Of a stretch of DNA of 64,000 nucleotides, positions 1 through 64,000 are shown piece after piece. The DNA lies in contig CACGMS010000001.1 of the NCBI GenBank assembly GCA_902574205.1, forward strand, positions 41,819 through 105,818, written 5' to 3'. The translations under genes were made by a program, and so were the position numbers. Positions within the stretch are counted from its first letter, which is position 1. The number at the start of each line of letters is the position of its first letter. The notes beneath the pieces are model-generated. The model was not told where the DNA came from and searched no databases. It worked only from the letters and a program-made list of their open reading frames with translations. The DNA is from an uncultured Candidatus Hydrogenedens sp. GTDB lineage: Bacteria > Myxococcota > UBA4151.

Positions 1-1
1 T

Positions 2-1076
2 TGCGGTGATGGCGTTCAGGACGAAGGAGAGGCTTGCGACGATGGTAATGAGGTTCAAATCGATGCCTGTACGAATTCGTGCGAAGTCGCTCGCTGTGGT
101 GACGGCATTCGACGTGGCGATGTAGAATTTGGGCAGGAGGGATACGAGAGTTGTGATGATGGTAATCAGGCGCAAACCGACAACTGTCTCAACAATTGTG
201 TCGCAGCGCGCTGTGGGGACAGTCACCTTCTAGATGGCGTGGAGGCATGTGATGATGGGAACAATAACGATCGCGATGCGTGCACCAACGCCTGCCAGGA
301 TGCGCGCTGCGGCGACGGCATGACGCGACAAGATATCGCTCGGGGTGACCAAGGATTTGAGGAATGTGATGACGGTAATGAGGTGGATACCGACGCCTGT
401 TTGAGGAGTTGTCAAACGGCACGCTGCGGTGACCAGCAGGTCTGGAATGGTGTTGAAAGCTGCGACGATGGTAACGACGTTCAAAGTGATGCGTGCACGA
501 ATGCATGCGAACAAGCAGCCTGTGGTGATGGCATTTTACGGACCGATATTGCTCAAGGGCAACCCGATTACGAAGCCTGCGATGACGGTGATGAAGACGA
601 TAACGACGCCTGCACGAACAATTGCGTTGTTCGACAGTCACGTTGTGGTGATGGCGTTCGCGATCAGGGCGAAGCTTGTGATGATGGCAATGAGATTCAA
701 ACCGACGCGTGCACGAATTCTTGCGAATTAGCTCGCTGCGGCGACGGTGTTCGTCGCGGTGATGTGCAGGTTGGTCAGCAGGGCTACGAGAGCTGTGACG
801 ATGGCAATCAGGTGCAAACCGACGACTGCCTCAGCAATTGTACTGTGGCGCGTTGCGGGGATAGCCACCTTCGAGACGGCGTGGAAGCATGTGACGACGG
901 CGATAACGATGATCGCGATGCATGCACGAATTCGTGCCAAAACGCCCGTTGCGGTGACGGCATGACGCGCCAAGATATCGCTCGGGGTGAGCAAGGATTC
1001 GAGGAGTGCGATGATGGGAATCAAGTCGATACCGACCCGTGCTTAAATACCTGTCAAACGGCGCGCTGCGGTGATG
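2..1076 (+). repeat. Higher-order duplication inside the CDS: ~430-bp block (4 repeat units) at 2-432 recurs at 644-1076 (offset 642 bp)
   Basis: The protein blocks [23 protein letters not shown]...CQTARCGD and [23 protein letters not shown]...CQTARCGD align collinearly at roughly 80% identity by eye. Confidence 0.8.
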
Positions 1077-2494
1077 GTATCATCTGGGCTGGACAAGAGA
1101 CCTGCGATGATCGCGATCTCGATGATTACGATGAATGTCGAAATCACTGCCAGTTAGCAGTGTGCGGTGATGCCATAGTTCGTCGTGATCTGAACCCCGG
1201 CCAAGACGGTTATGAGTTCTGCGACGATGGTAATCGCGAAGCCGGTGACGACTGCACCAACACCTGCACCACGGCGCGCTGCGGTGATGGTGTTGTGCGC
1301 GTTGGCTCGGAAATTTGTGATGACGGCAACCAAAACAACGGTGATGCCTGCCTCAATAATTGCGTGACTGCACGGTGTGGCGATGGCGCTATTCAAGTGG
1401 GTGTCGAGGCGTGTGACGATGGCAACCGAAATGATTTAGACGGCTGTCGCAATACGTGTGCGGTGGCGATCTGCGGTGATGGGGTTGTGCGAGCAGGCGA
1501 AGAGCAATGCGATGATGGCAACCGTGTGGATACGGACGTTTGTCTCAACAACTGTCAGCAGGCACGTTGTGGCGACGGGGTGGTGCGAGTCGGCGTTGAA
1601 GGATGTGATGATGGCGATAACAATGCGCGCAATGCCTGCACAAATGCCTGTCAAACAGCGCGCTGCGGTGACGGCGTAGTACGCAACGATATTGCTGAAG
1701 GGCAACCCAACTACGAGGAATGTGATGATGGCGACGAAGACAACACCAACGATTGCAGCAACAGCTGTCGTTCCCAGGTGCAGCGCTGCGGTGATGGTGT
1801 TGTTCAAGCAGGTGAAGGATGTGATGACGGAAACCAGGTCCAAACAGATGCCTGCTTGAATAATTGCACGGTGGCGCGCTGTGGTGATGGCGTACTACTA
1901 GAAGGCGCTGAGGAATGCGACGATGGCAACGAGGACAACACCGATGCATGCACCAATAGCTGTGTGGCGGCACGCTGTGGTGACGGCGTTGTTCAAGCAG
2001 GTGAAGGATGTGATGACGGAAACCCCGATCAAAGTGATGCGTGCTTGAATAACTGTACGATGGCTAGTTGCGGTGATGGCGTAGTGCGCCAAGACCTGCA
2101 GGACGGACAGGCTGGGTATGAAGCATGCGATGACGGCAACGGAATTAATACCGACGGTTGTCGCACGAATTGCCAAGCGGCGCGATGCAGTGATGGATTT
2201 GTCCAAGATGGCGCCGAAGAATGTGATGATGGGAACTCCACGCCCACTGACTCGTGCACCAACGACTGTCAGGTTGCTCGTTGCGGTGATGGTATTCGGC
2301 GGTTTGACTTGCCTGATGGGGAGGCGGGATACGAAGCCTGTGATGACGGCAACGAGGTGCAAACCGACGCGTGCCTGAGTGATTGCAGAGCCGCGCGCTG
2401 TGGTGATGGCATTGTCTGGAGCGGTGTCGAAGGCTGCGATGACGGCAACCAAGTCGACGACGATGGCTGTCGAAACAATTGCCAAACCAACTAG
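2..2494 (+). CDS. Cysteine-rich repeat protein (Myxococcus-type CGDG/CDDGN disulfide repeat, DUF4215-like); 5' end lies off the window
   Basis: Frame 2 is open from base 2, so the track ORF 239..2494 is only the part after the first in-frame Met. There are 24 tandem units of 32-37 aa with the pattern RCGDG-x(5-12)-CDDGN-x4-D-x-C-x3-C. The protein ends directly after the last unit (…CRNNCQTN*) with no separate C-terminal domain. The family name is from memory of TIGR02232/DUF4215 and was not searched. Confidence 0.85.
1799..2024 (+). repeat. Exact 37-nt duplicate (gttgttcaagcaggtgaaggatgtgatgacggaaacc) at 1799-1835 and 1988-2024
   Basis: Read directly. The offset is 189 bp, equal to two repeat units. 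Confidence 0.9.
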
Positions 2495-2566
2495 AAACCC
2501 CGTGTTTTCGCTGGGAAACGGCTCTGATTTTAGAACGCCAGCGTTTGTTCACAAGGCCAATGAAGG

Positions 2567-3598
2567 ATGTTTGTTATTTATCGTTTTAGCCTGTGCTTAA
2601 CCGGGTTCGTTTTAGGCACCTCTTGTTCAGCGCTAACAGCAAACCCAGACTCCTCGGGCACGCAGCAACGTGATGCAGGCGCCGCGCGCGATGCTTGCAC
2701 GAGCGATGCTGGCACGAGCGATGCTGGCACGAGCGATGCTGGCACGAGCGATGCTGGCACGAGCGATGCTGGGCTGGTGGGAGACGCAGGTGTGGGTGCA
2801 GCCGATGCGGGTCACAGCGATCCTAGGTGTCGCAATCACGCGGGTTGTGCGGCCGACGAGGTGTGTCGACAACCATCCTGTGACAGCGACACAGACTGCC
2901 GCGACGGTGAGGTTTGTAGTTTGGAGGGGGCGTGCGTTAGCGCCTCTTGCAATGAACGTGTCTGCGAGGGCCAATGCGCTTCAGCCTTTGGGCGGCAACG
3001 AGAGTGGGCGATTACCATCGCCGGAGCGAACGTACCCGGGAGTGCTAATTATTATGAAGCGGAAAGAGAGCCTGGGTGGGGGGCTCGGTGGACGCGGCGT
3101 TCTTATGATCGGGACTCACCGCCGGACACCTATGTCATCGTCACTATCGATGGACAGACCTGCGTGACTGACATTGCGGCCGATAACCATTCACCCGCTT
3201 GGGAAAAAACGTGTTCATTTACCATCTTTGATGACTCGACTTGGAGTATTTGGATGGCCGATGCTGACGGGGGTGAAATTGATGCAAACGGACCTGTTGA
3301 AGACGGAGATAGAACCATTCCCAACATGGATTGGCCGATCTATTTTCTAGAAGAAACGCCTCTACCCTTTGAGTTGTTACGCGGGGTGACTGATCAACCC
3401 TTATCACCACAAAGCCCAGCACACGCGATCGTCGAAACCGATGCGCGAGAAGACCAATGCGTACAAAGTCATTTATCCGTTTATCTGGATTGGCTAACTG
3501 ATCAACTTTCGGCTGACTGCGGAGCCCCAGAGCCCCATGATGGTTCATTCACCGGTACCCAGCCATTGCTTCACCTCAATTTTTATCCAAAGAATTGA
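2567..3598 (+). CDS. Secreted lipoprotein, function unknown: (TSDAG)5 linker, Cys-rich segment, C2-like beta-sandwich motif
   Basis: 343-aa ORF. The N-terminus MFVIYRFSLCLTGFVLGTSC has a hydrophobic core plus a lipobox-like LGTSC. A Cys-rich block follows (CRNHAGCAADEVCRQPSCDSDTDCRDGEVC). The segment PDTYVIVTIDGQTCVTDIAADNHSPAWEKTCSFTIF...WMADAD resembles the C2-domain core. Confidence 0.75.
   Translation: MFVIYRFSLCLTGFVLGTSCSALTANPDSSGTQQRDAGAARDACTSDAGTSDAGTSDAGTSDAGTSDAGLVGDAGVGAADAGHSDPRCRNHAGCAADEVCRQPSCDSDTDCRDGEVCSLEGACVSASCNERVCEGQCASAFGRQREWAITIAGANVPGSANYYEAEREPGWGARWTRRSYDRDSPPDTYVIVTIDGQTCVTDIAADNHSPAWEKTCSFTIFDDSTWSIWMADADGGEIDANGPVEDGDRTIPNMDWPIYFLEETPLPFELLRGVTDQPLSPQSPAHAIVETDAREDQCVQSHLSVYLDWLTDQLSADCGAPEPHDGSFTGTQPLLHLNFYPKN
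2697..2771 (+). repeat. Perfect 15-bp tandem repeat x5 (gcacgagcgatgctg), in frame, encoding (TSDAG)5
   Basis: Five identical consecutive 15-mers read directly at 2697-2711, 2712-2726, 2727-2741, 2742-2756 and 2757-2771. They lie inside CDS 2567..3598. Confidence 0.95.
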
Positions 3599-3793
3599 TC
3601 ACACGCTGTTAGTTTCGATCGATGATAGCGATGACATCGCTTGATTGACCGCCGCAAAGCCAAGACCGCTATATTTTTTTCGAATCAAATGGCAGTGGGT
3701 GTCCTCTGAGAGAGGCTGGTCAGATCAGCATCGATGAGTGGTTGCCGGTTAATTAGCAGCCGGTCGAACCAGAAAAGTGCCAAAGGATTAACT

Positions 3794-6700
3794 ATGCGTT
3801 TATCAAAGTTGTCTGCTGTTTGTTGGGTCATGGTCAGTCTGATGACCATGTCGTGTTCCCAATGGCTCGGTGACGAGCCATCGCCTGCGCAATGCGGTAA
3901 TGGCGTCGTTGAAGGCGCTGAACTCTGTGATGATAAAAATTCGGTCGATACCGATCAATGCACCAATTCTTGTGCCGTGGCTCGCTGCGGTGACGGCATC
4001 GTGCGTTCGGATTTAGCTGAGGGTGACGAGGGCTATGAAGCTTGCGACGATGCAAACGCCATTGATACCGATGGTTGCACGGCGCAGTGCGTCGTTGCTC
4101 GATGCGGTGATGGTCTGTTGCGCACGGACGTCGAGGTCGAGGATGCGGCCTATGAGCATTGCGATGATGGCAACACGATTGAAACGGATGGCTGCACCAA
4201 TGCGTGTCAGATTGCCCGTTGCGGTGATGGCTTTGTGCGGACGGATCAACGCGAGGGAGATCCTGACTACGAGTATTGCGATGACGGTAACGTCGATCCT
4301 ACCGATGCATGTACCGAGAAATGTGTGCCGGCGTTATGCGGCGATGGCCGAACGCATGCCGGGGTTGAGGAATGCGATGACGGCAATTTAGACGACACCG
4401 ATGACTGTCGGCTTAATTGCGAGACGGCGCGCTGCGGCGATGGGATTACGCGCCGAGATCGCGAAGAAGGTGTGGAGGGTTACGAAGCCTGCGACGACGG
4501 CAATGCGATTGATACCGACAGTTGCCGCAACAGTTGTATGGCGGCGCGCTGTGGCGATGGCGTTCTCGGTCCGGGCGAAGGCTGCGATGATGGCAACGAG
4601 GAGCCACTCGATGCCTGCCACGACTGTCGTTTGACCTCTTGCGGTGACGGCATCACGCAAAGCGGAGAAGCCTGTGATGATGGCAACCGAAACGAAACCG
4701 ACAGTTGTTTGTCCACCTGCGCGCTTGCGGCCTGCGGTGACGGCTATACACGGCGCGATGTGAATCCGGGCGAGGCCGATTTTGAAGCCTGTGATGATGG
4801 CAATGGGGTCAATGAGGATGCTTGTACTAATTCGTGCGCATCGGCGCGTTGCGGCGATGGTATCACCGCATTTGGTGAAGCCTGCGATGACGGGAACAGG
4901 GTCAATGAAGACGCCTGCTCGAACCGTTGCGAGCGTGCTCGCTGCGGTGATGGCATTACCCGTTTAGATCTGGCGCAAGAGCATCCGCAACATGAGACCT
5001 GTGATGATGGAAACCGGATCAACGAAGATACCTGCACCAATGGTTGCCGTGAAGCTCGCTGCGGCGATGGCATTGTTCAGATCGGAGTGGAACAATGCGA
5101 TGACGGTAACCTCGACGATACGGACGGTTGCACCACGACCTGCCGAAATGCTCGTTGTGGAGATGGTCAAGTGCAGCCTGGAGAGCGTTGCGATGATGGC
5201 AACGACAACAACAATGATGCTTGCACGAATACGTGTCAGGTGGCGCGCTGTGGCGATGGCTATGCGCAAACCGACGTTGAAGCGTGTGACGACGGCAACC
5301 AGGTCACCGAGGATGCCTGCACCAATAATTGTGCGGTCGCACGCTGCGGCGATGGGATTCGTCGTTTGGATCGTGCTGAAGGTGAATCTGGCTTTGAAGG
5401 CTGCGACGACGGAAACCAAGTTCAAACGGATACCTGCAGCAATAACTGTCAAATAGCTCGTTGCGGGGATGGGCATCAAGGCCCTGGTGAAGGGTGTGAC
5501 GATGGTAACAACGACAATGGTGACGGCTGCAGCGACACCTGTCAGACGGCCCGCTGCGGTGACGGTCACGTGCAAGAGGGTGAAGAAGAATGCGATGACG
5601 GTAATCAAAACACCCAAGATGCGTGCACTAACGCGTGCACCACAGCGCGTTGCGGTGACGGCATTCAGCGTCAGGATATTGAGGCAGGAGCTGTAGGCTT
5701 TGAGGCCTGCGACGACGGCAACGCGGTCCAAACGGACAGCTGCATCAATACCTGCCAAAGTGCTCGCTGCGGCGATGGGCATCAAGGTCCAGGCGAAGGC
5801 TGCGATGACGGCAACGATAGCAATGCGGACCAGTGCACCAACGGCTGTCAACCGGCGCGTTGTGGTGATGGGCACGTCCAACAAGGCGAAGAACAATGCG
5901 ACGACGGTAACCAAAACAGTCAAGACGTCTGCACCAACGTATGCACCACTGCGCGCTGCGGCGATGGGATCGTCCGGTTGGGTTTGGTCGCAGGTCAAGA
6001 AGGCTTTGAGGAATGCGATGACGCAAATGAGGTGAACACGGATGCGTGCCTGAACACCTGTCGCGTTTCACGATGCGGGGATGGTGTGATCTGGGCGCGC
6101 CGAGAAGCCTGTGATGATGGCAACGATATCGCCCACGACGAATGCACCAACTTATGCACACGAGCCCAATGTGGTGATGGGATACGGCGGCAAGATATCC
6201 AAGATGGAGAGGCGGGTTATGAGGCATGCGATGATGGCAACCGTCAGGACAACGATGCGTGTTTGAACACTTGTATCACTGCGCGCTGCGGTGACAGTGT
6301 TCGGCGTCGGGACCTTGTTGATGGACAAGATGGCTATGAATCCTGTGATGATGGTAACCGCCAAAACAACGATGCCTGTCTCAATACCTGCCTAACCGCA
6401 CGATGCGGTGATGGTGTGGTGCGAAATGAGGGCGATGATCCTGAAGCATGTGACGACGGCAATCGCGTGACCACCGATGCGTGCACCAATTTATGCCAGC
6501 CGGCGCAATGTGGCGATGGCATTCGACGGTTAGACATTAACGAGGGTGAGGAAGAGTTCGAAGCTTGCGATGATGGCAACAACATCGAAGACGCGTGTAC
6601 CGAAAACTGCACGCGAGCACGCTGCGGCGATGGCTATCGGCGCACAGATTTGCAGCCAGGAGATGAAGGTTATGAATTCTGTGATGAGGGCGACGTGGCG

Positions 6701-7564
6701 GAGGATGAGGGTGGCTACCGCTGCACAACTGAATGTACAGCAACCCGTTGCGGTGATGGCATACGCAACACCATTCGAGAAAACATTGGCGAACAACAGG
6801 TCGATGGGGGTTCGGGGGATACATCCGATGGTGGTAGCCGCTACCGATGGCGTACCGAAGAATGCGACGACGGCAACGACGACAACGACGACGACTGCAG
6901 CAACACCTGTCGAAGCAACCGCCAAGACGCTGGCCCCAATCGAGACGGTGGACCCAACGACGACAGCGGCAACACCGACAGACAAGACAGCGGCCAAGCG
7001 ATCCCCACCCCCAACAACAACGACGGTGGCGACAACAACGACGACGAATGCAACGACAGCAACGACGGCGGTAACACCGTCGACGGCAGGAGTTGTCCTC
7101 CGGCACGCTGCGACGGCGGGAGCTGCCCTAACGACGCCGGTACTTCAGATACGGGCTCATCCTGCGGTAATGGAGTCGTTGATGAGGGCGAACAATGCGA
7201 TGACGGTAATGAGATTAGCAGCGATGGATGCAGTTCGGGGTGTGAAACTGAGACCCCGCGCTGGGTTGAGATCGAGGGTCGTGACGTACGAGTGATCGTC
7301 GGTAGGTGCAGCGGTCAATCGACCATTGAGGTGACATGTCAAGCCGGTCCGGTGGACGGTAATGGCGCTACGGTGGGAGATGAGTTGGCGGTTGGCTCGG
7401 CTCGAGATGTCGAACTCAAAGGAAGCGACGCCGAGTCTGGTTTTCTTCAAGGATTTTCATCCAGTGTAGTAAGCCCCACAGTCATGGAAATCACTGGAGC
7501 GACAGGCTGTGGTCAAGATCGGCTTGAAGTCCGTGAAGCGACCATTTGGGAGTGTCGGTACTAG
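3794..7564 (+). CDS. Giant cysteine-rich repeat lipoprotein (~29 CGDG/CDDGN units) with a D/N/G-rich spacer and a ~115-aa terminal domain
   Basis: The track ORF is 3734..7564. The ATG at 3794 gives MRLSKLSAVCWVMVSLMTMSC, a signal peptide with a Cys lipobox, so I prefer it as the start. I counted 29 CDDGN-type units. A low-complexity D/N/G stretch covers about 6790-7140. The non-repeat C-terminus is TPRWVEIEGRDVRV...TIWECRY. Confidence 0.88.
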   Translation: MRLSKLSAVCWVMVSLMTMSCSQWLGDEPSPAQCGNGVVEGAELCDDKNSVDTDQCTNSCAVARCGDGIVRSDLAEGDEGYEACDDANAIDTDGCTAQCVVARCGDGLLRTDVEVEDAAYEHCDDGNTIETDGCTNACQIARCGDGFVRTDQREGDPDYEYCDDGNVDPTDACTEKCVPALCGDGRTHAGVEECDDGNLDDTDDCRLNCETARCGDGITRRDREEGVEGYEACDDGNAIDTDSCRNSCMAARCGDGVLGPGEGCDDGNEEPLDACHDCRLTSCGDGITQSGEACDDGNRNETDSCLSTCALAACGDGYTRRDVNPGEADFEACDDGNGVNEDACTNSCASARCGDGITAFGEACDDGNRVNEDACSNRCERARCGDGITRLDLAQEHPQHETCDDGNRINEDTCTNGCREARCGDGIVQIGVEQCDDGNLDDTDGCTTTCRNARCGDGQVQPGERCDDGNDNNNDACTNTCQVARCGDGYAQTDVEACDDGNQVTEDACTNNCAVARCGDGIRRLDRAEGESGFEGCDDGNQVQTDTCSNNCQIARCGDGHQGPGEGCDDGNNDNGDGCSDTCQTARCGDGHVQEGEEECDDGNQNTQDACTNACTTARCGDGIQRQDIEAGAVGFEACDDGNAVQTDSCINTCQSARCGDGHQGPGEGCDDGNDSNADQCTNGCQPARCGDGHVQQGEEQCDDGNQNSQDVCTNVCTTARCGDGIVRLGLVAGQEGFEECDDANEVNTDACLNTCRVSRCGDGVIWARREACDDGNDIAHDECTNLCTRAQCGDGIRRQDIQDGEAGYEACDDGNRQDNDACLNTCITARCGDSVRRRDLVDGQDGYESCDDGNRQNNDACLNTCLTARCGDGVVRNEGDDPEACDDGNRVTTDACTNLCQPAQCGDGIRRLDINEGEEEFEACDDGNNIEDACTENCTRARCGDGYRRTDLQPGDEGYEFCDEGDVAEDEGGYRCTTECTATRCGDGIRNTIRENIGEQQVDGGSGDTSDGGSRYRWRTEECDDGNDDNDDDCSNTCRSNRQDAGPNRDGGPNDDSGNTDRQDSGQAIPTPNNNDGGDNNDDECNDSNDGGNTVDGRSCPPARCDGGSCPNDAGTSDTGSSCGNGVVDEGEQCDDGNEISSDGCSSGCETETPRWVEIEGRDVRVIVGRCSGQSTIEVTCQAGPVDGNGATVGDELAVGSARDVELKGSDAESGFLQGFSSSVVSPTVMEITGATGCGQDRLEVREATIWECRY
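5462..6073 (+). repeat. Three-unit (306-bp) supra-repeat duplicated in tandem: 5462-5767 and 5768-6073
   Basis: [47 protein letters not shown].. is followed by [47 protein letters not shown].. Confidence 0.85.
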
Positions 7565-7793
7565 ATGGATTTTGCCGCGTAGATAAGGTGAGCGGCTAAC
7601 CACTACATGCTGCTTCACCGGTGTGGTTCATCGGTTTGCGATGGCGATGGAGTATGGCGAGCGATCGAATCGACGTGAACTGGTGGCTTCGCTGATTTCA
7701 GGTCACTGGTCTGCTCTCGGTCCATGTGACTAAGGCAGTTCGCTCGACAAATCTCGACCTTGCGGGCAATTTGCTGCCTCGATGGAGGCGACG

Positions 7794-8708
7794 ATGAGCG
7801 AAGACTACCCCCGTGATCTGGTGGGCTACGGCGCAACGCCGCCGCACCCTCTTTGGCCGGGCGATGCACGCATTGCCGTGCAATTTGTCATCAACTACGA
7901 AGAGGGTGGTGAGAACTGCGTTTTGCATGGCGATGCTGCCAGCGAAGCGTTTTTGTCGGACATCGTCGGGGCCGAGCCTTGGCCCGGGCAGCGCCACCTG
8001 AGCATGGAGTCCATGTACGAATACGGCAGTCGGTCCGGCGCTTGGCGTCTGCTTCGTACTTTTCAAGAGCGCCAGATGACCGCCACCTGCTTTTGTGTCG
8101 GCATGGCGCTTGAGCGTCACCCCGAGCCCGTGCGCGCCATGCGCGACGCCGGTTTTGAGATCGCTAGCCACGGCTATCGCTGGATCGATTATCGGCACGT
8201 GGACGAAGCCACCGAGCGCCAACATATTGCTCAATCCGTCGCCGCCCACGAGCGCCTGCTCGGTGAGCGGCCCTTTGGGTTTTATCAAGGTCGCACCGGC
8301 GACAACAGCCGGCGCCTTTGCGTCGAAGAGGGCGGTTTTGTGTACGACGCCGACAGCTACGCCGATGACCTGCCGTATTATGATCGCAGCTTTGAGCCGC
8401 CGCACTTGGTGGTCCCGTACACCCTTGAATGCAACGACATGCGCTTCGCCATGTCCCAAGGTTTTAACACGTCTGAGCAGTTCTTCACCTACATGAAAGA
8501 CAGCTTTGATGTGCTCTACGCCGAGGGCGCAACCCAACCCAAAATGATGTCAGTCGGTCTGCATTGCCGGCTCTCAGGTCGCCCCGGTAAAGCCGCAGCT
8601 TTAGCACGCTTTCTCGACTATATTCAGGGTCATGATGCGGTGTGGGTCTGTCGCCGTATCGACGTGGCGCGCCATTGGCTCGCGCATCACCCGCCTACAG
8701 ACGGTTAA
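7794..8708 (+). CDS. puuE: Allantoinase PuuE (polysaccharide deacetylase-fold urate catabolism protein)
   Basis: MSEDYPRDLVGYGATPPHPLWPGDARIAVQFVINYEEGGENCVLHGD...SHGYRWIDY...LHCRLSGRPG is near-collinear with Pseudomonas PuuE as I remember it. GGAGG at 7784-7788 sits 5 nt before the ATG at 7794. An alternative start exists at 7782. Confidence 0.88.
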   Translation: MSEDYPRDLVGYGATPPHPLWPGDARIAVQFVINYEEGGENCVLHGDAASEAFLSDIVGAEPWPGQRHLSMESMYEYGSRSGAWRLLRTFQERQMTATCFCVGMALERHPEPVRAMRDAGFEIASHGYRWIDYRHVDEATERQHIAQSVAAHERLLGERPFGFYQGRTGDNSRRLCVEEGGFVYDADSYADDLPYYDRSFEPPHLVVPYTLECNDMRFAMSQGFNTSEQFFTYMKDSFDVLYAEGATQPKMMSVGLHCRLSGRPGKAAALARFLDYIQGHDAVWVCRRIDVARHWLAHHPPTDG

Positions 8709-10110
8709 GTAAATGCGCGAGACGCTCGCTCGCTTCTTGGTGCGCGTCTTTGTAGTCTTCGCTCGCCACAATGCTTGCATGAAAGTTCCCGGCTTCACCG
8801 ATCCACCGCCCGCGTAGCATCATCTGATCGATGGCGGCGGTAGCGTTGGTCATCACCAAGGTCCGGACAGGCTCGGGTGAGGGCCAGGTCGCCGGGTGGT
8901 CAAAATCCCAGACCACCAAGTTCGCTAAATATCCTGGCGCGATCTGACCGACCTTTAATCCGGGATGCAGTGCCCCCGGTGCCGAGGTGATCCAATCAAA
9001 GAGCCGATCCATTTGGCGCGCTGGCGCCGTGCGATCATAGACCGCTACGCGTGCCGCGTTGAGCGCTCGTGCTGAATCAAGCCGACCGGACGCCAGATAC
9101 GTGTCTAAGGCAGGTGACCAGGCCATACCCGCACCCGGTCCACCGGCAATCAATCGCAATTCTTGTTGCAGGTTCATGGTGTCGTTGCAGGCGCCGCAAT
9201 CGGTACCCACCACCACATCGATGGACCGCTCAAGCCATGCGTCAATCGGGGCTGGATAGCTAAACTGTGCCTGGGCATAGGGGCAATGCCCCAAGAACTC
9301 GCGCCCCGGGGTCAAACGATCGATGTCGTCACCGCTGACAAAGAGTCCGTGCACCATCAAAAACGCGGTCGGCCCACCTAAAACGCCGAGCCGGTCGAGA
9401 CGCTCCACCGGAGAGCACCCGTGCTCTTCAAAACTGCGCTCACTCTCCTCGAGGGATTGAGCGAGGTGCGCATGAATCGGTAGCTGATGCTTGATGCGCA
9501 AGTCGCCGACTTGGCGCCAAAGGCCATCGCTGACGGTGTCGGTGGCATGGCAACCGTAGGCGGCGGTAATGCCCAACTCAGCCCAGGCGGCTGAGGTCGC
9601 CAGCGTTTCTGTCGCTTCAAGTTGGGCCTCAAGCTGATTGACGCCTGGACCTGCACGGTCCTGCAGGGTGGGTGCGACCACCGCGGTCAAACCCACATCA
9701 GCGATACCCTGTGCAACATCCAAAGCGTGATAATAATGATCCCAGACCGTGCCCACGCCACCGAGCAGCGACTCGTACGCGCCCATGCGCGAGAAGGCTT
9801 TGGCATCGCCGGCGTCCATGCGGCTTTCCACTGCATAATAAAATTCTTCCACCACATTACCGCGCATGCGGTCGATTTGTCCCATGCCGCGAAACGAACT
9901 CAGCGCCAGATGGGTGTGCGCATTCACGAGCGCCGCAGTGACCACGCGATCGCCAAGGTGATGCACGTCTGGTTCCAGCTTGTCGTCAAAGGGATCGGCT
10001 TGGGTTTGGACAGCCACAAGACGATCGCCGCGCACCTCGATACACGCTGGCTGTACACGAACGCCACCTTCTGATTTGGGCAAGACCACGCGGCGGCTGT
10101 AGATCTTCAT
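8695..10110 (-). CDS. Amidohydrolase-family protein (ATZ/TRZ chlorohydrolase / aminohydrolase-like deaminase)
   Basis: VNAHTHLALSSFRG (metal-binding HxH), IHAHLAQS and VVGTDCGACND are typical of the amidohydrolase superfamily. I prefer Met8 (MKIYSRRVVLP) as the start; the track ORF begins at 10131. It converges on puuE with a 14-bp overlap. Confidence 0.85.
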   Translation of the reverse strand: MKIYSRRVVLPKSEGGVRVQPACIEVRGDRLVAVQTQADPFDDKLEPDVHHLGDRVVTAALVNAHTHLALSSFRGMGQIDRMRGNVVEEFYYAVESRMDAGDAKAFSRMGAYESLLGGVGTVWDHYYHALDVAQGIADVGLTAVVAPTLQDRAGPGVNQLEAQLEATETLATSAAWAELGITAAYGCHATDTVSDGLWRQVGDLRIKHQLPIHAHLAQSLEESERSFEEHGCSPVERLDRLGVLGGPTAFLMVHGLFVSGDDIDRLTPGREFLGHCPYAQAQFSYPAPIDAWLERSIDVVVGTDCGACNDTMNLQQELRLIAGGPGAGMAWSPALDTYLASGRLDSARALNAARVAVYDRTAPARQMDRLFDWITSAPGALHPGLKVGQIAPGYLANLVVWDFDHPATWPSPEPVRTLVMTNATAAIDQMMLRGRWIGEAGNFHASIVASEDYKDAHQEASERLAHLLNRL

Positions 10111-10326
10111 CGTTGACCACCGTTCACCCATTCAAGAGCCATCCAAAACGAGGCTGCTCCGAAAGAAAAGATGCTTCGCACAGACTCGCCTCCTGCTTCT
10201 TCATCGCCGGCGCCGACCTAGCCGGTCAAGGCGACGCGGTTCTAAAGGCTAAAATTCGAAGCAAGTGGGGTGGGCGTCGAGGCGCATTTTCTTTAGCGTG
10301 GCGCCGACTTTAGAGAAAGCACAGCC

Positions 10327-12294
10327 ATGAATCGATTCACTTTGACCGTCACGCTGATCGCTGTGAGCGCATGCACTGCGCCGCAAGCACCTGACCAAGA
10401 GGCTGCCTCCAAAACCGCAGCGGACGTCCAGAAGGGGTACACGGGACATGGCGAGGGATCCATCGCACCTGATGTGCTTGCGCGCTATGCGCCACCCAAA
10501 GTCCCCGCCGCCGAGTTAGCAAAAATCCAAGCCTATTTGGATATCCGGTCGCCCTCAAGTGGTACGGTCAGTGATGACGGTCAAACCCTCTACATGAGCT
10601 GGTCGGTGACGGGCACGCGCCAGATCTGGCGTCTGGACAAGACGCAAGGGTTTCCAGTCCAACTCACGGGCGGACAAGATGCGACGTCTTTGCGCGGGGT
10701 GCTGCCTCATGGGCAAGGCTTGGTGGTCTCTCGAGATCGATCGGGTAGTGAATATTATGGGCTCTACCTACAAGATGTCCAAGGCGGTGCGCTGCGACCG
10801 ATCCGAGTCGAGAAGAAGGTCAAAACCAACCTTCAGTGGATCGATGATGATGGCAAAACCTTGTATTATACAGCCAATAAAACGAAGCCGGCAGATTACC
10901 ACGTCTATCGTTACCACCTCGCCGAAGACCGCCATGAGCTCATCCTCGAAGAGCCGGGCTATTGGTTTATTGCTGACAAGCACGACGACAATTTGTTGAT
11001 GGTTAAAGCCAAAGGGAATACGTCTCGTGCGGTGTATCTTTACGACGGCGCAACACGGAAACTCAGCGCGCTCTTTGGTCAAGATGAAGAGGAGCAATAC
11101 AGCGTCGCCTTTAACCACGAAGGCGACATCCTGACCCTGACCAACAAATTCGATGATTACAAACGACTATACCTCTATAAAGGTGGCAAATTCCAACCGG
11201 TCACCGAGGCGAAGCCCTACGACATCGCGTCGTTCTTTACCGACCGCCAAAAGACACGGATTCACCTTCGGCTGGTTAAAGAAGGACGCTTCTCGTTTGC
11301 CTTTCTGGATCGTCACGGAAAGCCCTTGGACGGCCCTCAGTTTAAGGGCGCAACGCATACGCTCCTGGGAGGCTTGAGCCCAAATGGGCGGTATATGACC
11401 TTAGGGGTGACTTTTCACGACCGCCCGCGCAGCAGCTACGTCTTTGATTGGCAGACCCAAACCTTGGCGCCATGGACGCTGCCTTCATCTCCTGAGGTGG
11501 ATACGCGAGGCTTTACGCGTGATGAACGCATCCACTACCCGGCGGAGGATGGCACCCCGATTCCGATGTTCGTCAAGCGCTCCAAAGCGTGCCAAGACAA
11601 AGTCTGTCCGGTCATCATCCGTTTTCACGGTGGACCTGAGAGTGCCTCGTACCCTGGCTTTAGCCCCTACGACGAGCTGTTCATTCAAGCCGGCTTTGTC
11701 ATCGCCAAACCCAACGTTCGAGGCAGCACCAACCTAGGTAAAGCCTGGCTTCATGCCGACAACCGCGCCAAGCGGCTTGAGGTGATCAGTGATATTCGTG
11801 ATGCCGCTCGCTACGTCAAAAAGGCGTGGGCGAAAGATGGCGTGGAACCCAAAGTGGGGATCGCCGGCGGCAGCTACGGTGGCTACTCGGCGCTGATCGG
11901 CATGACCCTCTTTGCTGGTACCTACGACGCCGGCATGGCGAACGTCGGCATGAGCAATCTGGTCACCTTCTTAGAAAACACAGCACCCTACCGCCGTAAA
12001 CTCAGGGAGTCTGAGTACGGCTACCTCGATAAGGACCTTGAGGCGCTTAAAAAGCTGTCACCCATCACCTACATTGACCAACTCAAAGACCCTTTGTTGT
12101 TGTTTCATGGCGCCAACGACCCTCGTGTTCCAGCCGGTGAGTCTGTGCAAATCGCTCGTCTCTTAGAAGCAAAGAAGATTCCCGTTGAGATGGTCCTATT
12201 TGCTGACGAAGGGCACGGTGTGCGTAAGCGTAAGAACCGAGCAATTAGCCTAGCGACGACGCTTGAGTTCTTCACCAAACACCTCAAGCCCTAG
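10327..12294 (+). CDS. S9 family serine peptidase (prolyl oligopeptidase / acylaminoacyl-peptidase type) lipoprotein
   Basis: The signal plus lipobox is MNRFTLTVTLIAVSAC. The N-terminal half looks like a beta-propeller. The C-terminal alpha/beta hydrolase part has the nucleophile elbow GGSYGGY, a later HGANDPRV and an ADEGHG catalytic His context. Confidence 0.88.
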   Translation: MNRFTLTVTLIAVSACTAPQAPDQEAASKTAADVQKGYTGHGEGSIAPDVLARYAPPKVPAAELAKIQAYLDIRSPSSGTVSDDGQTLYMSWSVTGTRQIWRLDKTQGFPVQLTGGQDATSLRGVLPHGQGLVVSRDRSGSEYYGLYLQDVQGGALRPIRVEKKVKTNLQWIDDDGKTLYYTANKTKPADYHVYRYHLAEDRHELILEEPGYWFIADKHDDNLLMVKAKGNTSRAVYLYDGATRKLSALFGQDEEEQYSVAFNHEGDILTLTNKFDDYKRLYLYKGGKFQPVTEAKPYDIASFFTDRQKTRIHLRLVKEGRFSFAFLDRHGKPLDGPQFKGATHTLLGGLSPNGRYMTLGVTFHDRPRSSYVFDWQTQTLAPWTLPSSPEVDTRGFTRDERIHYPAEDGTPIPMFVKRSKACQDKVCPVIIRFHGGPESASYPGFSPYDELFIQAGFVIAKPNVRGSTNLGKAWLHADNRAKRLEVISDIRDAARYVKKAWAKDGVEPKVGIAGGSYGGYSALIGMTLFAGTYDAGMANVGMSNLVTFLENTAPYRRKLRESEYGYLDKDLEALKKLSPITYIDQLKDPLLLFHGANDPRVPAGESVQIARLLEAKKIPVEMVLFADEGHGVRKRKNRAISLATTLEFFTKHLKP

Positions 12295-12358
12295 TTCATT
12301 GAGAAGGGAGGTCTCAAAGCGTTTGGTTTCGGTTGTTGGGCAGTCGGTCGATGCCTTA

Positions 12359-12388
12359 TTGATAATTGGTTCTCATTACGAGTAAAAT
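12359..12388 (+). promoter_or_regulatory. Candidate sigma70-like promoter for 12439..13248
   Basis: TTGATA (12359-12364), an 18-nt spacer, then TAAAAT (12383-12388), about 50 nt upstream of the ATG. AGGAG lies 6 nt before the start. This is a pattern match only. Confidence 0.35.
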
Positions 12389-12438
12389 TCGCTAGGTGTG
12401 CCGCCGTCTCAACGTTGGGCGTTACCTAGGAGTTACTC

Positions 12439-13248
12439 ATGCTCGCGACTCTTCCTCGCAAACGGTCGGTTCTAAGAACTTGGTCAATGGCAGCTCTGGT
12501 CTGCGCCTTCGCTGTCTTTGGCTGCGCCCCTGCCGAGGCTGATCTGCCTTGCGGTGGTCATGGCGATATGCACGGTGACCATTGCCACTGCGATAGTGGC
12601 TACACGCTTTCTGACGATGGTCAGACGTGTGTCGTGGCGCCAGCTGACAATGGCGGCGATCAAGGCGGAGCGTTCAGTTTCATTCCGCGGAACCCAAGGG
12701 CAGCGACAGGCGATGCACAAGACGGTACGCAGGTCTGGCTCCTTGAGGCGGTCGATGGGGACACGGTGTTGGAGATGTCGATCTACGAAGCCTACGGCGG
12801 ACCGACCTCGCCGACTCAGATTGAGATGACCGAGGCTGAGACCAGTTACTCGACCTGCGGTACCTGTTTGGTTCTAAGAACGGGCTGTATTGCGCACAAC
12901 GGACACTACGATTGCAGACGCGCCTTCATGCCACGCGCCGAAGGAACGATCTTCCTTGACGAGCTCGGAGCGAGTCCTGGAGGCAGTATTTCTGGAGAGA
13001 TGGTCGATCTCGTCTTTCAAGAGGTTCTGATTAGCGACCGAGGCCGAACCAATGTGGTCACCGATGGCACGGTTCTCGACTTTGATCCTTGGGAGTTTGA
13101 TCTTCGACTCGGGTCTCTTGGCAATGGCGGCGGTGGTGGCGCACAAGAGGAGTGCAGCGGTCACGGGCGTTTGCACGGTGATCACTGCGATTGTGACCCC
13201 GGTTATCGCCCCGACCCTCAAAACGCTATGGCTTGCATTCCTATTTGA
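12439..13248 (+). CDS. Lipoprotein with twin His/Cys motifs (C-GHG-x2-HGDHC-x-CD-x-GY) flanking an unknown ~170-aa domain
   Basis: The lipobox is AVFGC. The N-terminal motif is CGGHGDMHGDHCHCDSGYTLSDDGQTC. The C-terminal motif is CSGHGRLHGDHCDCDPGYRPDPQNAMAC. Confidence 0.75.
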   Translation: MLATLPRKRSVLRTWSMAALVCAFAVFGCAPAEADLPCGGHGDMHGDHCHCDSGYTLSDDGQTCVVAPADNGGDQGGAFSFIPRNPRAATGDAQDGTQVWLLEAVDGDTVLEMSIYEAYGGPTSPTQIEMTEAETSYSTCGTCLVLRTGCIAHNGHYDCRRAFMPRAEGTIFLDELGASPGGSISGEMVDLVFQEVLISDRGRTNVVTDGTVLDFDPWEFDLRLGSLGNGGGGGAQEECSGHGRLHGDHCDCDPGYRPDPQNAMACIPI

Positions 13249-13275
13249 TGCGGGTGTGAACGCCCATCCAAACGA

Positions 13276-14487
13276 TTGGGGATGCACGTGGGTTGCTTGG
13301 ATTGGTTGATCATCGGCGGCGGGATTCACGGTGTGCATCTTGCCGCACGACTGCTCGGTGAGGCGGGCGTCGAAGCCGACAGGGTGCGCATTATTGATCC
13401 GGGTCAGCAACTGCTTGAGCGCTGGCGTCACTGCACCGAAACGACCGGTATGACGCATTTACGCTCACCCTCTGTGCACCACCTTGATCTCAACCCGTGG
13501 TCGCTACAACTCAGAGCAGGGCAGCAGGGCGATCGCGACTCTGGCATTTTTGCCGCGCCCAATGATCGCCCAGCTTTGGACTTCTTTAACGACCACTGTG
13601 ATGAGGTCATCGAGATCTTTGGACTTGCTGAACTCCACGTTCGGGCTCGCGCCTTGGCGTGTACGATCGAAGGCGAGCGTGTGCATGTTGAGCTTTCGAA
13701 TGGCGCACAGTTGACCTCACAGAAGGTGGTGCTCGCGCTTGGTTCAAGCGATCAACCCGAATGGCCCGCGTGGGCGCCGAGAAACCAAGCGCGTATTCAT
13801 CATGTCTTCAGCGAGGGCTTTGATGGCTGGCCGCAAGACCCTGAGTCGGTCGGCGTGGTCGGTGGTGGCATTTCTGCCGCTCAAGTGGCGCTGCGGTTAC
13901 TCGATGAAGGGCATCAGGTTCATATGGTGGCTCGCCATGCCCTTCGTGAACATCAATTCGACAGCGATAAAGGCTGGCTTGGTCCAAAATACATGACCGG
14001 CTTTAGCGCCGAAAAAGACGTTAATCGCCGTCGCTCGATCATTACTCAGGCTCGTCATCGAGGTTCAGTGCCGCCAGAGGTTAACCGTCCTCTGATGACG
14101 GCGATCAAAACCGGCGCTCTGCGTTGGCATGAGGGTGGGGTGGAGGCGCTGGATGTTCAAGCCGATCGGGTCGTGATCGACTTGGTCTCGGGCGAATCCA
14201 TCGAGGTTGAGCGTGTGCTGCTTGCTACGGGCTTTGCGACCCTTCGCCCGGGCGGTGAACTGGTCGATGGGCTCATTACCTCGGCGTCCTTAGCGTGCGC
14301 ACAATGTGGCTATCCGATCGTTGATGAGTCGCTCTCGTGGCACCCGCGTGTGTTCGTATCGGGTCCACTGGCTGAGCTTGAATTGGGACCGACTTCGCGC
14401 AACATTCATGGCGCCCGTCGCGCAGGCGATCGAATCGTCAAGGTTGCAAGTGCTGACCTGGTAGCTCGCGCAACTCGAGCTTCATAA
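13276..14487 (+). CDS. FAD/NAD(P)-binding oxidoreductase (two Rossmann motifs)
   Basis: The dinucleotide-binding motifs are DWLIIGGGIHGVHLAARL (GxGxxG) and VGVVGGGISAAQVALRL. The substrate cannot be inferred. Confidence 0.78.
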   Translation: MGMHVGCLDWLIIGGGIHGVHLAARLLGEAGVEADRVRIIDPGQQLLERWRHCTETTGMTHLRSPSVHHLDLNPWSLQLRAGQQGDRDSGIFAAPNDRPALDFFNDHCDEVIEIFGLAELHVRARALACTIEGERVHVELSNGAQLTSQKVVLALGSSDQPEWPAWAPRNQARIHHVFSEGFDGWPQDPESVGVVGGGISAAQVALRLLDEGHQVHMVARHALREHQFDSDKGWLGPKYMTGFSAEKDVNRRRSIITQARHRGSVPPEVNRPLMTAIKTGALRWHEGGVEALDVQADRVVIDLVSGESIEVERVLLATGFATLRPGGELVDGLITSASLACAQCGYPIVDESLSWHPRVFVSGPLAELELGPTSRNIHGARRAGDRIVKVASADLVARATRAS

Positions 14488-14630
14488 GTCGACCAAAGTG
14501 GCCGTTTCGTGAGACACGTTTGGCTTTTCTTGAGATCTAGCCTGAATTTCTAGGCACTGGATTTGGTCCGTCCCGAAAAAGCGTGTAGCCCGACGTTTGA
14601 ACTCGTAACGCGCTGTGCAAGGAGTCTTAG

Positions 14631-15350
14631 ATGAACCGTTTTGTGACTTTATCGATCGTTAGCTTAGCCCTGATCAGCAGCACCGGTTGCGCGACCGTTT
14701 ATGTGCAAAAGTCATCGACGCTCAATAATCTTCCTGAACCGCGCGCTACGCTTTTGGCGGGCTCGATGGTGCGCGTGGGGCGAAGGAATGACCAGCGGCA
14801 AGGCGATCTAGTCGATGCGGTATTGACCGCTTCGATGAGCGCATACCTCGGCGACTTTGGTGTCAGGGTCACTCAAGCGGCGACCAATTTTGTCTCGAAA
14901 CACGGTATGAGGGTCGTTACCGACTCGGTGCGTGCGAGCAAGTTGTCCCAGGCGAACGCTTTGCGCGATGCCGTTGACGCCATCGATACCATGGGTGCCA
15001 TCTGGTACTCGCCAGATGGATCGAACAAAACGCTCAATAGTTCGACACATCTTGTCTTTGGAAAGAAGGCTTTTGTTGAACCTGCCGATGACCTTGAGAC
15101 ACCCAATGAAGCCTTTATGTTCGTGTCTGGACGCATTTATGAACAGACGGGTTGGTTCATTATGAAAAAGCCAATCTTTCATATTGAGATTCGAGTCCTC
15201 GACGAGCAGGGCGAGGACTTAATGCGAGTCAGCGGCATCGGCGAAGGCGCAGCGTCGCCGTTTATTATGGATCGCGAGCTGAAGAACCTTGAGCGTGCTT
15301 TAGACGGTGCTTTGGAGAGTTTGAGCGTCGTCCCCGTTGAGACTTTTTAG
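14631..15350 (+). CDS. Hypothetical lipoprotein
   Basis: MNRFVTLSIVSLALISSTGC is a signal peptide with a lipobox. AAGGAG sits just upstream of the ATG. I recognised no domain. Confidence 0.7.
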   Translation: MNRFVTLSIVSLALISSTGCATVYVQKSSTLNNLPEPRATLLAGSMVRVGRRNDQRQGDLVDAVLTASMSAYLGDFGVRVTQAATNFVSKHGMRVVTDSVRASKLSQANALRDAVDAIDTMGAIWYSPDGSNKTLNSSTHLVFGKKAFVEPADDLETPNEAFMFVSGRIYEQTGWFIMKKPIFHIEIRVLDEQGEDLMRVSGIGEGAASPFIMDRELKNLERALDGALESLSVVPVETF

Positions 15351-15590
15351 GTGCGGCTCGTTCCTTTGTGCACGATGCGGACATTCAGCCGCTGACTGGT
15401 GGATTATGACCTGACACGCTGCGGAAGGTCTTCGAGATCTGTATTCGCCGGAATCACTCAAAGCGAACGGGCCGAAGAGCGCTTCGCATAGTGGGACAAA
15501 CACGGTGCAAGTTGGAATGTCCCCGGGGCAGGTTCCAGGCTTGCAAGGCCCCGGTGAGCCTGTAAAGAGTGTTGGGTACAGGAGTACGTC

Positions 15591-18188
15591 ATGGGTCCTC
15601 GGCTTCTCATTCTCATGGCTTGGATTGCATCATGCAGTCCCAGCTTGCCCACGATACAAGCCGATGAAGCGCGTTGCGGCGATGCCGTGGTGGACACCAA
15701 CGAAGCCTGCGACGACGGCAACGAGGACAATACGGATTCATGTACAGACCGTTGCGAGTTTGCAGCGTGTGGCGATGGTTATGTGCAGAGGGATGAACGC
15801 TGCGATGACGGGAACTTTAACGATCGAGATGGCTGCACTAATGTGTGCGAACCGGCGCGTTGCGGCGACGCGATCTGGCGGCAGGACCTCAACGCTGAGG
15901 CTGAAGGCTTTGAAGCCTGCGATGATGGGAATCTCGAAGAAAGCGACGGCTGCACGACCTTGTGCGCCCCACCACGCTGCGGCGACGGCATCACCCAAAC
16001 CGATGAGGCCTGCGATGATGGCAACACCATCGACAGCGACGCGTGTCGCAACACCTGCGTTGCTGCCACCTGTGGTGATTCCGTCACTCGGGCCGATGTG
16101 GTCGAGGGTGAAGACGGTTACGAGGCTTGCGACGGCGGCGAGAATTGCAGCGAAGATTGTCGTTTGGTGCTTTGCGGAAACGGCATCGCCGAGCCTGGTG
16201 AAGCCTGCGATGACGGCAATACCATCGACACCGACGCCTGCATCGCTTGCGCGTTAGCGCGCTGCGGCGATGGGCACCTTTATGAGGGCGCGGAGGCCTG
16301 TGACGATGGCAACCTAGATCCGGGCGACTCCTGCAGCGTCGATTGCCGAATCGACGACCATGGCAACACGTTCGACACCGCCACCCCGCTTGCCCTGGTC
16401 AATGGCACCAGCCGCGGCGTGTTCACACCCATCGTCAACGCTCAGATTAACCCGAGCGACGACATCGACCTCTTCGTTTTGACTGCGCCCAGCACGGGGG
16501 TCTATCGCTTCACCACGACGCGCCCTGTAGACGATCCCAGAGGCGACCCGGTTTGCCGCGTGTTCGACGCAGCCTTCAATCTTGCAGGGTTCATGGACGA
16601 TCTTTCTCTGGCTCAGACCCCCAATGATCTGCCCAGCAACTTCGATTGTTCTGTGGAATTGCGTCTGCAGGAAGGACAGCGCGGCTTCTTTGAAGTCGGC
16701 TCCTTTGGCTCGCGCAACGTTGCCTACAACGTTGAAGTGCAAACGCCCTGCGGCAATGGCGTGCTCGATCCGGGCGAGGAATGCGATCCTCAATCGCCGC
16801 AATACAATCCTTTTCGCTGCCGCACGGATTGCCGACTTAGACGCTTGATTTCCCTCGCCGGGAGCACGGGTTGTGCGGTGGTTGATGGCGCCGTTAAGTG
16901 TTGGGGCAGTAATTCAAGTTATTTGCTTGGCGAGAACCCTGAGCGTCACATCACGTGCGCCAAAGACGGGCACGACAGGACGGGGCGGCGATTAGGTAGC
17001 TACAATGTCGATGTGGTCCGATTTCCCGTTGAAGTGATTCCTGCGTCCGAGCGGGTCAAGGACCTCACAAGCTCGGGTCTCGAACAGGTCTGTGCGCTTT
17101 CCGGTGTGACCAATCTGCCACTGTGCTGGGGGCGTCTTCTGGTGGAGAATCTCGGCGGTGGTAGTATATCCGAGGAGGGCCTGAGGCAGTGTCAAGATGA
17201 TGAGCCGCCGCGATGGGAGGGCATCATCCGAGGTGCCTGTCACCCGGAGCCTGTCGTTATGGGTGACTTATACCACAACATCGACTGGGAAGAATCAAGC
17301 GTCCTGGATCGACTGATCGGCATCACGGTGGGCACGAACTCTAAGTGCTTAATCAGCCGGGGCGGTCACGTCTATTGTTCGGGCTATATGCGCTTTGGTT
17401 TGCAAGGCGACCAAATAAGCATGGAGCGACAGATCGCCTCCCAATCGGACTACAACCATTGGCCAGCTCCGTCCTTAGCACGTGAAGCGGTCATGCCCGC
17501 GAACGAAATGGCTGAATATGTTGCGCTTGGGGAATGGTCGGCCTGTGCCCTCCTGGGCGCCAGTCAGCGCCTGGCCTGTTGGGGGAAGAATAACTATGGT
17601 CAAACGGGCTCGGGACGCAGCACCACCGTAGAGGGATGCGAGGGTGTCCCTTGCGAGCCCACCCCGGTCTTGGTCGATGGCGATCTCGGTGAAGTGGTGA
17701 GCTTGAGCGTCGGCCAAAGCCATGGTTGCGCCGTCAATGGTGTGGGTCACGCCTTTTGTTGGGGTTTGAATGCCCACGGTCAAACGGGTAGTCCTTCTGA
17801 CGAGTCCGCGTGCGATGACCTCGGTTGTGTGCGTCGTCCGACTCGGGTTGCAGGCCTTGAGGGCGTGATCGATATCGTCGCGGGTACGCGCCATAGTTGC
17901 GCCCTGACGCAGAACGGCGGTGTCTGGTGTTGGGGCGACAACGCGCTCGGTCAGCTGGGCATGGGGGTACTCGGGGGTGAAGGGCGTGGTCAGCCGGATT
18001 TCCGCGTGGAACCGGTCCGGGTTGGACGCTTAGGCCGTATGGTGGGTTTGGCGGCGGGGCCTGAAAGCAACTGTGCTCGTGCCGCTGACGGCAACATCTT
18101 TTGTTGGGGCGCCAACGGCACGGGACAATTGGGCACCGGTGAATGCACCGAAGCGGAACCCTTTCCCCTTGCCGTCGACCTTCGGTAA
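15591..18188 (+). CDS. Cys-rich repeat / PPC-like / RCC1 beta-propeller lipoprotein (tandem paralog A)
   Basis: The lipobox is IASC. About 7 CGDG/CDDGN units are followed by DDHGNTFDTATPLAL...DIDLFVL, which looks like a pre-peptidase C-terminal domain. A degenerate unit [14 protein letters not shown] follows. The C-terminus has ~7 RCC1-type blades (CWGSN, CWGKNNYGQTGSG, CWGLNAHGQTG, CWGDNALGQLG, CWGANGTGQLG). Confidence 0.88.
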   Translation: MGPRLLILMAWIASCSPSLPTIQADEARCGDAVVDTNEACDDGNEDNTDSCTDRCEFAACGDGYVQRDERCDDGNFNDRDGCTNVCEPARCGDAIWRQDLNAEAEGFEACDDGNLEESDGCTTLCAPPRCGDGITQTDEACDDGNTIDSDACRNTCVAATCGDSVTRADVVEGEDGYEACDGGENCSEDCRLVLCGNGIAEPGEACDDGNTIDTDACIACALARCGDGHLYEGAEACDDGNLDPGDSCSVDCRIDDHGNTFDTATPLALVNGTSRGVFTPIVNAQINPSDDIDLFVLTAPSTGVYRFTTTRPVDDPRGDPVCRVFDAAFNLAGFMDDLSLAQTPNDLPSNFDCSVELRLQEGQRGFFEVGSFGSRNVAYNVEVQTPCGNGVLDPGEECDPQSPQYNPFRCRTDCRLRRLISLAGSTGCAVVDGAVKCWGSNSSYLLGENPERHITCAKDGHDRTGRRLGSYNVDVVRFPVEVIPASERVKDLTSSGLEQVCALSGVTNLPLCWGRLLVENLGGGSISEEGLRQCQDDEPPRWEGIIRGACHPEPVVMGDLYHNIDWEESSVLDRLIGITVGTNSKCLISRGGHVYCSGYMRFGLQGDQISMERQIASQSDYNHWPAPSLAREAVMPANEMAEYVALGEWSACALLGASQRLACWGKNNYGQTGSGRSTTVEGCEGVPCEPTPVLVDGDLGEVVSLSVGQSHGCAVNGVGHAFCWGLNAHGQTGSPSDESACDDLGCVRRPTRVAGLEGVIDIVAGTRHSCALTQNGGVWCWGDNALGQLGMGVLGGEGRGQPDFRVEPVRVGRLGRMVGLAAGPESNCARAADGNIFCWGANGTGQLGTGECTEAEPFPLAVDLR

Positions 18189-18191
18189 ACG

Positions 18192-20840
18192 ATGATGAAG
18201 CCAAAATTGTATGCCGCTCTAATTCGGTCCCTGTTGGCGCTCGGTTTCAGCGCCTGCCTAATGCCGCTGCCCGAGTTGGCAGAAGCCTCTGCGTTTTGTG
18301 GCGATGGCGTGGTGCAGGATGCGGAACGCTGCGATGACGGCAATACGGACAACAGCGACACCTGCACTGAGGCGTGTCTACCCGCCCGATGCGGCGATGG
18401 GTACGTGCAGGCCGACGAAGCCTGCGATGATGGCAATTTTGTGGATCAGGACAGCTGCACCGCCGCCTGTACCCCCGCACGCTGCGGAGACGGTATAAGG
18501 CGCCAGGATCAACCCGGCGACGCCGAGGATTACGAGCATTGCGACGACGGTAATCAAAACGAAAATGATGCGTGTACGAGCTTGTGCGCGCCGCCGCGCT
18601 GCGGCGATGGAATTGTTCAAAACAACGAAGCTTGTGACGACGGTAATACCATCGAAACGGACGCTTGCCGCTCGAACTGTGACGCCGCCCGGTGTGGTGA
18701 TGGGATCATCCATGAGGGGGTGGAGGCTTGTGACGGCGGTGAGGAATGCAGCGAAGCTTGCACTGCCTTAATATGCGGAAATGGTGTCGTCGAACCTGGG
18801 GAAGGTTGCGACGATGGCAACGAGGAGGTGAGCGACGCCTGTGTGGGCTGTCGTCTCGCCCGATGCGGCGATGGTGTCCTTCACGAAGGGGTGGAAGGCT
18901 GCGACGACGGCAACCTTGAGCCGGGTGATGCGTGCAGCGTTGATTGCCGTTTGGATGACCACGGTGATACCTTGAACACCGCAACAACTCTGGTGCTCAA
19001 TCGGGGCACCAATCGTGGCGTGTATCGGCCCATCGACACGGCTCGAATTGCCGATGTCGACGATGTGGATGTCTTTGCGTTAGTGGCACCTGCCCCCGGT
19101 GTTTATGGCTTTCGGGCGCAGCGCAATGGCGCCGCACAAAGCCCCGACCCGCAGTGCCGAGCCATCAACGCCCAAGGCACCTTAGTTGGTTTTAGCGACA
19201 ACCTGGACGATACCAATCTCGATTGTGCGGTGGAGTTGATGCTCGAGGCTGGCGAAACCGGCTATTTCAAAGTCAGCAACGCCGGGGTTGAACCGGTGAA
19301 CTATGCAGTCCTCGTTCAGGCACCCTGCGGTAACAGTGTCGTCGACCCAGGTGAGGAGTGCGATCCGAATGAGCCGGGCTCCAATGGGTTTCGTTGTCGC
19401 GCTGATTGTCGACTTCGACGTCTCTTGAGCTTGGTCGGAAGCACGGGGTGCGCGGCGCTTGACGGCGCCGTCAAGTGTTGGGGCAGCAACGCCGGTTTGC
19501 TGATGGGTCGAAGCATGGAGGCGCGCGGTGTGATTCAATGCAGCAAACAAGGTTACGATGCTGGAGGCGTCGAAACGCAAATTTTTGATGTCAACGTGGC
19601 GCGTTTTCCGGTGACCGTGATCCCGGAGACGGAACGTGTCAAAGACCTGAGCGGCGGTTGGAATGAGAGTCTTTGCGCCTTGTCTGGCGTGTCGAACATG
19701 CCTTTATGTTGGGGGCGACTCTACAAAGAAACGTCCCACGCATGGAGCGTTCATCTCGACCAGATGGGGCAGTGCCAAGATGATCGACCGCGCCAGCATG
19801 TCGATTATACGGTAGGTGCTTGTGTTCCGGAACCCACGATCATGGGTGACGTCAGTGTCAATGGACCCAATTGGGCGAGTTTGCCGGGTAATTGGCGTCC
19901 CTTTGCTTTCGACAACCTCGTGGGCTTGAGCGTGGGTACACGCGCTCGTTGCGTGCTGATGAAGGACGACTCAGGGGAAGAGACCCAAGTCTATTGTTGG
20001 GGCTATTTCAGTTCTGGGCTGCTGGGAACGCAAGGCATCTTGCGTGGCTGTGATCCTGCTATCTTAGCGCACTACAACATACCGACCTGTGATGTTGCGC
20101 GCATCGCCTTCCCGCAACCTCAGCAACGCCATCGCACCGTGATGCCGAACCAAGAATCCGCAGAATACCTGGCTATGGGTACGGAAACCGCATGTGCGGT
20201 TTTGACCGACAGCCAACGCATCGCTTGTTGGGGTCGCAACGACTACGGACAAACAGGGTCTGAGCGTGCCCTGAATCCCAGCCATCTCTGTATGGGTAAA
20301 CCGTGCGAACCGCTTCCTTTTCTTCAGCCCACGGATTTCGGCGATGTGCTCACCATCAGTTTGGGCGCCCAGCACGGCTGCGCAGTGACCTACGCTGGAC
20401 ATATCTACTGCTGGGGGCTTAATGCGAACCAACAAACGGGAGTGCCCTCCGATGCCGCCCTTTGCTTTGGGCAACCCTGCGTGCGTCGACCGACACGCGT
20501 CGGTCAGCACGAACAGATGATGGATGTTGCTGCGGGAGCGCGCCATACCTGCGCCCTGAACAAGCAGGGCGACGTATGGTGTTGGGGCAACAACAGCGCC
20601 GGGCAATTGGGCATGGGCGTCACCGGTGGCATGCGCTACGGCCAATCCCACGACCAACTCCTTGCTGTGCGCGTGGGGCGTTTGGAGCCCGTTGTTGGGC
20701 TGACGGCTGGCGTTGATTCAAACTGTACACGAACTGCCGAGGGGCGGATCTTTTGCTGGGGCGCCAACGCCACCGGTCAACTGGGCACCGGAGCGTGCAC
20801 CGAAGCCGAAGCTTTGCCGGTCGAAGTGCATCTCCAATAA
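18192..20840 (+). CDS. Cys-rich repeat / PPC-like / RCC1 beta-propeller lipoprotein (tandem paralog B)
   Basis: It starts 3 nt after the TAA of paralog A. The lipobox is GFSAC. The architecture is collinear with 15591..18188 ([75 protein letters not shown]). Confidence 0.88.
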
Positions 20841-21036
20841 CCGCAATCCGCTGAGCAAGCGACAAGCTCTTGAAGGGTCAGCAGCGTGGTCATTAGGCGC
20901 ATCAATCTCAGCTCTCTTGGATAGCGTTGATCGTGCGGTGCTCTCCCGAATCAACCGCACTCTTAATCGTATGAGCGACCGAGGAAATCGTCTGGGTAAA
21001 GTGTTTCTGGTCAGCAGTCGTATCGAGCGCTTGCTG

Positions 21037-21048
21037 TCTCGACATTTT
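21037..21048 (+). promoter_or_regulatory. Conserved 12-mer tctcgacatttt, 42 nt upstream of the start of 21090..23822 (copy 1 of 2)
   Basis: The identical 12-mer occurs at 27337-27348, 43 nt upstream of the paralogous gene 27391..29880. The following aggc(c)aa(a/t)tta(g/a)t patch is also similar. Function is unknown. Confidence 0.25.
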
Positions 21049-21089
21049 AGAGGTCCGAGGCCAAATTAGTGCGTTGATGGAGGTCGCTT

Positions 21090-23822
21090 ATGCGCACGTT
21101 CAGGGGGTTCTCGGTCTTGGTGCTGGTTTTGAATATGTCCTGCGGCGAGCAGGTGGCAGTTAGCGAGACGCAAGCGAACTGCGGCAACGGCAGCGTCGAA
21201 ATCGATGAGGCTTGCGATGATGGCAATACGGATAATTCCGATGCGTGCAGCAATGCTTGCGAACTCGCCGTATGTGGTGATGCGGTGACGCGCATGGACC
21301 TCGCTGTTGGCGAAGAAGGGCATGAGGGCTGCGATGACGGCAACGAGATCGATACCGACGGATGCACGACACTGTGCACCGTGGCTCGCTGTGGCGATGG
21401 TTATGTGCGCGCCGATGCATCTGAGGGCAGCGACGATTTTGAAGCCTGTGACGATGGCAATCGAGTGGATACCGATGGCTGCCGCAACGAGTGCCAGGTT
21501 GCTTATTGCGGCGATGGAGTAGTCCGAGATGATTTAGCACTCGATGAAGAAGGCTACGAAGCCTGCGACGACGGTAACGAAATTGAGACCGATCAATGTT
21601 TGAGTGATTGTGCCGTTGCACGCTGCGGTGATGGCGTTGTTGGACCGGGTGAGAGTTGTGATGATGGCAACGATGACCCAACAGATTCTTGCCGCGCCTG
21701 TCAGTTGGCGACTTGCGGTGATGGTGTGATTCAAGAAGGCGAAGTGTGCGATGATGGTAATGCCATCGAAAGTGACGCGTGTTTGAGCACTTGCGCACCG
21801 GCAGCATGCGGCGATGGTGTCGTGTATGAAGGCGTGGAAGACTGCGATGATGGCAACGCGCAGACCACCGATGCGTGCACCAGTGCCTGTCGATTGGCGC
21901 GTTGCGGCGACGGTATTCGGCGCTTAGATTTAGAGCCAGAAGACGATGGTTTTGAAGCCTGCGATGATGGCAACAACGAGGTCGGTGATGGATGTTCGGA
22001 GGTCTGCGCCTTGGAGCGCTGCGGAAATGGTCGCATCGATGCTGGAGAAGCCTGCGATGATGGCAACGCCGTGGATACTGACGGCTGCACGTCTGCTTGT
22101 TTACAGGCGCGTTGCGGCGATGGAATTCGCTATCTAGGCACCGAAGAGTGCGATGACGGCAATCAAGTCGAGACCGATGCGTGTTTGAACAATTGCCTCG
22201 ATGCGCGATGCGGCGACAATGTGGTGCGCCAGGGCGTGGAGGCTTGCGATGATGGCAACCTTGATGCTGGGGATGGCTGCAATGGTGTCTGTCAGACCGA
22301 AGGTTGCGGTAATGGTCGGCTCGATCCCGGGGAAGCCTGCGATGACTCCAACGCACAAGCTGGTGATGGATGCGATGACCAATGTCGACTCGAAATTTGC
22401 GGTAACGGGCGGGTTGATGCCGGCGAAGCCTGTGATGACGGAAACCGTATTGAGACCGATGCCTGCACCAGCGGTTGTTTAGCAGCTCGATGCGGTGATG
22501 GAATTCGTCGGAATGATCTGCAGCCACAGGATCCCGGTTACGAGGTGTGCGATGATGGCAACCAAGTCGATGATGATGCGTGCCGTAACACCTGCGAGAC
22601 CCTTCGCTGCGGCGATGGTGTCGTTGCTCAAGGTATTGAGTCTTGTGACGACGGTAACGCCGATGATTTGGATGCCTGTCGTAATGATTGCACGGTCGCA
22701 CGGTGCGGCGATGGCGTGACGCGTAACGATCTCAATGACGGTCAAGCCGGTTATGAAGTGTGCGATGATGGTAATGCGGAGCAAACAGACAGCTGTTTAA
22801 ATGATTGCTCGTTGGCGTCGTGCGGCGATGGTTTAGTACGCGCCGGAATCGAGGATTGTGATGACGGGAACAATGATCAAAGCGATGCTTGCCTCAATGA
22901 GTGCAGCATGGCGTCGTGCGGCGATGGCGTAACGCGTAACGATCTCAATGAGGGTCAAGCCGACTATGAAGCGTGCGATGACGGCAATATTGAGCAAACA
23001 GACAGCTGCTTAAATGATTGCTCGTTGGCGTCGTGCGGCGACAGCCTTATCCGAGAGGGAGTTGAGGGATGCGACGATGGGAACGCCGATTCGTGGGATG
23101 GGTGCTCGGCGCAATGCCAATTAGAAGGCGGCACTCAGCAGTCGCCGGCGCAAAGTTGTGCAGCGATTTTAGCCGCTCAACCGGGTATCGAGAGTGGTCC
23201 AGCTTGGATTGATCATGATGCAGCAGGCGGTGATTCGGCGATTTATGTGTATTGCGATCAAACGACGGAGCAAGGGGGATGGCTCGATATCGTGCGTACT
23301 TTCCATTTGCAGGGCATCGATCAAAACGCTTACCTGAGTCACTTCTTCTTGGCGAACAACGGTCAAGCGCTAGCAGCCGTCGTGGATTCGAACAATGCGG
23401 GACCGGGTTTAGGCATTCGCAATATGACCGCGAGTTATGACCACACAGAAGGTTTTCATTTGGTAAGTATGGTTCCCTTTTCTAAGGTCCGTACCAATTA
23501 CCGCATGCAAGGCACCGATCAGAACTACCGCTGCAATCACTCCAACTGGGTTCCGCTCAATGGACCCGGCTATGATGGGGGATACGACGGTTACCAAAGC
23601 GCATGTCCGAATGGTAAAACCTGTATTCAAGGTCGCTGCACGTATCTCCGAGACGCGCCGATCTCGGCGAGTTATTCGAACGATAACATCAATTCGGAAA
23701 CGACCTATCTGACGTGGAGCGGCAGTGGCGTGGGGACACAGACCTCAACCGGCTGTGCCCGCGATAATCTCATTCCATTTAACCGCCCAGTGACCTGGTT
23801 CACTCAGTTGCTTATTCGCTAG
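21090..23822 (+). CDS. Cys-rich repeat lipoprotein (19 units) with a C-terminal fibrinogen-like YCDxxxxGGW domain
   Basis: GGAGG lies 7 nt upstream of the ATG. The signal plus lipobox is [19 protein letters not shown] counted 19 CDDGN units. The C-terminal ~225 aa begin [47 protein letters not shown], which resembles fibrinogen C-domain subdomain A. Confidence 0.9.
22704..23041 (+). repeat. Near-identical ~125-bp duplication: 22704-22828 and 22917-23041 (offset 213 bp), including a 32-nt exact run
   Basis: [42 protein letters not shown] aligns with [42 protein letters not shown]. The exact run is ttaaatgattgctcgttggcgtcgtgcggcga. Confidence 0.9.
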
Positions 23823-23924
23823 GTGCCCATCTGTTGATGTGGCCGCCAACGCGTACCTATAGATGGGTTTGAGGGGCTTGTCGCTCGCTTCAAAATAGCG
23901 TCAAGTAATTAGGCGAAGGGGACG

Positions 23925-24677
23925 TTGGTGCAGATGCGCTTACTGGTTGTTTTGGTTGTTTTGGTTACCGGTCCAGCGTTGGCAAGTGACCAGCCTGGTC
24001 TCGCCGCATTGAACATCAAGGCTGAACGAGGCGTGGATGCGAGTTTGGCGACACTCATCAGTGAAGCGATTCTGAGTGAACTCAAGGCGAGCGGTCGCTT
24101 TGCTTCGGTTATCGGCAGTTCCGATATGCAAACGATGATCGATATGGAGCAGCAAAAGCAGGCTTTGGGCTGCGACGAGAACACCTGTTTGGCTCAACTC
24201 GGTGGTGCGCTTGGAGTCCCTTATTTACTCAGTGGAAGTTTGGGATCGGTGGGTGGGCAATTTATGCTCAATCTGAAGATCATTCAGGTCGAAGAATCTC
24301 GCGTCGCAGAGCGAAAAACGCATATTTTTGATTCGGAAAAAGCGCTCGTCCGAGGGCTGGAATCGGTTTTGACGGGTTTAGTTTCAGGAGCTTTGAATTC
24401 GGCTGACGGCCAAGCCGAGTCGGTAAAGCAGGTCAGGGTGATGTCGCAGAGTAAAAGACTCGGTCCCTGGGTTGGCGGTGGATTGGCGACGATCGGCACA
24501 GGGTTGGCACTCGGCGGGTATCTCTCTGCACAAGCAGCACAGTCTGATTATGATGCATCGCCAACGGTGGCTCGTAGCCGAGACCTTCAAAGTGCAGTCT
24601 CTTCGGGAAATACGATGATCAGTATTGGCCTTGGATCCGTGGGTGCAGGTATCGCTGCTTTGGTGTGGTTACGATGA
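23925..24677 (+). CDS. Membrane-anchored protein carrying the GC-x4-C / ALGVPYLL module (uncharacterised, CsgG/LpoB/TolB-N-like by pattern only)
   Basis: The signal peptide is MRLLVVLVVLVTGPALA. The module is LISEAILSELKASGRFASVIGSSDMQTMIDMEQQKQALGCDENTCLAQLGGALGVPYLLSGSLGSVGGQFMLNLKIIQVEESRV. The C-terminus has two hydrophobic segments flanking AQSDYD. The start is uncertain among TTG 23925, GTG 23928 and ATG 23934. Confidence 0.8.
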   Translation: MVQMRLLVVLVVLVTGPALASDQPGLAALNIKAERGVDASLATLISEAILSELKASGRFASVIGSSDMQTMIDMEQQKQALGCDENTCLAQLGGALGVPYLLSGSLGSVGGQFMLNLKIIQVEESRVAERKTHIFDSEKALVRGLESVLTGLVSGALNSADGQAESVKQVRVMSQSKRLGPWVGGGLATIGTGLALGGYLSAQAAQSDYDASPTVARSRDLQSAVSSGNTMISIGLGSVGAGIAALVWLR

Positions 24678-25555
24678 AGAGACTGTATGCAGTTGCATGT
24701 GTTCTGGTTGCCTGCGTCGATGCCGATTACAGTGCCGGTGGTCTGCTCGACGAATGTCCGAAAAATAACAACGAGTGCACCGCAGGTTACCAATGCGAAA
24801 ATGGATACTGTACGCCAGAGTCAGAGATGCGAGCCGATAGTGGTGTCGTCACTGATGCTGGCTTCAATGATAGTGGACCCATAATGGATGATGCAGGTCC
24901 GAGTATCCCTCGTGATTGTCAGGCAATCAAAGCCGCTAACCTGGCTGCTGGGAATGGAACCTACACGATTGATCCTGATGGTCCGGGTGGTGAGTCAAGT
25001 CTCCAGGCACTTTGCGATATGACGACTGCCGGTGGGGGTTGGACGCGTGTGATCAATATACGAAACGGTGCAATCACTTGGAATGCATGGAGCGAACGTG
25101 TTGATGTCGAAAACAGCGCTTCGAGTTGGCAGCAAACAACGACTGGACTTGGCATTTCTCGGTTTTCGGACACCCCGGACGGTGAGGACCTCGAATACCT
25201 ATTTTTTGTCGAGAATAGACAAAGAGGAAGCCTCTACAGAGGCGTCAATAAGGGTGCATGGGATCCACGCCTCGGCTCTGAAGAATTTGATGCCTCTTTC
25301 GAGATCCGATCTCTGGATGACACGGATTGGCTGATTTGCGACCAAGCCTTGAACCACGCGCAGGACGACTGGAATTGGTCAATTGCGAGTGATCCGGCAG
25401 GTTCCTGTAACCGGATAGGTGGTGGTGATGCATTTCTACTTCGTGGTGGCGATGAGCACGGTGCCGAAGCAGCTGAACGTTTGTACGGTCTGACGGAATT
25501 TTTTGGGGCTTCACGCTGGATCGCTGTGAGTGTTTACGTGCGGCGAACGCCTTAG
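24674..25555 (+). CDS. Lipoprotein with a fibrinogen-like CDMTTAGGGWT domain
   Basis: The ATG at 24674 overlaps the upstream TGA (24675-24677) as ATGA. The lipobox is MKRLYAVACVLVAC. RDCQAIKAANLAAGNGTYTIDPDGPGGESSLQALCDMTTAGGGWTRV closely matches the ficolin/angiopoietin N-terminal FReD pattern. Confidence 0.85.
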   Translation: MKRLYAVACVLVACVDADYSAGGLLDECPKNNNECTAGYQCENGYCTPESEMRADSGVVTDAGFNDSGPIMDDAGPSIPRDCQAIKAANLAAGNGTYTIDPDGPGGESSLQALCDMTTAGGGWTRVINIRNGAITWNAWSERVDVENSASSWQQTTTGLGISRFSDTPDGEDLEYLFFVENRQRGSLYRGVNKGAWDPRLGSEEFDASFEIRSLDDTDWLICDQALNHAQDDWNWSIASDPAGSCNRIGGGDAFLLRGGDEHGAEAAERLYGLTEFFGASRWIAVSVYVRRTP

Positions 25556-25559
25556 TGGA

Positions 25560-25856
25560 TTAGTTTTTCCCTGATTTCTGCCGACAATCCTTTTGCATCT
25601 TTTTATCTTTGATCGCGCCGCAATAAGAAGGCTTTTTGCGCACAACCGCTAAGCAATAATTACGTTTGTCGGCGTCTTTGATCAGACCGCAAACGGACAT
25701 GCTACGCTCGCATATTCCGCGGCATAGATTGCGGTCATCGACATCTTTTATCTTTGTGCATTCAGAGCACTTATTCGTTGATTTAGCTTCTGCTTGAGTA
25801 GGCATCATGAGGAATAAGCCGAGGCCAAGCGAGGCATAAAGAAGAAGCGTTCTCAT
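25560..25856 (-). CDS. Small secreted Cys/Lys-rich protein with three C-x-x-IKD-x-D-x-R/K-N/D-x-C repeats
   Basis: 98 aa. The signal peptide is MRTLLLYASLGLGLFLMMPTQAEA. The repeats are CTKIKDVDDRNLC, CGLIKDADKRNYC and CGAIKDKKMQKDC. GGAGA lies upstream of the ATG. Confidence 0.65.
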   Translation of the reverse strand: MRTLLLYASLGLGLFLMMPTQAEAKSTNKCSECTKIKDVDDRNLCRGICERSMSVCGLIKDADKRNYCLAVVRKKPSYCGAIKDKKMQKDCRQKSGKN

Positions 25857-25872
25857 GTTGGGTCTCCGATTC

Positions 25873-25895
25873 AGACTACCTTAAAATCGTAGTCT
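25873..25895 (-). other. Inverted repeat (7-bp stem agactac/gtagtct, 9-nt loop) between the GT4 stop and the small-protein RBS
   Basis: Read directly: agactac (25873-25879), loop cttaaaatc, gtagtct (25889-25895). No U-tract follows, so its role as attenuator, processing site or nothing is unknown. Confidence 0.25.
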
Positions 25896-25934
25896 CGTGT
25901 TGTTCAGACGCTAATGGCGGCACAATTCGTCACT

Positions 25935-27074
25935 CTAGTTGGTTCGTCTCTGGAGGATTTTATCAAAGATTGCGATGATGCGGTCGCTGCTGGCGGCCCA
26001 GTTGAAGCGATCCATGACCAACTTTCTCGCTTTGCGCTTACGCGGTTCGTGACTGTTGGGGTCGTTTAAAAGTTCAAGCATTTTGCGTTTAAGGTCAGCG
26101 ACTGAGTTGGGCGCAAAGAGAGTGCCGATGTCTGGTGTGAGGTAGGTGGGGACGTTACCCACGGGAGTCGATAGTGGAATCACGCCACAAGCCATGGCTT
26201 CCCGAATCGCTAGGGGCGCGCATTCGCTCAAGGACGGTAGCACGTAGGCGTCCATGGCCGGGTAAAAATCTTCAGGTGTCATGGTCGAAGGAATCCATGA
26301 GATGCGACGGTCTTCTTTGTCGTGACGAAGAACCGAACGATTGCCCCCCACCATTAAGAGATGGGTCTTTGGGTGACTGAGTTGAGTGAAGGCATCAATG
26401 AGCACTTGAAGATTCTTTTCTGCGCCAAAGCGCCCGAGATAACCAAAGAGAAAGGCGTCTTCGGGTATGTTCAGCGCCTCACGTGTTCTGTTGCGCTCGC
26501 TCGCTGGTCGGGGACGAAAACGGTTGGTGTCGATACCGAGCGGTGTCACGCTAATTGGCGAGCTGAACCCGTGAGCCTCAAGGATCTCTTTGGTGGCTTG
26601 ACTTGGGGTCACAATCTGCTGTGCCTTGTGGTAGCGTTGACGGCAGGTCTTGAGCCAAAAGTTACGGAAATGTGCCTGGCCGATGGGCAGATTTTGGGCG
26701 TAGATTTCCCACTCGATTGAGTGAATCATTGAGACGATTGGGACTGCCTCGCTGTGCGCAATGCTCACCGCCGTATTCCCAAGTGGACCGATGCTGTGCG
26801 TCCAAACTAAGTCCACATGGGCTAAGGCTCTTTGCATGAATCTTTTGGATACTAGGGGTAGTCCTGCACCCTCGATACGGACCCATGGCAGCATGGGGAA
26901 GAGGTGGTAGCGAACCCCATGGAATTGTGGTCGTTCGCCGGCATAACGCGGAGCAATCAGTTCAAAGTTATAGGCGTGCGTCATTCGAGGAATCAGTTCA
27001 ATGATCGCACGAGCAAGACCATCCCAGCGAGGTAAGAACGAGTCCGCAACAATGGCGATGGTCGGCTTAGTCAT
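25935..27074 (-). CDS. Glycosyltransferase family 4 (GT-B, RfaG-like)
   Basis: The N-terminus IAIVADSFLPRWDGLARA and the C-terminus PSLSECAPLAIREAMACGVIPLSTPVGNVP (E-x7-E-type region) are typical of GT4. Confidence 0.85.
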   Translation of the reverse strand: MTKPTIAIVADSFLPRWDGLARAIIELIPRMTHAYNFELIAPRYAGERPQFHGVRYHLFPMLPWVRIEGAGLPLVSKRFMQRALAHVDLVWTHSIGPLGNTAVSIAHSEAVPIVSMIHSIEWEIYAQNLPIGQAHFRNFWLKTCRQRYHKAQQIVTPSQATKEILEAHGFSSPISVTPLGIDTNRFRPRPASERNRTREALNIPEDAFLFGYLGRFGAEKNLQVLIDAFTQLSHPKTHLLMVGGNRSVLRHDKEDRRISWIPSTMTPEDFYPAMDAYVLPSLSECAPLAIREAMACGVIPLSTPVGNVPTYLTPDIGTLFAPNSVADLKRKMLELLNDPNSHEPRKRKARKLVMDRFNWAASSDRIIAIFDKILQRRTN

Positions 27075-27336
27075 AACGAGTAGCTTGATTGTTGCACACC
27101 AAACACTGTCTGCGTTTGACTCATGGCGTCAACGGTCTGGATGGTCGTTAGTCGTCTCAAGTGCAGTCTCTTGCTCAGGCGTGCGAGCGAGGTATTTGTG
27201 GGTATTCAGGTTGGAGTCTTGTCTGCTGCGACTTAATCACCAGTCCGATCTTTAGGGTCGATTGGTCGTGATCAACCCTCCTCAATCGAATACCATTTTG
27301 ATCAAGTTGATATCGGGTCATCTCCGTCGTCGGTAC

Positions 27337-27348
27337 TCTCGACATTTT
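27337..27348 (+). promoter_or_regulatory. Conserved 12-mer tctcgacatttt, 43 nt upstream of the start of 27391..29880 (copy 2 of 2)
   Basis: It is identical to 21037-21048 and sits at the same distance from a paralogous start codon. Confidence 0.25.
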
Positions 27349-27390
27349 GACGTGATCTAGGCAATTTAATCCCCGAATAGGGAGACCGGT

Positions 27391-29880
27391 ATGCGACCCT
27401 CGGCGACTAGAACGACTCTTTTGGTGATCAGCATGTGTGGGTCGATGGCTTGCGGTGAGCAGGTGGTCGTTCGCGAGACTGAGGCACGATGTGGTAATGG
27501 GCAAATCGATGCGGACGAGCAATGCGACGATGGCAATACACGCAACGAGGATGGCTGCACTGCGGCCTGTGTTGTCGCCGTCTGCGGTGATGGGGTTATC
27601 CGAACCGATTTAGGCCCTGATGACGTCGCCTTTGAAGGTTGTGACGACGGAAATTCAGCCGACGATGACGGGTGCACGAGCGCTTGTGTGCTCGCGGTCT
27701 GTGGGGACGGGATTGTTCGCACTGATATTGAGGCTGGCGCGCCCGGCTATGAAGCCTGTGATGACGCGAATGCGAGCGATCATGACGGCTGTTTGACCGG
27801 CTGTGTGTCAGCGAGCTGCGGTGATGGGGTCCGTCGTGAGGACTTAGCCGAAGATGACCTTGGTTACGAAGCTTGTGATGACGGCAACGAAGACGATACG
27901 GACGCCTGCCTCACCACGTGCTTAGAAGCGCGCTGCGGCGATGGGGTCGTCGGTCCTGGCGAGGGCTGTGATGATGCCAATGAGGACCCTACAGATGAGT
28001 GCAACGCGTGCCAACCGGCTGGCTGCGGCGACGGTGCGGTGCAAGACGGCGAGCAATGCGATGATGGGAACGCCATTGATACCGATGCCTGCTTGAGCAC
28101 GTGCGCAACTGCTCGTTGCGGTGATGGTGTAGTTTGGCAGGGCGAAGAAGTATGTGATGACGGTAACGCCAACGCCCAAGATGCGTGTACATTGCAATGC
28201 CAAGAGGCGGTTTGTGGCGATGGTATCCGTCGTCTCGATGTGCAGCCTGAAGACCCGAATTTTGAAGAGTGTGATGATGCCAATGCTGAACTGGGCGACG
28301 GCTGTTCGGATCGGTGTTTGACCGAACGTTGTGGCAATGGTCGTCTCGATCATGGCGAGGCCTGCGATGACGGAAACCAGGCGAACACCGATGCGTGCAC
28401 GAATGCGTGTGAATCGGCTCGTTGCGGCGATGGGGTAAGACACATCGGTCAAGAGGGCTGCGATGATGGTAACGCCGAAGTGGGCGATGGTTGCGATGCA
28501 CAGTGTCGGCTTGAAGGTTGTGGAAATAGTCGCCTAGATCCTGGCGAGGCGTGTGACGATGGGAACCGTGAGGCGGGTGACGGGTGCAACTTAGCTTGTC
28601 AGGTTGAGGTGTGCGGTAACGGTCGACGAGACCTTGGCGAAGCCTGCGACGATGGCAATCAGGTCGATACGGATGCTTGCTTGAGTGATTGTGTGCTCGC
28701 TCGTTGCGGTGATGGTCAACGCTTTGAAGCACAAGAAGCTTGTGACGACGGAAACCCATTCAATCAGGACCATTGTACGAATGATTGTCTAATCGCTCGA
28801 TGCGGCGACGGAATTACGCGCAATGATCTGGCTCAGGATGCTGAGGGTTATGAGGCTTGCGATGACGGCAACCAAGACCTTGGAGATGGATGCGATAACC
28901 AGTGTCGCCTTGAGGTGTGCGGGAACGGTCGACTCGATGAAGGTGAAGACTGTGACGATGGCAACCGTATTGAGACTGACGCATGCACCAGTGGTTGCTT
29001 TACGGCTCGCTGTGGGGACGGCATTCGACGACAGGACTTGGACCAAGGACAAGAAGGTTATGAAGCCTGCGATGACGGGAATCAGGAGCAAACCGATGGC
29101 TGCATCAACGATTGCGTGGCTGCGCGGTGCGGTGACGGACAAGTGCAGGTGGGTGTTGAGGGCTGCGATGATGGAAACCAGATCCCCAACGATGGTTGCG
29201 CAAACGATTGCACGCTGGGGCCTGATGGAAGCTCACCAGCGCAAGCGAGCACGACGTGTAAGGTGCTCAAATCAGAGTTCCCTCAGCTGCCGTCAGATGC
29301 TTATTGGCTCGATCCCGACGGCGCCGGTGGCGATGATCCGTTTCAAGCCTATTGCGACATGACGACCGACGGTGGCGGGTGGACGTACTGCTACACCACG
29401 AGTCGCTACGTGCATCTTTCAAGTCGTAACAGCGGCGGTACCTTTGGACAGGACGGCTACCAAGCGAATTGTCGAAAAGTGCCGTTTCACGAAGTGATTT
29501 ATCTGCGACACAGTGACGATGCCAATGCGATGTTCCGGAGGAACAACGGACAGGATGCGACCATCGAAACGCTCGGGTTTAATGTGGCGGGTAACGTGCT
29601 CGGGCAATGGACTGGGCGCGGGGCGGCATCACCCAATTGGTCTTATCAACTCAACATCTGCGACAATACGTGGATGCAGGTCGGTTTGATGATGACGGGC
29701 ATAACGAACAATTGCGCCAAACAATGCAACAACTGGTGCGGCGATACCTCGAGTCCTTATTATCGAACGAACGGTGAAGGGAACGGTGTTGCAAACTATA
29801 ATGCTTATCACGGCGTCGCTTTCGCACAGAACGGTCACCGCAACCTTGACCATCAACAGATGAGCGTGGGAATCCGCTAA
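27391..29880 (+). CDS. Cys-rich repeat lipoprotein (17 units) with a C-terminal fibrinogen-like YCDMTTDGGGWT domain
   Basis: The lipobox is MCGSMAC. The N-terminal ~330 aa are collinear with 21090..23822. The C-terminus begins TCKVLKSEFPQLPSDAYWLDPDGAGGDDPFQAYCDMTTDGGGWTY. Confidence 0.9.
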   Translation: MRPSATRTTLLVISMCGSMACGEQVVVRETEARCGNGQIDADEQCDDGNTRNEDGCTAACVVAVCGDGVIRTDLGPDDVAFEGCDDGNSADDDGCTSACVLAVCGDGIVRTDIEAGAPGYEACDDANASDHDGCLTGCVSASCGDGVRREDLAEDDLGYEACDDGNEDDTDACLTTCLEARCGDGVVGPGEGCDDANEDPTDECNACQPAGCGDGAVQDGEQCDDGNAIDTDACLSTCATARCGDGVVWQGEEVCDDGNANAQDACTLQCQEAVCGDGIRRLDVQPEDPNFEECDDANAELGDGCSDRCLTERCGNGRLDHGEACDDGNQANTDACTNACESARCGDGVRHIGQEGCDDGNAEVGDGCDAQCRLEGCGNSRLDPGEACDDGNREAGDGCNLACQVEVCGNGRRDLGEACDDGNQVDTDACLSDCVLARCGDGQRFEAQEACDDGNPFNQDHCTNDCLIARCGDGITRNDLAQDAEGYEACDDGNQDLGDGCDNQCRLEVCGNGRLDEGEDCDDGNRIETDACTSGCFTARCGDGIRRQDLDQGQEGYEACDDGNQEQTDGCINDCVAARCGDGQVQVGVEGCDDGNQIPNDGCANDCTLGPDGSSPAQASTTCKVLKSEFPQLPSDAYWLDPDGAGGDDPFQAYCDMTTDGGGWTYCYTTSRYVHLSSRNSGGTFGQDGYQANCRKVPFHEVIYLRHSDDANAMFRRNNGQDATIETLGFNVAGNVLGQWTGRGAASPNWSYQLNICDNTWMQVGLMMTGITNNCAKQCNNWCGDTSSPYYRTNGEGNGVANYNAYHGVAFAQNGHRNLDHQQMSVGIR

Positions 29881-29942
29881 TCATTAATCGTGTCGTCGGT
29901 AATACTGATCACTCGGCATGTCGACGACTCTAGGGGGTTGGA

Positions 29943-30440
29943 ATGAAACGCATATCAGCTTGCCTGCTTGCTTTATCGTTATTGATTTTGGCTCAACCCG
30001 TTCGCGCACAGTTTCCGTGTACGCCGAAGACCCTTGGCGTGGGGGTTGGCGGCGGTAATCTGATCAGCGGCATCTCGGTAAAAAAATGCCTGACTAAGGA
30101 TACGGCGGTTCAGGGCGTGGTCGGAGGACTGGCCTCTGGTGTCGGAGCGGGTGCTGATTACCTTGTCGCGCAAAACACCGTGTGGAAGGGTCGAGCTGTT
30201 CGGCTTCGCTGGGGCGTGGGCGCTGGTACGGGCCTTGTGAGTCATAGCTTTGCAGGCTTTGGTGGTGTGCTGCTCGATTTGAGTGCGGTGGTCGAGCTGG
30301 TCTTCGAGTTTAAGACCCTACCACTTGAAGTCACCACGGATTGGCGACCCGGTTATCTGATGGGCTTTGGCAGTACGGCATCGCTCGGTTACCTGCACCT
30401 TAACGGCGGCGGCGGAGCGATACGCTGGTATTTCGAATAG
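29943..30440 (+). CDS. Small outer-membrane beta-barrel-like protein
   Basis: The signal peptide is MKRISACLLALSLLILAQPVRA. The sequence is Gly-rich with alternating amphipathic stretches and an aromatic C-terminus (...AIRWYFE). I recognised no specific family. Confidence 0.65.
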   Translation: MKRISACLLALSLLILAQPVRAQFPCTPKTLGVGVGGGNLISGISVKKCLTKDTAVQGVVGGLASGVGAGADYLVAQNTVWKGRAVRLRWGVGAGTGLVSHSFAGFGGVLLDLSAVVELVFEFKTLPLEVTTDWRPGYLMGFGSTASLGYLHLNGGGGAIRWYFE

Positions 30441-30530
30441 AGACGAGTCTTTGTCCCGTTGTTTGATATTCTTGGGCAACCGTCGCTCTCGACCAACCGA
30501 TACTTAGAATGGATCAAGGGGGGATGCGCG

Positions 30531-31097
30531 ATGACGACGGCAATCGGTTCGAATCGAAACACCAATCTGACCAACTTATCCGATCGCCTGCTGCACGAGT
30601 CGACTCAAAATGCTTCAGGGCTAAGCAGCGGGTCTTCAACCGTTGGCTTCCGCAGCCCAGAGACTCGATTTCCTTCCGGCTTTGATCTTCACGTACCTCA
30701 AATTGCCTTCGCGCAACCGGGATACGATGCCGCATTTGGTCAAGCGCTCGCTCGAGAGGCATCAAGAGAGGCGCATCGTCGAGGGACCGTGGGGAACTGT
30801 TACAACGCGGTTGCTGATGTGATTGATCGTAAGGTGGATAAATTCTTATGGGGCGACCACGCCTACATGGCGGCTGATCAGCTGGCGGCACGCAAGGATC
30901 GCTTTCGTGAAGTCACCGCCAACGATTTAGCCAATCTTCCCGCCGGCGCCGTTGTCGTCTGGGGTAAGGGCAACAGCGATTCGGGTCATATTTCAATAGC
31001 GCTCGGTGACGGGCGAGAGGCAAGCGATCACATCGCCGCTCAGATGCGCAGTCACTATGGCGGCGCACCGGCAAGAGTGTTTATTCCCATTCGCTAG
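30531..31097 (+). CDS. Papain-like (CHAP/NlpC-P60-type) putative amidase with no recognisable signal peptide
   Basis: AAGGGGGG lies upstream of the ATG at 30531; the track ORF starts at 30459. The candidate nucleophile is GTVGNCYNAVADV. The candidate His is GNSDSGHISIALGDGREASDH. The N-terminal ~60 aa are polar and disordered. Confidence 0.6.
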   Translation: MTTAIGSNRNTNLTNLSDRLLHESTQNASGLSSGSSTVGFRSPETRFPSGFDLHVPQIAFAQPGYDAAFGQALAREASREAHRRGTVGNCYNAVADVIDRKVDKFLWGDHAYMAADQLAARKDRFREVTANDLANLPAGAVVVWGKGNSDSGHISIALGDGREASDHIAAQMRSHYGGAPARVFIPIR

Positions 31098-31369
31098 CTG
31101 TCAATTCGTCGATGACGAGCCAGCAATAATCGCCGTGAGGCGCTCGGTGGAGCGGCTAGCGGTAGCCGACCAAGTTAGCCAGGTGAAGCAGAGCTACTGA
31201 CACCGAAGGCTGCTCGTACAACCTGCCGCATTACTTCCTGGGCACGTTAGACCTTCGACGTTGGCACGAATCAACGGGTTGTTACCGATTACGTGACTGC
31301 CTCATTCATAAAGCGTGTGTTTTTAATGATGCGGTCGAGATGACCTTTGTTGAGGCTTAGTCAGATTGA

Positions 31370-31483
31370 CTACCCATCGATGCAGACGTAGATCGGAACA
31401 GCCCCGGCTGGTGGCTCACCGCAGGATACGCCGACAACGATCATGACGACGATGAGCGAGCGGACTAAAGAGCGATTCATCAT
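31370..31483 (-). CDS. Possible micro-lipoprotein (37 aa)
   Basis: It is below the 60-aa track cutoff. The translation is MMNRSLVRSLIVVMIVVGVSCGEPPAGAVPIYVCIDG*, with a hydrophobic core followed by Cys. There is no clear RBS, so the call is speculative. Confidence 0.25.
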   Translation of the reverse strand: MMNRSLVRSLIVVMIVVGVSCGEPPAGAVPIYVCIDG

Positions 31484-31501
31484 TGAGCACTCGAGGCATA
31501 T

Positions 31502-32128
31502 TTAGGCGTAACGTGCCATCCACGAGCGCACGCCTTCAAGGTCACCTATTCGGTCATAATGCGCCTTGAGATGCGGGTGAGCTTCGAGCAGGTTCGTCGG
31601 TATTCCATCGAGTATACCGCCGGTTAACCAACCTAAGATACGCCAGATCGCTAAATCAGCAACGCTGAGGTGGTCGCCAACGAAATAGTCTGAGCTGTGG
31701 TTTTGATTCAGGCGACTTTCCAAAAACCCCAACCATTTGGGTAAAACTTTGGCGCCGAGTTTTTGTCTCGCACGCATTTTCTCTTCGGCGTCTTTAATCG
31801 ACATCGATGATCCCAGTATATGGGTAAGTTGAGTGCATGTATCAAGCAGTTCATCGACTCGCGCTTGATCGACGAGATGATCTTTGGGGTAAAGACCTGA
31901 CACCTGACCACAAAACCGAGCGATCGAGACCGACTGAGCGATACGCACGCCATCGACATCGAGAACGGGGAGCTGACCATAAGGGAGCTCGCCCGAGCGC
32001 TTCATCGCCATGAACGCTTCTCGGTTTGGGCGCACATCTTCAAAGGGGATACCCCCTAAATGTAATGCCAGACGGCTCACTTCGGCGCGCCAAAATGGGA
32101 AATCAAAGTACATCAGTTTGAGCTGCAT
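31502..32128 (-). CDS. Glutathione S-transferase
   Basis: I prefer Met43 of the track ORF as the start, giving MQLKLMYFDFPFWRAEVSRLALHLGGIPFEDV, a GST N-terminal thioredoxin-like fold. GQLPVLDVDGVRIAQSVSIARF is a G-site motif. An alpha-helical C-domain follows. Confidence 0.85.
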   Translation of the reverse strand: MQLKLMYFDFPFWRAEVSRLALHLGGIPFEDVRPNREAFMAMKRSGELPYGQLPVLDVDGVRIAQSVSIARFCGQVSGLYPKDHLVDQARVDELLDTCTQLTHILGSSMSIKDAEEKMRARQKLGAKVLPKWLGFLESRLNQNHSSDYFVGDHLSVADLAIWRILGWLTGGILDGIPTNLLEAHPHLKAHYDRIGDLEGVRSWMARYA

Positions 32129-32227
32129 GGAGTGGACTCTTTCGTCGTGTTCAGAGCGAGAGGTTGCGTCCAGATGAGGGGTTAAACAAGTCGAGACCGA
32201 CCGCTCTTGCTTCTCGCCAAAACTTGA

Positions 32228-32941
32228 GTGCACTTTATGGAGGTCAGGAGACAAAAAGTGCGCGTTTGGGCTGCAGCTTGGTTGGTCGTGCTCGCGGGCA
32301 CGAGTTGCACACCGCCTGTCTTGGTGACGGTCTCAGGTCCGGTCAAAGATTTGGGTGATAACGGTCCGCTCGCTGGTGTTGAAGTGTGCTGGCAGGGACA
32401 AGAGCAGTGCACGCAAACGGACGCCGACGGTCGCTACAGCATCAAGGATGTTCCGGAAAACTCAGAGCTGATGCTCTCGCTTCAAGCTGATGCCTACGCT
32501 TTAGGTGTTGTACCCTTAACAGTAACGAAGGGCGATCATGAGGTGGCGCCGGTTTCACTGGGCAGCACCTTATTGATGGAGTTGCAGTCTGGCTTGATCG
32601 GCGCGGATTCGATTCCGGGTCGGGGACAGCTCGTCTTTGGCGTCTCGAACGGCATTGCGGGTGATGGAATCAACGTCCCTGAGATTACGGCAGCGCTGGA
32701 GCCACCGTCCGGAGACGGACCCTTTTACACTACTCCCGCTGGGCTTCCCAACACGCAACTCACGGCGACAAGCGTTAACGGCAGCGGTGTAATGGTCAAC
32801 CTAGAGCCCGGTCGGTACACGCTCAATCTTTCGGGTTTAAAGCGCGGTTGTACGATGGTGTTGGGTTGGGGCGAACCACAAGCGATCGAGTTTGAGGTGT
32901 TGGCCGATCGCGTGACCTACATTCGGATCGAGTGCCTATAG
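32228..32941 (+). CDS. Lipoprotein with a carboxypeptidase-regulatory-like (CarboxypepD_reg) domain
   Basis: The lipobox is LAGTSC. VSGPVKDLGDNGPLAGVEVCWQGQEQCTQTDADGRYSIKDVP is the typical motif. The start is uncertain (Met1 or Met4). Confidence 0.72.
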   Translation: MHFMEVRRQKVRVWAAAWLVVLAGTSCTPPVLVTVSGPVKDLGDNGPLAGVEVCWQGQEQCTQTDADGRYSIKDVPENSELMLSLQADAYALGVVPLTVTKGDHEVAPVSLGSTLLMELQSGLIGADSIPGRGQLVFGVSNGIAGDGINVPEITAALEPPSGDGPFYTTPAGLPNTQLTATSVNGSGVMVNLEPGRYTLNLSGLKRGCTMVLGWGEPQAIEFEVLADRVTYIRIECL

Positions 32942-32999
32942 TTTGTAGAACAACTCGGCGTGCTGCTGTGCCGGTTTCGCTTGCCTTACCATCGACCGC

Positions 33000-35240
33000 T
33001 CATCGCCGCTCAACCAAGACCCGATCGACTCTCATGTAGCTGATATCATGCCAGTAGAGACGGGTCTCGAGTCGATGCCCTTCTCTTCCTTGGTTATTAA
33101 AATTAATATTAAAGTCTTGGTAGGTAAACGGTGCGTTGAAGTCTGAGCGACGAATGTTCTCTATGGCGAAAATCTCACCCGTATCGGCGTCAAAGAGGTC
33201 CATGGTGGCGACGATCTCCGGACGGTCGTTCACGACATCGATCATGATTCGATACGATGCAGAGAGCTCACCGACCGACCAATCCTGAGCATAGGGCCCA
33301 TAAATTAGATGACCCTCTTGATCAGGCTCGACGGAGGCGGACCAGCCATCTTCTTCGGCGCGACCGAGACCGTGCTGCAAATCGCGCTCAGCCTCGTAGA
33401 GCCATTCAAAAGCGATGGGCTGTTGCGCGTCATGATGGATCGTTAATCGCCTCCGAGCCAGCGGGCTCTGTGTCCCGCTCGCCACTCCGCTGTGGATCAG
33501 CCCGCCGCCCATCTCGATACCGCCATGAACCACGCACAGGCAAAAGCCGCTGTCGTCATTATCGCCCGGTCCAAAGTTGCCGAGCGTAAAGGATCGACCG
33601 TTGGCGTAGGTATTGAAGTTACTCAGTGAAACCGGCTGCCCAGCCCAGCCCAAAACCACGTCATGGTTTGGTACATCGTCCGGGAGGCGCGTCCATTGAC
33701 CGGGCGTCAAGTTGATGCGCCGGCCTGACCAATTGACGCCGACCTCTCGCTCGGTGACGCGGACGTAGCGATTCAAGCGCTTGAGCGGGTGAGCGGCTGG
33801 CCACTCGGTCATCACAAAGCCGCCAATAAAGCTGTAGGGTCCATCAAAGGTAGGATTGTCTTGCGGGTTACGCACCTGAACGAGTCGATCCACATCATGG
33901 CTGGTAGCGTCGAGTTCGTAGCCCACGCGCAGGTAGACCGGTCGTCGAACGCCATCATCGAATAAGTAGTCCTCGTGACAATTGCGTCCGGTGGAGCTCC
34001 CTCCAAAATCACCCTGCTTGGTGAGTCGACCTTCATAGACAATCCGTAGTGTGGTCTCGGTTGAGCTGACTTCGATCGGTTCAAAGCGCTGACTCCAGCC
34101 TGGTGAGCCTTCATTGCAAGCGCTCCAGGTCGGGATATCGGGGTCGGTATAGTGGGGGGCTTCAGCGAGACTGTATTGCGCACAAAAGGAGTTCTCGTCG
34201 GCGCAACTTGGGTTGTCATCTTCTTCAGGGACGGCGTTGGGGAACTCGATGTGTTCGGCGCCTTTATAGCCAGCAGGCCAGCGCCCTTGTCCGCGCTCGC
34301 CGACGACGAGGGCGTTGACCGGACGGTTGCCATCGAGCAGAACGAAGTCAAGGGATTCAAGGTTGCCATTGAGCGCCCAGAGCCCATTCATTTTCCCATA
34401 AAAACCGGTCTCATCGAGCCACGCCATGTACCAGCGACCGACAAAGACCCGGTCCTGGCTATTCGGTCCTGTTTGGTCATCGAGACCGAGCCCCTCAAGA
34501 GCGCGTCGAATCAGCCCATCAACGTGATCTGGCGGTGCGCCAGAGTAGTCATGGATTCGAGGTAAACCCTCGATGATGCGGGTGGGTAGCAAGTTGGCGA
34601 GACAGGAATTGCTGCACGCATCGTCATCCACCTGGTTGCCGTCGTCGCATTGTTCGACGCCGGCGTGGATGAGACCGTCTCCGCACCGGGCGAGGACGCA
34701 GCCGCTCAAGCAATCGTCGGTGTCGACGCTGTTCCCATCGTCGCAGGCTTCAAATCCGTCGTCAGTCGCGCCGAGGTCGGCTCGTACCACGCCGTCACCG
34801 CATATCGCTGGTGCACAATCATTACGGCATGCGTCTGCATCGTCTCGATTGCCGTCGTCACAGTGTTCGAAATCGCTGTCGCCCTCGGAGCGGTCGAGAC
34901 GGACAATGCCATCACCGCAACGGCTGGTTGTGCATCGATTAGAACATCCGTCCGTCTCGCGGGTATTGCCATCGTCACAAGCCTCAAACTCTTCGCTGTC
35001 TGGTGCTTGATCGATACGCGTCACTCCGTCACCGCATCGAGCCCGTTCGCAAGCGTTGGTACAACGATCGGTATTGTCGGCGTTGGCGTCGTCGCATGCT
35101 TCACCGGTCTCGAGTGTTCCGTTCCCGCACGAGGCTTCTCGGTCACGGATGATGACTTGTTCTGAGCAAGCCGATATCATCCACGAAGTGATGAATAGAG
35201 CGATCAAAAAGAAGGGTCGTTGCACGATATCTCCAGCCAC
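33000..35240 (-). CDS. Cys-rich repeat lipoprotein (5 units) with a ~530-aa orphan C-terminal domain
   Basis: It has a GTG start and the lipobox MISAC. The post-lipobox SEQVIIRDREASCGNG parallels 21090 and 27391. After the 5 CDDGN units I recognised no family. Confidence 0.85.
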   Translation of the reverse strand: MAGDIVQRPFFLIALFITSWMISACSEQVIIRDREASCGNGTLETGEACDDANADNTDRCTNACERARCGDGVTRIDQAPDSEEFEACDDGNTRETDGCSNRCTTSRCGDGIVRLDRSEGDSDFEHCDDGNRDDADACRNDCAPAICGDGVVRADLGATDDGFEACDDGNSVDTDDCLSGCVLARCGDGLIHAGVEQCDDGNQVDDDACSNSCLANLLPTRIIEGLPRIHDYSGAPPDHVDGLIRRALEGLGLDDQTGPNSQDRVFVGRWYMAWLDETGFYGKMNGLWALNGNLESLDFVLLDGNRPVNALVVGERGQGRWPAGYKGAEHIEFPNAVPEEDDNPSCADENSFCAQYSLAEAPHYTDPDIPTWSACNEGSPGWSQRFEPIEVSSTETTLRIVYEGRLTKQGDFGGSSTGRNCHEDYLFDDGVRRPVYLRVGYELDATSHDVDRLVQVRNPQDNPTFDGPYSFIGGFVMTEWPAAHPLKRLNRYVRVTEREVGVNWSGRRINLTPGQWTRLPDDVPNHDVVLGWAGQPVSLSNFNTYANGRSFTLGNFGPGDNDDSGFCLCVVHGGIEMGGGLIHSGVASGTQSPLARRRLTIHHDAQQPIAFEWLYEAERDLQHGLGRAEEDGWSASVEPDQEGHLIYGPYAQDWSVGELSASYRIMIDVVNDRPEIVATMDLFDADTGEIFAIENIRRSDFNAPFTYQDFNINFNNQGREGHRLETRLYWHDISYMRVDRVLVERR

Positions 35241-35374
35241 ACCTACGATGGACCGACTGACTTTGTTGGGTCAACGGTCTTAGGGTCATATCCCCGCAGA
35301 TGGCGACGACCCATGGACAATCATAGAGACGCGATGAACAATGGCGTATCTTGATCTCGTGAAGGAAGACGTGA

Positions 35375-36844
35375 ATGCTGAGCTTGCGTGTATGGTGGAT
35401 GACGCTTTGCGCAGCTTTTGTCGTGAGCGGTGTTGTGCCGACAACGGCTGCAGCGGCACCTGCTGAAGACGCCGTCGATTCCGCAGATGAGACCCTACTT
35501 CTGGCGCAAAGTCGCCGCAAACGTAAGCGCCGGCGCAAACGGCGTAAGCGCAGGGCGGTCAAACCCGCAAAGCCGGCACAACCACAACCCAAAGAAGTGG
35601 TTAAAGAGCCCGTCAAAGAACCGGCAAAGCCGGCAGTTAAAGAGCCTGCTAAGCCTAAGCCAGTTGATCCCAACAAACCGAAACCGCTTAAACTCGCTGC
35701 TTTTGATATGACCAGCGCAGCAAAAGATATCGATGCGCAAATGTTGCGCGTGTTGACCGAGGTTGTGCTGACTACAATCAGTGCAGACGGTCGGTTTGAG
35801 AGCGTGATTACCGGCTCGGATCTGCGTGCTTTAATCAATCTTGAAAATCAAAAGCAGATGCTTGGCTGCGAAGATGCTGGGTGTTTGACCCAACTTGGAC
35901 AAGCGATTGATGTGCCTTATTTACTCACTGGTGAGGTGGGACGGGTTGGACAGCAAACGGTCATCAATCTCAAAATTATCGATATTGCTGAAGCTAAGGT
36001 TTTGGCGCGCGAAGGCGGAATGGTCGACAACGAATCCAAACTTCCGGAGTTGGTCAAACAAGCAGCAGGCAAAGCGCTGGCTAGTTTCTTTGCTCAGGTC
36101 AATCCCGAAGCAAAAGCAAAAGCGCAAACCGAACTCGATAAGCTGCCTGCGGTGGCGGTGCTCGATCTTGAGGCAGTGCATGGTGTGAAATCCACCATGG
36201 CTGCTGTGCTCAGTGATATTTTACTCTCGAGGTTATCGGACTCACGGAAGTTTAGCTCGATTATCGCCGGTGAAGATTTGCGCGATATGGTCAGTTTAGA
36301 GCAACAAAAAGAAGCGCTGGGCTGCGATGATGAAAGCTGCATGACGGCGATTGGTGGAGCCTTGGGCGTGCCCCTGATGGCGGTACCGAGCATCGGGCGA
36401 GTCGGCGAGCAGTTTGTCCTGAATCTTAAGGTCATTGAGGTTGAAGAGGCGAAGGTTCGAGTGCGTAAGAACCGTATGGTGCGCCGCGAGGTGGATCTGC
36501 CGACGGCAGTCCTTGGATTGACCGACGATGTGCTCAAAGCCTTGTTTGGTGAAGAAGCCTTGCTGACCGCTGAGCAAGCGACCAATCGCTTCGCCCGCAA
36601 GTTGATGCGCGGGACGTCGTTGGCGGTCGGTTTGGCATCGGTTGCTAGTTGGGGATTTTCGATGATGGACCTCGGCGCGGCTCAAGCTGCTTATGATGAC
36701 CCTCAAACCGGTCTGAGCGAGCAGACGCATAGCGACTTGATGGCTGCTCAAGAGCGCGCTTACACCCTGCGGTTGGGCGCATTGGTTGGCGGCGCAGTGA
36801 CGGCGGCGCTGTGGCTATTTTCGCCGACTGAGACGGCGCCCTAA
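35375..36844 (+). CDS. Membrane-anchored protein with two copies of the GC-x4-C / ALGVP module and an R/K then K/P/E-rich N-terminal linker
   Basis: A signal peptide is followed by RRKRKRRRKRRKRR and a KP/KEP-rich stretch. Module 1 is ...NQKQMLGCEDAGCLTQLGQAIDVPYLLTGEVGRVGQQTVINLKIIDIAEAKV. Module 2 is ...QQKEALGCDDESCMTAIGGALGVPLMAVPSIGRVGEQFVLNLKVIEVEEAKV. The C-terminal hydrophobic hairpin flanks AQAAYDD. Confidence 0.85.
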   Translation: MLSLRVWWMTLCAAFVVSGVVPTTAAAAPAEDAVDSADETLLLAQSRRKRKRRRKRRKRRAVKPAKPAQPQPKEVVKEPVKEPAKPAVKEPAKPKPVDPNKPKPLKLAAFDMTSAAKDIDAQMLRVLTEVVLTTISADGRFESVITGSDLRALINLENQKQMLGCEDAGCLTQLGQAIDVPYLLTGEVGRVGQQTVINLKIIDIAEAKVLAREGGMVDNESKLPELVKQAAGKALASFFAQVNPEAKAKAQTELDKLPAVAVLDLEAVHGVKSTMAAVLSDILLSRLSDSRKFSSIIAGEDLRDMVSLEQQKEALGCDDESCMTAIGGALGVPLMAVPSIGRVGEQFVLNLKVIEVEEAKVRVRKNRMVRREVDLPTAVLGLTDDVLKALFGEEALLTAEQATNRFARKLMRGTSLAVGLASVASWGFSMMDLGAAQAAYDDPQTGLSEQTHSDLMAAQERAYTLRLGALVGGAVTAALWLFSPTETAP

Positions 36845-36850
36845 AATCGT

Positions 36851-37654
36851 CTAGCGACTAAAGATCAACGGGTAGTTGATGACCGAAGTCCCGCGTGATT
36901 TCGGGTACCGAAAGCGCTTGATTCGACTCGTTATACAGCCTTCGACAGCTTTGTTGGTAAGCGTACTTTGCGTGATTTTTACTTGTTTGACGCGGCCGCT
37001 CTGAACCGTCACCCGCGCAGTGACTTTACCACTCAGCGTTGGGCTTCTCTGGAGTTGGCGCTGGTAGCAAAACTTAATGGCATTTGTGTATTTCCTGATG
37101 GTTCGTCGCGCATGATTTTTTGCTAAGGACCCGCTCACCGTGACGCGACCTACACGAAATTTGCCTTTTCTCCGTTGCTTCGTCCGCAAGGTTTTGCTGG
37201 CGGCAGCCATTTTGTTTGCTGGCTCTGGGGGTTTTCCCGCTAGCGCGGGCGCTTCCGCCTTAACTGCACCTGAGGCTTTCGCCACATCGCCTGTAGCTTT
37301 CGCTTCACCCATCAATGCATCGACCGATTTGGCAGAAGCCGCTTTCAACGCCACGGCAACGTCGGCGGCAGCCGGTTCAGCTTTGGCTGGAGCCGCCGCT
37401 TCAACCGGCTTTTTATCTCCGGCCTGAGCAGCAAAAAATCCGGACTTAGAGTCGTCGTTATCGGCTGACTTTTCTTTGATCTGCGCGAGCATTTTTTTAG
37501 CCGCAGATTTTGACTTCTTCGCACTTTTCGACCCGCTTGAAGATAGAGAGAATGATGATAAACCAGGCGCTCTAACGCCACCTTCACTGCGACCGATTTC
37601 CCAGGCACTGCCCAGCATCAATAGTGCTAATAGACCCATAACGCCCTGTTGCAT
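36851..37654 (-). CDS. AgmX/PglI-type (TonB-C-like) C-terminal domain protein with an Ala/Lys-rich linker
   Basis: GGAG lies 7 nt before the ATG at 37654; the track ORF starts at 37702. The C-terminus FCYQRQLQRSPTLSGKVTARVTVQSGRVKQVKITQSTLTNKAVEGCITSRIKRFRYP matches the myxobacterial AgmX/PglI tail as I remember it. Confidence 0.75.
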   Translation of the reverse strand: MQQGVMGLLALLMLGSAWEIGRSEGGVRAPGLSSFSLSSSGSKSAKKSKSAAKKMLAQIKEKSADNDDSKSGFFAAQAGDKKPVEAAAPAKAEPAAADVAVALKAASAKSVDALMGEAKATGDVAKASGAVKAEAPALAGKPPEPANKMAAASKTLRTKQRRKGKFRVGRVTVSGSLAKNHARRTIRKYTNAIKFCYQRQLQRSPTLSGKVTARVTVQSGRVKQVKITQSTLTNKAVEGCITSRIKRFRYPKSRGTSVINYPLIFSR

Positions 37655-37923
37655 CCTAAGCTCCGATTCACTTGATGGTGTATCTGCAACAGGGCGAATC
37701 ACTGGTCGTCAAGGGTCCAGCTTGTTTCCCTGTAGACCGTTTGCTTGAGTTGCTCGCCTGTCTTGTCGAGAGAGGAGGTATTTGGAATTCAGTGTTCGTG
37801 GTACGTGATCAACAAAGTGGCGACAAGCCACAGCGTTTGCCGATGGTCATCTGGGCGTCATCGACATCAGCGAGGATGTACCCTGTCAGATGCTCTAAAT
37901 CGTACTGTGGATAGTTATCCTAT

Positions 37924-39267
37924 TTATCGCTGGCGGAGCATCACGATACGCACCCCAAAGCCGACGATCAGCAAGACCGTGCCGGCAACGATCATGCGTG
38001 GATCGACAAAGATGGCGAGCCCAAGGCAGGTTAGGAGACCCATCCAGGAGATCAGGCGCGGATAGCGTCTAGCCTGGCTGGGCAGTCGAAGGGCAGCTAA
38101 GTTCGTTAGTCCGTAATAGATCAGCACGGTAAAAGCGCTAAAGGACCAGGTGGTTTTGATATCACCGAGCAAAACCAGGCCCGAAATCAGCGCACCGATG
38201 ACCCAGACCGCGCGCTCGGGACTGCTGTTCTTCTCGTTGATCTGCTCTAGCGACTCGGGCATCTCTTTGCGCCTTGCCATGGCGAGCAGGACACGGCTGA
38301 GCCCAAGCAAGAGATTGAGTAAGACACCCACCATGGCGGTGATGGCGCCCAAGGCGACCACCCATGCCACCTGCGGTACGCTAAAGGTTCGAGCGACGAC
38401 CTCAAGTGGAGCTGCCGCCGATTGTGTTGACGCAGCAAAGGCCTCGGCACCGACAACAGCGACCGCAGTGACGGATACGGTGATGTAGAGCGTCATGGAG
38501 ATTAAAAGCGTGGCGATGATCGCTTTGGGGATGGTTTGAGCGGGGGATCGAACCTCTTCGCCTAGGGTCGCAATGCGTCCGTAGCCGGTGTAGGCGACGA
38601 ACATTAAAGCCGTGCCGTGAAAAAGTGCGCTCGCAGACTCGAGTTCGCTCCAGCCCTTATTGATCAAAGCGGTCGCTAAGCTTAGGCGGTCGTTTAGACT
38701 GTGAGGATCCAGGCGTTCAGCTAAAATCGGCGGATCGATACTCATCCAGCCAAAGACGACGAAGAGGGTGAGGGTGATGATCGTCAATGAGACGATCACG
38801 ATGTTGGCAGTGTTTGAGCGCTTTAATCCGCCAGCCACCAAGGCGGTGAGCGCTAGAACCAAGGCGAGCGCTAAGCCGACTCGATAGGGCATGTGGTCGG
38901 CAAAGCCAAACGTGTGTAAAAAATAGCCCGCACAACCAAGCGCTGCCGTTGCCGCAGAGGCGCTTTTTGCAGCTAGAAACATCCACCCGGCGCTGAAGCC
39001 GGCGAAGGGATGGATAAAGGTATGCCCGTATTCATAGGTGCCACCGCTGACGGGGTGCGCCGCTGCCAGTTGAGCGCTGGATAATCCATTCGCGATGGCG
39101 ACCAAAGCAGCTAAAACTACGGCTAAAATAACACCGGTTCCGACTACTCCAGCGGCAATACCTAGGCTGACAAAAACACCGGTGCCCAAGATGGACCCAA
39201 GGCCCATCCACACTGCGCCCCAAAGACCCACCACACGGCTCAGTGCGGGTTGACTTGTCATTCTCAT
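37924..39267 (-). CDS. APC-family amino acid permease
   Basis: The protein has about 12 hydrophobic segments. The N-terminal GSILGTGVFVSLGIAAG signature and overall composition are typical of amino acid/polyamine/organocation transporters. Confidence 0.85.
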   Translation of the reverse strand: MRMTSQPALSRVVGLWGAVWMGLGSILGTGVFVSLGIAAGVVGTGVILAVVLAALVAIANGLSSAQLAAAHPVSGGTYEYGHTFIHPFAGFSAGWMFLAAKSASAATAALGCAGYFLHTFGFADHMPYRVGLALALVLALTALVAGGLKRSNTANIVIVSLTIITLTLFVVFGWMSIDPPILAERLDPHSLNDRLSLATALINKGWSELESASALFHGTALMFVAYTGYGRIATLGEEVRSPAQTIPKAIIATLLISMTLYITVSVTAVAVVGAEAFAASTQSAAAPLEVVARTFSVPQVAWVVALGAITAMVGVLLNLLLGLSRVLLAMARRKEMPESLEQINEKNSSPERAVWVIGALISGLVLLGDIKTTWSFSAFTVLIYYGLTNLAALRLPSQARRYPRLISWMGLLTCLGLAIFVDPRMIVAGTVLLIVGFGVRIVMLRQR

Positions 39268-39281
39268 TGCTCCGAATGGCG

Positions 39282-41072
39282 TTAGCGATACTTGGCCTCG
39301 TCAAAGGCGAGTGCACCCCAGCAGGCGAGTTTGCCATTTGCTCTTAAACCACACGTTGTAAAGCGCCCAGCATCAATGGTTGCAAACGGGGTTTTATCGA
39401 CCTTGAGTTCACCATAATCATTCGAGCCCCAACACGTCACCGTTTGATCGGGTTTGAGCGCACAACTGTGCTGTGCACCCGCCTGAATGTTTGTGTAGCG
39501 ACCTTGGGGTGCTTGTGTTTGACCATAGCGGTTGGACCCCCAACACAGGATGCGTTGGTCTTTCGTCAGTCCACAGGTATGCCATTGACCGGCTTCGACT
39601 TGCCGAAAAATTCCTTTGGGTGGCGTCGCTTCAGTATGGTCATCGGCTCCCCAACAGCGGATCGTCTTGTTCAAGCGTAACGCGCAGTTGTGATACCCAC
39701 CCGAACTCACGGATCGGAACATCCCTCTTGGGCGCTTGGTTTGACCCGATTCATTATCGCCCCAGCATGTGATTCGCCCATCAGAGCGTAAGCCGCACGA
39801 ATGAAATTTCCCGGCGCTGATCGCCTCATAGCGCCCTTTGGGCACATTGAGCTGCCCGTTATCATTAGAACCCCAACAGACCACGCGTTTCTTTTTCGTG
39901 AGCCCGCAGGTGTGAACGGCTCCAGCAGCTAGGCTAACCAACGGTATCCTCGGCGCATGATCGCGCCCGCTTCGATCGTTGGCATTACGAGAGGCATAAC
40001 ATTGGCCTTCGGATCCGCCTTTGAGCACGCAGACATGAGACCAGATGGCGAGCACTCGAGGCGGAACTTGAAGATCGGTGCCGCGTTTGAGTTTGACCTT
40101 CCATGTGGTGGTCTTGCCTGCTTTAACACTCAGTACTTTTTTTGCCGAGCGATAGCCTTTGCGACTGACCACGACATCGTACTTACCGCTCTTTGCGCCC
40201 TTAACGCGCACCGGTAAGCCTTTGCTCACTTCAAAGGTTCCCGGACCAACGATCCTCACCTTTGCACCTTTAGGTTTTCCTTTGATGTGAAGTGTGCCGG
40301 GTTTCTTAAGCCGAATATTGAGCGCCTTGGTTTCATCGGTCTTGACCCACAGCACCCCGCGCTGAGTTTGTCGTCCTTTGGCTTTGGCTTGCCATCGGTA
40401 CAGCCCTTGCGGGACCTTTTTTAGCCAGGGCTTTTTCGGGTTGATTTTGAGGCGCACTTGAAAGCCGGCGGTGCCTCGGATTTTGACACGAGCACCTTTG
40501 GGTTTGCCGGTAATATTGATCCAGCCAAGCGCTCCCGTAATGGCGCCGCCCTCGACGGCTAGATCGTTACCCTTCCCTGATTCGCTGCTTTGTTCACCGA
40601 GCAATTCGCTTATTTTGGGTTCGAGTAGATCGAGCACGGTTTCGATTTGTTTGCCTTGGACATCGATGGTTCGAATCGCTTTGACACGCTCGATATCGAC
40701 AAGCTTGAGCAGTAAAACAAAGCGCATGCCGACGCGACTAAATTTACCGGTGATCATGACTCGAGCGCCAAGCGCGCCGCCGATCTCGGCGATACAACTC
40801 TCCATCTTGCAGCCGCCGGAGAGTTGGCGTTGCAACTCGACATCGATGGCGTCCATCGCTTCGGGGGTCACGAGCGTGTATCGCTCTGATTGTCCGGCGC
40901 GAATGCGGATCATTTCGGTGAGCGTGGCGGCATCAGATGCTTGGGTTTTGACGCGCTGCAACGGTGCAACGACAAGGGTCGGCTTCTCTGGCGCAGGAGC
41001 ACCAATCAGCAAAGCAAGCGCCACCATGTTGCATGCAGCCACGATGATCTCCAAGCTGATACTAAGGACCAA
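39282..41072 (-). CDS. Fusion protein: GC-x4-C / ALGA module + two PEGA domains + RCC1-like repeat propeller
   Basis: The module is ...LQRQLSGGCKMESCIAEIGGALGARVMITGKFSRVGMRFVLLLKLVDIERVKA. The PEGA-like segments are KPKGARVKIRG... and KPKGAKVRIVG...VVVSRKGYRSAKKVLSVKAGKTTTWKVKL. About 6 short RCC1 blades follow (HTCGL..VVCWGSNDNGQL, HSCGL..ITCWGDNESGQT, and others). The start is uncertain (41072 or 41027). Confidence 0.85.
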   Translation of the reverse strand: MVLSISLEIIVAACNMVALALLIGAPAPEKPTLVVAPLQRVKTQASDAATLTEMIRIRAGQSERYTLVTPEAMDAIDVELQRQLSGGCKMESCIAEIGGALGARVMITGKFSRVGMRFVLLLKLVDIERVKAIRTIDVQGKQIETVLDLLEPKISELLGEQSSESGKGNDLAVEGGAITGALGWINITGKPKGARVKIRGTAGFQVRLKINPKKPWLKKVPQGLYRWQAKAKGRQTQRGVLWVKTDETKALNIRLKKPGTLHIKGKPKGAKVRIVGPGTFEVSKGLPVRVKGAKSGKYDVVVSRKGYRSAKKVLSVKAGKTTTWKVKLKRGTDLQVPPRVLAIWSHVCVLKGGSEGQCYASRNANDRSGRDHAPRIPLVSLAAGAVHTCGLTKKKRVVCWGSNDNGQLNVPKGRYEAISAGKFHSCGLRSDGRITCWGDNESGQTKRPRGMFRSVSSGGYHNCALRLNKTIRCWGADDHTEATPPKGIFRQVEAGQWHTCGLTKDQRILCWGSNRYGQTQAPQGRYTNIQAGAQHSCALKPDQTVTCWGSNDYGELKVDKTPFATIDAGRFTTCGLRANGKLACWGALAFDEAKYR

Positions 41073-41652
41073 CCCAGTGGCTATTCAAGGTGCCATCACT
41101 GCCCCATGTAAATTGTGCCCGGCGATGACCGATTGCAGCGAGGTAGAGCCAGTCGATCGATTGGATCTGAATGTGGACGCGAGCGAAAGCGGGGTAGCCG
41201 TCGTGTTCACCTGCCGTTTCCTCTGCTCGCGACCTCGGCTCATCGATCGGCGATCCAGGCGTTGTTTTGACTCGGTAGCAATCGCGCGCACTCGAGTTCA
41301 TGCTGTTCCATTTTGCCAGCGTTGCGTCCGTGTTGTGCTCTAGTCGTGCGGTACCCTGAACCCGAAACTGAAGCTTCTGTTTCGGGAAATAGAAATGCAT
41401 TGCGATACGGTTATTGGCTTTCAGGTTAGCCCATTTTGGCGATCGGGCGTCGGTGTGGAACATGAGTTCGCGCTGCTCGGGTTCGCACCCTCGGAAGACG
41501 ACCGTGCGTAAACGGGGCTCACCATCAGTCCCAACCGTTCCGACGGTCGGCGTATGGCCCGGGGAGCGACGATCTTTGACCGCTCGGCGCAGATGCCTCC
41601 AGATCGATGCCTCGACCCCCTCAAGGGTTTGATAGTCTTCCGGGTAACTCAA
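41062..41652 (-). CDS. Pyridoxamine 5'-phosphate oxidase-family FMN-binding protein
   Basis: PTVGTVGTDGEPRLRTVVFRG...MFHTDARSPKWANLKANNRIAMHFYFPKQKLQFRVQGTA matches the PNPOx-like split-barrel pattern. Confidence 0.8.
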   Translation of the reverse strand: MSYPEDYQTLEGVEASIWRHLRRAVKDRRSPGHTPTVGTVGTDGEPRLRTVVFRGCEPEQRELMFHTDARSPKWANLKANNRIAMHFYFPKQKLQFRVQGTARLEHNTDATLAKWNSMNSSARDCYRVKTTPGSPIDEPRSRAEETAGEHDGYPAFARVHIQIQSIDWLYLAAIGHRRAQFTWGSDGTLNSHWVGP

Positions 41653-41675
41653 GCTATGCCTCGCTCACTTTCTCA

Positions 41676-43247
41676 CTAACTCGATGATTTCCGTTCGCCG
41701 CTTCTACGCCTTGGCTTGGTCCGTTTACGCCGGCTTCCATGTCGTCTCAATACCTCTTGCGCTTGGGATTTCGCTGCGGGCGTTCGTCGAATTGCGAAGA
41801 TTTTATCTTTAGCAGCGCGGACAGCTGCGTTGTGATCGACGATCGGTAGTGGGTAGGTGACCCCAGGCCGAAAGCTGGTTTGCGCTTGTTCAATCATATC
41901 TATGGTGTGCGGCTCGGCGATGCATCGGTTGGGGACGTCTTCGAGTTCAGGAACCCAGCGTCGAATAAAAATACCCTCGGGGTCCTGATCGGTTGCTTGT
42001 TTGGTCGGGGAGTAAATTCGGACGGCATTAATGCCGGTCACTCCGCTTTGCATTTGCAACTGATTGTAGTGAATCCCGGGCTCGTAATCGAGAAATTGGC
42101 GAGCCAGATATTTGCCTGTCAGTTGCCAGGGTAGCCAGAGGTGATACGACGCAAACGAGACGACCATCGCACGCATTCTGAAGTTGAGCCAGCCAGTAGC
42201 ATTGAGGAATCGCATGCACGCATCCACCATGGGATAACCCGTATGTCCAGATTTCCAGGCGTCGAAATAGGCTTGATTGGGCGTTTCGTTACGCAGTCCG
42301 TCGAAGGCGCGCACTAAGTTGTTATGCTCAATGCTCGGGTCGGATTCGAGTCGCTGGATAAAGTGCCCGTTCCAATGGAGTCGCTTGTTAAAGCTCGACA
42401 GTGAGCGTGCCCACTGATTGAGTCCGCCGATGCCTTGCCGTTGACGCTCGCGGACAGATGCAATCCGCTGAAGATAGCGTTGATAAACCGTGCGAACCGA
42501 GATGGCTCCATAGGCAATGTAAGGACTCAGTCGGCTACAGGCATCTGCTCCTTCCAGCGGCGAAGACATAGCGCTTTGATAGGCTTTACCCCGTTCAAAC
42601 AAGAAGCTGTGCAGCGCCGCCTGCGCAGCACGTTCACCCGGAACTTGCATCTGCGCTCGGCTGGTTGCCTCGATGCCCAGTGCGGTTGGACTGAGGATAC
42701 CTTCAGACGCAATGCCAGCTGGGCAACTTATCGCAGCGGGGTGGGGAGCCATGGTCGAGCGCATGTCGCGCTCCCACAGCGCAGCCCATCCGTCGCGATC
42801 TCTAAGTCCTCGAAAAACACCTTGTTGCCGAGTTTCTCGCCACTCAATCCTACGATTTCTCGCCCACTTCTTGACCGCTAAGTCACGGGCATAGGTCTTA
42901 GCATTGCCCGTTTCTTGATGGCTGAGCATACGTCGGAAGTTGGTTTCATGGTGCAGCTGTTCAAGAACATCGACGGCGGCTCCATGCCTAGTCACCAGAT
43001 ATCCGCCGCGCTCGCGCAAGGCACTGTCGAGATCATGGAGGCAACCATTGACGAACTCGACGTCCGGCGTATGCGTGATTTCATCATGCAAGATCTCAGG
43101 TTCGTAGATGTACAGACAGATGCAGTGCCCTTGGCGAGCCGCTTCAAACAGCGGCTCATGATCACTCACGCGCAAATCCCGCTTGAACCAAACGAGTGTC
43201 GGTGGCTGCCTGGTGGGTGTGCTGTTTTGCACGAACAGATTCTCCAA
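41676..43247 (-). CDS. Cryptochrome/photolyase-family flavoprotein with a basic C-terminal tail
   Basis: The N-terminus is LVWFKRDLRVSDHEPLFEAA. The FAD-binding region is TGYPMVDACMRFLNATGWLNFRMRAMVVSFASYHL. The tail is RRHGSRRKRTKPRRRSGERKSSS. The subclass is not determinable by eye. Confidence 0.85.
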   Translation of the reverse strand: MENLFVQNSTPTRQPPTLVWFKRDLRVSDHEPLFEAARQGHCICLYIYEPEILHDEITHTPDVEFVNGCLHDLDSALRERGGYLVTRHGAAVDVLEQLHHETNFRRMLSHQETGNAKTYARDLAVKKWARNRRIEWRETRQQGVFRGLRDRDGWAALWERDMRSTMAPHPAAISCPAGIASEGILSPTALGIEATSRAQMQVPGERAAQAALHSFLFERGKAYQSAMSSPLEGADACSRLSPYIAYGAISVRTVYQRYLQRIASVRERQRQGIGGLNQWARSLSSFNKRLHWNGHFIQRLESDPSIEHNNLVRAFDGLRNETPNQAYFDAWKSGHTGYPMVDACMRFLNATGWLNFRMRAMVVSFASYHLWLPWQLTGKYLARQFLDYEPGIHYNQLQMQSGVTGINAVRIYSPTKQATDQDPEGIFIRRWVPELEDVPNRCIAEPHTIDMIEQAQTSFRPGVTYPLPIVDHNAAVRAAKDKIFAIRRTPAAKSQAQEVLRRHGSRRKRTKPRRRSGERKSSS

Positions 43248-43459
43248 ACCTCATGACCGTTTGGAAGAAGAGTCTATTTCAAATCGACTTGAATCCGCCA
43301 GAGTGAAGAACCTCTTCGAATGCGCGAAATGGGTTGTAGGCGATCGATAGCGGCGGCTTCTACACCGCCGTTTGTGGTGACTAGACCCGACTAGATAGCA
43401 GTGGTAGTGGCACTCTCTATATTGAGCAGCAAACGACGGCTGCATAGGGAGTGTGTTGT

Positions 43460-44272
43460 ATGAATCACGAAGAACCGCCAGTCACTCATGAAGAACCACC
43501 GGTTCACCAGGAGCTACCGGCAGCCAGCCCCCCATCTGCGGTCGAGACAAAGACCGAGGAGAAGGTCGATAAGCTGGACGATATGCTGACGAATTTGCCG
43601 TATATTAACGACACGCTCAAAGACATCGATACAAGGCAGCTTTTCGTCAAAGGCATCGTGACGATGATCCGCCTTGTCGCGATCCTCGGCTTGGCCTTAG
43701 GCGCAGTCATTTTACTCGCTGCGACCATCAAAGCCTTTGGCGGTGAACGTGCCGAGGGCGGTACGAAGATCCTTGGTGGTTTGGTCGTCTTACTTGGGTT
43801 TGTGCCGCTCATCTTATCGGTGATGGTGGTTAACCGGCGCAGCAAGCAGATTGAGATCCCGGATGGCTCGACCACCATTGAAGCGGTGATCAAGACGACC
43901 GGTACGTTGTTACGTATGTCGATCGAGGTCGTCGCAATTATTGCGGTGTTCAATCTGCTCGTGACCGGTCTGGTTCAGTTCATTATGGCTGAGGCAGACG
44001 CTGTTCAGTACGCGATATTTAGTATCATGGATGCGCAGTCGAGCTTTATGTCCGGTGGTGGCGGCGAAGACAGCTCGATCGCGCCAAGGCTCTTTGGTTT
44101 GGTCACCATGGCGGCGAGTATCGTCGTCGGGTTTGGCGTCTTGTTCGGCGGTTACTTTGGGTATGATTTACTCAAGATCGTCTACAGTTGGTTCTTGATG
44201 GTGATCGATTTTGTGCGTCGTATTTTGACGAATACGTTCCATCGCGCAAAAGGGGATAATGGCTCAGGCTGA
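43460..44272 (+). CDS. Hypothetical multi-pass membrane protein
   Basis: GGGAG lies 8 nt before the ATG at 43460. The N-terminus has a short repeat, HEEPPV x2. There are 4-5 hydrophobic segments. No family was recognised. Confidence 0.7.
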   Translation: MNHEEPPVTHEEPPVHQELPAASPPSAVETKTEEKVDKLDDMLTNLPYINDTLKDIDTRQLFVKGIVTMIRLVAILGLALGAVILLAATIKAFGGERAEGGTKILGGLVVLLGFVPLILSVMVVNRRSKQIEIPDGSTTIEAVIKTTGTLLRMSIEVVAIIAVFNLLVTGLVQFIMAEADAVQYAIFSIMDAQSSFMSGGGGEDSSIAPRLFGLVTMAASIVVGFGVLFGGYFGYDLLKIVYSWFLMVIDFVRRILTNTFHRAKGDNGSG

Positions 44273-45344
44273 TCGTCAACACTTTGTATCTAAAATCACC
44301 CTGTGCTTGGGTGGGTTGTTGGTCTTTGGATTCGTTCTGCAAGAGCTCAACCGCCGAAGCATCCCTGAGCGCGAGCGCTGGTCGCTCGCGCCGGGGCCAG
44401 GGGTGACGGTCAAACTCGATCGCCCCGCGGACACCTTTCGCGAGCTTGAGTGGACTGATGGGTCGCTTGAACTGCCCGCCCGCTGGTTGGAAATTGTACC
44501 CGGCCCTGGGTACTTGATCGCCAATTCCATACTCAAGTCACTGGCGAGCGATTTGTTGCTCGATACTCGCTATCCGGTGGAGCTGGGCTATCGAACCACA
44601 GCCGACAATGAACGCGTTCGATTCATCGTTGTCAGCACGAAAAATAGCGCCATTGCGTCTGCCAACTTAGGCAAGCTCTTGAACGTGGAGTCCGGCGCAG
44701 GCCAGGTCGCGACGATCAGTCGAGGTGCTTTGATCGGACAGACGCTGGTTTGGAAGTCTGCGCGCCGTCAACTCGCAGTGGTTGTCGGTTCGTCCAAAGA
44801 CCAAGCGCAGCATGTTCTCGATCAGATCAAGGCGGCGAATGAACCGTCCTCCAACGGGGTTCGATTAAGCTATCAGGTTGCGACACAAGCCGCGCAGGTT
44901 GACTCGCTCAGTCTTGCGCTCAGCTTTGAGGGCTTGGCGCTCAAGCTCAAAGGCAAGGCCACTACACGAGCAATCTTATCCTCTGCACCCATCGATAAAG
45001 AAAAGGTCCACTTAGCTGTTCGAAGCACCTCAAGCATGCAACCGCTTTGGGTCCTTGAGCAGCCAGATGGTTCATGGTGTCAGCGTGGTCTGACGCCCGT
45101 TTGGCAAAAGGCGATCGGCGCCACTGAGCGTTGCGTCAATGATCCACCTTTGGGTGCTTATGTTCATCTTTCAGATCGGATCTTTGACCGTTTCGATCTA
45201 CCATGGCTAGGCGCCGAGGTGACCTTTGAGCAAAGCGATCAAAGCGTCGTGATTGCAGGGGAGGCAATGGCGACCACCACTCCTCGGTTCTTTCCCATCT
45301 ATCGACAACTCAAGTCGCTAATGGGCGCTGAGCGTGTTCGGTAG
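44259..45344 (+). CDS. Hypothetical membrane-anchored protein
   Basis: It overlaps the upstream gene by 14 nt, so the two are likely co-transcribed. There is one N-terminal TM segment (ITLCLGGLLVFGFVL). No family was recognised. Confidence 0.7.
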   Translation: MAQADRQHFVSKITLCLGGLLVFGFVLQELNRRSIPERERWSLAPGPGVTVKLDRPADTFRELEWTDGSLELPARWLEIVPGPGYLIANSILKSLASDLLLDTRYPVELGYRTTADNERVRFIVVSTKNSAIASANLGKLLNVESGAGQVATISRGALIGQTLVWKSARRQLAVVVGSSKDQAQHVLDQIKAANEPSSNGVRLSYQVATQAAQVDSLSLALSFEGLALKLKGKATTRAILSSAPIDKEKVHLAVRSTSSMQPLWVLEQPDGSWCQRGLTPVWQKAIGATERCVNDPPLGAYVHLSDRIFDRFDLPWLGAEVTFEQSDQSVVIAGEAMATTTPRFFPIYRQLKSLMGAERVR

Positions 45345-45365
45345 TCGCTCGGTTTCGTGGTGCAG

Positions 45366-46568
45366 CTAATCGTTTATTGCGTCGTGAAAAAAGTCCACGA
45401 CAGCAGCGCGCTCTGAGGTGTCTGTAATGGTTGGGTTTCCAAGTTGTCCATGCGAGTTGTCTCCCCAACAGTAGGTATAGCCTCCTACGCTTACTGAGAT
45501 GCGCGCACAGCTAAAGGTCTTTCCGCCTGTGAACTGAACCCATTGCAGGTTGGGTAAGATTTCAACTTTTGCAATCCCGCTTTCATTCGGTTCACCGCCC
45601 AATTGACCGTACGAGTTATCGCCCCAGCAGACCGGGTGTCGGCCATCCGAATCGATCGCACACGTGTGGTTATCAGCGCAAAACACTTTGTCAGGAACCA
45701 TGGCAAGATTGATAACCTTTGGCGAGAGGTTACCGCCTGGATTGTTAGGCTGAATTTGCCCAAAGCTGTTATCGCCCCAGCACTGAACTTGTGGTCGGTC
45801 GTTCTCTCCTGTTTTGAGGATAACGCACGCGTGTTGGCGACCTACACAGAGTGAGTCGGGGTTAAGCTGACCGTCATTAGGTATGTCGAGAATCACCCTT
45901 GGTTCAGTGGGAAACGGATCCGCCTGCGTCGTTTGGCGTCCCCAGCAAATGACTTTGGATGGATTGAGCGTGACGGCACAGATATGGTCGTCGCCGACAT
46001 CAAAGGATTGGACGCTAATTGGTTGATCGTTCAGCTCCAACTGGAGCTCAAAAGGCGTGCGGTCGTTGGCGTCATTTTGACCAGGAAAAACCTGATACGA
46101 AGTGTCGCCCCAACAGGTGAGCGTGCCAAAGCCCGTATCATCTCGCTGCTGTGCGCAGGTTTTGGTTGAGCTTGATTTGATGGTCCGAAATTCACCGCTC
46201 ACGAGGAGCGTCGCCGCTTCTTGCGTGTCGTTGTGGCCAAAGACACCGTTGGGTGACTGCCCTGCACAGAGCACCTGACCGTCGACGCGTAAGCCGCAGA
46301 TCGTTGTACCGGTGACAGCGATCTGTTCAATGCCTTCTGATTGATTGATGGAAAACGGTAGCTCATAGGTTCGCCAGGGTGCACCTAAACTACCCCAGCA
46401 ACGAGTTTTTTCTGCGCCCGCTGCGGCGCAGACGAGGTCATCGACAGCGTCAATATGCTGCGGATCGTATTGATTGTAGTTGTATCCATCGAGCGGGTGA
46501 TTTCGCTCGGAGCTAATCGGGAGGCAGCTAAGACTTGATATCAGCGCCACAATGAGTAACGGCTTCAT
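45366..46568 (-). CDS. RCC1-repeat beta-propeller lipoprotein
   Basis: The ATG at 46568-46566 overlaps the upstream TGA (46567-46565) as ATGA. The lipobox is MKPLLIVALISSLSC. The blades include RCWGS, TCWGDTSYQ, ICWGRQ, QCWGDNSFGQ, VCWGDNSYGQLG and YCWGDNSHGQLG. Confidence 0.85.
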   Translation of the reverse strand: MKPLLIVALISSLSCLPISSERNHPLDGYNYNQYDPQHIDAVDDLVCAAAGAEKTRCWGSLGAPWRTYELPFSINQSEGIEQIAVTGTTICGLRVDGQVLCAGQSPNGVFGHNDTQEAATLLVSGEFRTIKSSSTKTCAQQRDDTGFGTLTCWGDTSYQVFPGQNDANDRTPFELQLELNDQPISVQSFDVGDDHICAVTLNPSKVICWGRQTTQADPFPTEPRVILDIPNDGQLNPDSLCVGRQHACVILKTGENDRPQVQCWGDNSFGQIQPNNPGGNLSPKVINLAMVPDKVFCADNHTCAIDSDGRHPVCWGDNSYGQLGGEPNESGIAKVEILPNLQWVQFTGGKTFSCARISVSVGGYTYCWGDNSHGQLGNPTITDTSERAAVVDFFHDAIND

Positions 46569-47350
46569 CGAGAGCTCCAAAATGACCAAAGATTCAAGCT
46601 TACGCCGAGCGCTCCAATGGCCACTGCCGTCATGCGCGCTGCGCCGAACTGATCGATCTGCTGCGTGAGATGGTTGTCCGCCGCATAGAGTGCATCCTCA
46701 TCTAAGGCGTGGTCGTAGTCTTGGCGCGCCTGGATCAAATCATCGGTTGAAGGCGCCATTACAGCGAAGACCCCCACGCTCGACCCGAGTAATGCCAAGC
46801 CCAACCATGAAAATCGGCGCGGTTGAAGCTGTTTGGTCGTCTGGGCGGGGTTGTTTTGAACGGGTTTTTGGCTTGCGCCCTCTGATGTTTTTGATGGCTT
46901 GCCAAATGCCTGAACAAGCATTTTATGGACATCGTTGGTGAGTCCATCAACGAGTTGGTCTTCATTGTCATAAATCGTAGACGAGCGAGTTACGACACGT
47001 GCTTCCTCAACGGCGAGCAGTTTGATGTTGAGCATGAGTCGGCTGCCTACTTGACCGACGGAACTCGTCAGTAAGTAAGGCACGCCAAGCGCCCCACCGA
47101 GCTCCGCAAGGCAGTTGCTGTCACCGCAGCCGAGCGCTGTCTTTTGTTGCTCGAGATCGAGCATTTCACGCATGTCGCTCGCACCGAGTATTTGACCAAA
47201 GACCGGGCTCCTTTGAAACTCGGTGATTAGCCGCTCGTTTAGTAAAGAGCCGACGCCCTGAGATAAGCCGGCTTCGACTTTCATATCCATCACCGCTAGA
47301 CCGGGTTTGGGGCTTGACAGCGTCGCCATCAAAACAAGTGCCACAGGCAT
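46565..47350 (-). CDS. Membrane-anchored protein carrying the GC-x4-C / ALGVPYLL module
   Basis: The module is ...LLNERLITEFQRSPVFGQILGASDMREMLDLEQQKTALGCGDSNCLAELGGALGVPYLLTSSVGQVGSRLMLNIKLLAVEEARV. The C-terminal hydrophobic hairpin flanks ARQDYD. Confidence 0.82.
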   Translation of the reverse strand: MPVALVLMATLSSPKPGLAVMDMKVEAGLSQGVGSLLNERLITEFQRSPVFGQILGASDMREMLDLEQQKTALGCGDSNCLAELGGALGVPYLLTSSVGQVGSRLMLNIKLLAVEEARVVTRSSTIYDNEDQLVDGLTNDVHKMLVQAFGKPSKTSEGASQKPVQNNPAQTTKQLQPRRFSWLGLALLGSSVGVFAVMAPSTDDLIQARQDYDHALDEDALYAADNHLTQQIDQFGAARMTAVAIGALGVSLNLWSFWSSR

Positions 47351-47378
47351 GGGTTAATCAATCCATTCATTTGAAATA

Positions 47379-48278
47379 GTGACCGCGAATATGCATTATC
47401 CGTTGGGTGATGCAAGGTTCATCGTAACCCAAAGGGACCAGATTGAACGGGCGCCCGAAGCGAGGGGGTGGCTAAGAACTCTTCGCGCTGGTCGGTTCGG
47501 AGTGATGATTCTCATGCTTTATGCGCTTGGTGTCTTTCTGGGTTTCGCCGTTCTTGAGCGCGTAGCAAGCGGGTATGCATGGCCGCGTGAGCCGTGGTGG
47601 ATCGTGCGTGGGCTCTTTTGGTTTGGCGCCAATTTAGCGGTTGGTCATTATGCGTCGATTGAGCTGCACGATTTGGTCGCTCATCACACCCTGATCGATC
47701 TGCATTTCCTGGGTCTATGGGCAGCCCTACCAGCGCTGTTTGTCTATGAGTTATTGACCTATGGTTTTCATCGAGCGCTCCATGCGCACCCCCTCTTGTG
47801 GCGGGTGCACCAGCTACACCACAGCTCGGAACGAATTGACGTGTGGTCGACTTGGCGCTCCCACCCGTTTGAGCAAGTCGTCTACACCACCTCGTCCGTT
47901 CTCGTCTCGGTGGGCTTGATGGGAACCACGGGTGAAGCCGCTTTTTTAGTGTCGATCGTGTTGTTGCTCGTCGGGCATCTGCAGCATTCGAATTTGAGGA
48001 CACCTCGGTGGCTTGGATACTGGGTTGCGCGGCCGGAAAATCACATGCTGCACCACGCTCGTGGCGCTCATGTACTCAACTATTCCGACTTTCCGGTGAT
48101 CGATATGCTGTTTGGTACTTTTGCGCTTCCGCACGAGGCACCCGCTGAGGTGGGCTTTTGGAATGGAGCGTCGAGATGCGTGATGCGCATGATGGGCGGT
48201 GTTGATGTGACCATAGCTCCGCGATCAAAAGAGCCCTTGGTGGGTCTCGACGACGGTCCTCTTGGCCCTTTGGAATAA
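47379..48278 (+). CDS. Fatty acid hydroxylase / sterol desaturase superfamily membrane di-iron protein
   Basis: The histidine boxes are HRALH, HQLHH and HMLHH, set among hydrophobic segments. The start is GTG 47379 or ATG 47391. Confidence 0.82.
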   Translation: MTANMHYPLGDARFIVTQRDQIERAPEARGWLRTLRAGRFGVMILMLYALGVFLGFAVLERVASGYAWPREPWWIVRGLFWFGANLAVGHYASIELHDLVAHHTLIDLHFLGLWAALPALFVYELLTYGFHRALHAHPLLWRVHQLHHSSERIDVWSTWRSHPFEQVVYTTSSVLVSVGLMGTTGEAAFLVSIVLLLVGHLQHSNLRTPRWLGYWVARPENHMLHHARGAHVLNYSDFPVIDMLFGTFALPHEAPAEVGFWNGASRCVMRMMGGVDVTIAPRSKEPLVGLDDGPLGPLE

Positions 48279-48332
48279 TTGGTAGCAGCAAGCCTTTGAA
48301 AGCGTCAGAGAGTGCTCAGGGAGTCAGTCTTC

Positions 48333-49061
48333 ATGTTTCGCCTCGCAGTCATCGCTTGCCTTTGTCTGGTGCCCGCTGTCGGTCACGCAGAGCAGCCTGT
48401 CTTTGGTATGATGCCGCGCTGGGCGAACGGGTGGGGTATCCAAACGCAATATGAGTACCAAGATACGACACAAGAGCAGAGCCACGTGCTTCACTTGGAA
48501 GGTGTCTACACCTGGGCGCGGTGGATTCGAGTCACGTACAAAGTACCTTTTGTGGTCGAGGGGCGTGCTGCGGGAGCGACCGCAAGCGAGCGTGGTCTGG
48601 GAACGCCGGTTTTGGCGATGCCCCTCAAGAAGTATTTCAACCACGACGGATTGAGCGGGTCATGGTCATTCACGCCCCACGTCTTTTTGCCCGTGGCCAC
48701 AACTGCATTGGATCACAGCGACGAGTATGGGGGAGTGAGTCTGAGCTATGCCCATGAAACCTACTATGATGCCGTCGATTTCGGCACGGCATTTCACGCC
48801 GTCGAAGGCGGTGAGTTTGAGGGGCACGCAATGGCGAGCTACGGGCGCAAGGTCTACGGTTTCGGAACCTTTGGTATCGGGCGACTCCGGCTTGACAGCA
48901 AGTGGCGCACGACCGGTGGTTATGAACTGCGCGCAGGGGGGGTGGCGTACTGGAAGTTTACTGACCTGGTCCATGCACAGGTGACCATGATGCGCAGCTT
49001 GGCCGCTGATGAGTTTGCCGAGGGAACATGGCTCCGTGGCGGCGTGGGTATGGTGTTTTAG
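48333..49061 (+). CDS. Putative outer-membrane beta-barrel protein
   Basis: GGGAG lies 9 nt before the ATG at 48333. The signal peptide is MFRLAVIACLCLVPAVGHA. The sequence alternates aromatic and Gly strands and ends ...GVGMVF with a terminal aromatic residue. Confidence 0.7.
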   Translation: MFRLAVIACLCLVPAVGHAEQPVFGMMPRWANGWGIQTQYEYQDTTQEQSHVLHLEGVYTWARWIRVTYKVPFVVEGRAAGATASERGLGTPVLAMPLKKYFNHDGLSGSWSFTPHVFLPVATTALDHSDEYGGVSLSYAHETYYDAVDFGTAFHAVEGGEFEGHAMASYGRKVYGFGTFGIGRLRLDSKWRTTGGYELRAGGVAYWKFTDLVHAQVTMMRSLAADEFAEGTWLRGGVGMVF

Positions 49062-49314
49062 CGGCTGTGCTTGGTCACGAGTTTCGAGTGGACAGGGCAC
49101 CGCCGTGCTCGAAATGATCGATTTGGTCGTTTTTTGTTGGATAAACCGAAATAAAAGACCAATTAAGCTGTCGACTAGGTGTGACGGCACTGACCTGCGC
49201 TTTGTCACGATTGAGTACAGTGTGTCGTTGGACGGTAAACACTCCGGTATGGGGATTGTCATTGTTAACCTGATCGAGCATGAGCAGGTCAGAAAGATTT
49301 CGAGGGCTTGATTT

Positions 49315-50943
49315 ATGGCGTACGAAATACCCGTTCTGTACGGCACCGAAACCGGCAACGCCGAATACTGCGCTGATATCTTGGCTGATCGAATGCGTGA
49401 GGAAGGCTTTACGGCGAAGTCCATCGACATGGAAGACTTTGACCCGGCAAGCCTGGCGTCGGAGCGCATGATCATTGTGATCACCAGCACGTATGGAAAC
49501 GGCGATGCGCCGAGTAACGCTGAAGAGCTGCTTGAGCATCTGCAGACCGAAGCGTTGAACCTAAGTCACTTGCGCTTCGCCGTGTGCGGGCTCGGGGACA
49601 CCTCGTTTTCTCACTTCGCCCAGTGCGGCAAGGATTTTGAGAAGGCGCTGCTTCGGTGTCAGGCAAAGCCGATGTTTGATCGGGTGGATTGCGACGCGCA
49701 CTTTGAGCCTGAGTTTGAGGCGTTTACTGAAACAATGGTCTCGTTCTTAAACAGCAACAAAGGCTTACTTGACGGTGAGTCGGCAGCAAACGAGACGCCG
49801 TTGGCGGCGAGTGAGGGTGGCGAAGGGAAGGGTTGGTCTCGCGAACGGCCCTTTGCGTCCACTGTGGTTGAGAAGCGACTTTTGTCGAAGGCGGGCTCGG
49901 GTAAAGAGACCATGCATTACGAGTTCGACCTGTCAGGCTCAGGGATCGAGTTTCATGTGGGTGATTGTCTTGGCGTTCACCCGGTCAACCGCCAGGTTGA
50001 CATCGCCGCAGTCGTTCAGGCGCTGGGCGCTCAAGGCACCGAGTCAGTGGTCTGGCAGCAAATGGAGTGCACGCTGACCGAAGCGCTTGAGCGAGCCTGC
50101 TTGCAGCAAGTGACGGGCGCTTGCGTCACCTATCTTGCTGGGCTCGACGGAGCGCAGACCGGTCCTGCGGCGCAGGCACTGTCTCAAGGTGAGGAAGCAA
50201 TCGCTAAGTATGTTGAGTCCGTCCACGTGGTTGACGCATTGAACGGTAATCCGACGAGTGGGCTTGAGCTTTCTGCACTTTTGAAGGTGCTGCGCAAGCT
50301 CCAACCTCGCTTGTTCTCGGTGGCGTCGTCGCCAACGAGGGCACCCGAGCAGGTCGGCTTTACCATCGAGACTTTACGGTACCAGTGGCATGATCGCGAG
50401 GTGCACGGCGTGGCAAGCTGTTGGCTCGCCGATCGCATTGATGTGGGACAAAGGGTTGGGGTCTATCCCGTCAAAAACCAGAGTTTTCATTTCCCCTATG
50501 ATGAGCGACCGGTGATCATGCTGGGTCCGGGTACAGGCATCGCTCCGTTTCGAGGCTACCTTGATGAGCTCGAAGCAACCGGCTCGAAAAACCCAACATG
50601 GTTGTTCTTTGGTCATCAACACCAAGCGTACGATTATTTGTACCGTGAAGAGATCGAGCGATGGCTTGAGTCTGGCGTTTTGGATCGTGCGGATTTCGCT
50701 TGGTCACGCGACCAGGACCACAAAGTCTATGTTCAAGACCGTTTGCTCGATCGAGCGAGTGATGTGTGGTCGTGGATAGAGCGTGGCGCTGTTGTTTATG
50801 TGTGCGGCGATGCGATGGGAATGGCTCCAGCGGTGGCCGACGCCTTTGCGCAGATTGCGCAAACGCAGGGTGGGCAAGCCGACGGTTCAGCATGGCTGAA
50901 TGCTCTCATTGATGAGGGGCGCTACAAGACCGATGTGTATTAG
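49315..50943 (+). CDS. Diflavin reductase (flavodoxin + FAD/NADPH domains; CysJ / P450-reductase-like)
   Basis: The FMN domain is VLYGTETGNAEYCADILA...ITSTYGNGDAP. The FAD site is RLFSVASSP. The NADPH site is MLGPGTGIAPFRGYL...YVCGDAMGMAPAV. Confidence 0.88.
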   Translation: MAYEIPVLYGTETGNAEYCADILADRMREEGFTAKSIDMEDFDPASLASERMIIVITSTYGNGDAPSNAEELLEHLQTEALNLSHLRFAVCGLGDTSFSHFAQCGKDFEKALLRCQAKPMFDRVDCDAHFEPEFEAFTETMVSFLNSNKGLLDGESAANETPLAASEGGEGKGWSRERPFASTVVEKRLLSKAGSGKETMHYEFDLSGSGIEFHVGDCLGVHPVNRQVDIAAVVQALGAQGTESVVWQQMECTLTEALERACLQQVTGACVTYLAGLDGAQTGPAAQALSQGEEAIAKYVESVHVVDALNGNPTSGLELSALLKVLRKLQPRLFSVASSPTRAPEQVGFTIETLRYQWHDREVHGVASCWLADRIDVGQRVGVYPVKNQSFHFPYDERPVIMLGPGTGIAPFRGYLDELEATGSKNPTWLFFGHQHQAYDYLYREEIERWLESGVLDRADFAWSRDQDHKVYVQDRLLDRASDVWSWIERGAVVYVCGDAMGMAPAVADAFAQIAQTQGGQADGSAWLNALIDEGRYKTDVY

Positions 50944-51055
50944 ATTGTATGGAGGCTTTGGGTCGCGAGTTCCCTTGGCTGTTTCGAGTTACGGATCTGG
51001 CTGAATCCAGATCGCTCTCAAATGTTGATCGCCACGAAGGCGAGAAGGTAGTGTC

Positions 51056-51604
51056 ATGATGAAGAAGATTTCTGTGGTCCTCGCGTTGAGTGCTCTAGCA
51101 GCTTGCTCAAGCACAAACGCGCAAGAAAAGAAGGCGCCTGCGCAGGCGGAGAAGCCAACGGCTGCCAAGCCTGAGGTCAAGAAAGAAGTTAAAGCGCCGA
51201 CCCCCGCCGCGGTTGAGATTCCAGCGGATGCGGTGAAGATTGTGATTGAAGGTAATGATGCCATGCAGTTCAATCTGAAAGAGGTCAAAGTTGCTGCGGG
51301 CAGTACGGTCGCCTTGACCCTTAACCACGTGGGTAAAATCGCGAAAGCAGCAATGGGGCATAATATTGTCATCCTTGCTGCAGGTACGGATGTGAACAAG
51401 TTCGCGGCGAGTGCGATGACCGCCAAGGATGAAGACTATGTTCCGAGCGCCCAAGCGGCTTCGGTGATTGCTGCGACCAAGCTCATTGGTGGTGGTGAGT
51501 CCGATACGGTCGTCTTTAAGGCACCTGCTGCCGGAACCTATGACTTCATTTGTTCGTTTCCAGGGCACTATGCCGTGATGAAGGGTAAGTTCATCGTCGA
51601 GTAG
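51056..51604 (+). CDS. azu: Lipid-anchored azurin (blue copper protein)
   Basis: The lipobox is LSALAAC, followed by an A/K/P/E linker. The cupredoxin core is IEGNDAMQFN...AMGHNIVIL...KLIGGGESDTVVF...YDFICSFPGHYAVMKGKFIV. It carries the azurin Cu ligands (H, C, H, M) in the canonical context. Confidence 0.9.
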   Translation: MMKKISVVLALSALAACSSTNAQEKKAPAQAEKPTAAKPEVKKEVKAPTPAAVEIPADAVKIVIEGNDAMQFNLKEVKVAAGSTVALTLNHVGKIAKAAMGHNIVILAAGTDVNKFAASAMTAKDEDYVPSAQAASVIAATKLIGGGESDTVVFKAPAAGTYDFICSFPGHYAVMKGKFIVE

Positions 51605-51616
51605 TCGCCGCTGAGG

Positions 51617-52540
51617 TTAAGCTATGGTGGGGCCACCCAGAATGGCGAAGACCGTAAATTGAGGTAGCCAATGGCTGTAAGCGAGCCGATCGCCCTGCCA
51701 CTTTGAGTGGAGGGCATCGGCCGCTTTAATATGCGCAACCGACTGGTCCAACCAGCGACTGTCATGGGTTGCTTGATACGCAGCAATCAAGCCCCAAACC
51801 CTCGATGCATTAATGCCCATATGATGAACGGAGTGATACTCACTGACCGTCGCTTCAGGTTGCATGTCGTGTCGCTCGATCCACGCCTTTAGGCGTTGAT
51901 TCCCAAGCGCCCTTTGGATCACGATGGTTTGCAATGCCCAGCGTGAAAAGAAATAGCCTGGCTGCTTGCTGTCTTGGGATAAGTCGGCTGGATTGTTCAG
52001 GATCTGTTCTTCGATTCGAACCTTCCAGTCGTTCAGCTCTTTCTCGTTTCCACATCGGCTATACCAGGTTTGGAGTGCACTGAGGACGAAGCAGGGCTCT
52101 TGGTAATCTTTGCCGCCGCTGCTGAGATTTTGTGGTCTGAGCCAGGTGGCGAGATCGTCCGCAATTGCCTGGGCTTTTGGCTCATGATCAGTCGCGCATT
52201 CATGTAGGAGGAGCGCACTCATCAAATACAGAAGCCAGGCGCGACCATAGGGTCGCTCAAAATGCGGCTCGGCTTCGAGTCGCGCAAAGACGTGATCGAG
52301 CGCTTCGCTGTCGAGACGACTGACCATCCAATCCGCTTGGGCTTGCCAGCCCATCGCCTGACTACCCAGGAGCATGGCGAGATGACCATGAACCGCCGAG
52401 TGCCAATCCCAACATCCATGAAAGATCGGATCTTCTGTATCCATTTGGCGCATCTCTGTCGAAATGACTGCCAGATACTTGAGCAGTAATGTTTTTCGCT
52501 CTTTGGGCGCAATCAGTTGGTGCTTTGTCTGCGTCATCAA
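51617..52540 (-). CDS. DUF2891-like protein (tentative)
   Basis: HGCWDWHSAVHGHLAML resembles the DUF2891 signature as I remember it. The protein is alpha-helical and has no signal peptide. It lies 9 nt downstream of the esterase gene. Confidence 0.6.
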   Translation of the reverse strand: MMTQTKHQLIAPKERKTLLLKYLAVISTEMRQMDTEDPIFHGCWDWHSAVHGHLAMLLGSQAMGWQAQADWMVSRLDSEALDHVFARLEAEPHFERPYGRAWLLYLMSALLLHECATDHEPKAQAIADDLATWLRPQNLSSGGKDYQEPCFVLSALQTWYSRCGNEKELNDWKVRIEEQILNNPADLSQDSKQPGYFFSRWALQTIVIQRALGNQRLKAWIERHDMQPEATVSEYHSVHHMGINASRVWGLIAAYQATHDSRWLDQSVAHIKAADALHSKWQGDRLAYSHWLPQFTVFAILGGPTIA

Positions 52541-52549
52541 TCGGTGCGC

Positions 52550-53899
52550 TCAGGGGTAACAGTTTGCAGCTCGCCCACAATCGTACAGTGGGCGGTGAAG
52601 GCGTTGGACCACGGCACGGTAGTTGTTGTCATTGATGCAGGGTGGATCTTTCGCATCGCAGTGGCTTGAGTCCAGGCAGTGCCGAATACAATTGCGCTGA
52701 GGCGTTTCGCCAAAGCAGCTTTGAAAGCAGTGTTCGAGAACCACGCATGCGGGGGTTGCTTCGCAGCGTGTTGCGAGCTCCGAGCAGTGGGTGTGCAAGC
52801 AGGCGTCGAGTTGCGCGCCGTCTGGCGGTGCTTGGACCGGCTGCGCTTCATGCAGACATTGGCGGAATTGGCGCTCAATATAGGCGATGACCTGGTCTTG
52901 AACGCCACCACGATTGCATTGACGTACGTTGTGTCCGGCACCTCGGGCTAAGATCAATTCCGAGTCTTGACCGAAAGCCAGTAGCGCGTCGTGTAGACGC
53001 TGAGATTGAGGCGTGGGTACGGTACAGTCTGCTGTGCCATGAATCGTCAAAAAGGGCGGCTCGTTACCATCGATGTGAGTGACCGGACTCGCTTGATTCC
53101 AGCGCTCGGGGCAGTCGCTAATCGAGCAGCCTGCCAGCATGGTCTCCGGTGAGTCCTCGCAGAGATGACACAAACCGCCTGAAGGGCAATTATTGGTCTG
53201 TGTATCGTCGTCCATCAATGCCAACTCGGCTGGTCCGTAATAATTGATCACAAGATTAACGGCGCTTGAGCTGTTGGCGTTTCCTAAGCTCGGGTCGTCC
53301 AATTCGGTCACGCCCATGCTCGCGCCAAGAAACGCAGCGAGGTGTCCACCCGCAGAGGAGCCAGCGACGGCAATTCGATCAGGGTCAATGCCGTAGGTGC
53401 TGGCGTTGGCGCGCAGCCATCGAATAGCTGCTTTGACGTCAACAAGTGGCGACGGCCAACCTTGATCGGATAAACGATAACCTAAGGCGACCAAGACGTA
53501 GCCTCGGCGGCTAAAATCACCAAAACTGATGACCGATTTCGAGCCGGCACGCCAACCGCCTCCATGGATCCAAACGATCGTAGGGCTTGGTCCTGGGGCT
53601 GTGGTTTCGATGATATCGAGCCTTTGTCGCTCATGATCTGAAGCGTAGGCGATGTCCCGGTGACGGCTGCCCTCTTGGTAGATCAGCTCGCATACTTGCA
53701 TCGGAGTCTCGGTGCCTACGTCGGTTCGACCCGTGTTCCCGCTGTCTCTATGCTCACCAGCATCGATCCATGGTCTTGAGCCCGTGTCCTGAACCAAGTT
53801 TGCATCGACGCGCTGTCCTCCAGCATCAAGGGTAACGGTTTCCTCGGTGCAACCGAAGCTGATGAGTATGCCAATGCATAAGCGTAGATGTTGCATCAT
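52550..53899 (-). CDS. Alpha/beta-hydrolase esterase/lipase lipoprotein with a Cys-rich C-terminal extension
   Basis: I prefer the start MMQHLRLCIGILISFGC, which has a lipobox. The oxyanion motif is IVWIHGGGWRAGS. The nucleophile elbow is GSSAGGHLA. The C-terminal ~100 aa contain 13 Cys residues. Confidence 0.85.
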   Translation of the reverse strand: MMQHLRLCIGILISFGCTEETVTLDAGGQRVDANLVQDTGSRPWIDAGEHRDSGNTGRTDVGTETPMQVCELIYQEGSRHRDIAYASDHERQRLDIIETTAPGPSPTIVWIHGGGWRAGSKSVISFGDFSRRGYVLVALGYRLSDQGWPSPLVDVKAAIRWLRANASTYGIDPDRIAVAGSSAGGHLAAFLGASMGVTELDDPSLGNANSSSAVNLVINYYGPAELALMDDDTQTNNCPSGGLCHLCEDSPETMLAGCSISDCPERWNQASPVTHIDGNEPPFLTIHGTADCTVPTPQSQRLHDALLAFGQDSELILARGAGHNVRQCNRGGVQDQVIAYIERQFRQCLHEAQPVQAPPDGAQLDACLHTHCSELATRCEATPACVVLEHCFQSCFGETPQRNCIRHCLDSSHCDAKDPPCINDNNYRAVVQRLHRPLYDCGRAANCYP

Positions 53900-53903
53900 G
53901 CGC

Positions 53904-54671
53904 CTATTCCGCTGCTCGCCGACGTGCCAATTCAATCAAAGAGCCATAGGTGGGATCAAAGGTTTGGATCACATCGATAACTTCCATCGTTCGAGGATCG
54001 ATAACCGAGTTGAGCGGCGTACCAAAACGTACGCTGCCACCACCCGTTCGAGGGATCATGCTGAAGCCGTTGTCATAGCCGACATAACTGGTGTCGAGAT
54101 TATAGGTGTCACGCCAGTGGTTTGCACCTTCCATGGAGGCGGGCTTTGTACCGTTTGAGTCTTCGATTTTCAGCGTCAGCACCTTAATATTCAAACCTTC
54201 TTGTCGCCAGTTAGACAGCATTTGCGTGAGCCCAGATGCCTGCGATGTACACCGCGAGCAGCCGTATTGAGACGTGATGAGCAGCACAGCGTGAATGCCG
54301 CGCGAACCGTCACAATCAAAGAACTCTTGAATCCTTATTTCACGCTCTTGTGCCTCGCCAGGACCTAAGCCTTGCCAGGCTAAAGTGGGTGGGACAAAAT
54401 CACCCACACCGACACCCCGATGGTTTGAGGGCCAGTCGCATGGTGGTGGACCGGTATCGGGTCGAGGCGAACCGGCGTCTGGTGAAAATGCACCCGTATC
54501 TCGTCCGAGTACGCCTGCGTCTTGGGTTGGCTGACCTGTGTCGGTATTGGCAGGCAGATTGCCGCTATCGGATACCGACCCTCGACGGGAACCGGATGGT
54601 GGTGGCGGGCCGCATGCCGCATGCAGAAGGAGTGTCGTGACCAGACTAAAGCCCAGGTGTCGTCGATCCAT
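53904..54671 (-). CDS. Lipoprotein with a thioredoxin-like CxxC domain (tentative)
   Basis: The lipobox is LLLHAAC, followed by a Pro/Gly/Ser/Asp-rich linker. The CxxC motif is LLITSQYGCSRCTSQ. It lies 4 nt upstream of the esterase start. Confidence 0.7.
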   Translation of the reverse strand: MDRRHLGFSLVTTLLLHAACGPPPPSGSRRGSVSDSGNLPANTDTGQPTQDAGVLGRDTGAFSPDAGSPRPDTGPPPCDWPSNHRGVGVGDFVPPTLAWQGLGPGEAQEREIRIQEFFDCDGSRGIHAVLLITSQYGCSRCTSQASGLTQMLSNWRQEGLNIKVLTLKIEDSNGTKPASMEGANHWRDTYNLDTSYVGYDNGFSMIPRTGGGSVRFGTPLNSVIDPRTMEVIDVIQTFDPTYGSLIELARRRAAE

Positions 54672-54871
54672 TCATCACTCCACTCAGAACGTTTGCTGAT
54701 TGAATCCGGTACAGTTTGTCACTCTTGGCAATTTTGCACAAATCACCTTGTGTCGGGCTCGGGAACGGTCTTGAGTACTCGGAGTGGCGATGATTTTGCA
54801 GGTCGCCATGGCGCCTCGTTGATTCCTGGGTTAATTGCTTGGTGTTCAGCATATCAGTTTGTTGAAAAGGG

Positions 54872-56041
54872 ATGGCGGGTTTGACCACTCAATCATCACC
54901 AAAGCGGGGTACATGGCGGCGTCGACTTCTGCAGTTCGGCTCGTTCTTGCTTGGTGCGCTTGGGGCATTGTTTGCCTGCGCTTATCCTGAAATTGGGCGC
55001 GCCCCATCGGGCGATCACTTGGACCGAATCGCTAAGTCGCCGAACTACAACACCAAGGCGAAGCGTTTTGTGAACCCGCGTCAGCGCGCGTACGACGAGG
55101 CTCGTAAGGGCTTGACGATGGGTGAGTTTCTTAAGGCGGCTTGGTTTGGTCAGCAGAAGCGTTCCCCGGATGGTAAGTTGCCGGAGTCCAAAGTGGATCT
55201 CGAAGCCTTTCTTGCCAGCGATCGCTTAGCTTACGTTTGGCTGGGTCACTCGACCATCTTGCTGCGAATCGATGGTCAAACTATTCTGATGGATCCCATT
55301 TTTCACAACGCGGCACCGCTCTCGTTTCTGGTGAGGCGATTCCAGCCGCCTGTGCTGAAATTAGAGGAGTTGCCGCCGATCGATTTGGTACTCATTTCGC
55401 ATGATCATTACGATCATCTTAGCCGTCGATCGATTCTGTTTTTTCGTGACCAAAAGACAAAGTTTATCGTTCCTTTGGGCTTGTCCTCTTATTTGGAGGG
55501 CTGGGGGATCGCTCCTGAGCGAGTGACGGAACTGGATTGGTGGCAGGAGGTGGAGTGGGAAGGGCTCAAAGTCGTCTGTACACCATCTCAGCATTTCTCG
55601 GGTCGCTCGGGGGTGAATGCGAATCCGACCTTGTGGGCATCGTGGACTGTAGTTGGGTCATCGCAGCGCTTCTACTTTAGCGGTGATTCGGGGTACGATC
55701 AGCACTTTCGTGAAATTGGGAAGCGTTTTGGTCCGTTTGATGTCGCCTTTATGGAGTGTGGTCAGTACAATCCCTTGTGGCCTATGGCACACTTGTTCCC
55801 CAACGAGACCGTTCGCGCGGGCCAGGAATTACGAGCACATGCGATTCAACCCATTCATTGGGGTATGTATCAATTATCCCACCATGACTGGTTTGAGCCT
55901 CCAGAGTTCTCTCGGCGCTTTGGTGAGGAACTCGGGCTACGCGTCCTGACACCGATTCTTGGTCAACTCGTCGACCCCAAGCGTTCGGTTACATTTGAGC
56001 GCTGGTGGAAGGATGCGTTGCCACCTAAATCGTCTCAATGA
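54872..56041 (+). CDS. MBL-fold metallo-hydrolase (NAPE-PLD-like)
   Basis: WLGHSTILLRIDGQTILMDPIF and LISHDHYDHL form the HxHxDH motif. There is one N-terminal TM segment. Confidence 0.85.
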   Translation: MAGLTTQSSPKRGTWRRRLLQFGSFLLGALGALFACAYPEIGRAPSGDHLDRIAKSPNYNTKAKRFVNPRQRAYDEARKGLTMGEFLKAAWFGQQKRSPDGKLPESKVDLEAFLASDRLAYVWLGHSTILLRIDGQTILMDPIFHNAAPLSFLVRRFQPPVLKLEELPPIDLVLISHDHYDHLSRRSILFFRDQKTKFIVPLGLSSYLEGWGIAPERVTELDWWQEVEWEGLKVVCTPSQHFSGRSGVNANPTLWASWTVVGSSQRFYFSGDSGYDQHFREIGKRFGPFDVAFMECGQYNPLWPMAHLFPNETVRAGQELRAHAIQPIHWGMYQLSHHDWFEPPEFSRRFGEELGLRVLTPILGQLVDPKRSVTFERWWKDALPPKSSQ

Positions 56042-56088
56042 GTGGTCCTTGCGCATGCTCATCCCAGCAAAAGGTTTGGCTTCTCCCA

Positions 56089-57093
56089 TCATTTGGGCTC
56101 ATCGACTTGCTGGTCAGGCGACATCAACCGGTTCGCTAGCGCAAAGCCACCAATCAGCAAACCAACGACGGCATAATCGAGCACCGGAATGCGTGTGATC
56201 TCGTGCCACTGAGCTAAACGATCGGTCCAGATATAGACACCGATCATTGAGGCCAAAAAGGCGACGGCGATGCCTTGGCGAAGTCGACTTGACCAACCCA
56301 AGCCATGCATTTGGGTCAAGATAAACACGCTGCCAAAGCCGTAACCAAACATGGCCCACATCCCTTTACCCTGGGCGTAGGCCACAAGAACGGCGTGAGG
56401 GATGACCAGAATTTCAAGGAAGAGCGTCCACCAGCGGTTCATGTGGGCGCGGTTGAAAATCAATACCGATTGCCAGAGTAAGAGCAGCAGATAAAAGAAG
56501 CCCCAGAGATGACCGGTGGTGGCGACGGCAGGGTGGTACCAAAAGGTGTAGATGAGCGCCCAGGAGAACAGGTAGCCATGGTAGGCTTTGGTGACAGCAA
56601 GAAGGCGTTTGGGTAGCTTGGTCCCCTTACCCCAAAACAAGCCGCGTCGAGGCGCTTCTAGAATCAAAATAACCATGAGCATGAGCGCGACTGAACCCAA
56701 AGCGGTGACCTCGGGAACGTCTTGCGCTAAGCCGTCAAACCAAAGGTGGGTTTGCAGGATATGCAGGCCCGCAAACAGGACGTTGACCGCCACCATTGCC
56801 CAGTTGAATCCACGCATTTTATCGCTGAACCCAGGCTTCTTTCGCTGGGCGTAAGCGATGATGATCCAGACCGATAGGTTGTGCCCCGCATAACCGAGCC
56901 AGGCGCTGAGTTGGCTCCAGGAGCTGGGTTCGACCAGGCGCCATGGGTAGTTAAAGGGTTTGGTGGGTCCGATGAGCGCAAAGTCGCTCAAACCGGCAGC
57001 GGTGGCGGCAATGATCGCGGTGATGGCGCCAGCAAAGAGGACGCCGCCGATCAGCGGTTTGTAGGCCTGAGTGAGCACGATCATCGCGTCCAT
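56089..57093 (-). CDS. Hypothetical polytopic membrane protein
   Basis: It has about 8-9 hydrophobic segments. No family was recognised. Confidence 0.7.
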   Translation of the reverse strand: MDAMIVLTQAYKPLIGGVLFAGAITAIIAATAAGLSDFALIGPTKPFNYPWRLVEPSSWSQLSAWLGYAGHNLSVWIIIAYAQRKKPGFSDKMRGFNWAMVAVNVLFAGLHILQTHLWFDGLAQDVPEVTALGSVALMLMVILILEAPRRGLFWGKGTKLPKRLLAVTKAYHGYLFSWALIYTFWYHPAVATTGHLWGFFYLLLLLWQSVLIFNRAHMNRWWTLFLEILVIPHAVLVAYAQGKGMWAMFGYGFGSVFILTQMHGLGWSSRLRQGIAVAFLASMIGVYIWTDRLAQWHEITRIPVLDYAVVGLLIGGFALANRLMSPDQQVDEPK

Positions 57094-57228
57094 AATCTGT
57101 GATCAAAGTTTGGGCAGAGCGGTGCTCTGAGGTCAACTCTAATGAAACCGGTGATTGCGTGAGTCCAGTTGACGCCGCACGCCGCTGCGGCGACTCTAGG
57201 CGCGCCGATTGTTGCGAGGGACCGTCTG

Positions 57229-58476
57229 ATGCTTCGACTCGCTGCGCTCCTGGTTGGAGCGGTTGTCTGGTTTGGTGTCGCTTCGAACGCGATGGCTTGC
57301 GGTCAACAAACGCATACCTGGATCAGCCTCGAGGCGGCACGTCTACTGCCTGAAGGCCGGCTCAAAGAGCTGCTCAGCAGCGAAGAGGGGCAACGATATC
57401 TGGTGAACGGGAGCATGTTCCCTGACGGCGGCTACGCGATCAGCCACCCTTACGGCGAGGCGGCGCATTGGGCGCCTTTTCATATCGGCTACGCCGACTG
57501 GGTGCGCGCGAATCACCCCGATCCCTACGCATCCGATGAGGGGCGGCTGCATCTCGCCTTCTTGATGGGGGTGGTGTCGCACGGGCTCGCCGATGAGTTT
57601 TACGACGCCACGTTCTTCGCTGCCTCTCGTGTGTACGACGCCGTGGATGGGGTTCCCGATCATCACAACAACTTTGATACCGCCTCGGACATCTTATTCG
57701 CCGCCGCCTCGGGACAGCGCTTGGATCCGGATGCGAGCCTGCCGATGGAGGCGATCCTTCATGTGTACAGTCAGGTTTTGCGCGTGGACGTGAGCGCCGA
57801 TCAGATCGAGCGAGGGCAAAACTTGCTGCGCACGGCGGCGTGGATTGTCGCCATCTCTGCGGATGACCCGTCCGAGGTGGTGGACTCGGAGCGCCAATAC
57901 CCTTGGGCGGCTGAGCATATTAACGATCGCAGCGTCAGCGGCAGCCCGCCCGTGATCGCCGAGGCGGTCGCCTCCTACTGGAAGGGTTTAGAGAAGCGGG
58001 TGCTTGAGCCAGGGCAACCCGATGACTCGCCTTTAGCCTACCAATGGCCTCGCCCGGGTGAGCCCTTGGCGGCGCGTGCCAAAGAGGACCCGGCGAGCCG
58101 CATCGCGCTAATGCTCAGCCGGGCGGTGGGGGAATCGGATCAACTCATCGAGTTGGGCACCGTGGCCGACCATGAGGGCGGTGACATTGAGCACACCAGC
58201 TGGTTCTTTTACCGTGACCACAGCCACATGGTGGTCGCCGAGCCCGCCACCGAATGGCCGGAGACCGAGCGGGTGCATTACCGCTTACCTGAGGGGCTTG
58301 AAGCCTACGATGGCACGCGCTTAGAGGCGCCTGCGGACATCACTTTTCGCACCAAACCCTTGTCCGAGCCTGAACTGCCAGCAGAAGGGTGCTCGTGCAA
58401 CGGGCTAGGCAGTAGCATTTTCGGTTTATTGGCTTTGGCTGGGCTGCGTCGGCGCTTTAACCAGCCTAGCGATTAG
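57229..58476 (+). CDS. Secreted zinc phospholipase C / S1-P1 nuclease-like fold protein (tentative) with a MYXO-CTERM-like tail
   Basis: I prefer the start MLRLAALLVGAVVWFGVASNAMA. The mature N-terminus CGQQTHTWISLEAARLL and later HGLADEFYD resemble the Zn-PLC family. The C-terminus is EGCSCNGLGSSIFGLLALAGLRRR. Confidence 0.7.
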   Translation: MLRLAALLVGAVVWFGVASNAMACGQQTHTWISLEAARLLPEGRLKELLSSEEGQRYLVNGSMFPDGGYAISHPYGEAAHWAPFHIGYADWVRANHPDPYASDEGRLHLAFLMGVVSHGLADEFYDATFFAASRVYDAVDGVPDHHNNFDTASDILFAAASGQRLDPDASLPMEAILHVYSQVLRVDVSADQIERGQNLLRTAAWIVAISADDPSEVVDSERQYPWAAEHINDRSVSGSPPVIAEAVASYWKGLEKRVLEPGQPDDSPLAYQWPRPGEPLAARAKEDPASRIALMLSRAVGESDQLIELGTVADHEGGDIEHTSWFFYRDHSHMVVAEPATEWPETERVHYRLPEGLEAYDGTRLEAPADITFRTKPLSEPELPAEGCSCNGLGSSIFGLLALAGLRRRFNQPSD

Positions 58477-59306
58477 CCCCATTTGGCGATGGCACTAATT
58501 GCAGCAGCACCAATGATACAACCGATAACTCCGCCAACGGGTCCGATGGCCCCACCCGCAGCTAAGCCGATTTTACCGCCGCTGAGGTCGAGCCCCGCGA
58601 CCACGACGTCACGTCTAGGGTCTGAATCACCGCTGTCTTGACCGTACTTCAACCAAAATTTGACTGAGCCTCCGCCAATTCCTCTGGCAATCCGACCCGA
58701 GTTACCTCCATCATAAGCGCCTCGCCCACGGCCGATATCAGCAAATGCTGAGTGCGCGTGTTCGGCTGCGTTTTCATCGGGCGCAAATCCATCAACAACG
58801 GCTCGTACGTCGTTGACGAACCAGTCCGGAACACTGTCCATGGTTGCCAGATGAGCATAGAGCCCCTGAGCAAGTGTACCTCCCTCTGGAATGGCTTGGA
58901 GGACCTTATTGAGTTCTTTGATCACCTCGCCGCTGACGCGTTGCGTTTCCCCGCAGTTGTAGCCCAATTCGCACATCCAATTTGCGACAGTACTGCTTAG
59001 GCGGCTGATGTTGCTGGCTGGGTTATCACCCAACGTGATTTCACCTGATTCGAGTTTTTCTTTGATCATCAGGACTGCCGCGTTGTGCAGCATGCCTAGC
59101 TCTTGCTCGCCAACACTCGGAATCGGCTCCGTTGGTACGGGTTCACTCCCTGCGTCGGCGACCTCTTCGCCGGCATCAGCGGTGACAATGTTCTGCTCGG
59201 GTGGGCACTCCTGAGAAACATATCTGGTTCTGGTTCCGTCGTCACCACAGGGCCCTGAGCCCATCAAAAGTACAACGAAGGCAGCGAAGAGTAGGCGAGC
59301 GTTCAT
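58473..59306 (-). CDS. Hypothetical secreted/lipoprotein with a Gly-rich (glycine-zipper-like) C-terminus
   Basis: I prefer the start MNARLLFAAFVVLLMGSGPC. The C-terminus is GLAAGGAIGPVGGVIGCIIGAAAISAIAKWG. It converges on the previous gene with a 4-nt overlap. Confidence 0.65.
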   Translation of the reverse strand: MNARLLFAAFVVLLMGSGPCGDDGTRTRYVSQECPPEQNIVTADAGEEVADAGSEPVPTEPIPSVGEQELGMLHNAAVLMIKEKLESGEITLGDNPASNISRLSSTVANWMCELGYNCGETQRVSGEVIKELNKVLQAIPEGGTLAQGLYAHLATMDSVPDWFVNDVRAVVDGFAPDENAAEHAHSAFADIGRGRGAYDGGNSGRIARGIGGGSVKFWLKYGQDSGDSDPRRDVVVAGLDLSGGKIGLAAGGAIGPVGGVIGCIIGAAAISAIAKWG

Positions 59307-59418
59307 ACAAGACACCTTTCGAGGGGTTCGAACTCTAAGTTTAGGGTGGGATCCTGGTGAAGACAAGATATCGAGAGAGCCAAGAGGCTGTGTCTACCCT
59401 CTAAAACTCGCTTAGGTT

Positions 59419-60018
59419 CTATTGAGCCTCAAAGGCGCCGAGGCGTTTACGCGCCTCGGCGAAGGTCTCTTTGACGTCCTGTGCGAGCTTGGGGTCGAGT
59501 TTTTCGAGTCCGCCATAAAGACCGCTCGCTTCTTCAAAGCCTTTGTCCATGGCTTGGCGCATCAACTCGGCAAACTCGGAGCGCTCGGACTGAGACCCCT
59601 TGACTTCGCTGGGTTGCTTTTGCGCTTTAAGAAATGAATCAAACATAGCGATGGCGACTCCGGCTAAGCGCTTGCCACGCGCCTGCGGTGAGTCGTCGTT
59701 TACCTTGGGTGGGTTGGTGGCATCGTAGCGATTAACCAGGGTATTTTTGAGCTCTTCGACCTGTTTGTTCAGGCGCGCCTTGGTGCGCTCCATCAACGAG
59801 GGGATCTCGTGCCGTTTGAGGTGCTCACTAAGCGCTGACTTCATCTGGCTCTGGGCGCTGCGTTCAAATTGGTTGCGTTGCGCACGCTCACGCAGCGCCG
59901 AGAGTTTGATGGACGACTCTAAGTCGACGTACTCGATGGAGATCGCCGGAGGACGCGCAAAAGACGGCGGCTTGGTTGCGATGTTGTGGGCACCAAAGGC
60001 GCCGATTTTGTGAACCAC
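59419..60018 (-). CDS. Hypothetical protein (DUF5610-like, tentative)
   Basis: It is helical and charged, with no signal peptide. FAELMRQAMDKGFEEASGLYGGLEKLDPKLAQDVKETFAEARKRL resembles DUF5610 as I remember it. Confidence 0.6.
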   Translation of the reverse strand: MVHKIGAFGAHNIATKPPSFARPPAISIEYVDLESSIKLSALRERAQRNQFERSAQSQMKSALSEHLKRHEIPSLMERTKARLNKQVEELKNTLVNRYDATNPPKVNDDSPQARGKRLAGVAIAMFDSFLKAQKQPSEVKGSQSERSEFAELMRQAMDKGFEEASGLYGGLEKLDPKLAQDVKETFAEARKRLGAFEAQ

Positions 60019-60088
60019 AGCCGCTCCCTCCTTGGTGCTTGCCGCTAGTCAGTTTAGCAGTTTGCTCGTGTCGATTCTAGTCCGATAG

Positions 60089-61669
60089 CTAATAGCGTAT
60101 ACCGCAGCACATCATAGATTTTTCAGCGGTGGTATGATTATTACCGTTTACACAAGCCCTTTGGCTTCCTGCTGTCTGCGGACCTTCCGCATTAAAGCCA
60201 TAAAAGTTACTTCGACATTGGACGGTCGATGTCACCTCACGACCCCAAGCATTGTAGCGGCAAGCGTGCCGCTGGTATGCGAACCTACAACTGCCACCAC
60301 CATGGCTGTTTCCTGCTGTCGTCGTTGATATTTCTCCATCTGACTCGCAGCGGTGTGTCACAGTTTGACAGCTAAAAACCGGCCGGTCGCCTGTATAGCG
60401 TCCAGTCTCACCGTTGACTTGGAAGACCACATTACCGGCACGATTACGCATAACCAAGCCTTGATTGTTATCAGAATTAAGTTCGACAGCTGCATTACCT
60501 GCCTGATTACGCATCACCAATTTACTACCCATTAGAGTTTCGATGCCTGAGCGCGTGCGCAACCAGCCATCGGCCTCTAAATCGTTGCCGGCATAGATGG
60601 TGCCGTCTTCGAAGGTTTCGTCAAAGTGCAACGACCAGCTGTGCAGCGTGCCCTCGGCGCCGGCGTCGGCGTCGATCACCACCAAGCGCCAGACCCCGGA
60701 GGCGTCCTCGCCGACCATGCGCTCAAGACTGCTGCTCGCCGGCAGCGTCTCTCGCCCGTAGCGGGTGTTGATGTTCTGTCCGGCGCCGGCCTGGTGCAGC
60801 ACCACCTCGGTGCCTGCGGGCGAGGTTAAGGTGACCGACAGCTGGCTGGTGTCTGGATGATCAATGCGCAGCTGGACCGTGAGGCGCTCGATGCCCTCTT
60901 GCAGCTGGATGTTGCTGTTGATCAGCCCGGTAATACCAACCAAGTTGGCGTCGGGGATGGCGATCGGATTTTGCACCGAGGCGACCGATTGTCCGGCGAC
61001 GACGTTGCCTAAGTTCACGTCACCTTGTCCTTGAAACCCTTGCGCAAAACCGCCGGCGGGTCCGGCTGGACCTTGATCGCCTTGAGGACCCGCAGGACCT
61101 TGAATACCTTGATCACCTTGCGCGCCTTGTGGACCGGCTGGACCCTGGACGCCTTGGTCGCCTTGGTCGCCTTGCGGTCCGCGCTCACCAGCTGGGCCTT
61201 GCTCGCCGCGCCCAGGAATGTCCGGACCTACCCAATTGCCCGTTTCATCGATGACCATCTGCTCGCCGATGGTGACCGTGCGTGGGTGGATGTTGCGCCC
61301 AGCCACGTCGCCTGCTTGTTGGGCAAAGGGCACCGCGCCCAAGCGTTGGCGCGGCGTGAGCTCATCGCCGTCATCGATGGTTAGGCCTAAATGCAAATCG
61401 GCGCGGTTAAAGAGCCCGGCAGGAAAGGGGGTCTCTCGCCCCAGACTCACGCTAAAGGCGCCTTGGCGCACCACCACGTCGGCGACGCGCTCGGTCCAGA
61501 CCGCCTCGCCGCCTTGTCCTTGCTCATACAGAGCAAAGCGCAGCGCCACGACCGCCTCTAAGGGCTGGTCGTTTAGGTCGGTTAGAAAGCCGTCGTAGAT
61601 CATCGGGCGCGCCTGAGCCGGCAGCGCTGCGAGGACGGTAGCGAGAAGAACAATGAACTTAAGGCGCAC
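60089..61669 (-). CDS. Collagen-like triple-helix repeat protein with a tail-fibre-like N-domain and a proprotein-convertase P-domain
   Basis: The GTG at 61669 gives [20 protein letters not shown], a signal peptide; the track ORF starts at 61717 and would overlap the upstream gene by 59 nt. There are 17 G-X-Y triplets. The P-domain pattern is [29 protein letters not shown]...[30 protein letters not shown]. The C-terminus is Cys-rich. Confidence 0.82.
61055..61207 (-). repeat. Collagen-like G-X-Y x17 coding repeat
   Basis: The translation is [52 protein letters not shown], residues 171-221 of the track ORF. Confidence 0.9.
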
Positions 61670-62513
61670 GAAAGCCCCCTTTGAGTTTGTAGCGGTCGTT
61701 GGTAGGCCCTTTGGCATCGAGGGCTCTTAGGCGACCGCGCACACGGTATCCCGTGCCTTGCATGGCGCCGCCTTGAGGCGGTCGACGCTGCAGACCGGGT
61801 GCTCGGTAATCAGGGCGAGCCGGGTTGGGGTCGCAATCGTCCCCTGCGCCGTCGCCGTCGGTATCGGTTTGGTTGGCGTTGGAAAAACCAGGGCAGTTGT
61901 CGCGCGCATCGGCGATCCCGTCGCCATCACTATCAAGCGGAATGCATAGACCTTCTCTGCAGCTAAAGCCCTCTTCACAGTCGCTATCTTGCCCACACTG
62001 CGGTGCGTCGGGTGGGTCTTCGTTGCAGCGCTCGTTGCGGCACCACAGCGAGGGCGGACAGTCACGATCGACCGCACAAGGGGGGCGCAAGCAGGCCGCC
62101 GTGCACAGGTCGGTGTCGTCGTCGTTGGCGTCATCGCAGGCCTCAAAGCCGGGCTGCCCCTCCGAGCGGTCCATACGCACGATCCCGTCGCCGCATACCG
62201 CCCCTTGGCAGGTGCTCACGCAGGCGTCTTGGTCGACGTTGTTGCCGTCATCACAGGCTTCATAACCTTCATCGAGCGGAGTCAGGTCTTGCCGGGTGAT
62301 GCCATCGCCGCAGCGCGCCACTTGACAGTTGGCGGCGCAGGCGTCGGTGACGTCGGTGTTGCCGTCGTCGCAGGCCTCGCCCTCATCGACCACGCCGTTG
62401 CCGCAGGTTGCTGCGGCACCACCCGCACCAGCACCGCCGGTGCCATCCGAGCCGGAGCAGGCGGCGAAGAGGGTGAGGATACACAGAAGTAAAGACCGTC
62501 TCATCATGGACAC
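61659..62513 (-). CDS. Lipoprotein: 3 Cys-rich CGDG/CDDGN units + Cys-knot-like segment + thrombospondin type-3 (calcium-binding) repeat
   Basis: The lipobox is LTLFAAC. There are 3 CDDGN units. The TSP3 repeat is [35 protein letters not shown]. Confidence 0.85.
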
Positions 62514-62650
62514 TACTTTGGCCTAGGTGTTGGTCCTCAACAAGGGGTTGAGACACCTCAGGGGCGGTCTCTCTCGCCTCGATGTCGGCCAACACCTTGT
62601 CAACGGTTCTCAGAGATGGGCACATTGATTCTCGAAGCAAAGGGTGCATC

Positions 62651-63844
62651 ATGGCGTGGGACTGGGTTGCCATACCGGTAGTGAGCGGCTTGATCGGCTG
62701 GGGCACCAACGCGCTCGCCATCAAGATGCTCTTTGCGCCGCTGACTCGTCGAGGTGTTGGGTTTTTAAGCTGGCAGGGGATCATGCCCGCCAATGCCGAG
62801 CGCATGGCGACGATCTGCGTGGAGCTGATGACCTCCAAGCTCATCAATACCCGAGCCTTGTTTCGCCGGATTGATCCGGATCGGGTCGCCAATATTATTG
62901 GTCCAGCTTTAGAAGACCATGCACAGAGCATCGTCGAAGCCGTCTTAGCGGCTCGCTTTCCTAGGCTCTGGCAGGTGATGCCCGAGGCGCTCAAAGCCAA
63001 AGCACGAAAGCGGATGCAAGCTCAGATCCCGGTGGTGGTTGATCAGTTGATGACCGACCTGAACAAGGACCTTGATGAGTTTTTAGACATCAAAGCCTTG
63101 GTGGTGGGTGCCTTTGTGCGCGACCGCGCCTTGCTCAATGAATTTTTTTGGCGCTGCGGCGAAGCAGAGTTTCGCTTTATCTCGATCAGCGGCTTGTATT
63201 TTGGCGCTCTGCTCGGGATTCCCGTGGCGATTTTATGGGTCATCGCCCAGCCAGGTTGGTTGTTGCCAATCACTGGCTTGCTGGTCGGCTGGGTGACCAA
63301 TTGGCTGGCGCTCAAAATGATCTTTGAGCCGCTTGAGCCCAAGCAGGTTGGTCCGTTTCGTTGGCATGGTTTGTTCCTCAAGCGACAAGCCGAGGTCAGC
63401 GAAGCGTATGCGGCGTTCTTTGCGGAGCGTATTTTGCATCCCCAAGCGCTCACCCATGCGGTGCTTGAAGGGCCTGCAGCGGATCGTTTGGTGGGGTTGG
63501 TGCAGGTCTACGCCGGTGAGGCGGTCGATACGGCGGCAAGCTTAGCCAAGCCGGTGGTCACGCTCGCTTTGGGCAGTCGCGCATGGATTGATCTTAAGGC
63601 GTCGATCTCGAGCCGGCTCGCCCAGGTCGTTCCTGCGGAGCTCGATCGAGTGCAGGATTACGCCGGCGAAGCGCTCGATTTAGAAGGTGAGCTTGAGCGA
63701 AACCTCAAGAGTTTACCCTATGAGGACTTTGAGCAGGTTTTACGCCCGGTGTTCAAGGAAGACGAGACCACCTTGATTGCGGTAGGCGCCGCGCTTGGCG
63801 GCGTCGCTGGGGTGATCCAGTTAGTGCTCTTGGGCGCAGCGTAA
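62651..63844 (+). CDS. DUF445-family membrane protein
   Basis: MAWDWVAIPVVSGLIGWGTNALAIKMLFAPL and the later LLVGWVTNWLALKMIFEP are the paired DUF445 motifs. I prefer ATG 62651 over the track start at 62582. Confidence 0.8.
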   Translation: MAWDWVAIPVVSGLIGWGTNALAIKMLFAPLTRRGVGFLSWQGIMPANAERMATICVELMTSKLINTRALFRRIDPDRVANIIGPALEDHAQSIVEAVLAARFPRLWQVMPEALKAKARKRMQAQIPVVVDQLMTDLNKDLDEFLDIKALVVGAFVRDRALLNEFFWRCGEAEFRFISISGLYFGALLGIPVAILWVIAQPGWLLPITGLLVGWVTNWLALKMIFEPLEPKQVGPFRWHGLFLKRQAEVSEAYAAFFAERILHPQALTHAVLEGPAADRLVGLVQVYAGEAVDTAASLAKPVVTLALGSRAWIDLKASISSRLAQVVPAELDRVQDYAGEALDLEGELERNLKSLPYEDFEQVLRPVFKEDETTLIAVGAALGGVAGVIQLVLLGAA

Positions 63845-63848
63845 AGGC

Positions 63849-64000
63849 TCAAACGCCCTGAATAGTGACCGTCAGCTGGCGCGTCGTTGGGCGAGCTCGG
63901 TGTTCCCAAAGGTAAACCCCTTGCCAGGTGCCTAGGGCTAAACCACCATCGGTGATCGGTATGGACAAGCTGGTTTGCGTCAAAACGCTGCGGACATGCG
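63849..64000 (-). CDS. YjbQ/UPF0047-family protein, C-terminal 49 codons only (5' part off the window)
   Basis: It is not in the ORF track because it is under 60 aa. The minus-strand frame from 63998 reads HVRSVLTQTSLSIPITDGGLALGTWQGVYLWEHRARPTTRQLTVTIQGV*, with the stop at 63851-63849. LGTWQG-YL-EHR is the family signature. Confidence 0.8.
   Translation of the reverse strand, partial: HVRSVLTQTSLSIPITDGGLALGTWQGVYLWEHRARPTTRQLTVTIQGV

What the first reader, a model, noticed from the sequence alone, without database searches (positions are those of the whole stretch)
2..62513. Repertoire of stalk-plus-head surface lipoproteins built on ~110 cysteine-rich repeat units in 8 genes
Seen in sequence:
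- Eight CDSs carry the CGDG/CDDGN repeat: 2..2494, 3794..7564, 15591..18188, 18192..20840, 21090..23822, 27391..29880, 33000..35240(-) and 61659..62513(-). My counts per gene are 24, 29, 7, 7, 19, 17, 5 and 3 units.
- All seven genes whose N-terminus lies in the window have a signal peptide ending in a Cys lipobox.
- The repeat tract is always N-terminal. The C-terminus differs between genes: none, a small orphan domain, PPC plus RCC1 (two genes), a fibrinogen-like domain (two genes), a 530-aa orphan domain, or a TSP3 repeat.
Established knowledge: the repeat itself is a known family (Myxococcus cysteine-rich repeat), but its function is uncharacterised.
Inference: the tracts are rigid disulfide-bonded stalks of variable length that present interchangeable binding heads at the cell surface. 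That would fit a modular adhesin or prey/substrate-recognition repertoire.
Basis: partly seen in the sequence, partly recalled or inferred. Interest (0 to 1): 0.7.

Follow-up and report, generated by a model that had tools for sequence, protein, structure and literature searches.

The report
Cysteine-repeat stalk lipoproteins with varied heads
Eight genes in this window encode membrane-anchored proteins in which a long chain of small, acidic, cysteine-rich (probably calcium-binding) modules carries different binding domains; the repeat family is already catalogued but uncharacterised, so this is a clear but fairly ordinary example.

Summary
Eight CDSs carry 24, 29, 7, 7, 19, 17, 5 and 3 CGDG…CDDGN units (111 in frame, 2 chance matches elsewhere). 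All eight pass the DUF4215 (PF13948) and TIGR02232 cut-offs.

Seven have a signal peptide ending in a lipobox Cys: five fit the strict pattern and two are near-canonical. The heads are partly confirmed:
- RCC1 is confirmed.
- The fibrinogen-like match covers only the N-terminal subdomain.
- TSP3 scores just below its cut-off.
- PPC is not confirmed.
- The g7 head is a mutarotase-like sandwich plus a CBM-like domain.

The stalk-plus-head reading is partly supported:
- In over 40 head-only homologues of the g7 head, a disordered linker replaces the tract.
- In beta-helix relatives the tract lies next to a MYXO-CTERM anchor.
- Two adjacent paralogues on a related contig have 85% identical heads on 29 and 21 units.
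- Stalk-less lipoproteins with the same head families lie in this window.

Each unit matches PAPP-A domain M3, where Ca2+ was reported, and the ADAM disintegrin Ca2+ site II motif. Three ligand positions are invariant in 111/111 units.

Rod shape and surface exposure remain unproven: no model coordinates were available and stalk pTM was 0.41. g1 ends without a head. The same stalk idea is already published for TraA, so this is a new member of a known kind.

The parts
2..2494 (+). g1: 5'-truncated CDS with 24 DUF4215 units (aa 1-827 of 830). No C-terminal head; the gene continues upstream of the window.
3794..7564 (+). g2. Lipoprotein signal peptide (nt 3794-3856, …SLMTMSC). 28 units (nt 3893-6910). 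Acidic/Asn/Gly low-complexity linker (nt 6911-7162). Unit 29 (nt 7163-7243). 106-aa orphan C-terminal domain (nt 7244-7561).
15591..18188 (+). g3. Lipobox (…WIASC, nt 15591-15635). 7 units (nt 15675-16346). One degenerate unit, [14 protein letters not shown]… (nt 16749-16832). RCC1 propeller (nt 16833-18185).
18192..20840 (+). g4: tandem paralogue of g3, 53% identical and collinear. Near-canonical lipobox (…LGFSAC). 7 units (nt 18297-18947). Same middle domain plus degenerate unit plus RCC1 head (nt 18948-20837).
21090..23822 (+). g5. Near-canonical lipobox (…LNMSC). 19 units (nt 21180-23117). 234-aa head whose first ~50 aa are fibrinogen/COLFI-like, with a YCDxxxxGGW motif (nt 23118-23819).
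27391..29880 (+). g6. Lipobox (…GSMAC). 17 units (nt 27490-29211; stalk 60% identical to g5). 222-aa head with a fibrinogen/intelectin-like N-terminal subdomain (nt 29212-29877).
33000..35240 (-). g7. GTG start at 35240. Lipobox (…MISAC, nt 35166-35240). 5 units (nt 34602-35129). 533-aa head (nt 33003-34601), modelled as a galactose-mutarotase-like beta-supersandwich plus a C-terminal CBM-like jelly roll.
61659..62513 (-). g8. Lipobox (…LFAAC). 3 units (nt 62091-62405). DUF7107 Cys-knot plus a thrombospondin-type-3-like Ca2+ repeat and a basic tail (nt 61662-62090).
24665..25555 (+). Context: stalk-less lipoprotein with the same fibrinogen-like subdomain as the g5/g6 heads (49% identity over 43 aa to g6).
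45366..46589 (-). Context: stalk-less lipoprotein made of an RCC1 propeller (28% identical to the g3 head).
39282..41072 (-). Context: RCC1 propeller protein with PEGA/CarboxypepD_reg and LpoB-like N-terminal parts, and no Cys-repeat tract.

Best explanation
**Proposed architecture.** These are envelope lipoproteins of a Myxococcota/Bradymonadia-like bacterium. They are built as lipid anchor, short tether, tandem array of DUF4215 mini-domains, then a C-terminal functional head.

**The unit (inferred mechanism).** Each 27-35-aa unit is a turn-rich module with almost no secondary structure. It is held together by two disulfides and, by inference, one buried structural Ca2+. The ligands would be the invariant D/N at C1+2, E at C2-2 and D at C2+1, as in site II of ADAM disintegrin domains and in PAPP-A domain M3.

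**The array (inferred).** Units joined by constant 4-residue linkers would form an elongated, highly acidic spacer. That spacer holds the head at a gene-specific distance from the membrane, set by 3 to 29 or more units.

**The heads.** They are mostly folds typical of glycan or ligand recognition:
- an RCC1 propeller;
- a fibrinogen/intelectin-like domain;
- a mutarotase-like sandwich plus a CBM-like domain;
- a TSP3-like repeat.

The set therefore looks like a repertoire of tethered binding or processing modules.

**Shown here:** the architecture, family membership, unit-level homology to PAPP-A M3, modular exchange of heads, and change of stalk length with the head kept constant.

**Inferred only:** Ca2+ binding, rigidity, outward (cell-surface) orientation, and what the heads bind.
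For: **Family and unit counts:**

**Anchor:** lipoboxes in 7/7 complete genes. Residue +2 is S, S, L, G, G, S, S, so no Lys or Asp retention residue is present (read).

**Tract is positionally equivalent to a tether**
- Five orthologues of g7 keep 5 units.
- More than 40 head-only homologues lack the tract. The five read in full have a lipobox followed by a 60-250-aa low-complexity linker.
- Beta-helix relatives have head, then tract, then MYXO-CTERM.

**Head exchange:** more than 25 partner Pfam families. Stalk-less copies of the same head families lie in the window.

**Length change with a constant head:** L008 paralogues have 29 and 21 units on heads 85% identical. In the window, g5 has 19 units and g6 has 17.

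**Unit structure**
- AF2 gives pLDDT 85-95 (g7 stalk) and 81 (10-unit g5 stalk).
- There is one local beta-bridge per unit and no long-range strands.
- A profile of 98 window units hits PAPP-A at E=6e-7 and PAPP-A2 at 5e-5.
- Foldseek superposes one unit on PAPP-A at 1.5 A over 40 columns with 45-48% identity, and on ADAM22 disintegrin at about 2.8-3 A.

**Calcium**
- PAPP-A M3 (S944-G995) is described as 'coils and strands' with two Ca2+ (PMC9579167).
- The ADAM Ds consensus XCGN(X)3EXGEXCD forms buried Ca2+ site II in an 'elongated', 'rigid' arm (PMC4885070).
- Three of its ligand positions are invariant in 111/111 units.

**Composition:** stalks are 23-26% D+E and only 12-15% large hydrophobics, against 26-31% in six of the seven heads (g8 tail 14%). 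This argues against a collapsed globule.
Against: - No coordinates or PAE could be read. Extension was therefore not measured.
- pTM of the 10-unit stalk is only 0.41, which is compatible with flexible joints.
- All Foldseek matches of the stalk have E>=2. Unit homology rests mainly on the sequence profile.
- g1 has no head. g2 has only a 106-aa orphan domain behind 29 units. For these two, presenting a head cannot be the whole function.
- Lipoprotein status and orientation (periplasmic or surface) are predictions only.
- The five g7 orthologues all have exactly 5 units. Stalk length is therefore not freely variable.
- DNA repeats are only 60-80% identical, so there is no sign of rapid length switching.
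- Head functions are inferred from weak fold or family similarity. For the g7 head, TM is about 0.5 at about 10% identity.
Confidence: 0.6

Rival explanations
1. The repeat tract is itself the functional part. It would be an acidic, Ca2+-binding, disulfide-cross-linked adhesive or matrix polymer on or around the cell, serving biofilm, gliding-trail or prey adhesion. The C-terminal domains would be accessories rather than presented heads.
For: - g1 is head-less and g2 is nearly so.
- Tracts carry a net charge of -0.16 to -0.21 per residue.
- A protein with twelve DUF4215 repeats was identified in the adhesive trail material of the diatom Craspedostauros australis (bioRxiv 10.1101/2023.03.06.531300).
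- Cys-rich extracellular proteins of Peribacteria were proposed to serve rigidity or attachment (PMC4736985).
Against: - In most family members the tract lies between an anchor and a large folded domain.
- In head-only homologues it is replaced by a featureless linker with the head kept.
- No experiment ties the repeat itself to adhesion. The diatom paper says its function is unknown.
Confidence: 0.2
2. They are periplasm-facing lipoproteins. The tract would be a periplasm-spanning spacer, like the linkers of LpoA/LpoB or Lpp, that lets the head reach peptidoglycan or the opposite membrane. Nothing would be displayed on the surface.
For: - The lipobox predicts only lipidation, not orientation.
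- Disulfides form in the periplasm.
- Head-only homologues have LpoB-like disordered linkers.
- A neighbouring RCC1 protein has a weak LpoB-like N-terminus.
Against: - Arrays of 17-29 units would very probably exceed the width of a periplasm. This rests on an assumed length of a few nm per unit, which was not measured.
- Relatives carry the same tract on MYXO-CTERM proteins. That tag is proposed to sort proteins to the cell surface (PMC3325183).
- The head families (fibrinogen/intelectin-like, CBM-like, lectin C, cadherin-like) are typical of extracellular recognition.
Confidence: 0.15
3. The cluster is a contingency or antigenic-variation repertoire. Recombination or slippage among repeats would rapidly change stalk length or swap heads.
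For: - Many paralogous repeat genes lie close together.
- Unit number differs between paralogues: 19 against 17 in the window, and 29 against 21 on L008.
Against: - Repeat copies are only 60-70% identical at the DNA level, and the best pairs reach 74-80%. There are no near-identical tracts to drive slippage.
- Unit order is conserved between g5, g6, P0057 and P0061.
- g7 orthologues at 74-82% identity all keep 5 units.
Confidence: 0.03

Closest known systems
DUF4215 (PF13948) / TIGR02232 'Myxococcus cysteine-rich (acidic) repeat' proteins; annotated 'DUF4215 domain-containing protein' by NCBI and 'cysteine-rich repeat protein' by JGI
   Same: - All eight genes score far above both curated cut-offs.
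- They share the same 4-Cys CGDG…CDDGN unit in tandem arrays.
- Relatives come from the same taxa: Polyangiaceae, Kofleriaceae, Nannocystis, Chondromyces, Sandaracinus, and Bradymonadia/Myxococcota MAGs.
- They show the same mix of partner domains.
   Different: Nothing essential. Here the tract is always directly behind a lipobox. Eight members, including head-less and stalk-less counterparts, lie within 62 kb. No close orthologues of g5, or of the g3/g4 head, are present in the protein collection.
Myxococcus xanthus TraA outer-membrane-exchange receptor (PA14-like variable domain + Cys-rich repeats TIGR04201 + MYXO-CTERM)
   Same: It follows the same design logic: a recognition head held on a long tandem Cys-rich region attached to a lipid anchor. 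[quoted passage not shown] AlphaFold models them as an extended shaft (PMC12045341).
   Different: - The repeat family is different: TIGR04201 was not detected here.
- The topology is opposite: TraA has an N-terminal head and a C-terminal MYXO-CTERM, whereas these proteins have an N-terminal lipobox and a C-terminal head.
- There is no PA14 domain.
- No TraB-like partner was identified among the window genes scanned.
PAPP-A / PAPP-A2 central domain M3 (solved by cryo-EM: 8a7d, 7y5n, 7ufg, 8d8o, 8hgg, 8sl1)
   Same: - A profile of the window's units matches CGDGIIQKDQGEQCDDMNKINGDGCSLFC at E=6e-7.
- An AF2 unit superposes at 1.5 A over 40 columns with 45-48% identity.
- M3 is a small domain of coils and strands with intradomain disulfides and two Ca2+ assigned (PMC9579167).
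   Different: PAPP-A has a single copy packed inside a large multidomain protease scaffold. It is not a tandem array and not a stalk. It is eukaryotic and secreted.
Disintegrin-like 'shoulder' (Ds) segment of ADAMs and P-III snake-venom metalloproteinases
   Same: - The consensus XCGN(X)3EXGEXCD forms buried Ca2+ site II.
- The segment is 'largely a series of turns', part of an elongated arm made rigid by disulfides and Ca2+ (PMC4885070).
- The window units keep N/D, E and D at the matching positions in 111/111 cases, and 3 units fit the consensus exactly.
- There are weak structural matches to ADAM22, ADAM17 and bothropasin, and a weak sequence match to ADAM17.
   Different: - ADAMs have one Ds per protein, followed by Da and Cw segments with different Cys patterns.
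- Similarity here is at motif level only: Foldseek E>=2 and HMM E=0.53.
- Common ancestry is not established.

Membership tests
DUF4215 / TIGR02232 cysteine-rich acidic repeat | HMM score above the curated whole-protein cut-off | tested here: met
   PF13948 scores 39.7-325 bits against a cut-off of 27. TIGR02232 scores 40.3-409 bits against 20.8. This holds for all 8 proteins.
DUF4215 / TIGR02232 cysteine-rich acidic repeat | Four invariant Cys per unit with an acidic CDDGN core, in tandem copies | tested here: met
   There are 111 units. C1, C2, C3, C4, E at C2-2 and the DD after C2 are invariant in the 98-unit alignment.
Bacterial lipoprotein (Lgt/LspA substrate) | N-terminal signal peptide ending in a lipobox with invariant Cys | tested here: met
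   A PS51257-type pattern is met by g2, g3, g6, g7 and g8. g4 and g5 miss it by one residue each. Orthologues of g7 have classical lipoboxes.
Bacterial lipoprotein (Lgt/LspA substrate) | Actual acylation and outer-membrane or surface localisation | not testable with these tools
   This needs palmitate or globomycin labelling, fractionation and protease shaving.
TraA-type receptor | TIGR04201 Cys-rich repeats | tested here: not met
   The NCBIfam scan at E<=0.01 returned only TIGR02232 for the repeat regions.
TraA-type receptor | PA14-like variable head and MYXO-CTERM tag | tested here: not met
   No PA14 hit was found. The C-termini are heads, not Gly-Cys…Arg-rich tags. MYXO-CTERM occurs only in distant relatives.
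Disintegrin Ds / PAPP-A M3 type Ca2+-binding mini-domain | Site II ligand pattern XCGN(X)3EXGEXCD | tested here: met
   D/N at C1+2, E at C2-2 and D at C2+1 are present in 111/111 units. The fourth ligand (E/D at position 7) is present in 18/35 short units. Three units match the consensus exactly (consensus from PMC4885070).
Disintegrin Ds / PAPP-A M3 type Ca2+-binding mini-domain | Significant sequence or structure similarity to a solved member | tested here: met
   For PAPP-A it is met: profile E=6e-7, and rmsd 1.5 A over 40 columns. For ADAMs it is only suggestive: E=0.53 and Foldseek E>=3.
Disintegrin Ds / PAPP-A M3 type Ca2+-binding mini-domain | Bound structural Ca2+ | not testable with these tools
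   AF2 output has no ions and no coordinates were accessible.
RCC1 beta-propeller (g3, g4 heads) | RCC1 repeat HMMs above cut-off | tested here: met
   PF13540 scores 94.8 and 101.8 bits against 22. PF00415 scores 82 and 74.5 bits against 21.7.
PPC (bacterial pre-peptidase C-terminal) domain (g3, g4 middle domain) | PF04151 match | tested here: not met
   No Pfam family was found at E<=5 for aa 253-400 of g3 or g4. No PDB sequence relative was found either. Only a DDHG…DxDxF motif resemblance is visible by eye.
Fibrinogen-related domain (g5, g6 heads) | Match to fibrinogen-like models over the whole ~220-aa domain | tested here: inconclusive
   - NF040941 (a 46-aa YCDxxxxGGGW model) scores 45.6 and 60.5 bits against 30, so it is met.
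- Fibrinogen_C scores 21.1 bits against 22 and covers only positions 16-45 of 221.
- COLFI covers positions 22-71 of 233.
- PDB hits (XEEL, intelectin-1, fibrinogen beta) align only over about 35-50 aa.
Thrombospondin type 3 repeat (g8) | PF02412 above the gathering score | tested here: inconclusive
   It scores 22-23.3 bits against a cut-off of 25, with a partial match to NF047638. The DxDxDGxxDxxDxC pattern is visible in the sequence.

The most novel reading that the evidence does not exclude
DUF4215 arrays are Ca2+-locked, disulfide-stapled rods that act as molecular rulers. By encoding the same or different lectin-like heads on stalks of 3 to 29 or more units, alongside stalk-less copies, a predatory Bradymonadia-like bacterium would place recognition or processing domains at graded distances from its outer membrane, to engage prey or substrate surfaces. 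On this reading the bacterial unit is also the evolutionary source of, or a sister to, the Ca2+ site II module of animal disintegrin domains and PAPP-A M3.
Probability: 0.2. Interest if true: 0.6.

Novelty: new member of a known kind. Interest (0 to 1): 0.35.

Why it matters
DUF4215/TIGR02232 is a very large family. In one search, 6,745 clusters scored E<=1e-10 among the 8,000 candidates that were scored. No function has been assigned to it experimentally.

This window is a compact natural experiment. It holds the same repeat on eight anchors with different heads, one head-less member, and stalk-less copies of two head types.

The link to a solved Ca2+-binding domain (PAPP-A M3) and to the disintegrin site II motif gives a concrete, testable mechanism for the repeat: a structural Ca2+ plus two disulfides per unit. 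It also supplies a sequence relative for a PAPP-A domain for which the structure paper's authors said no sequence similarity had been reported.

If surface display were confirmed, the family would be a general stalk solution in Myxococcota, parallel to TraA's unrelated Cys repeats. That would matter for understanding predation and cell-surface recognition.

As it stands, this is a well-documented instance of a catalogued family, not a new kind of system.

Tried and rejected
**Searches that led nowhere**
1. Orthologous loci in GTDB genomes. A scan with the neighbouring glycosyltransferase (25935..27074) returned only unrelated Firmicutes, Flavobacteriales and Acidobacteria loci.
2. Source contig. 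Exact-product look-ups for the GT4, P0001 and g3 found nothing on record. Only the cluster table showed that g3, g4 and g7 share one 112,483-bp NCBI contig. The organism is therefore inferred only from the nearest homologues (Bradymonadia and Myxococcota MAGs) and from GC of 53-60%.
3. Close orthologues of g5 and of the g3 head, to score unit-number variation. None exist in the collection. The best g5 hits are 49-53% identical over the stalk only. The g3 head has only g4 and P0216 (39%) as relatives.

**Tests that could not be completed**
4. Rod or globule from the models. Coordinates and PAE are not exposed.

**Assignments and ideas rejected**
5. PPC for the g3/g4 middle domain: no HMM or PDB support.
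6. Contingency-locus or slippage idea: DNA repeats are too diverged.
7. TraA membership: wrong repeat family, no PA14 and no MYXO-CTERM.
8. Single functional operon: the flanking genes are unrelated housekeeping or miscellaneous envelope genes. They include a deacetylase, amidohydrolase, S9 peptidase, GST, photolyase, amino-acid permease and cupredoxin.
9. Synteny: the g7 orthologue loci L005-L008 are not syntenic with the window, apart from again lying next to other DUF4215 genes.

Full report
**1. Observation**

The window is 53-60% GC. Translating the eight stated CDSs gives proteins with 3.6-11.6% Cys.

A six-frame scan for the core C[DE][DEGP][GARSKQ][NDE] found 24, 29, 7, 7, 19, 17, 5 and 3 in-frame hits in g1-g8. 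That is 111 units, and only two hits lay anywhere else in the window.

All eight proteins exceed the curated cut-offs of Pfam DUF4215 and NCBIfam TIGR02232.

The unit is C-G-[DN]-G-x(n)-C-D-D-G-N-x5-D-x-C-x3-C. Units fall into length classes of 26-28 and 35 aa and are joined by 4-residue linkers. In a 98-unit alignment the four Cys, the Glu two residues before C2 and the Asp-Asp after it are invariant.

**2. Anchors**

The seven genes with an N-terminus in the window begin with a short basic n-region, a hydrophobic stretch and a Cys.
- Five fit a PS51257-type lipobox pattern.
- g4 and g5 miss it by one residue each.
- No gene has Lys or Asp at +2.

For g7, the NCBI-derived product (P0001, 726 aa) starts at an internal Met and lacks the signal peptide. 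A JGI product of 746 aa and four orthologues with classical lipoboxes support the GTG start at 35240.

Many unrelated neighbours are also predicted lipoproteins. The lipobox is therefore typical of this genome rather than special to the family.

**3. Heads**

- *g1* stops three residues after unit 24.
- *g2* has 28 units, a low-complexity acidic/Asn/Gly linker, one more unit and a 106-aa domain with no family match.
- *g3 and g4* are collinear tandem paralogues, 53% identical. Their RCC1 propellers are confirmed. An eighth, degenerate unit follows it.
- *g5 and g6* have stalks 60% identical. They carry NF040941, the 'fibrinogen-like YCDxxxxGGGW' model. Only about 50 N-terminal head residues resemble fibrinogen beta, intelectin/XEEL or collagen C-propeptides.
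- *g7* has a 533-aa head that was modelled with AF2 in the full-length protein (pLDDT 90.4, pTM 0.74). Foldseek places it nearest to galactose-mutarotase-like beta-supersandwiches (1yga, 3dcd, 4bze; target TM about 0.5) and to CBM22-type jelly rolls. This is a weak hint of carbohydrate binding.
- *g8* has DUF7107 and a TSP3-like repeat just under the Pfam cut-off.

**4. Is the tract a spacer between anchor and head?**

Several independent observations say yes.

(a) A search with g7 found five proteins at 74-100% identity, all with five units. It also found more than 40 head-only homologues that lack the tract; named ones are a Bradymonadia MAG and a Myxococcota MAG. The five that were read in full have a lipobox followed by a 60-250-aa acidic or Pro/Gly-rich low-complexity segment.

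(b) In relatives with an N-terminal beta-helix domain, the tract is C-terminal, immediately before a Gly-rich segment and a MYXO-CTERM tag (P0086, P0094, P0095, P0101, P0108). The tract adjoins the anchor whichever end the anchor is on.

(c) The tract is combined with many partner families. They include RCC1, cadherin-like/Big_9, Laminin_G, fibrinogen_C, FGE-sulfatase, beta-helix/NosD, C-type lectin, TIG, Kelch, FG-GAP, LTD, PPC, metallophosphatase, P-domain and choice-of-anchor A.

(d) On the related metagenomic contig L008, two adjacent lipoprotein genes next to a g7 orthologue have 198-aa heads that are 85% identical. They sit on 29 and 21 units.

(e) Within the window, stalk-less lipoproteins carry the same head families:
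- 24665..25555 is fibrinogen-like, 49% identical over 43 aa to g6;
- 45366..46589 is RCC1, 28% identical to g3;
- 39282..41072 is also RCC1.

Some qualifications apply. Among 155 fetched family members the tract is N-terminal in 86, internal in 38 and C-terminal in 31. The five g7 orthologues do not vary in unit number. g1 is head-less.

**5. What a unit is**

A profile of 98 window units hits one segment of human pappalysin-1, CGDGIIQKDQGEQCDDMNKINGDGCSLFC, at E=6e-7. It hits pappalysin-2 at E=5e-5.

That segment lies in domain M3 (S944-G995), described as a small domain 'of coils and strands'. The authors assign two Ca2+ to M3. They also state that no sequence similarity had been reported for M1-M6 (PMC9579167).

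An AF2 model of ten g5 units has pLDDT 80.8 and pTM 0.41, with one local beta-bridge per unit and no helices or long strands. Foldseek gave only 19 weak PDB matches for it. They comprise [10 protein letters not shown]2 (40 columns, rmsd 1.5-1.8 A, 35-48% identity) and ADAM/SVMP chains, namely ADAM22, ADAM17 and bothropasin (40 columns, about 2.8-3 A for ADAM22).

The ADAM/SVMP 'shoulder' segment has the consensus XCGN(X)3EXGEXCD. Its N, E, E and D side chains bind a buried Ca2+ (site II). [quoted passage not shown]

In the window, D/N at C1+2, E at C2-2 and D at C2+1 occur in 111/111 units. The fourth ligand position is acidic in 18 of 35 short units, and three units match the consensus exactly.

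I therefore infer one structural Ca2+ per unit. This was not tested.

**6. Rod or globule?**

The indirect evidence favours an extended array:
- Stalks contain 23-26% Asp+Glu, net charge -0.16 to -0.21 per residue, and only 12-15% large hydrophobic residues. Six of the seven heads have 26-31%; the g8 tail has 14%.
- DSSP shows only i to i+6 bridges within units.
- No multi-unit globular analogue exists in the PDB.
- The linker length is constant, and pLDDT does not drop at linkers.
- A pTM of 0.41 for 350 residues seems to me more than independent 35-residue beads would give, but this was not calibrated and is far from proof of rigidity.

I rate 'elongated' as likely and 'rigid' as open.

**7. 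Dynamics**

At the DNA level the units are 60-70% identical. The most recent internal duplications reach 74-80%:
- g1, nt 1-300 against 643-942;
- g2, nt 5339-5638 against 5645-5944;
- g5, nt 22632-22844 against 22845-23057.

Unit order is conserved among g5, g6, P0057 and P0061. Stalk length therefore changes by occasional block duplication or loss. It does not change by rapid slippage, so this is not a contingency locus.

**8. Context**

The eight genes are interspersed with unrelated genes and do not form one operon.

Related contigs again show a g7 orthologue next to other DUF4215 lipoproteins: three on L008, and one with 7 units and a fibrinogen-like head on L005. Clustering of paralogues recurs, although the wider gene order is not conserved.

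**9. Comparison with what is known**

The family is catalogued (DUF4215, TIGR02232, IPR011936) and annotated as such in public records. Its function is unknown.

The few papers that mention it do so in passing:
- a diatom adhesive-trail protein;
- Peribacteria Cys-rich proteins;
- the COLQ C-terminus.

The stalk-plus-head concept is already published for M. xanthus TraA. TraA uses a different Cys-rich repeat (TIGR04201), has its head at the N-terminus and carries a MYXO-CTERM anchor.

The window proteins therefore work like TraA in design but are not members of that family. They are plain members of DUF4215.

**10. Verdict**

- modularity and the spacer role are supported;
- rigidity and surface exposure are unproven;
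- one head label is wrong and two are only partly right.

One is the evidence for a Ca2+-binding, disintegrin/PAPP-A-M3-type unit. The other is the positional equivalence of the tract to disordered lipoprotein tethers. Novelty is that of a new member of a known kind, and interest is moderate to low.

Noticed in passing
all 111 units, e.g. window 35019-35129 (-) (g7 unit 1 plus linker): [quoted passage not shown] The unit also carries the ADAM disintegrin Ca2+ site II motif XCGN(X)3EXGEXCD, with three ligand positions invariant in 111/111 units.
   Followed up: yes
window 27451-27489 (+) (g6), 35130-35168 (-) (g7), 21141-21179 (+) (g5, variant); also P0002-P0005, P0057 and the L008 neighbours: A conserved segment lies directly after the lipobox Cys: C-[GS]-E-Q-V-[VI]-V-R-[ED]-x-E-A. 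It is modelled as disordered (pLDDT <50). It may be a lipoprotein sorting or tether signal.
   Followed up: partly
window 35181-35240 (-): The public NCBI-derived product of g7 (P0001, 726 aa) starts at Met21 and so lacks the signal peptide and most of the lipobox context. A JGI call (746 aa) and four orthologues support the upstream GTG start. The public annotation probably has a mis-called start.
   Followed up: yes
window 16749-16832 (+) and the equivalent region of g4: g3 and g4 have an eighth, degenerate unit ([28 protein letters not shown]) after the unassigned middle domain. That domain is therefore inserted within the repeat array rather than following it.
   Followed up: partly
window 60089-61717 (-): The gene immediately downstream of g8 overlaps it by 59 nt as called. 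It encodes a signal peptide, a collagen triple-helix repeat and a proprotein-convertase P-domain. This is a different kind of extended spacer with a head in the same neighbourhood.
   Followed up: no
L008 2953-6633 (-) and 6848-9685 (-); L008 10005-11231 (-); L005 3-1421 (-): In related metagenome contigs the g7 orthologue again lies beside other DUF4215 lipoproteins. Two tandem paralogues have 85% identical heads on 29 and 21 units. The heads (~198 aa, Trp/Tyr-rich) were not scanned here; the precomputed Pfam record lists no hit for either protein.
   Followed up: partly
window 12439-13248 (+), 2567-3598 (+), 52550-53935 (-): Further Cys-containing predicted lipoproteins without the DUF4215 unit lie in the window. 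One has EGF-like/teneurin-EGF matches. One has 5% Cys and DAGTS repeats. One is a BD-FAE esterase with a Cys-rich N-terminus. The region is generally rich in secreted and lipidated proteins.
   Followed up: no
window 59419-60018 (-) and L005 8226-8819 (+): A DUF5610 protein occurs both in the window and near the g7 orthologue on L005. It is the only other shared neighbour noticed, and its significance is unknown.
   Followed up: no

Follow-up and report, generated by a model that had tools for sequence, protein, structure and literature searches.

Three distinct fibrinogen-like head families in neighboring genes of a Myxococcota-like bacterium, two of them carried on paralogous cysteine-rich stalks

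Three neighboring genes in the window, by which we mean the whole 64-kb stretch of DNA analyzed, are real genes for exported proteins of a Myxococcota-like bacterium, an affiliation suggested by the relatives and the repeat type. The proteins are probably lipid-anchored and would display lectin-like or adhesin-type binding heads at the cell surface, a reading to which we assign a probability of about 0.6. The C-terminus of each protein (P1, P2, and P3) is a disulfide-containing module of ~220 aa, consisting of a FReD subdomain A, a family-specific body, and a hydrophobic strand with an arginine. These modules fall into three families within the bacterial "GGGWT" branch, itself part of the fibrinogen/intelectin/collagen-NC1 superfamily. 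We infer surface display and any binding activity, and the arrangement proposed here is one in which an N-terminal lipid anchor would keep the protein at the cell surface, a disulfide-bonded stalk would serve as a rigid spacer, and the distal head would use a site within its conserved C-terminal third to bind a ligand outside the cell. That ligand would most likely be a glycan, or else some other polymer on the surface of prey, kin, or substrate. P2 differs in layout, being a short predicted lipoprotein with a head alone.

The genes and their parts are listed in Table 1. An earlier note on this DNA had described three ORFs with a fibrinogen-like motif starting at about 23154, 24911, and 29250; the ORFs are present as described, and these positions were right to within one or two codons. 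P2, which is identical to a 293-aa database protein (P0001), has an alternative in-frame GTG start at 24665. The heads contain between 4 and 8 cysteines each. Antisense ORFs over the stalk regions (e.g., 21160..22701 and 27989..28759) translate into His/Arg-rich sequence and appear to be a side effect of codon structure in the repeats. A glycosyltransferase gene neighbors the locus.

Table 1. Positions of the three head-bearing genes, their parts, and neighboring stalk genes in the window
Feature	Position	Strand	Description
Two tandem stalk genes	15591..18188, 18192..20840	+	Cys-rich stalk, 6 repeats each; RCC1 beta-propeller head
P1 gene, 910 aa	21090..23822	+	Signal peptide, 19 acidic Cys-rich repeats, C-terminal type-1 fibrinogen-like head
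P1 signal peptide	21090..21143	+	Ends at Cys18 (…VLNMSC); lipobox atypical, Asn at -3
P1 stalk	21144..23114	+	19 CDDGN-type repeats, spacing 30-39 residues
Head 1, 235 aa	23115..23819	+	Last residues …LLIR, the protein C-terminus
Head 1 subdomain A	~23115..23294	+	Followed by ~175 family-specific aa
P2 gene, 293 aa from ATG	24674..25555	+	Lipoprotein signal, short Cys-knot segment, linker, type-2 head; without stalk
Head 2, 226 aa	24875..25552	+	Motif CDMTTAGGGW; last residues …VYVRRTP
P3 gene, 829 aa	27391..29880	+	Lipoprotein signal, 17 acidic Cys-rich repeats, C-terminal type-3 fibrinogen-like head
P3 stalk	27454..29214	+	17 repeats; spacing pattern matches P1
Head 3, 221 aa	29215..29877	+	Motif CDMTTDGGGW; last residues …SVGIR
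Lipobox and stalk protein	33000..35240	-	5 repeats; 548-aa C-terminal region without family match

A six-frame regular-expression scan of the whole 64-kb window for CD(M/Q)TTxxGGW confirmed the motif sites and returned exactly three of them (23253..23282, 25013..25042, and 29353..29382), each with a cysteine 32 residues upstream; Cys15 and Cys47 are found in every head. The P1 motif is a variant form, which still follows the pattern of a cysteine, ~32 residues, and then (Y/L)CDxxxxGG(G)W. The earlier note had read this pattern as the hallmark of FReD subdomain A and had proposed searches with the NCBIfam GGGWT and Pfam fibrinogen models, and the hallmark proved to be genuine. The NCBIfam model NF040941 (GGGWT_bact), whose 46 positions cover subdomain A alone, gave 45.6 bits for P1, 60.6 for P2, and 60.5 for P3 (E-values of 5e-12, 1e-16, and 1e-16), all above its curated whole-protein cut-off of 30 bits, with matches spanning residues 689-731 of P1 and 622-665 of P3, while Pfam profiles matched in P2 and P3. 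The Pfam model Fibrinogen_C (PF00147) itself gave a divided answer, recognizing P2 with 26 bits against a threshold of 22, with the match limited to profile positions 1-61 of 221, and yielding no match at E≤0.1 in P1 and P3. In Pfam and PDB-sequence comparisons, neither the proteins nor their family profiles aligned with FReD subdomains B and P past ~position 60, and the region of the FReD Ca2+ site and second Cys pair was left unaligned in all profile searches of the three heads. Every match in a Pfam scan of ten family members, animal ones included, also ended at ~position 60, as did the matches of ten other database proteins flagged PF00147, with the exception of P0071. The remaining ~165-175 residues of each head matched no Pfam or NCBIfam family.

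Judged by sequence comparison, the three ~220-aa heads are three separate, individually conserved families that are homologous to one another only over the first ~55 residues, the FReD subdomain A. Alignment of the three family profiles with hhalign matched residues ~6-61 at a probability of 99% and nothing beyond, and the same profiles matched FReD, intelectin, and COLFI chains among PDB sequences over the subdomain A stretch only. The earlier remark that, past GGGW, the heads diverge both among themselves and from the canonical FReDs was thus upheld, both kinds of comparison stopping at ~residue 61. A word-index homology search for head 1 was empty, but exhaustive phmmer found 461 relatives at E≤1e-3 (~30-40 of them full-length, at 35-52% identity), and head 1 is therefore not an orphan. 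Head 2 has only four full-length relatives (P0002-P0005, 54-89% identity) among the 5.8 billion proteins searched, and a GTDB species scan located relatives of head 3 in 17 bacterial MAG loci, none above 59% identity and most of them titled Myxococcota or Myxococcales. NCBI names for the relatives include [quoted passage not shown] and "fibrinogen-related protein [Bradymonadia bacterium]". In the head 1 and head 3 families, conservation is highest in the C-terminal third, where a P subdomain would lie, and in the CDM..GGGW motif, and strictly conserved polar residues cluster in this third; the variable parts are the subdomain A start and the middle. Conserved residues of head 3 include W174, D177, Y182, R184, N206, H208, and N210. 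Type-1 and type-3 heads occupy the C-terminus of proteins whose N-terminal portions differ widely, sometimes with several heads per protein. Most type-3 heads in the scanned bacterial MAG loci are not on TIGR02232 stalks, and the stalk is therefore not essential to the head. Flp_Fap scores of 12.9 bits (P0028) and 27.6 bits (P0071), both below the 32.2-bit cut-off, give a hint of pilin-mounted type-3 heads.

The AlphaFold model of head 3 covered the whole ~220-aa module with a pLDDT of 88.2 and a pTM of 0.89. Comparing predicted structures with Foldseek had also been proposed in the earlier note, and for head 3, the head compared in this way, the 50 PDB matches listed were FReDs and intelectins only, including fibrinogen beta, XEEL, human intelectin-1, L- and H-ficolin, angiopoietin-2, tenascin, and FIBCD1. 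E-values started at 5.5e-6, with 92 matches at E≤1e-3, TM scores of 0.4-0.52, and rmsd values of ~8 Å. A TM of ~0.5 and an rmsd of ~8 Å indicate that the general fold is shared and heavily remodeled; head 3 is therefore predicted to have a FReD/intelectin-like fold in such a remodeled form. The model of head 2, built from a nine-row alignment, reached a pLDDT of 38, was unusable, and was left out of all comparisons. Heads 1 and 2 may share the FReD-like fold. Against the viral structures of BFVD, the best matches of head 3 were cyanophage proteins (S-ShM2, P-HM2, P-SSM4, and S-CAM8; E 4e-6 to 2e-3, TMq 0.44-0.50), whose names refer to a fibrinogen C-terminus, to collagen NC1, or, in one case, to a "phage tail fiber-like protein", and which place the fold on fiber-like microbial proteins. 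Identity to head 3 was 10-16%, with predicted structures compared on both sides, and these matches suggest that the fold may also serve in tail-fiber-like proteins.

Our NCBIfam scan assigned the stalks of P1 and P3 to TIGR02232 (myxo_disulf_rpt) above the cut-off, with 340.9 bits over 18 stretches in P1 and 324.7 bits over 17 stretches in P3; P1 additionally scored 235.9 bits with DUF4215. Neither repeat family was detected in P2 in the Pfam and NCBIfam scans. The two stalks share 60% identity over 606 residues with equal repeat spacing; they are paralogous, but the entire head, including subdomain A, has been exchanged. Anchoring was assessed with our own version of a PS51257-style lipobox expression, in which an uncharged h-region is followed by [LIVMFWSTAG](2)-[LIVMFYSTAGCQ]-[AGS]-C near the N-terminus. 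This expression matched P2 (LVAC, Cys14, or Cys17 when counted from the GTG start), P3 (GSMAC, Cys21), and several neighboring proteins. P1 deviated by the one residue given in Table 1, and its Cys18 aligns with the lipobox Cys of P3; with the lipobox of P1 being atypical, the proteins may be released instead of anchored. Counted over the window, at least seven proteins of this stalk kind carry other heads, either RCC1 propellers or regions matching no type, and P1 and P3 lie within this island.

The earlier note had pictured divergent ligand-binding heads with variable specificity regions, and in its full form this account would make the heads recently diversified copies of one another with hypervariable loops on a constant framework, for which the snail FREPs offer an analogue. 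Three heads within 9 kb with a very similar subdomain A would suit it. However, profile-profile similarity is absent past ~residue 60, heads 1 and 3 belong to families with their own relatives elsewhere at 35-59% identity, and head 2 has its own four, so that three distinct families are found in place of one variable head. The note had asked whether variability concentrates where the P subdomain would lie; instead, it is the C-terminal third that is best conserved in the families of heads 1 and 3, which contradicts this account, and we regard it as very improbable. Lower still, at a practically negligible level, stands the notion of a chance or convergent low-complexity motif in ORFs that are not real genes, which is ruled out by the profile E-values (5e-12 to 1e-17), the absence of the motif elsewhere in the window, the conserved relatives, and the confidently predicted fold of head 3.

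Two further accounts accept the modules as genuine and give them a different role from the surface-displayed binding heads favored here. The heads might be oligomerization modules, comparable to COLFI/NC1 or to the trimer contacts of ficolins, gathering stalks to nucleate a multimeric fiber. P3 clears the COLFI (PF01410) gathering threshold with 34 against 26.2 bits, the sponge and coral relatives score higher with COLFI than with Fibrinogen_C, COLFI chains appear among the PDB sequence matches, and the first-ranked viral structure carries the name "fibrillar collagen NC1 domain-containing protein". However, the COLFI match in P3 is confined to profile positions 22-70 of 233, that is, to the shared subdomain A; P2 scores 15.8 bits, P1 has a PDB match alone (E 0.085), and a match across the whole ~233-position domain was seen in none of the three proteins. 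Moreover, the P2 head has no stalk to assemble, and heads of this kind occur on many unrelated scaffolds, at times several in one chain. This role appears unlikely; oligomerization and ligand binding can coexist. The proteins might otherwise be released effectors, toxins or enzymes, in which the family-specific C-terminal bodies would have a catalytic and not a binding role. The long stretch of each head outside any family model, the gathering of strictly conserved polar residues in the C-terminal third, and the atypical lipobox of P1 could be read in this way, yet searches of Pfam, NCBIfam, and PDB sequences returned no catalytic family or motif, the PDB structures listed for the head 3 model are all FReDs and intelectins without enzymatic function, and the lipobox is clear in two of the three proteins. 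We consider this alternative quite unlikely.

Compared with known systems, the three proteins qualify for NF040941, and their bodies of ~170 residues form three unrelated families that lack a family model. With the animal FReDs (ficolins, tachylectin-5A, angiopoietins, tenascin, and FIBCD1), the heads have in common subdomain A, its Cys pair, and the CDM..GGGWT strand, and the predicted overall fold of head 3 is alike, although the TM is only ~0.5. Canonical FReD B/P subdomains carry a Ca2+ site (DxDxD…NCA) and a GGWW…C…NLNG motif, and it is these profile positions that stay unaligned in the heads. Animal FReDs end in …MKIRP, an ending that the C-terminal hydrophobic strand and arginine of the heads resemble. 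A canonical FReD does occur in bacteria, namely P0071, which scores 136 bits and aligns with positions 4-186 of the 221 in the profile. Intelectins (ITLN1, XEEL, and a lamprey serum lectin) gave the best or near-best PDB sequence matches for heads 2 and 3 and for the family profiles, and intelectin 4wmq was among the top structural matches to head 3 (TMq 0.51, within an intelectin range of 0.45-0.51). As in these heads, the FReD-type subdomain A of intelectins is joined to a divergent body; the heads, however, are 60-80 residues shorter than intelectin domains, and the alignments to 4wmo, 4wmq, 6usc, and 7e1e, whether made with phmmer or with profiles, end at ~residue 60-75, leaving the intelectin-specific body with its Ca2+/ligand residues unmatched.

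A parallel in overall design is TraA of Myxococcus, whose lectin-like head on a Cys-rich stalk has been proposed to act as a receptor on the cell surface, rigidly supported by the stalk, and which combines a PA14 head, TIGR04201 repeats, and a MYXO-CTERM anchor (PMC3325183). Both designs hold a recognition head off the cell on a stalk of Cys-rich tandem repeats, and both come from the same phylum. The polarity is opposite, however, P1 and P3 having the presumed anchor at the N-terminus and the head at the C-terminus, and a PA14 head contrasts with the FReD-like heads described here. TraA was considered as a carrier of the P1/P3 repeat family and was ruled out; its repeats belong to TIGR04201, not TIGR02232 (PMC3325183), and TraA is therefore an analogue rather than a relative. 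Neither PA14, TIGR04201, nor MYXO-CTERM was found in P1-P3 at E≤0.1 in the Pfam and NCBIfam scans.

The head 3 family extends to intron-containing genes with animal neighbors in a sponge and a coral, the sponge relatives being named "intelectin-1-like" by NCBI. In a crude neighbor-joining tree, the sponge and coral sequences formed one clade nested among bacterial MAG sequences, at 45-58% identity. A speculative and rather doubtful interpretation is that bacterial GGGWT heads form a bacterial radiation that is old, large, and diverse in structure, not occasional animal imports, centered on Myxococcota in the one family sampled, with at least one branch, type 3, exchanged between bacteria and early-branching animals.

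The GGGWT domain type is already catalogued, and P1-P3 are additional members of it; our literature search yielded no study of what bacterial GGGWT/FReD-like domains do. Current views are so far unchanged by these members, the domain type being catalogued and its function inferred. In animal immunity, lectins built on fibrinogen-related and intelectin domains have a central part in pattern recognition, and to our knowledge their bacterial counterparts are named in databases without an assigned function or structure. Three different bacterial head types lying next to each other, two of them on one kind of stalk, provide a compact set for asking what such heads bind. They also point to a design principle in this lineage, with interchangeable heads (FReD-like, RCC1 propeller, and unassigned) on a common disulfide-rich stalk. 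The type-3 family, which is common to sponge and coral, offers a handle on how the superfamily came to be shared by bacteria and animals, and a transfer from bacteria to animals, if it took place, would bear on the origin of the FReD- and intelectin-type lectins of animals.

Three forward-strand genes within 9 kb encode proteins, here P1, P2 and P3, that each end in a fibrinogen-like module (head 1, head 2 and head 3; 235, 226 and 221 aa, respectively). Scanning the 64-kb window in all six frames with the expression C[DN]x(3-5)G(1-3)W plus preceding fibrinogen-type context located the motif with that context at only these three places, each with a cysteine 32 residues upstream; a fourth match to the expression, at 34095, lacked this context. 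All three proteins exceeded the cutoff of 30 bits for NCBIfam NF040941 (GGGWT_bact, "fibrinogen-like YCDxxxxGGGW domain"), scoring 45.6 (P1), 60.6 (P2), and 60.5 (P3) bits. P2 additionally passed Pfam Fibrinogen_C (26 versus 22 bits) at profile positions 1-61 of 221 only, and P3 passed Pfam COLFI (34 versus 26.2 bits) at positions 22-70 of 233 only. Given these positions and the NF040941 and Pfam scores, including those from the profile searches proposed in the earlier note, its observation of three fibrinogen-like motifs in 9 kb is confirmed, with the positions right and the matches far above chance. A public protein collection contained a 293-aa protein identical to P2 (P0001); P1 and P3 themselves were not among the proteins returned by searches with their heads.

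Features of the window and of the two animal loci (L020, L021) carrying relatives of head 3
Feature	Position	Strand	Details
Stalk protein	239..2494	+	17 repeats; almost nothing downstream of repeats; ORF start inside repeat
Stalk protein	3734..7564	+	28 repeats and 121-aa tail
EGF-module protein	12439..13248	+	269 aa, predicted lipoprotein
Stalk and RCC1 beta-propeller	15591..18188	+	6 repeats, middle region, C-terminal RCC1; probable lipoprotein signal
Stalk and RCC1 beta-propeller	18192..20840	+	6 repeats, middle region, C-terminal RCC1; probable lipoprotein signal
P1	21090..23822	+	long ORF, 910 aa
Head 1 motif	23253..23282	+	
Secreted protein	23925..24677	+	250 aa; stop overlaps P2 start
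P2	24674..25555	+	long ORF, 293 aa; in-frame GTG at 24665
Head 2 motif	25013..25042	+	CDMTTAGGGW
Cys-rich secreted protein	25560..25856	-	98 aa; between P2 and P3
GT4-family glycosyltransferase	25935..27074	-	between P2 and P3
P3	27391..29880	+	long ORF, 829 aa
Head 3 motif	29353..29382	+	CDMTTDGGGW
Stalk protein	33000..35240	-	lipobox, 5 repeats, 548-aa C-terminal region
LpoB/DUF3280-like	35375..36844	+	weak N-terminal match
LpoB/DUF3280-like	39282..41072	-	weak N-terminal match
Oscarella lobularis gene (P0020/P0021)	L020 4001-4896		span 896 nt for 267 aa
Orbicella faveolata gene (P0029)	L021 4001-6178		span 2178 nt for 301 aa

In P1 and P3, a signal peptide with a terminal cysteine is followed by a stalk of tandem Cys-rich acidic repeats (TIGR02232 myxo_disulf_rpt/Pfam DUF4215; 19 repeats and 341 bits in P1, 17 repeats and 325 bits in P3) and then by the head, and in P2 a short Cys-containing segment and a linker connect the signal peptide to head 2. 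The PS51257-style lipobox pattern is satisfied by P2 (…LVAC) and P3 (…GSMAC); P1 (…LNMSC) is one residue short of it, and its cysteine aligns with the lipobox cysteine of P3. We infer from these patterns that all three proteins may be lipidated. Alignment of the two stalks over 606 residues shows 60% identity and no rearrangement; P1 and P3 share a repeat spacing (39, 39, 39, 31, 30, 32, 39, …), with two additional repeats in P1, and the heads can be aligned only through subdomain A, the N-terminal ~60 residues of the fibrinogen-related domain (FReD). On this sequence evidence, P1 and P3 are paralogs that have undergone exchange of the complete head.

Both proteins sit inside an island of stalk proteins, several of which have lipoboxes by regular expression. 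The two RCC1 proteins, which are tandem paralogs, are built on the kind of stalk seen in P1 and P3 and bear another head. No Pfam or NCBIfam family matched the 548-aa C-terminal region of the reverse-strand stalk protein, and no family match was obtained for the 250-aa and 98-aa secreted proteins. The latter contains three copies of the motif C-x2-IKD-x-D/K-x-R/Q-N/K-x-C (CTKIKDVDDRNLC, CGLIKDADKRNYC, CGAIKDKKMQKDC). A 165-aa secreted protein and a weakly CHAP-like protein are encoded downstream of P3, and one of the two LpoB/DUF3280-like proteins runs on into PEGA and RCC1 repeats. The EGF-module protein, with eukaryote-type modules (cEGF, teneurin-like EGF), represents a further animal-like extracellular module in the region.

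The earlier note had described the three heads as diverging downstream of the motif, which our alignments bear out: the likeness found by MAFFT was confined to the first ~60 residues, and similarity in pairwise hhalign comparison of the three family profiles was limited to residues ~6-61, aligned at a probability of 99%. The variable specificity regions that the note inferred were not supported. As judged from these profiles, heads 1-3 are three distinct conserved families rather than variants of one type, and for heads 1 and 3 conservation across family members is as high in the C-terminal third as in the CDM..GGGW motif. Variation there falls at the start of subdomain A and in the middle of the head, the opposite of a hypervariable P-like region on a constant scaffold.

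Head 1 had appeared to be an orphan after an empty word-index search, a status ruled out by an exhaustive search that returned 461 relatives at E≤1e-3. Of these, about 30-40 align with head 1 over its full length (35-52% identity), with varied N-terminal parts and sometimes several copies per chain; the body consensus (alignment A4) reads …YRMQGxDxxYRCxxxNW(I/V)PLNGPGYNGG…CPxGxxCIQG…GRDAPI…LTWSGS…CARDxxIP…WFTxLLxR. Head 2 is rare, with four full-length relatives among 5.8 billion clustered proteins (alignment A2). Head 3 has many relatives (the type-3 family), with the body consensus …YQLxICDxxWMxVGLMMSGYxxCxKQCNxWCGDTSSxYYRTDGD…YNGVAFxENGHxN…MSVGIR (alignment A1) directly followed by the stop codon. 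When one genome per GTDB species was scanned, type-3 heads turned up in 17 loci, whose titles mostly read Myxococcota, Myxococcales, Nannocystaceae, or Deltaproteobacteria, the remainder being unclassified proteobacterial MAGs; the best match was 59% (Nannocystaceae), and the head ends large proteins of 400-3000 aa, mostly without CDDG-type repeats. A related metagenomic contig of 118 kb (ENA ERZ28548091) encodes a type-3 head sharing 70% identity with head 3, close to DUF4215, GST, and RCC1 genes; gene calls on this contig are in many short pieces, probably owing to frameshifts in a long-read assembly.

Searches with the heads and family profiles matched intelectins (XEEL, human ITLN1, lamprey serum lectin), fibrinogen beta and gamma, tenascins, MFAP4, angiopoietins, FIBCD1, ficolins, tachylectin-5A, and collagen C-propeptides, always within subdomain A; further family members, those from animals among them, gave the same picture. 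With a 22-sequence alignment, AlphaFold produced a confident model of head 3 (pLDDT 88.2, pTM 0.89). The Foldseek comparison suggested in the earlier note gave 92 PDB matches at E≤1e-3, and all 50 of the matches listed were FReDs or intelectins, among them fibrinogen beta (1re4_B, E 5.5e-6), XEEL (4wmo), ITLN1 (4wmq, TM-score 0.51), angiopoietin-2 (0.52), and L-ficolin (about 0.5), with an rmsd of about 8 Å. We read the predicted structure as the same general fold as FReDs and intelectins, strongly remodelled beyond subdomain A. The head 2 model reached a pLDDT of only 38. For heads 1 and 2, the shared start, similar length, and C-terminal hydrophobic strand with arginine (…LLIR in head 1, …VYVRR in head 2, …SVGIR in head 3) suggest a FReD-like fold past subdomain A, this ending resembling the …MKIRP end of animal FReDs. 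Among predicted viral structures (BFVD), the best matches to head 3 were cyanophage proteins (E 4e-6 to 2e-3) named fibrinogen C-terminal, collagen NC1, or "phage tail fiber-like"; the source phages were the T4-like S-ShM2, P-HM2, P-SSM4, S-CAM8, and metaG-MbCM1. A 279-aa metagenomic protein (P0071) carries a near-complete canonical FReD (136 bits; DQDHD…NCA…GWWHGNC motif) behind a Flp/Fap-pilin-like segment scoring 27.6 bits, under the cutoff of 32.2. Pilin-like N-termini also occur in the type-3 members P0028 (12.9 bits, very weak profile support) and P0032, hinting that FReD heads might be mounted on Tad/Flp-type pilins.

The type-3 family has animal members too: proteins named "intelectin-1-like" from the sponge Oscarella lobularis, and one protein from the coral Orbicella faveolata. 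These proteins have full-length heads that share 40-47% identity with head 3 and as much as 58% with other bacterial members. Their translations are not colinear with the genes, and introns are implied since the gene spans exceed the coding lengths. The introns, together with flanking genes for Sushi, aspartic protease, Sec23/24, and VWA proteins, indicate that these are animal genes; contamination was ruled out by the same features and by the Mb-scale scaffolds. In a crude neighbour-joining tree with midpoint root and without support values, the animal sequences formed one clade nested among bacterial MAG sequences, a pattern compatible with a single exchange, in either direction, between bacteria and early animals.

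The best-supported reading is that these are head-on-stalk surface proteins with binding heads. An N-terminal lipid anchor would place the protein at the surface, the disulfide-rich acidic stalk would serve as a rigid spacer, and the distal head would bind, with one kind of stalk carrying different heads. Binding rather than catalysis is favored because the head 3 model resembles exclusively lectin or receptor-binding FReDs and intelectins, the fold is apparently used in phage fibre-like proteins, the heads are terminal on many scaffolds, and Pfam and NCBIfam scans of P1-P3 matched no enzyme family. A precedent is Myxococcus TraA, a proposed surface receptor with a lectin-like head on a Cys-rich stalk (PMC3325183). 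TraA shares this design with P1 and P3 but has TIGR04201 repeats, a PA14 head, and a C-terminal anchor, and is therefore an analogue only. The main rival reading, in which the chief role of the heads is oligomerisation, as for COLFI, draws on the COLFI match of P3; it is weakly supported, since COLFI matches cover subdomain A alone.

Heads of this kind belong to a type already catalogued: given NF040941 and relatives that NCBI names "fibrinogen-like YCDxxxxGGGW domain-containing protein" or "fibrinogen-related protein", P1, P2, and P3 are added members of a functionally uncharacterised domain type, as the earlier note had stated, and our literature search turned up no study of what bacterial GGGWT/FReD-like domains do. 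The present analysis adds three separate conserved head families instead of one diversified head, the whole-head exchange between P1 and P3 on a paralogous stalk within a stalk-protein island, a type-3 family common to bacteria, a sponge, and a coral, and a remodelled FReD/intelectin-like predicted fold for head 3.

What the first reader, a model, noticed from the sequence alone, without database searches (positions are those of the whole stretch)
23925..25555. ATGA-coupled gene pair: uncharacterised GC-x4-C/ALGVPYLL module protein followed by a fibrinogen-like lipoprotein
Seen in sequence:
- The stop of 23925..24677 (TGA 24675-24677) and the start of the next gene (ATG 24674-24676) share the tetranucleotide ATGA, a classic translational-coupling arrangement.
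- The upstream product has a signal peptide and a ~100-aa module with a conserved Cys pair and the ALGVPYLL..G..G....NLK.I motif. It ends in a C-terminal hydrophobic hairpin around AQSDYD.
- The downstream product is a lipoprotein with a CDMTTAGGGWT head.
- The same module is ATGA-coupled to an RCC1 lipoprotein at 45366..47350 and fused to RCC1 repeats in 39282..41072.
Inference: the module protein is a dedicated membrane-anchored partner (anchor, chaperone or export adaptor) for head-domain lipoproteins. I could not assign the module to a characterised family from memory. It only loosely recalls CsgG/LpoB/TolB-N-type alpha/beta lipoprotein modules.
Basis: partly seen in the sequence, partly recalled or inferred. 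Interest (0 to 1): 0.78.

Follow-up and report, generated by a model that had tools for sequence, protein, structure and literature searches.

The report
Envelope protein coupled to lipoprotein gene
A small exported protein with a TolB/LpoB-type domain and a glycine-rich helical tail is encoded with its stop codon overlapping the start of a lipoprotein gene, and this two-gene unit recurs 6-10 times per genome in a group of marine Myxococcota; it looks like an undescribed "base plus head" system for lipoproteins with adhesin-like heads, but its function is untested.

Summary
Gene A (23934..24677) has a Sec signal peptide, an α/β domain and a C-terminal Gly-rich helical hairpin. AlphaFold plus Foldseek place the domain in the TolB-N/LpoB/PelC/CsgG fold. 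Gene B (24674..25555) starts inside A's stop codon (ATGA). It encodes a lipoprotein with a bacterial fibrinogen-like GGGWT domain.

The window holds four module genes, not three.
- In 38 related loci from seven MAGs, 30 have a 4-nt or 1-nt stop/start overlap with a downstream gene.
- About 35 of the 38 downstream products start with a signal peptide ending in Cys.
- The heads of those lipoproteins vary: DUF4215 stalks, RCC1 or Kelch propellers, fibrinogen/COLFI, laminin-G, FGE-sulfatase.
- No other neighbouring gene is conserved.

The module-plus-hairpin family is large (7,141 50%-identity clusters at E≤1e-10) and matches no curated family. Six distant members lack the coupled lipoprotein, so the pairing is a trait of one subclade.

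Best reading: a non-covalent complex in which A is the membrane-embedded base and B the head. Physical interaction, which membrane is involved and the function were not tested. It is a new variant of envelope protein–lipoprotein partnerships and moderately interesting.

The parts
23934..24677 (+). Gene A: module protein, 247 aa. An alternative TTG start at 23925 is less likely.
   Evidence: ORF. Identical 247-aa protein P0001. 96 homologues, mostly about 250 aa. AlphaFold mean pLDDT 82.7.
23934..23984 (+). Sec-type signal peptide MRLLVVLVVLVTGPALA. It has no lipobox Cys.
   Evidence: Read from the translation. The N-terminal hydrophobic segment is conserved in the family alignment.
23997..24329 (+). 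TolB-N/LpoB/PelC/CsgG-type α/β domain (aa 22-132). It contains the invariant block EQQK..LGC(80)xxxxC(85)LAxLGGALGVPYL. Cys codons are at 24171-24173 and 24186-24188.
   Evidence: pLDDT above 90 over most of this range. Foldseek hits: GNA1162 1.2e-5, TolB 1.6e-5, LpoB 2.4e-5, PelC 2.8e-5, CsgG 7e-5. Sub-threshold Pfam hits to FlgO, LpoB and DUF3280. Invariant columns.
24330..24461 (+). Helix (aa 135-161) followed by a low-complexity linker (aa 162-176).
   Evidence: AlphaFold secondary structure, with pLDDT below 50 for aa 163-173. Length and sequence vary across the family.
24462..24671 (+). C-terminal Gly-rich helical hairpin (aa 177-246). The two hydrophobic arms are WVGGGLATIGTGLALGGYL and MISIGLGSVGAGIAALVWL. 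They are joined by a polar acidic cap, AQSDYD...SSGN.
   Evidence: AlphaFold helices H177-208 and H212-246. Hydrophobicity, Gly content and charge analysis in 195 family members and comparison with E. coli SlyB. No Pfam Gly-zipper match.
24674..24677 (+). ATGA junction where the stop of A overlaps the start of B.
   Evidence: Read. The same NTGA overlap occurs in 27 of 38 related loci and a TGATG-type overlap in 3 more.
24674..25555 (+). Gene B: lipoprotein, 293 aa. Order of parts: lipobox LVAC (Cys14, 24713-24715); four-Cys mini-domain CPKNNNECTAGYQCENGYC (24755-24811); D/G/A-rich spacer; GGGWT fibrinogen-like sub-domain (aa 82-126, 24917-25051); about 165 aa with no assignment.
   Evidence: Translation. 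NF040941 at 1e-16. PF00147 at 9.4e-6, positions 1-61 only. Only 6 homologues. AlphaFold failed.
46565..47350 (-). Second single-module gene, 261 aa, with a long-loop hairpin (ARQDYDHA...).
   Evidence: Translation. Aligned in A1. Its cluster members are named 'TolB-like protein' by JGI.
45366..46568 (-). RCC1-propeller lipoprotein whose ATG (46568-46566) overlaps the stop (46567-46565) of the module gene.
   Evidence: Junction read. RCC1_2 at 1.7e-22. Orthologous cassettes L017 and L020.
39282..41072 (-). Fusion protein: module + PEGA/CarboxypepD_reg + RCC1 propeller. It has no C-terminal hairpin. The start may be ATG 41027.
   Evidence: Pfam: LpoB 4.8e-4, DUF3280 2e-3, PEGA 3.9e-7, RCC1_2 1.7e-55. 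NCBIfam LpoB 3.5e-3. Start region read.
35375..36844 (+). Two-module protein, 489 aa. It has a signal peptide, a polybasic tract (SRRKRKRRRKRRKRR), a P/K/E/A-rich spacer, two modules and the same C-terminal hairpin. It is not followed by a lipoprotein gene.
   Evidence: Translation. DUF3280 2.6e-4 and FlgO 1.8e-3. Orthologue L035 likewise has no coupled lipoprotein.

Best explanation
The pair is one copy of a self-contained two-gene envelope cassette that builds a non-covalent 'base + head' complex.

Gene A makes the base.
- It is a Sec-exported, non-lipidated protein.
- Its periplasmic TolB-N/LpoB/PelC-type domain carries an invariant surface (EQQK..LGCxxxxC..LGGALGVP).
- A flexible linker joins that domain to a Gly-rich helical hairpin that embeds the protein in a membrane.

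Gene B makes the head.
- It is translated by termination-reinitiation at ATGA.
- It is a lipoprotein with a lipid anchor, a short tether or Cys-knot, a flexible D/A/G-rich spacer and a ligand-binding head. Here the head is a fibrinogen-like GGGWT domain. In paralogues it is a DUF4215 stalk, an RCC1 or Kelch propeller, laminin-G or FGE-sulfatase.

How I think it works:
- The variable 3' part of A (the hairpin) and the variable N-terminal tether of B sit side by side in the same membrane and pair specifically.
- The invariant face of A's α/β domain docks every paralogous cassette onto one common envelope component.
- The cell thereby anchors and presents a repertoire of 6-10 or more different adhesin- or lectin-like lipoproteins.

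Shown: the architecture, the fold, the coupling, its conservation, the paralogy, head swapping, and one natural fusion.
Inferred: the physical interaction, the membrane involved, the common docking partner, and the adhesin role.
For: Junctions and fold:
- ATGA junctions at both in-window pairs.
- Fold of A's domain. Relatives pass the Pfam LpoB, DUF3280 and TolB_N thresholds.

Survey of related loci:
- 43 related loci come from seven MAGs, with 6-10 per Myxococcota MAG.
- 30 of 38 have a 4-nt or 1-nt overlap with the downstream gene.
- About 35 of 38 downstream products begin with a signal peptide ending in Cys.
- Both features are enriched against other neighbour pairs, p about 1e-9 to 1e-10.
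- No other conserved neighbour exists, so the cassette is self-contained.

Heads and inheritance:
- Heads are binding-type domains and differ between cassettes.
- The window cassette and L001 share module and tether, but their heads are unrelated.
- Orthologous cassettes are inherited as units across genomes.
- Hairpin type tracks lipoprotein tether type (Mantel rho 0.51, p=0.0005), while the N-domain is uniformly conserved.

Fusion:
- 39282..41072 joins module and RCC1 head covalently through PEGA domains. It lacks both the hairpin and the tether, as expected if hairpin plus lipid tether normally form the joint.
Against: - No interaction was computed or measured.
- The hairpin-tether correlation is confounded, because the two coding regions are contiguous in the DNA and the cassettes share ancestry.
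- Six distant module-plus-hairpin proteins work without a coupled lipoprotein. So do the two-module proteins 35375..36844 and L035. The base therefore has a function that does not need a co-encoded head.
- Several similar DUF4215, RCC1 and GGGWT lipoproteins in the window (15591, 18192, 21090, 27391) have no module gene next to them.
- The membrane is undetermined. The arms are only marginally hydrophobic (median ΔG about +3.9 and +2.1; KD 1.39 and 1.69). K/R residues lie on the periplasmic side and the cap is acidic, which does not fit an ordinary inner-membrane hairpin.
- Only one fusion example was seen.
Confidence: 0.5

Rival explanations
1. Gene A is a dedicated export or surface-display device rather than a passive base. 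Like its fold relatives CsgG, PelC, PqiC and FlgO/FlgP, it would oligomerise into a ring at the outer membrane. The Gly-rich hairpins would pack into a helical palisade or pore, as in VirB10 antennae, Wza or SlyB rings. The lipoprotein's flexible D/A/G-rich spacer would thread through it, leaving the lipid anchor and Cys-knot on the periplasmic side and the head outside the cell.
For: - The Foldseek neighbours are dominated by ring-forming outer-membrane lipoproteins: the PelC dodecamer, CsgG, the DUF330/PqiC-type protein XCC0632 (2iqi) and the Vibrio LPHT ring.
- The hairpin arms are Gly-rich (about 20%) and marginally hydrophobic. They fall between the outer-membrane Gly-zipper helices of E. 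coli SlyB and true inner-membrane helices.
- The charge pattern is basic on the periplasmic flank (+1.9) and acidic at the cap (-2.4). This violates the positive-inside rule for an inner-membrane hairpin.
- Cassette lipoproteins have long low-complexity spacers between knot and head.
- Outer-membrane Gly-zipper helical hairpins are documented (bioRxiv 10.64898/2025.12.22.696046, found).
Against: - No oligomer was modelled.
- The hairpin matches no Gly-zipper family.
- A is not lipidated, so no known route would carry it to the outer membrane.
- A Sec-exported hairpin whose second arm has KD about 1.7-1.9 could simply stay in the inner membrane.
- Translational coupling suggests similar amounts of A and B, which is awkward for a many-to-one ring.
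- Distant family members lack any cargo gene.
Confidence: 0.13
2. Gene A is an inner-membrane-anchored trans-envelope tether or sensor partner, an inverted version of LpoB. The hairpin would sit in the inner membrane. The linker would let the α/β domain reach an outer-membrane lipoprotein, mechanically coupling it to the wall or inner membrane. Alternatively it would relay ligand binding inward through the conserved cap (AQxxYD...AN), as in RcsF-IgaA or NlpE-CpxA.
For: - A has a Sec signal plus C-terminal hydrophobic helices, the second arm reaching KD≥1.6 in 61% of members.
- It has disordered linkers of 25-60 aa. In about 10% of sampled members there is also an N-terminal polybasic + P/A/E/K extension reminiscent of periplasm-spanning spacers.
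- The cap motif on the far side of the membrane is conserved.
- The relative L043 ends in a single C-terminal hydrophobic helix after a PEGA domain and still has a coupled lipoprotein.
Against: - The charge bias is opposite to that expected for a cytoplasmic cap.
- The cap is only about 25-50 aa, and no kinase, sigma or anti-sigma gene is conserved nearby.
- No shared upstream motif suggests a regulon.
Confidence: 0.15
3. There is co-expression only. A is a general envelope protein whose ancestral role is that of the wider module-plus-hairpin family. In this clade it happens to sit upstream of lipoprotein genes because cassettes duplicated as units. A and B would not bind each other.
For: - Distant family members and the two-module proteins function without an adjacent lipoprotein.
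- Adjacency within a few related genomes can be inherited rather than selected. Most loci come from five MAGs.
- The N-domain shows no covariation with the lipoprotein.
Against: - The overlap and the gene order are kept across paralogues whose module domains are only about 30-50% identical and whose heads were exchanged.
- The coupled arrangement is also present in a Bdellovibrionales MAG (L043).
- Module and RCC1 head are fused in 39282..41072.
- Enrichment against other neighbour pairs in the same loci is strong.
Confidence: 0.17
4. The pair is a toxin-immunity pair. B would be a polymorphic lipoprotein toxin like the myxobacterial SitA proteins, and A its immunity protein.
For: - The system consists of lipoproteins with variable C-terminal domains in many paralogous two-gene loci in Myxococcota.
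- SitA lipoprotein toxin families with adjacent immunity genes exist (PMC12077181).
Against: - The heads are lectin, propeller and stalk domains, with no toxin domain found.
- A's main domain is nearly invariant between cassettes instead of diversifying with B.
- A is exported and lies upstream. A is periplasmic or membrane-bound, with no cytoplasmic domain.
- The 'DUF2380' named in the SitA6 literature is pfam09533, not PF11684.
Confidence: 0.03

Closest known systems
LpoB / TolB N-terminal domain / DUF3280 (PF11684) / FlgO (the TolB_N-like α/β superfamily, which also includes PelC, CsgG, GNA1162, DUF330/PqiC-type proteins and HpaA)
   Same: - The α/β fold is the same (Foldseek E 1e-5 to 1e-3).
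- There is weak sequence similarity, and closer relatives pass the Pfam thresholds.
- The location is periplasmic.
- These domains act as protein-protein docking modules at the envelope. Many of them partner with or are lipoproteins, and many form rings.
   Different: - Gene A is not a lipoprotein. It is held by a C-terminal Gly-rich helical hairpin rather than an N-terminal lipid.
- It has its own invariant EQQK..LGCxxxxC..LGGALGVP block.
- It has no β-propeller (unlike TolB) and no transmembrane β-hairpins (unlike CsgG).
- It is not in a pel, curli or flagellar operon.
- It occurs in 6-10 paralogues per genome, each translationally coupled to a different lipoprotein.
Glycine-zipper 2TM outer-membrane lipoproteins (SlyB, YfgH)
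   Same: - Both have two adjacent Gly-rich, marginally hydrophobic helices forming a hairpin in an exported protein.
- SlyB's helices score ΔG +4.4 and +8.4 on the same scale, against family medians of +3.9 and +2.1.
   Different: - No sequence match to the Gly-zipper families was found.
- Gly content is lower (0.2 against 0.32-0.37).
- It is at the C-terminus of a non-lipidated protein.
Myxococcus TraA/TraB outer-membrane-exchange receptor pair (my own knowledge; traAB is mentioned in PMC3721248, listed)
   Same: - Both are found in Myxococcota.
- Both have a variable cell-surface head on a myxobacterial Cys-rich repeat stalk, co-encoded with a conserved envelope partner.
- Polymorphism is concentrated in the head.
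   Different: - TraA uses a MYXO-CTERM tag, not a lipobox.
- TraB is an OmpA-domain protein unrelated to the module.
- traAB is a single locus, not a multi-copy cassette, and the gene order is reversed.
Slam - surface lipoprotein gene pairs of Neisseria (my own knowledge)
   Same: A dedicated envelope protein is encoded next to the lipoprotein it serves, and the cargo heads vary.
   Different: Slam is a TPR + DUF560 β-barrel protein of about 500 aa. Gene A has no β-barrel, and no surface exposure of B has been shown.
Trans-envelope pairs of an outer-membrane lipoprotein with an inner-membrane protein: LpoB-PBP1B, RcsF-IgaA, NlpE-CpxA (my own knowledge)
   Same: A lipoprotein pairs with a membrane-anchored partner across or along the periplasm, and long disordered linkers are present.
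   Different: Those pairs are single-copy and are not translationally coupled cassettes. Here the LpoB-like domain sits on the non-lipoprotein partner.

Membership tests
LpoB (Pfam PF13036 / TIGR02722) | HMM score above the curated cut-off | tested here: not met
   - Gene A scores 12.9 bits against a cut-off of 22.3.
- 39282..41072 scores 20.5 against 22.3, and TIGR02722 scores 17.4 against 110.55.
- A four-module relative, P0144, does pass at 42.9 bits.
LpoB (Pfam PF13036 / TIGR02722) | Same α/β fold as the LpoB C-terminal domain | tested here: met
   Foldseek hits 4q6z at E=2.4e-5, 4q6l at 4.3e-5 and 2mii at 6.5e-4, using a model with domain pLDDT above 90.
LpoB (Pfam PF13036 / TIGR02722) | Outer-membrane lipoprotein with an N-terminal lipobox Cys and a long N-terminal disordered linker | tested here: not met
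   The signal peptide ends ALA|SD with no Cys. The same holds across the family alignment.
LpoB (Pfam PF13036 / TIGR02722) | Binds and activates PBP1B through the UB2H domain | not testable with these tools
   This needs biochemistry.
TolB | N-terminal α/β domain followed by a six-bladed β-propeller, encoded in a tol-pal operon | tested here: not met
   Only the N-domain fold matches (4r40, 4pwz, 7mx5). Gene A has no propeller and no tol-pal neighbours.
CsgG / PelC ring lipoproteins | Lipidated N-terminus; oligomeric ring (9-mer or 12-mer); curli or pel operon context; for CsgG, transmembrane β-hairpins inserted in the fold | tested here: not met
   - There is no lipobox.
- The model has no inserted β-hairpins.
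- There are no csg or pel neighbours.
- Oligomeric state could not be tested.
DUF3280 (Pfam PF11684) | HMM score above the gathering cut-off (30.1 bits) | tested here: not met
   - Gene A scores 12.9 bits.
- 35375..36844 scores 21.8 and 39282..41072 scores 18.9.
- Relatives P0144, P0194 and P0245 pass at 41.1, 30.8 and 33.9 bits.
- The module is a divergent sister of this family.
Glycine zipper 2TM domain families (SlyB / Rick_17kDa type) | HMM match of the hairpin to a Gly-zipper model | tested here: not met
   None of 26 hairpins matched a Gly-zipper family at E≤10. A profile search against PDB gave only noise.
Bacterial lipoprotein (gene B) | Signal peptide ending in a lipobox [LVI][ASTVI][GAS]C | tested here: met
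   - Gene B starts MKRLYAVACVLVAC, giving LVAC.
- A Cys-terminated signal peptide is present in about 35 of 38 downstream genes.
- Lipidation itself was not tested.
Bacterial fibrinogen-like GGGWT domain (NCBIfam NF040941) / fibrinogen-related domain (PF00147) | HMM score above the cut-off | tested here: met
   NF040941 scores 60.7 bits against 30. PF00147 scores 26 bits against 22, but covers profile positions 1-61 of 221 only.
Bacterial fibrinogen-like GGGWT domain (NCBIfam NF040941) / fibrinogen-related domain (PF00147) | Complete FReD fold, including the ligand-binding P sub-domain | tested here: inconclusive
   The AlphaFold model of B had mean pLDDT 35.3 from a 9-sequence alignment, so no fold search was run.

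The most novel reading that the evidence does not exclude
The module-plus-hairpin proteins are a new kind of lipoprotein surface-display device. A ring of TolB-N/PelC-like domains sits under the outer membrane. Its C-terminal Gly-rich helical hairpins pack into an α-helical outer-membrane collar or pore. The flexible spacer of the cognate lipoprotein threads through it, so the adhesin head is outside while the lipid anchor and Cys-knot stay inside. Each paralogous cassette would be a private exporter-anchor for one head.
Probability: 0.1. Interest if true: 0.85.

Novelty: new variant of a known kind. Interest (0 to 1): 0.6.

Why it matters
How diderm bacteria other than Bacteroidota, spirochaetes and Neisseria anchor, sort and display large lipoproteins is poorly understood. 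It is also unclear how predatory or particle-attached marine Myxococcota present their many 'eukaryote-like' adhesion domains (RCC1, fibrinogen-like, laminin-G, Cys-rich stalks).

This work defines a concrete, compact two-gene unit.
- Its parts are clearly delimited: an invariant docking face, a variable hairpin, a variable tether and an exchangeable head.
- It recurs many times per genome.
- It belongs to a protein family with thousands of uncharacterised members (7,141 50%-identity clusters at E≤1e-10) and no curated model.

That makes the partnership directly testable by co-purification, fractionation and multimer modelling. It also gives annotators a handle on a large block of 'hypothetical' envelope proteins.

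If the hairpin turns out to be an outer-membrane element, it would add a non-lipidated, helical outer-membrane anchor to a short list of known ones.

Tried and rejected
- **Curated family assignment of A.** Pfam and NCBIfam give only sub-threshold hits. A sequence search of PDB gives nothing meaningful.
- **Structure of B.** The AlphaFold model failed at pLDDT 35, so I ran no fold search and make no claim beyond the GGGWT sub-domain.
- **Hairpin as a known Gly-zipper.** There is no Pfam or PDB support.
- **Membrane assignment from hydrophobicity.** The result is inconclusive. Values lie between E. coli SlyB helices and the helices of a polytopic permease in the window. The Kyte-Doolittle values agree qualitatively.
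- **Promoter and terminator scan around the pair.** Nothing above the shuffled expectation.
- **Shared upstream motif across 32 cassettes.** None found.
- **Third conserved gene near the cassettes.** None found.
- **Gene conversion or homogenisation of the N-domain within genomes.** Not seen.
- **Covariation as evidence of contact.** Hairpin and tether are correlated. I discount this because the two coding regions are contiguous and the cassettes share ancestry.
- **Toxin-immunity reading.** Rejected. The 'DUF2380' in the myxobacterial SitA6 papers is pfam09533, unrelated to PF11684.
- **Mentions of 'TolB-like' in Myxococcus papers.** These refer to a β-propeller protein, TwnR.
- **Profile search with the module-only alignment in the word-indexed database.** It returned only short fragments and was uninformative.
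- **Source contig of the window.** It could not be retrieved by exact look-up.
- **Literature searches.** None found a description of this cassette.


Full report
**What is at the locus**

The window is 56% G+C. The closest relatives of the module gene lie in marine Myxococcota/Myxococcales MAGs.

Gene A is best placed at 23934..24677, not at the TTG 23925 that the ORF lister reports. Three things support this. The identical database protein P0001 is 247 aa. Homologues start MR... An AAGGGGA lies 11 nt upstream of ATG 23934.

Its stop, TGA 24675-24677, overlaps ATG 24674-24676 of gene B (24674..25555). A second pair on the minus strand has the same ATGA: ATG 46568-46566 and TGA 46567-46565.

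**Gene A anatomy**

The translation shows these parts:
- a Sec-type signal peptide, MRLLVVLVVLVTGPALA|SD, with no lipobox Cys;
- a conserved domain of about 115 aa;
- a variable linker;
- two Gly-rich hydrophobic segments separated by AQSDYD...SSGN.

With a 37-sequence alignment, AlphaFold gives mean pLDDT 82.7.
- The domain (aa 22-132) exceeds 90 and has the order β-α-β-α-α-β-β-β.
- A helix spans aa 135-161.
- A disordered stretch spans aa 163-173.
- A long helical hairpin spans H177-208 and H212-246.

Foldseek against PDB gives these top hits:
- Neisseria GNA1162 (1.2e-5);
- the N-terminal domain of TolB (1.6e-5);
- LpoB (2.4e-5);
- the PelC dodecamer (2.8e-5);
- the DUF330 protein XCC0632 (4.3e-5);
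- CsgG (7e-5);
- the Vibrio LPHT flagellar ring (2.7e-4).

Sequence models see the domain only weakly.
- Gene A gives FlgO 0.045, LpoB 0.11 and DUF3280 0.14.
- The other window copies score somewhat better.
- More distant relatives pass the Pfam thresholds for LpoB, DUF3280 or TolB_N.

It has its own invariant block, E72-Q-Q-K..G-C80-x4-C85-L-A-x-L-G-G-A-L-G-V-P.

**Gene B**

The product begins MKRLYAVACVLVAC, giving lipobox LVAC with Cys14. A four-Cys mini-domain follows (CPKNNNECTAGYQCENGYC), then a D/G/A-rich spacer.

After the spacer comes a domain that matches NCBIfam NF040941, 'fibrinogen-like YCDxxxxGGGW', at 1e-16. It also matches the first 61 positions of Pfam Fibrinogen_C. The last 165 or so residues have no assignment.

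Only six homologues exist in the 5.8-billion-protein collection. The AlphaFold model failed at pLDDT 35. 'Fibrinogen-like' is therefore established only for the GGGWT sub-domain.

**Other copies in the window**

- 46565..47350 is a single-module protein followed by the RCC1 lipoprotein 45366..46568.
- 39282..41072 is a fusion of module + PEGA + RCC1 without the hairpin.
No lipoprotein gene follows it.

**Is the pairing general?**

A pattern scan of one genome per species found 43 loci:
- 10, 8, 10, 7 and 6 loci in five marine Myxococcota MAGs;
- one locus in a Pseudomonadota MAG;
- one locus in a Bdellovibrionales MAG.

These counts are lower bounds, because the scan needs exact peptide patterns.

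Of the 38 loci with downstream DNA:
- 27 have an NTGA four-base overlap;
- 3 have a one-base overlap;
- 5 have a start within 33 nt.

The three exceptions are a frameshifted copy (L008, whose orthologue L009 is intact), the two-module gene L035, and the Pseudomonadota locus L041.

About 35 of the 38 downstream products start with a short signal peptide ending in Cys.

I applied the same mechanical tests to every other same-strand neighbour pair in these loci and the window:
- overlaps: 29/36 for module genes against 39/166 for others (p=2e-10);
- a strict lipobox heuristic: 23/36 against 22/166 (p=2e-9).

All-against-all clustering of ORFs found no third conserved gene. No shared upstream motif was found either.

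**Heads**

Pfam on 37 downstream lipoproteins gives:
- DUF4215 myxobacterial Cys-rich repeats in 15;
- RCC1 propellers in 10;
- Fibrinogen_C or COLFI in 6;
- Laminin_G_3 in 4;
- FGE-sulfatase in 2;
- Kelch in 1.

These are binding or scaffold domains, not toxins. FReD domains are known to recognise acetylated ligands (for example FIBCD1, PMC3908420, found). A lectin or adhesin role is an inference.

**How the cassette evolves**

Nearest-neighbour analysis shows that orthologous cassettes are inherited as units across genomes.

The window cassette's closest relative, L001, shares module (0.69) and tether (0.38), but the rest of the lipoprotein is unrelated (0.03). That is a head swap.

L028 has an N-domain like L032/L039 (0.85), but its hairpin and tether are like L002.

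Two cassette classes appear:
- short-cap hairpins (AQxxYD...AN) paired with lipoproteins that carry the Cys-knot;
- long-cap hairpins paired with knot-less lipoproteins (CLPIS..HPL[DE], ..DNPxDP..).

Hairpin similarity correlates with tether similarity (rho 0.51, Mantel p=0.0005). The N-domain correlates with nothing. This correlation is expected from DNA contiguity and shared ancestry, so it is at most weak evidence of contact.

**Family size and limits of the pairing**

An exhaustive HMM search of 1.84 billion cluster representatives finds 13,280 proteins at E≤1e-3, 7,141 at E≤1e-10 and 812 at E≤1e-30. One-, two- and four-module forms occur. PEGA and caspase fusions also occur.

Six distant members keep the module, and five of them keep a C-terminal hydrophobic helix pair. 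None has an overlapping downstream lipoprotein gene (P0084, P0085, P0086, P0087, P0092, P0095). The coupling therefore characterises a subclade. Module-plus-hairpin proteins must have a function that does not require a co-encoded head.

**Which membrane?**

In 195 family members:
- the 15 residues before the first hydrophobic arm carry net charge +1.9;
- the cap carries net charge -2.4;
- Gly makes up about 20% of the arms.

The KD medians are 1.39 and 1.69.

For comparison:
- the outer-membrane Gly-zipper helices of E. coli SlyB give +4.4 and +8.4 (KD 1.51 and 0.73; Gly 0.32-0.37);
- the ten best helices of the window's permease range from -2.5 to +4.5.

With a periplasmic N-domain, an inner-membrane hairpin would put the acidic cap in the cytoplasm, which goes against the positive-inside rule. 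Hydrophobicity alone does not exclude the inner membrane. No Gly-zipper family matches the hairpin. I leave the membrane undecided.

**Interpretation**

The most economical reading is a non-covalent base + head complex, which I hold at confidence about 0.5. A supplies a conserved docking domain and a membrane-embedded hairpin. B supplies a lipid-anchored, exchangeable head. Translational coupling sets their proportions.

The natural fusion 39282..41072 supports this. PEGA domains there replace both the hairpin and the lipid tether, which suggests that the hairpin and tether normally form the joint.

The alternatives are:
- a ring-forming export or display device modelled on the fold's relatives PelC, CsgG, PqiC and FlgP (about 0.13);
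- an inner-membrane trans-envelope tether or sensor (about 0.15);
- mere co-expression (about 0.17);
- toxin-immunity (about 0.03).

**Novelty**

No Pfam or NCBIfam model covers the family. Six literature searches found no description of the cassette.

The fold is known, and so is the general idea of an envelope protein partnered with a lipoprotein. New are:
- the non-lipidated module with a Gly-rich helical tail;
- its obligate translational coupling to lipoproteins;
- its expansion into a multi-copy repertoire.

I rate it a new variant of a known kind, with interest 0.6.

Noticed in passing
window 35375..36844 (+); also L004, L012, L018, L019, L021, L024-L026, L028, L032, L033, L036, L039, L042: A subset of module proteins (23 of 226 sampled) carries an almost pure K/R tract of 12-25 residues (for example SRRKRKRRRKRRKRR). 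It lies 10-25 aa after the signal peptide and is followed by a P/A/E/K-rich spacer before the module. A long polybasic run in an exported protein is unusual, and its role is unknown. Candidates are binding of the membrane, LPS or peptidoglycan, or a topology determinant.
   Followed up: partly
window 239..2494, 3734..7564, 15591..18188, 18192..20840, 21090..23822, 27391..29880, 33000..35240, 61659..62513: The window is packed with large secreted or lipoproteins built from DUF4215 (myxobacterial Cys-rich) repeats and capped by RCC1 propellers or GGGWT/COLFI-like heads. They carry the same heads as the cassette lipoproteins, but most have no adjacent module gene.
   Followed up: partly
window 60089..61717 (-): This protein has a collagen triple-helix repeat ([10 protein letters not shown]...) followed by a proprotein-convertase P-domain: Collagen 3e-7, P_proprotein 4.5e-18.
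   Followed up: partly
window 25560..25856 (-): A small (98 aa) secreted Cys-rich protein with a repeated C..IKD.D.RN.C motif lies convergent to gene B, with its stop 4 nt from B's stop. It has no Pfam hit.
   Followed up: no
window 2567..3598 (+): A putative lipoprotein with a perfect (DAGTS)n repeat and no Pfam match. The same D-A-G-rich composition forms the spacers of the cassette lipoproteins.
   Followed up: no
L028 (NZRT01000067.1) 266..4542: This cassette looks chimeric. Its module N-domain is 0.85 similar to L032/L039, but its hairpin and lipoprotein tether are closest to the L002 group. This suggests recombination within the linker of gene A.
   Followed up: partly
L008 (JBDQPD010000114.1) about 6046..6600, compared with L009: The lipoprotein gene downstream of the module is interrupted after about 96 codons in L008 but intact (547 aa) in the orthologous L009. 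This is either a pseudogene or an assembly frameshift.
   Followed up: no
P0280 (513 aa) and P0199, P0245, P0265, P0087: Distant family members fuse the module to a caspase (Peptidase_C14) domain or to PEGA domains. P0087 is followed by a gene whose product resembles a histidine kinase (my reading of the translation; no domain search was run) rather than a lipoprotein.
   Followed up: partly
window 12439..13248 (+) and 61659..62513 (-): Further metazoan-type extracellular modules occur in secreted proteins of this window: cEGF and teneurin-like EGF; thrombospondin type 3 repeat + DUF7107.
   Followed up: no
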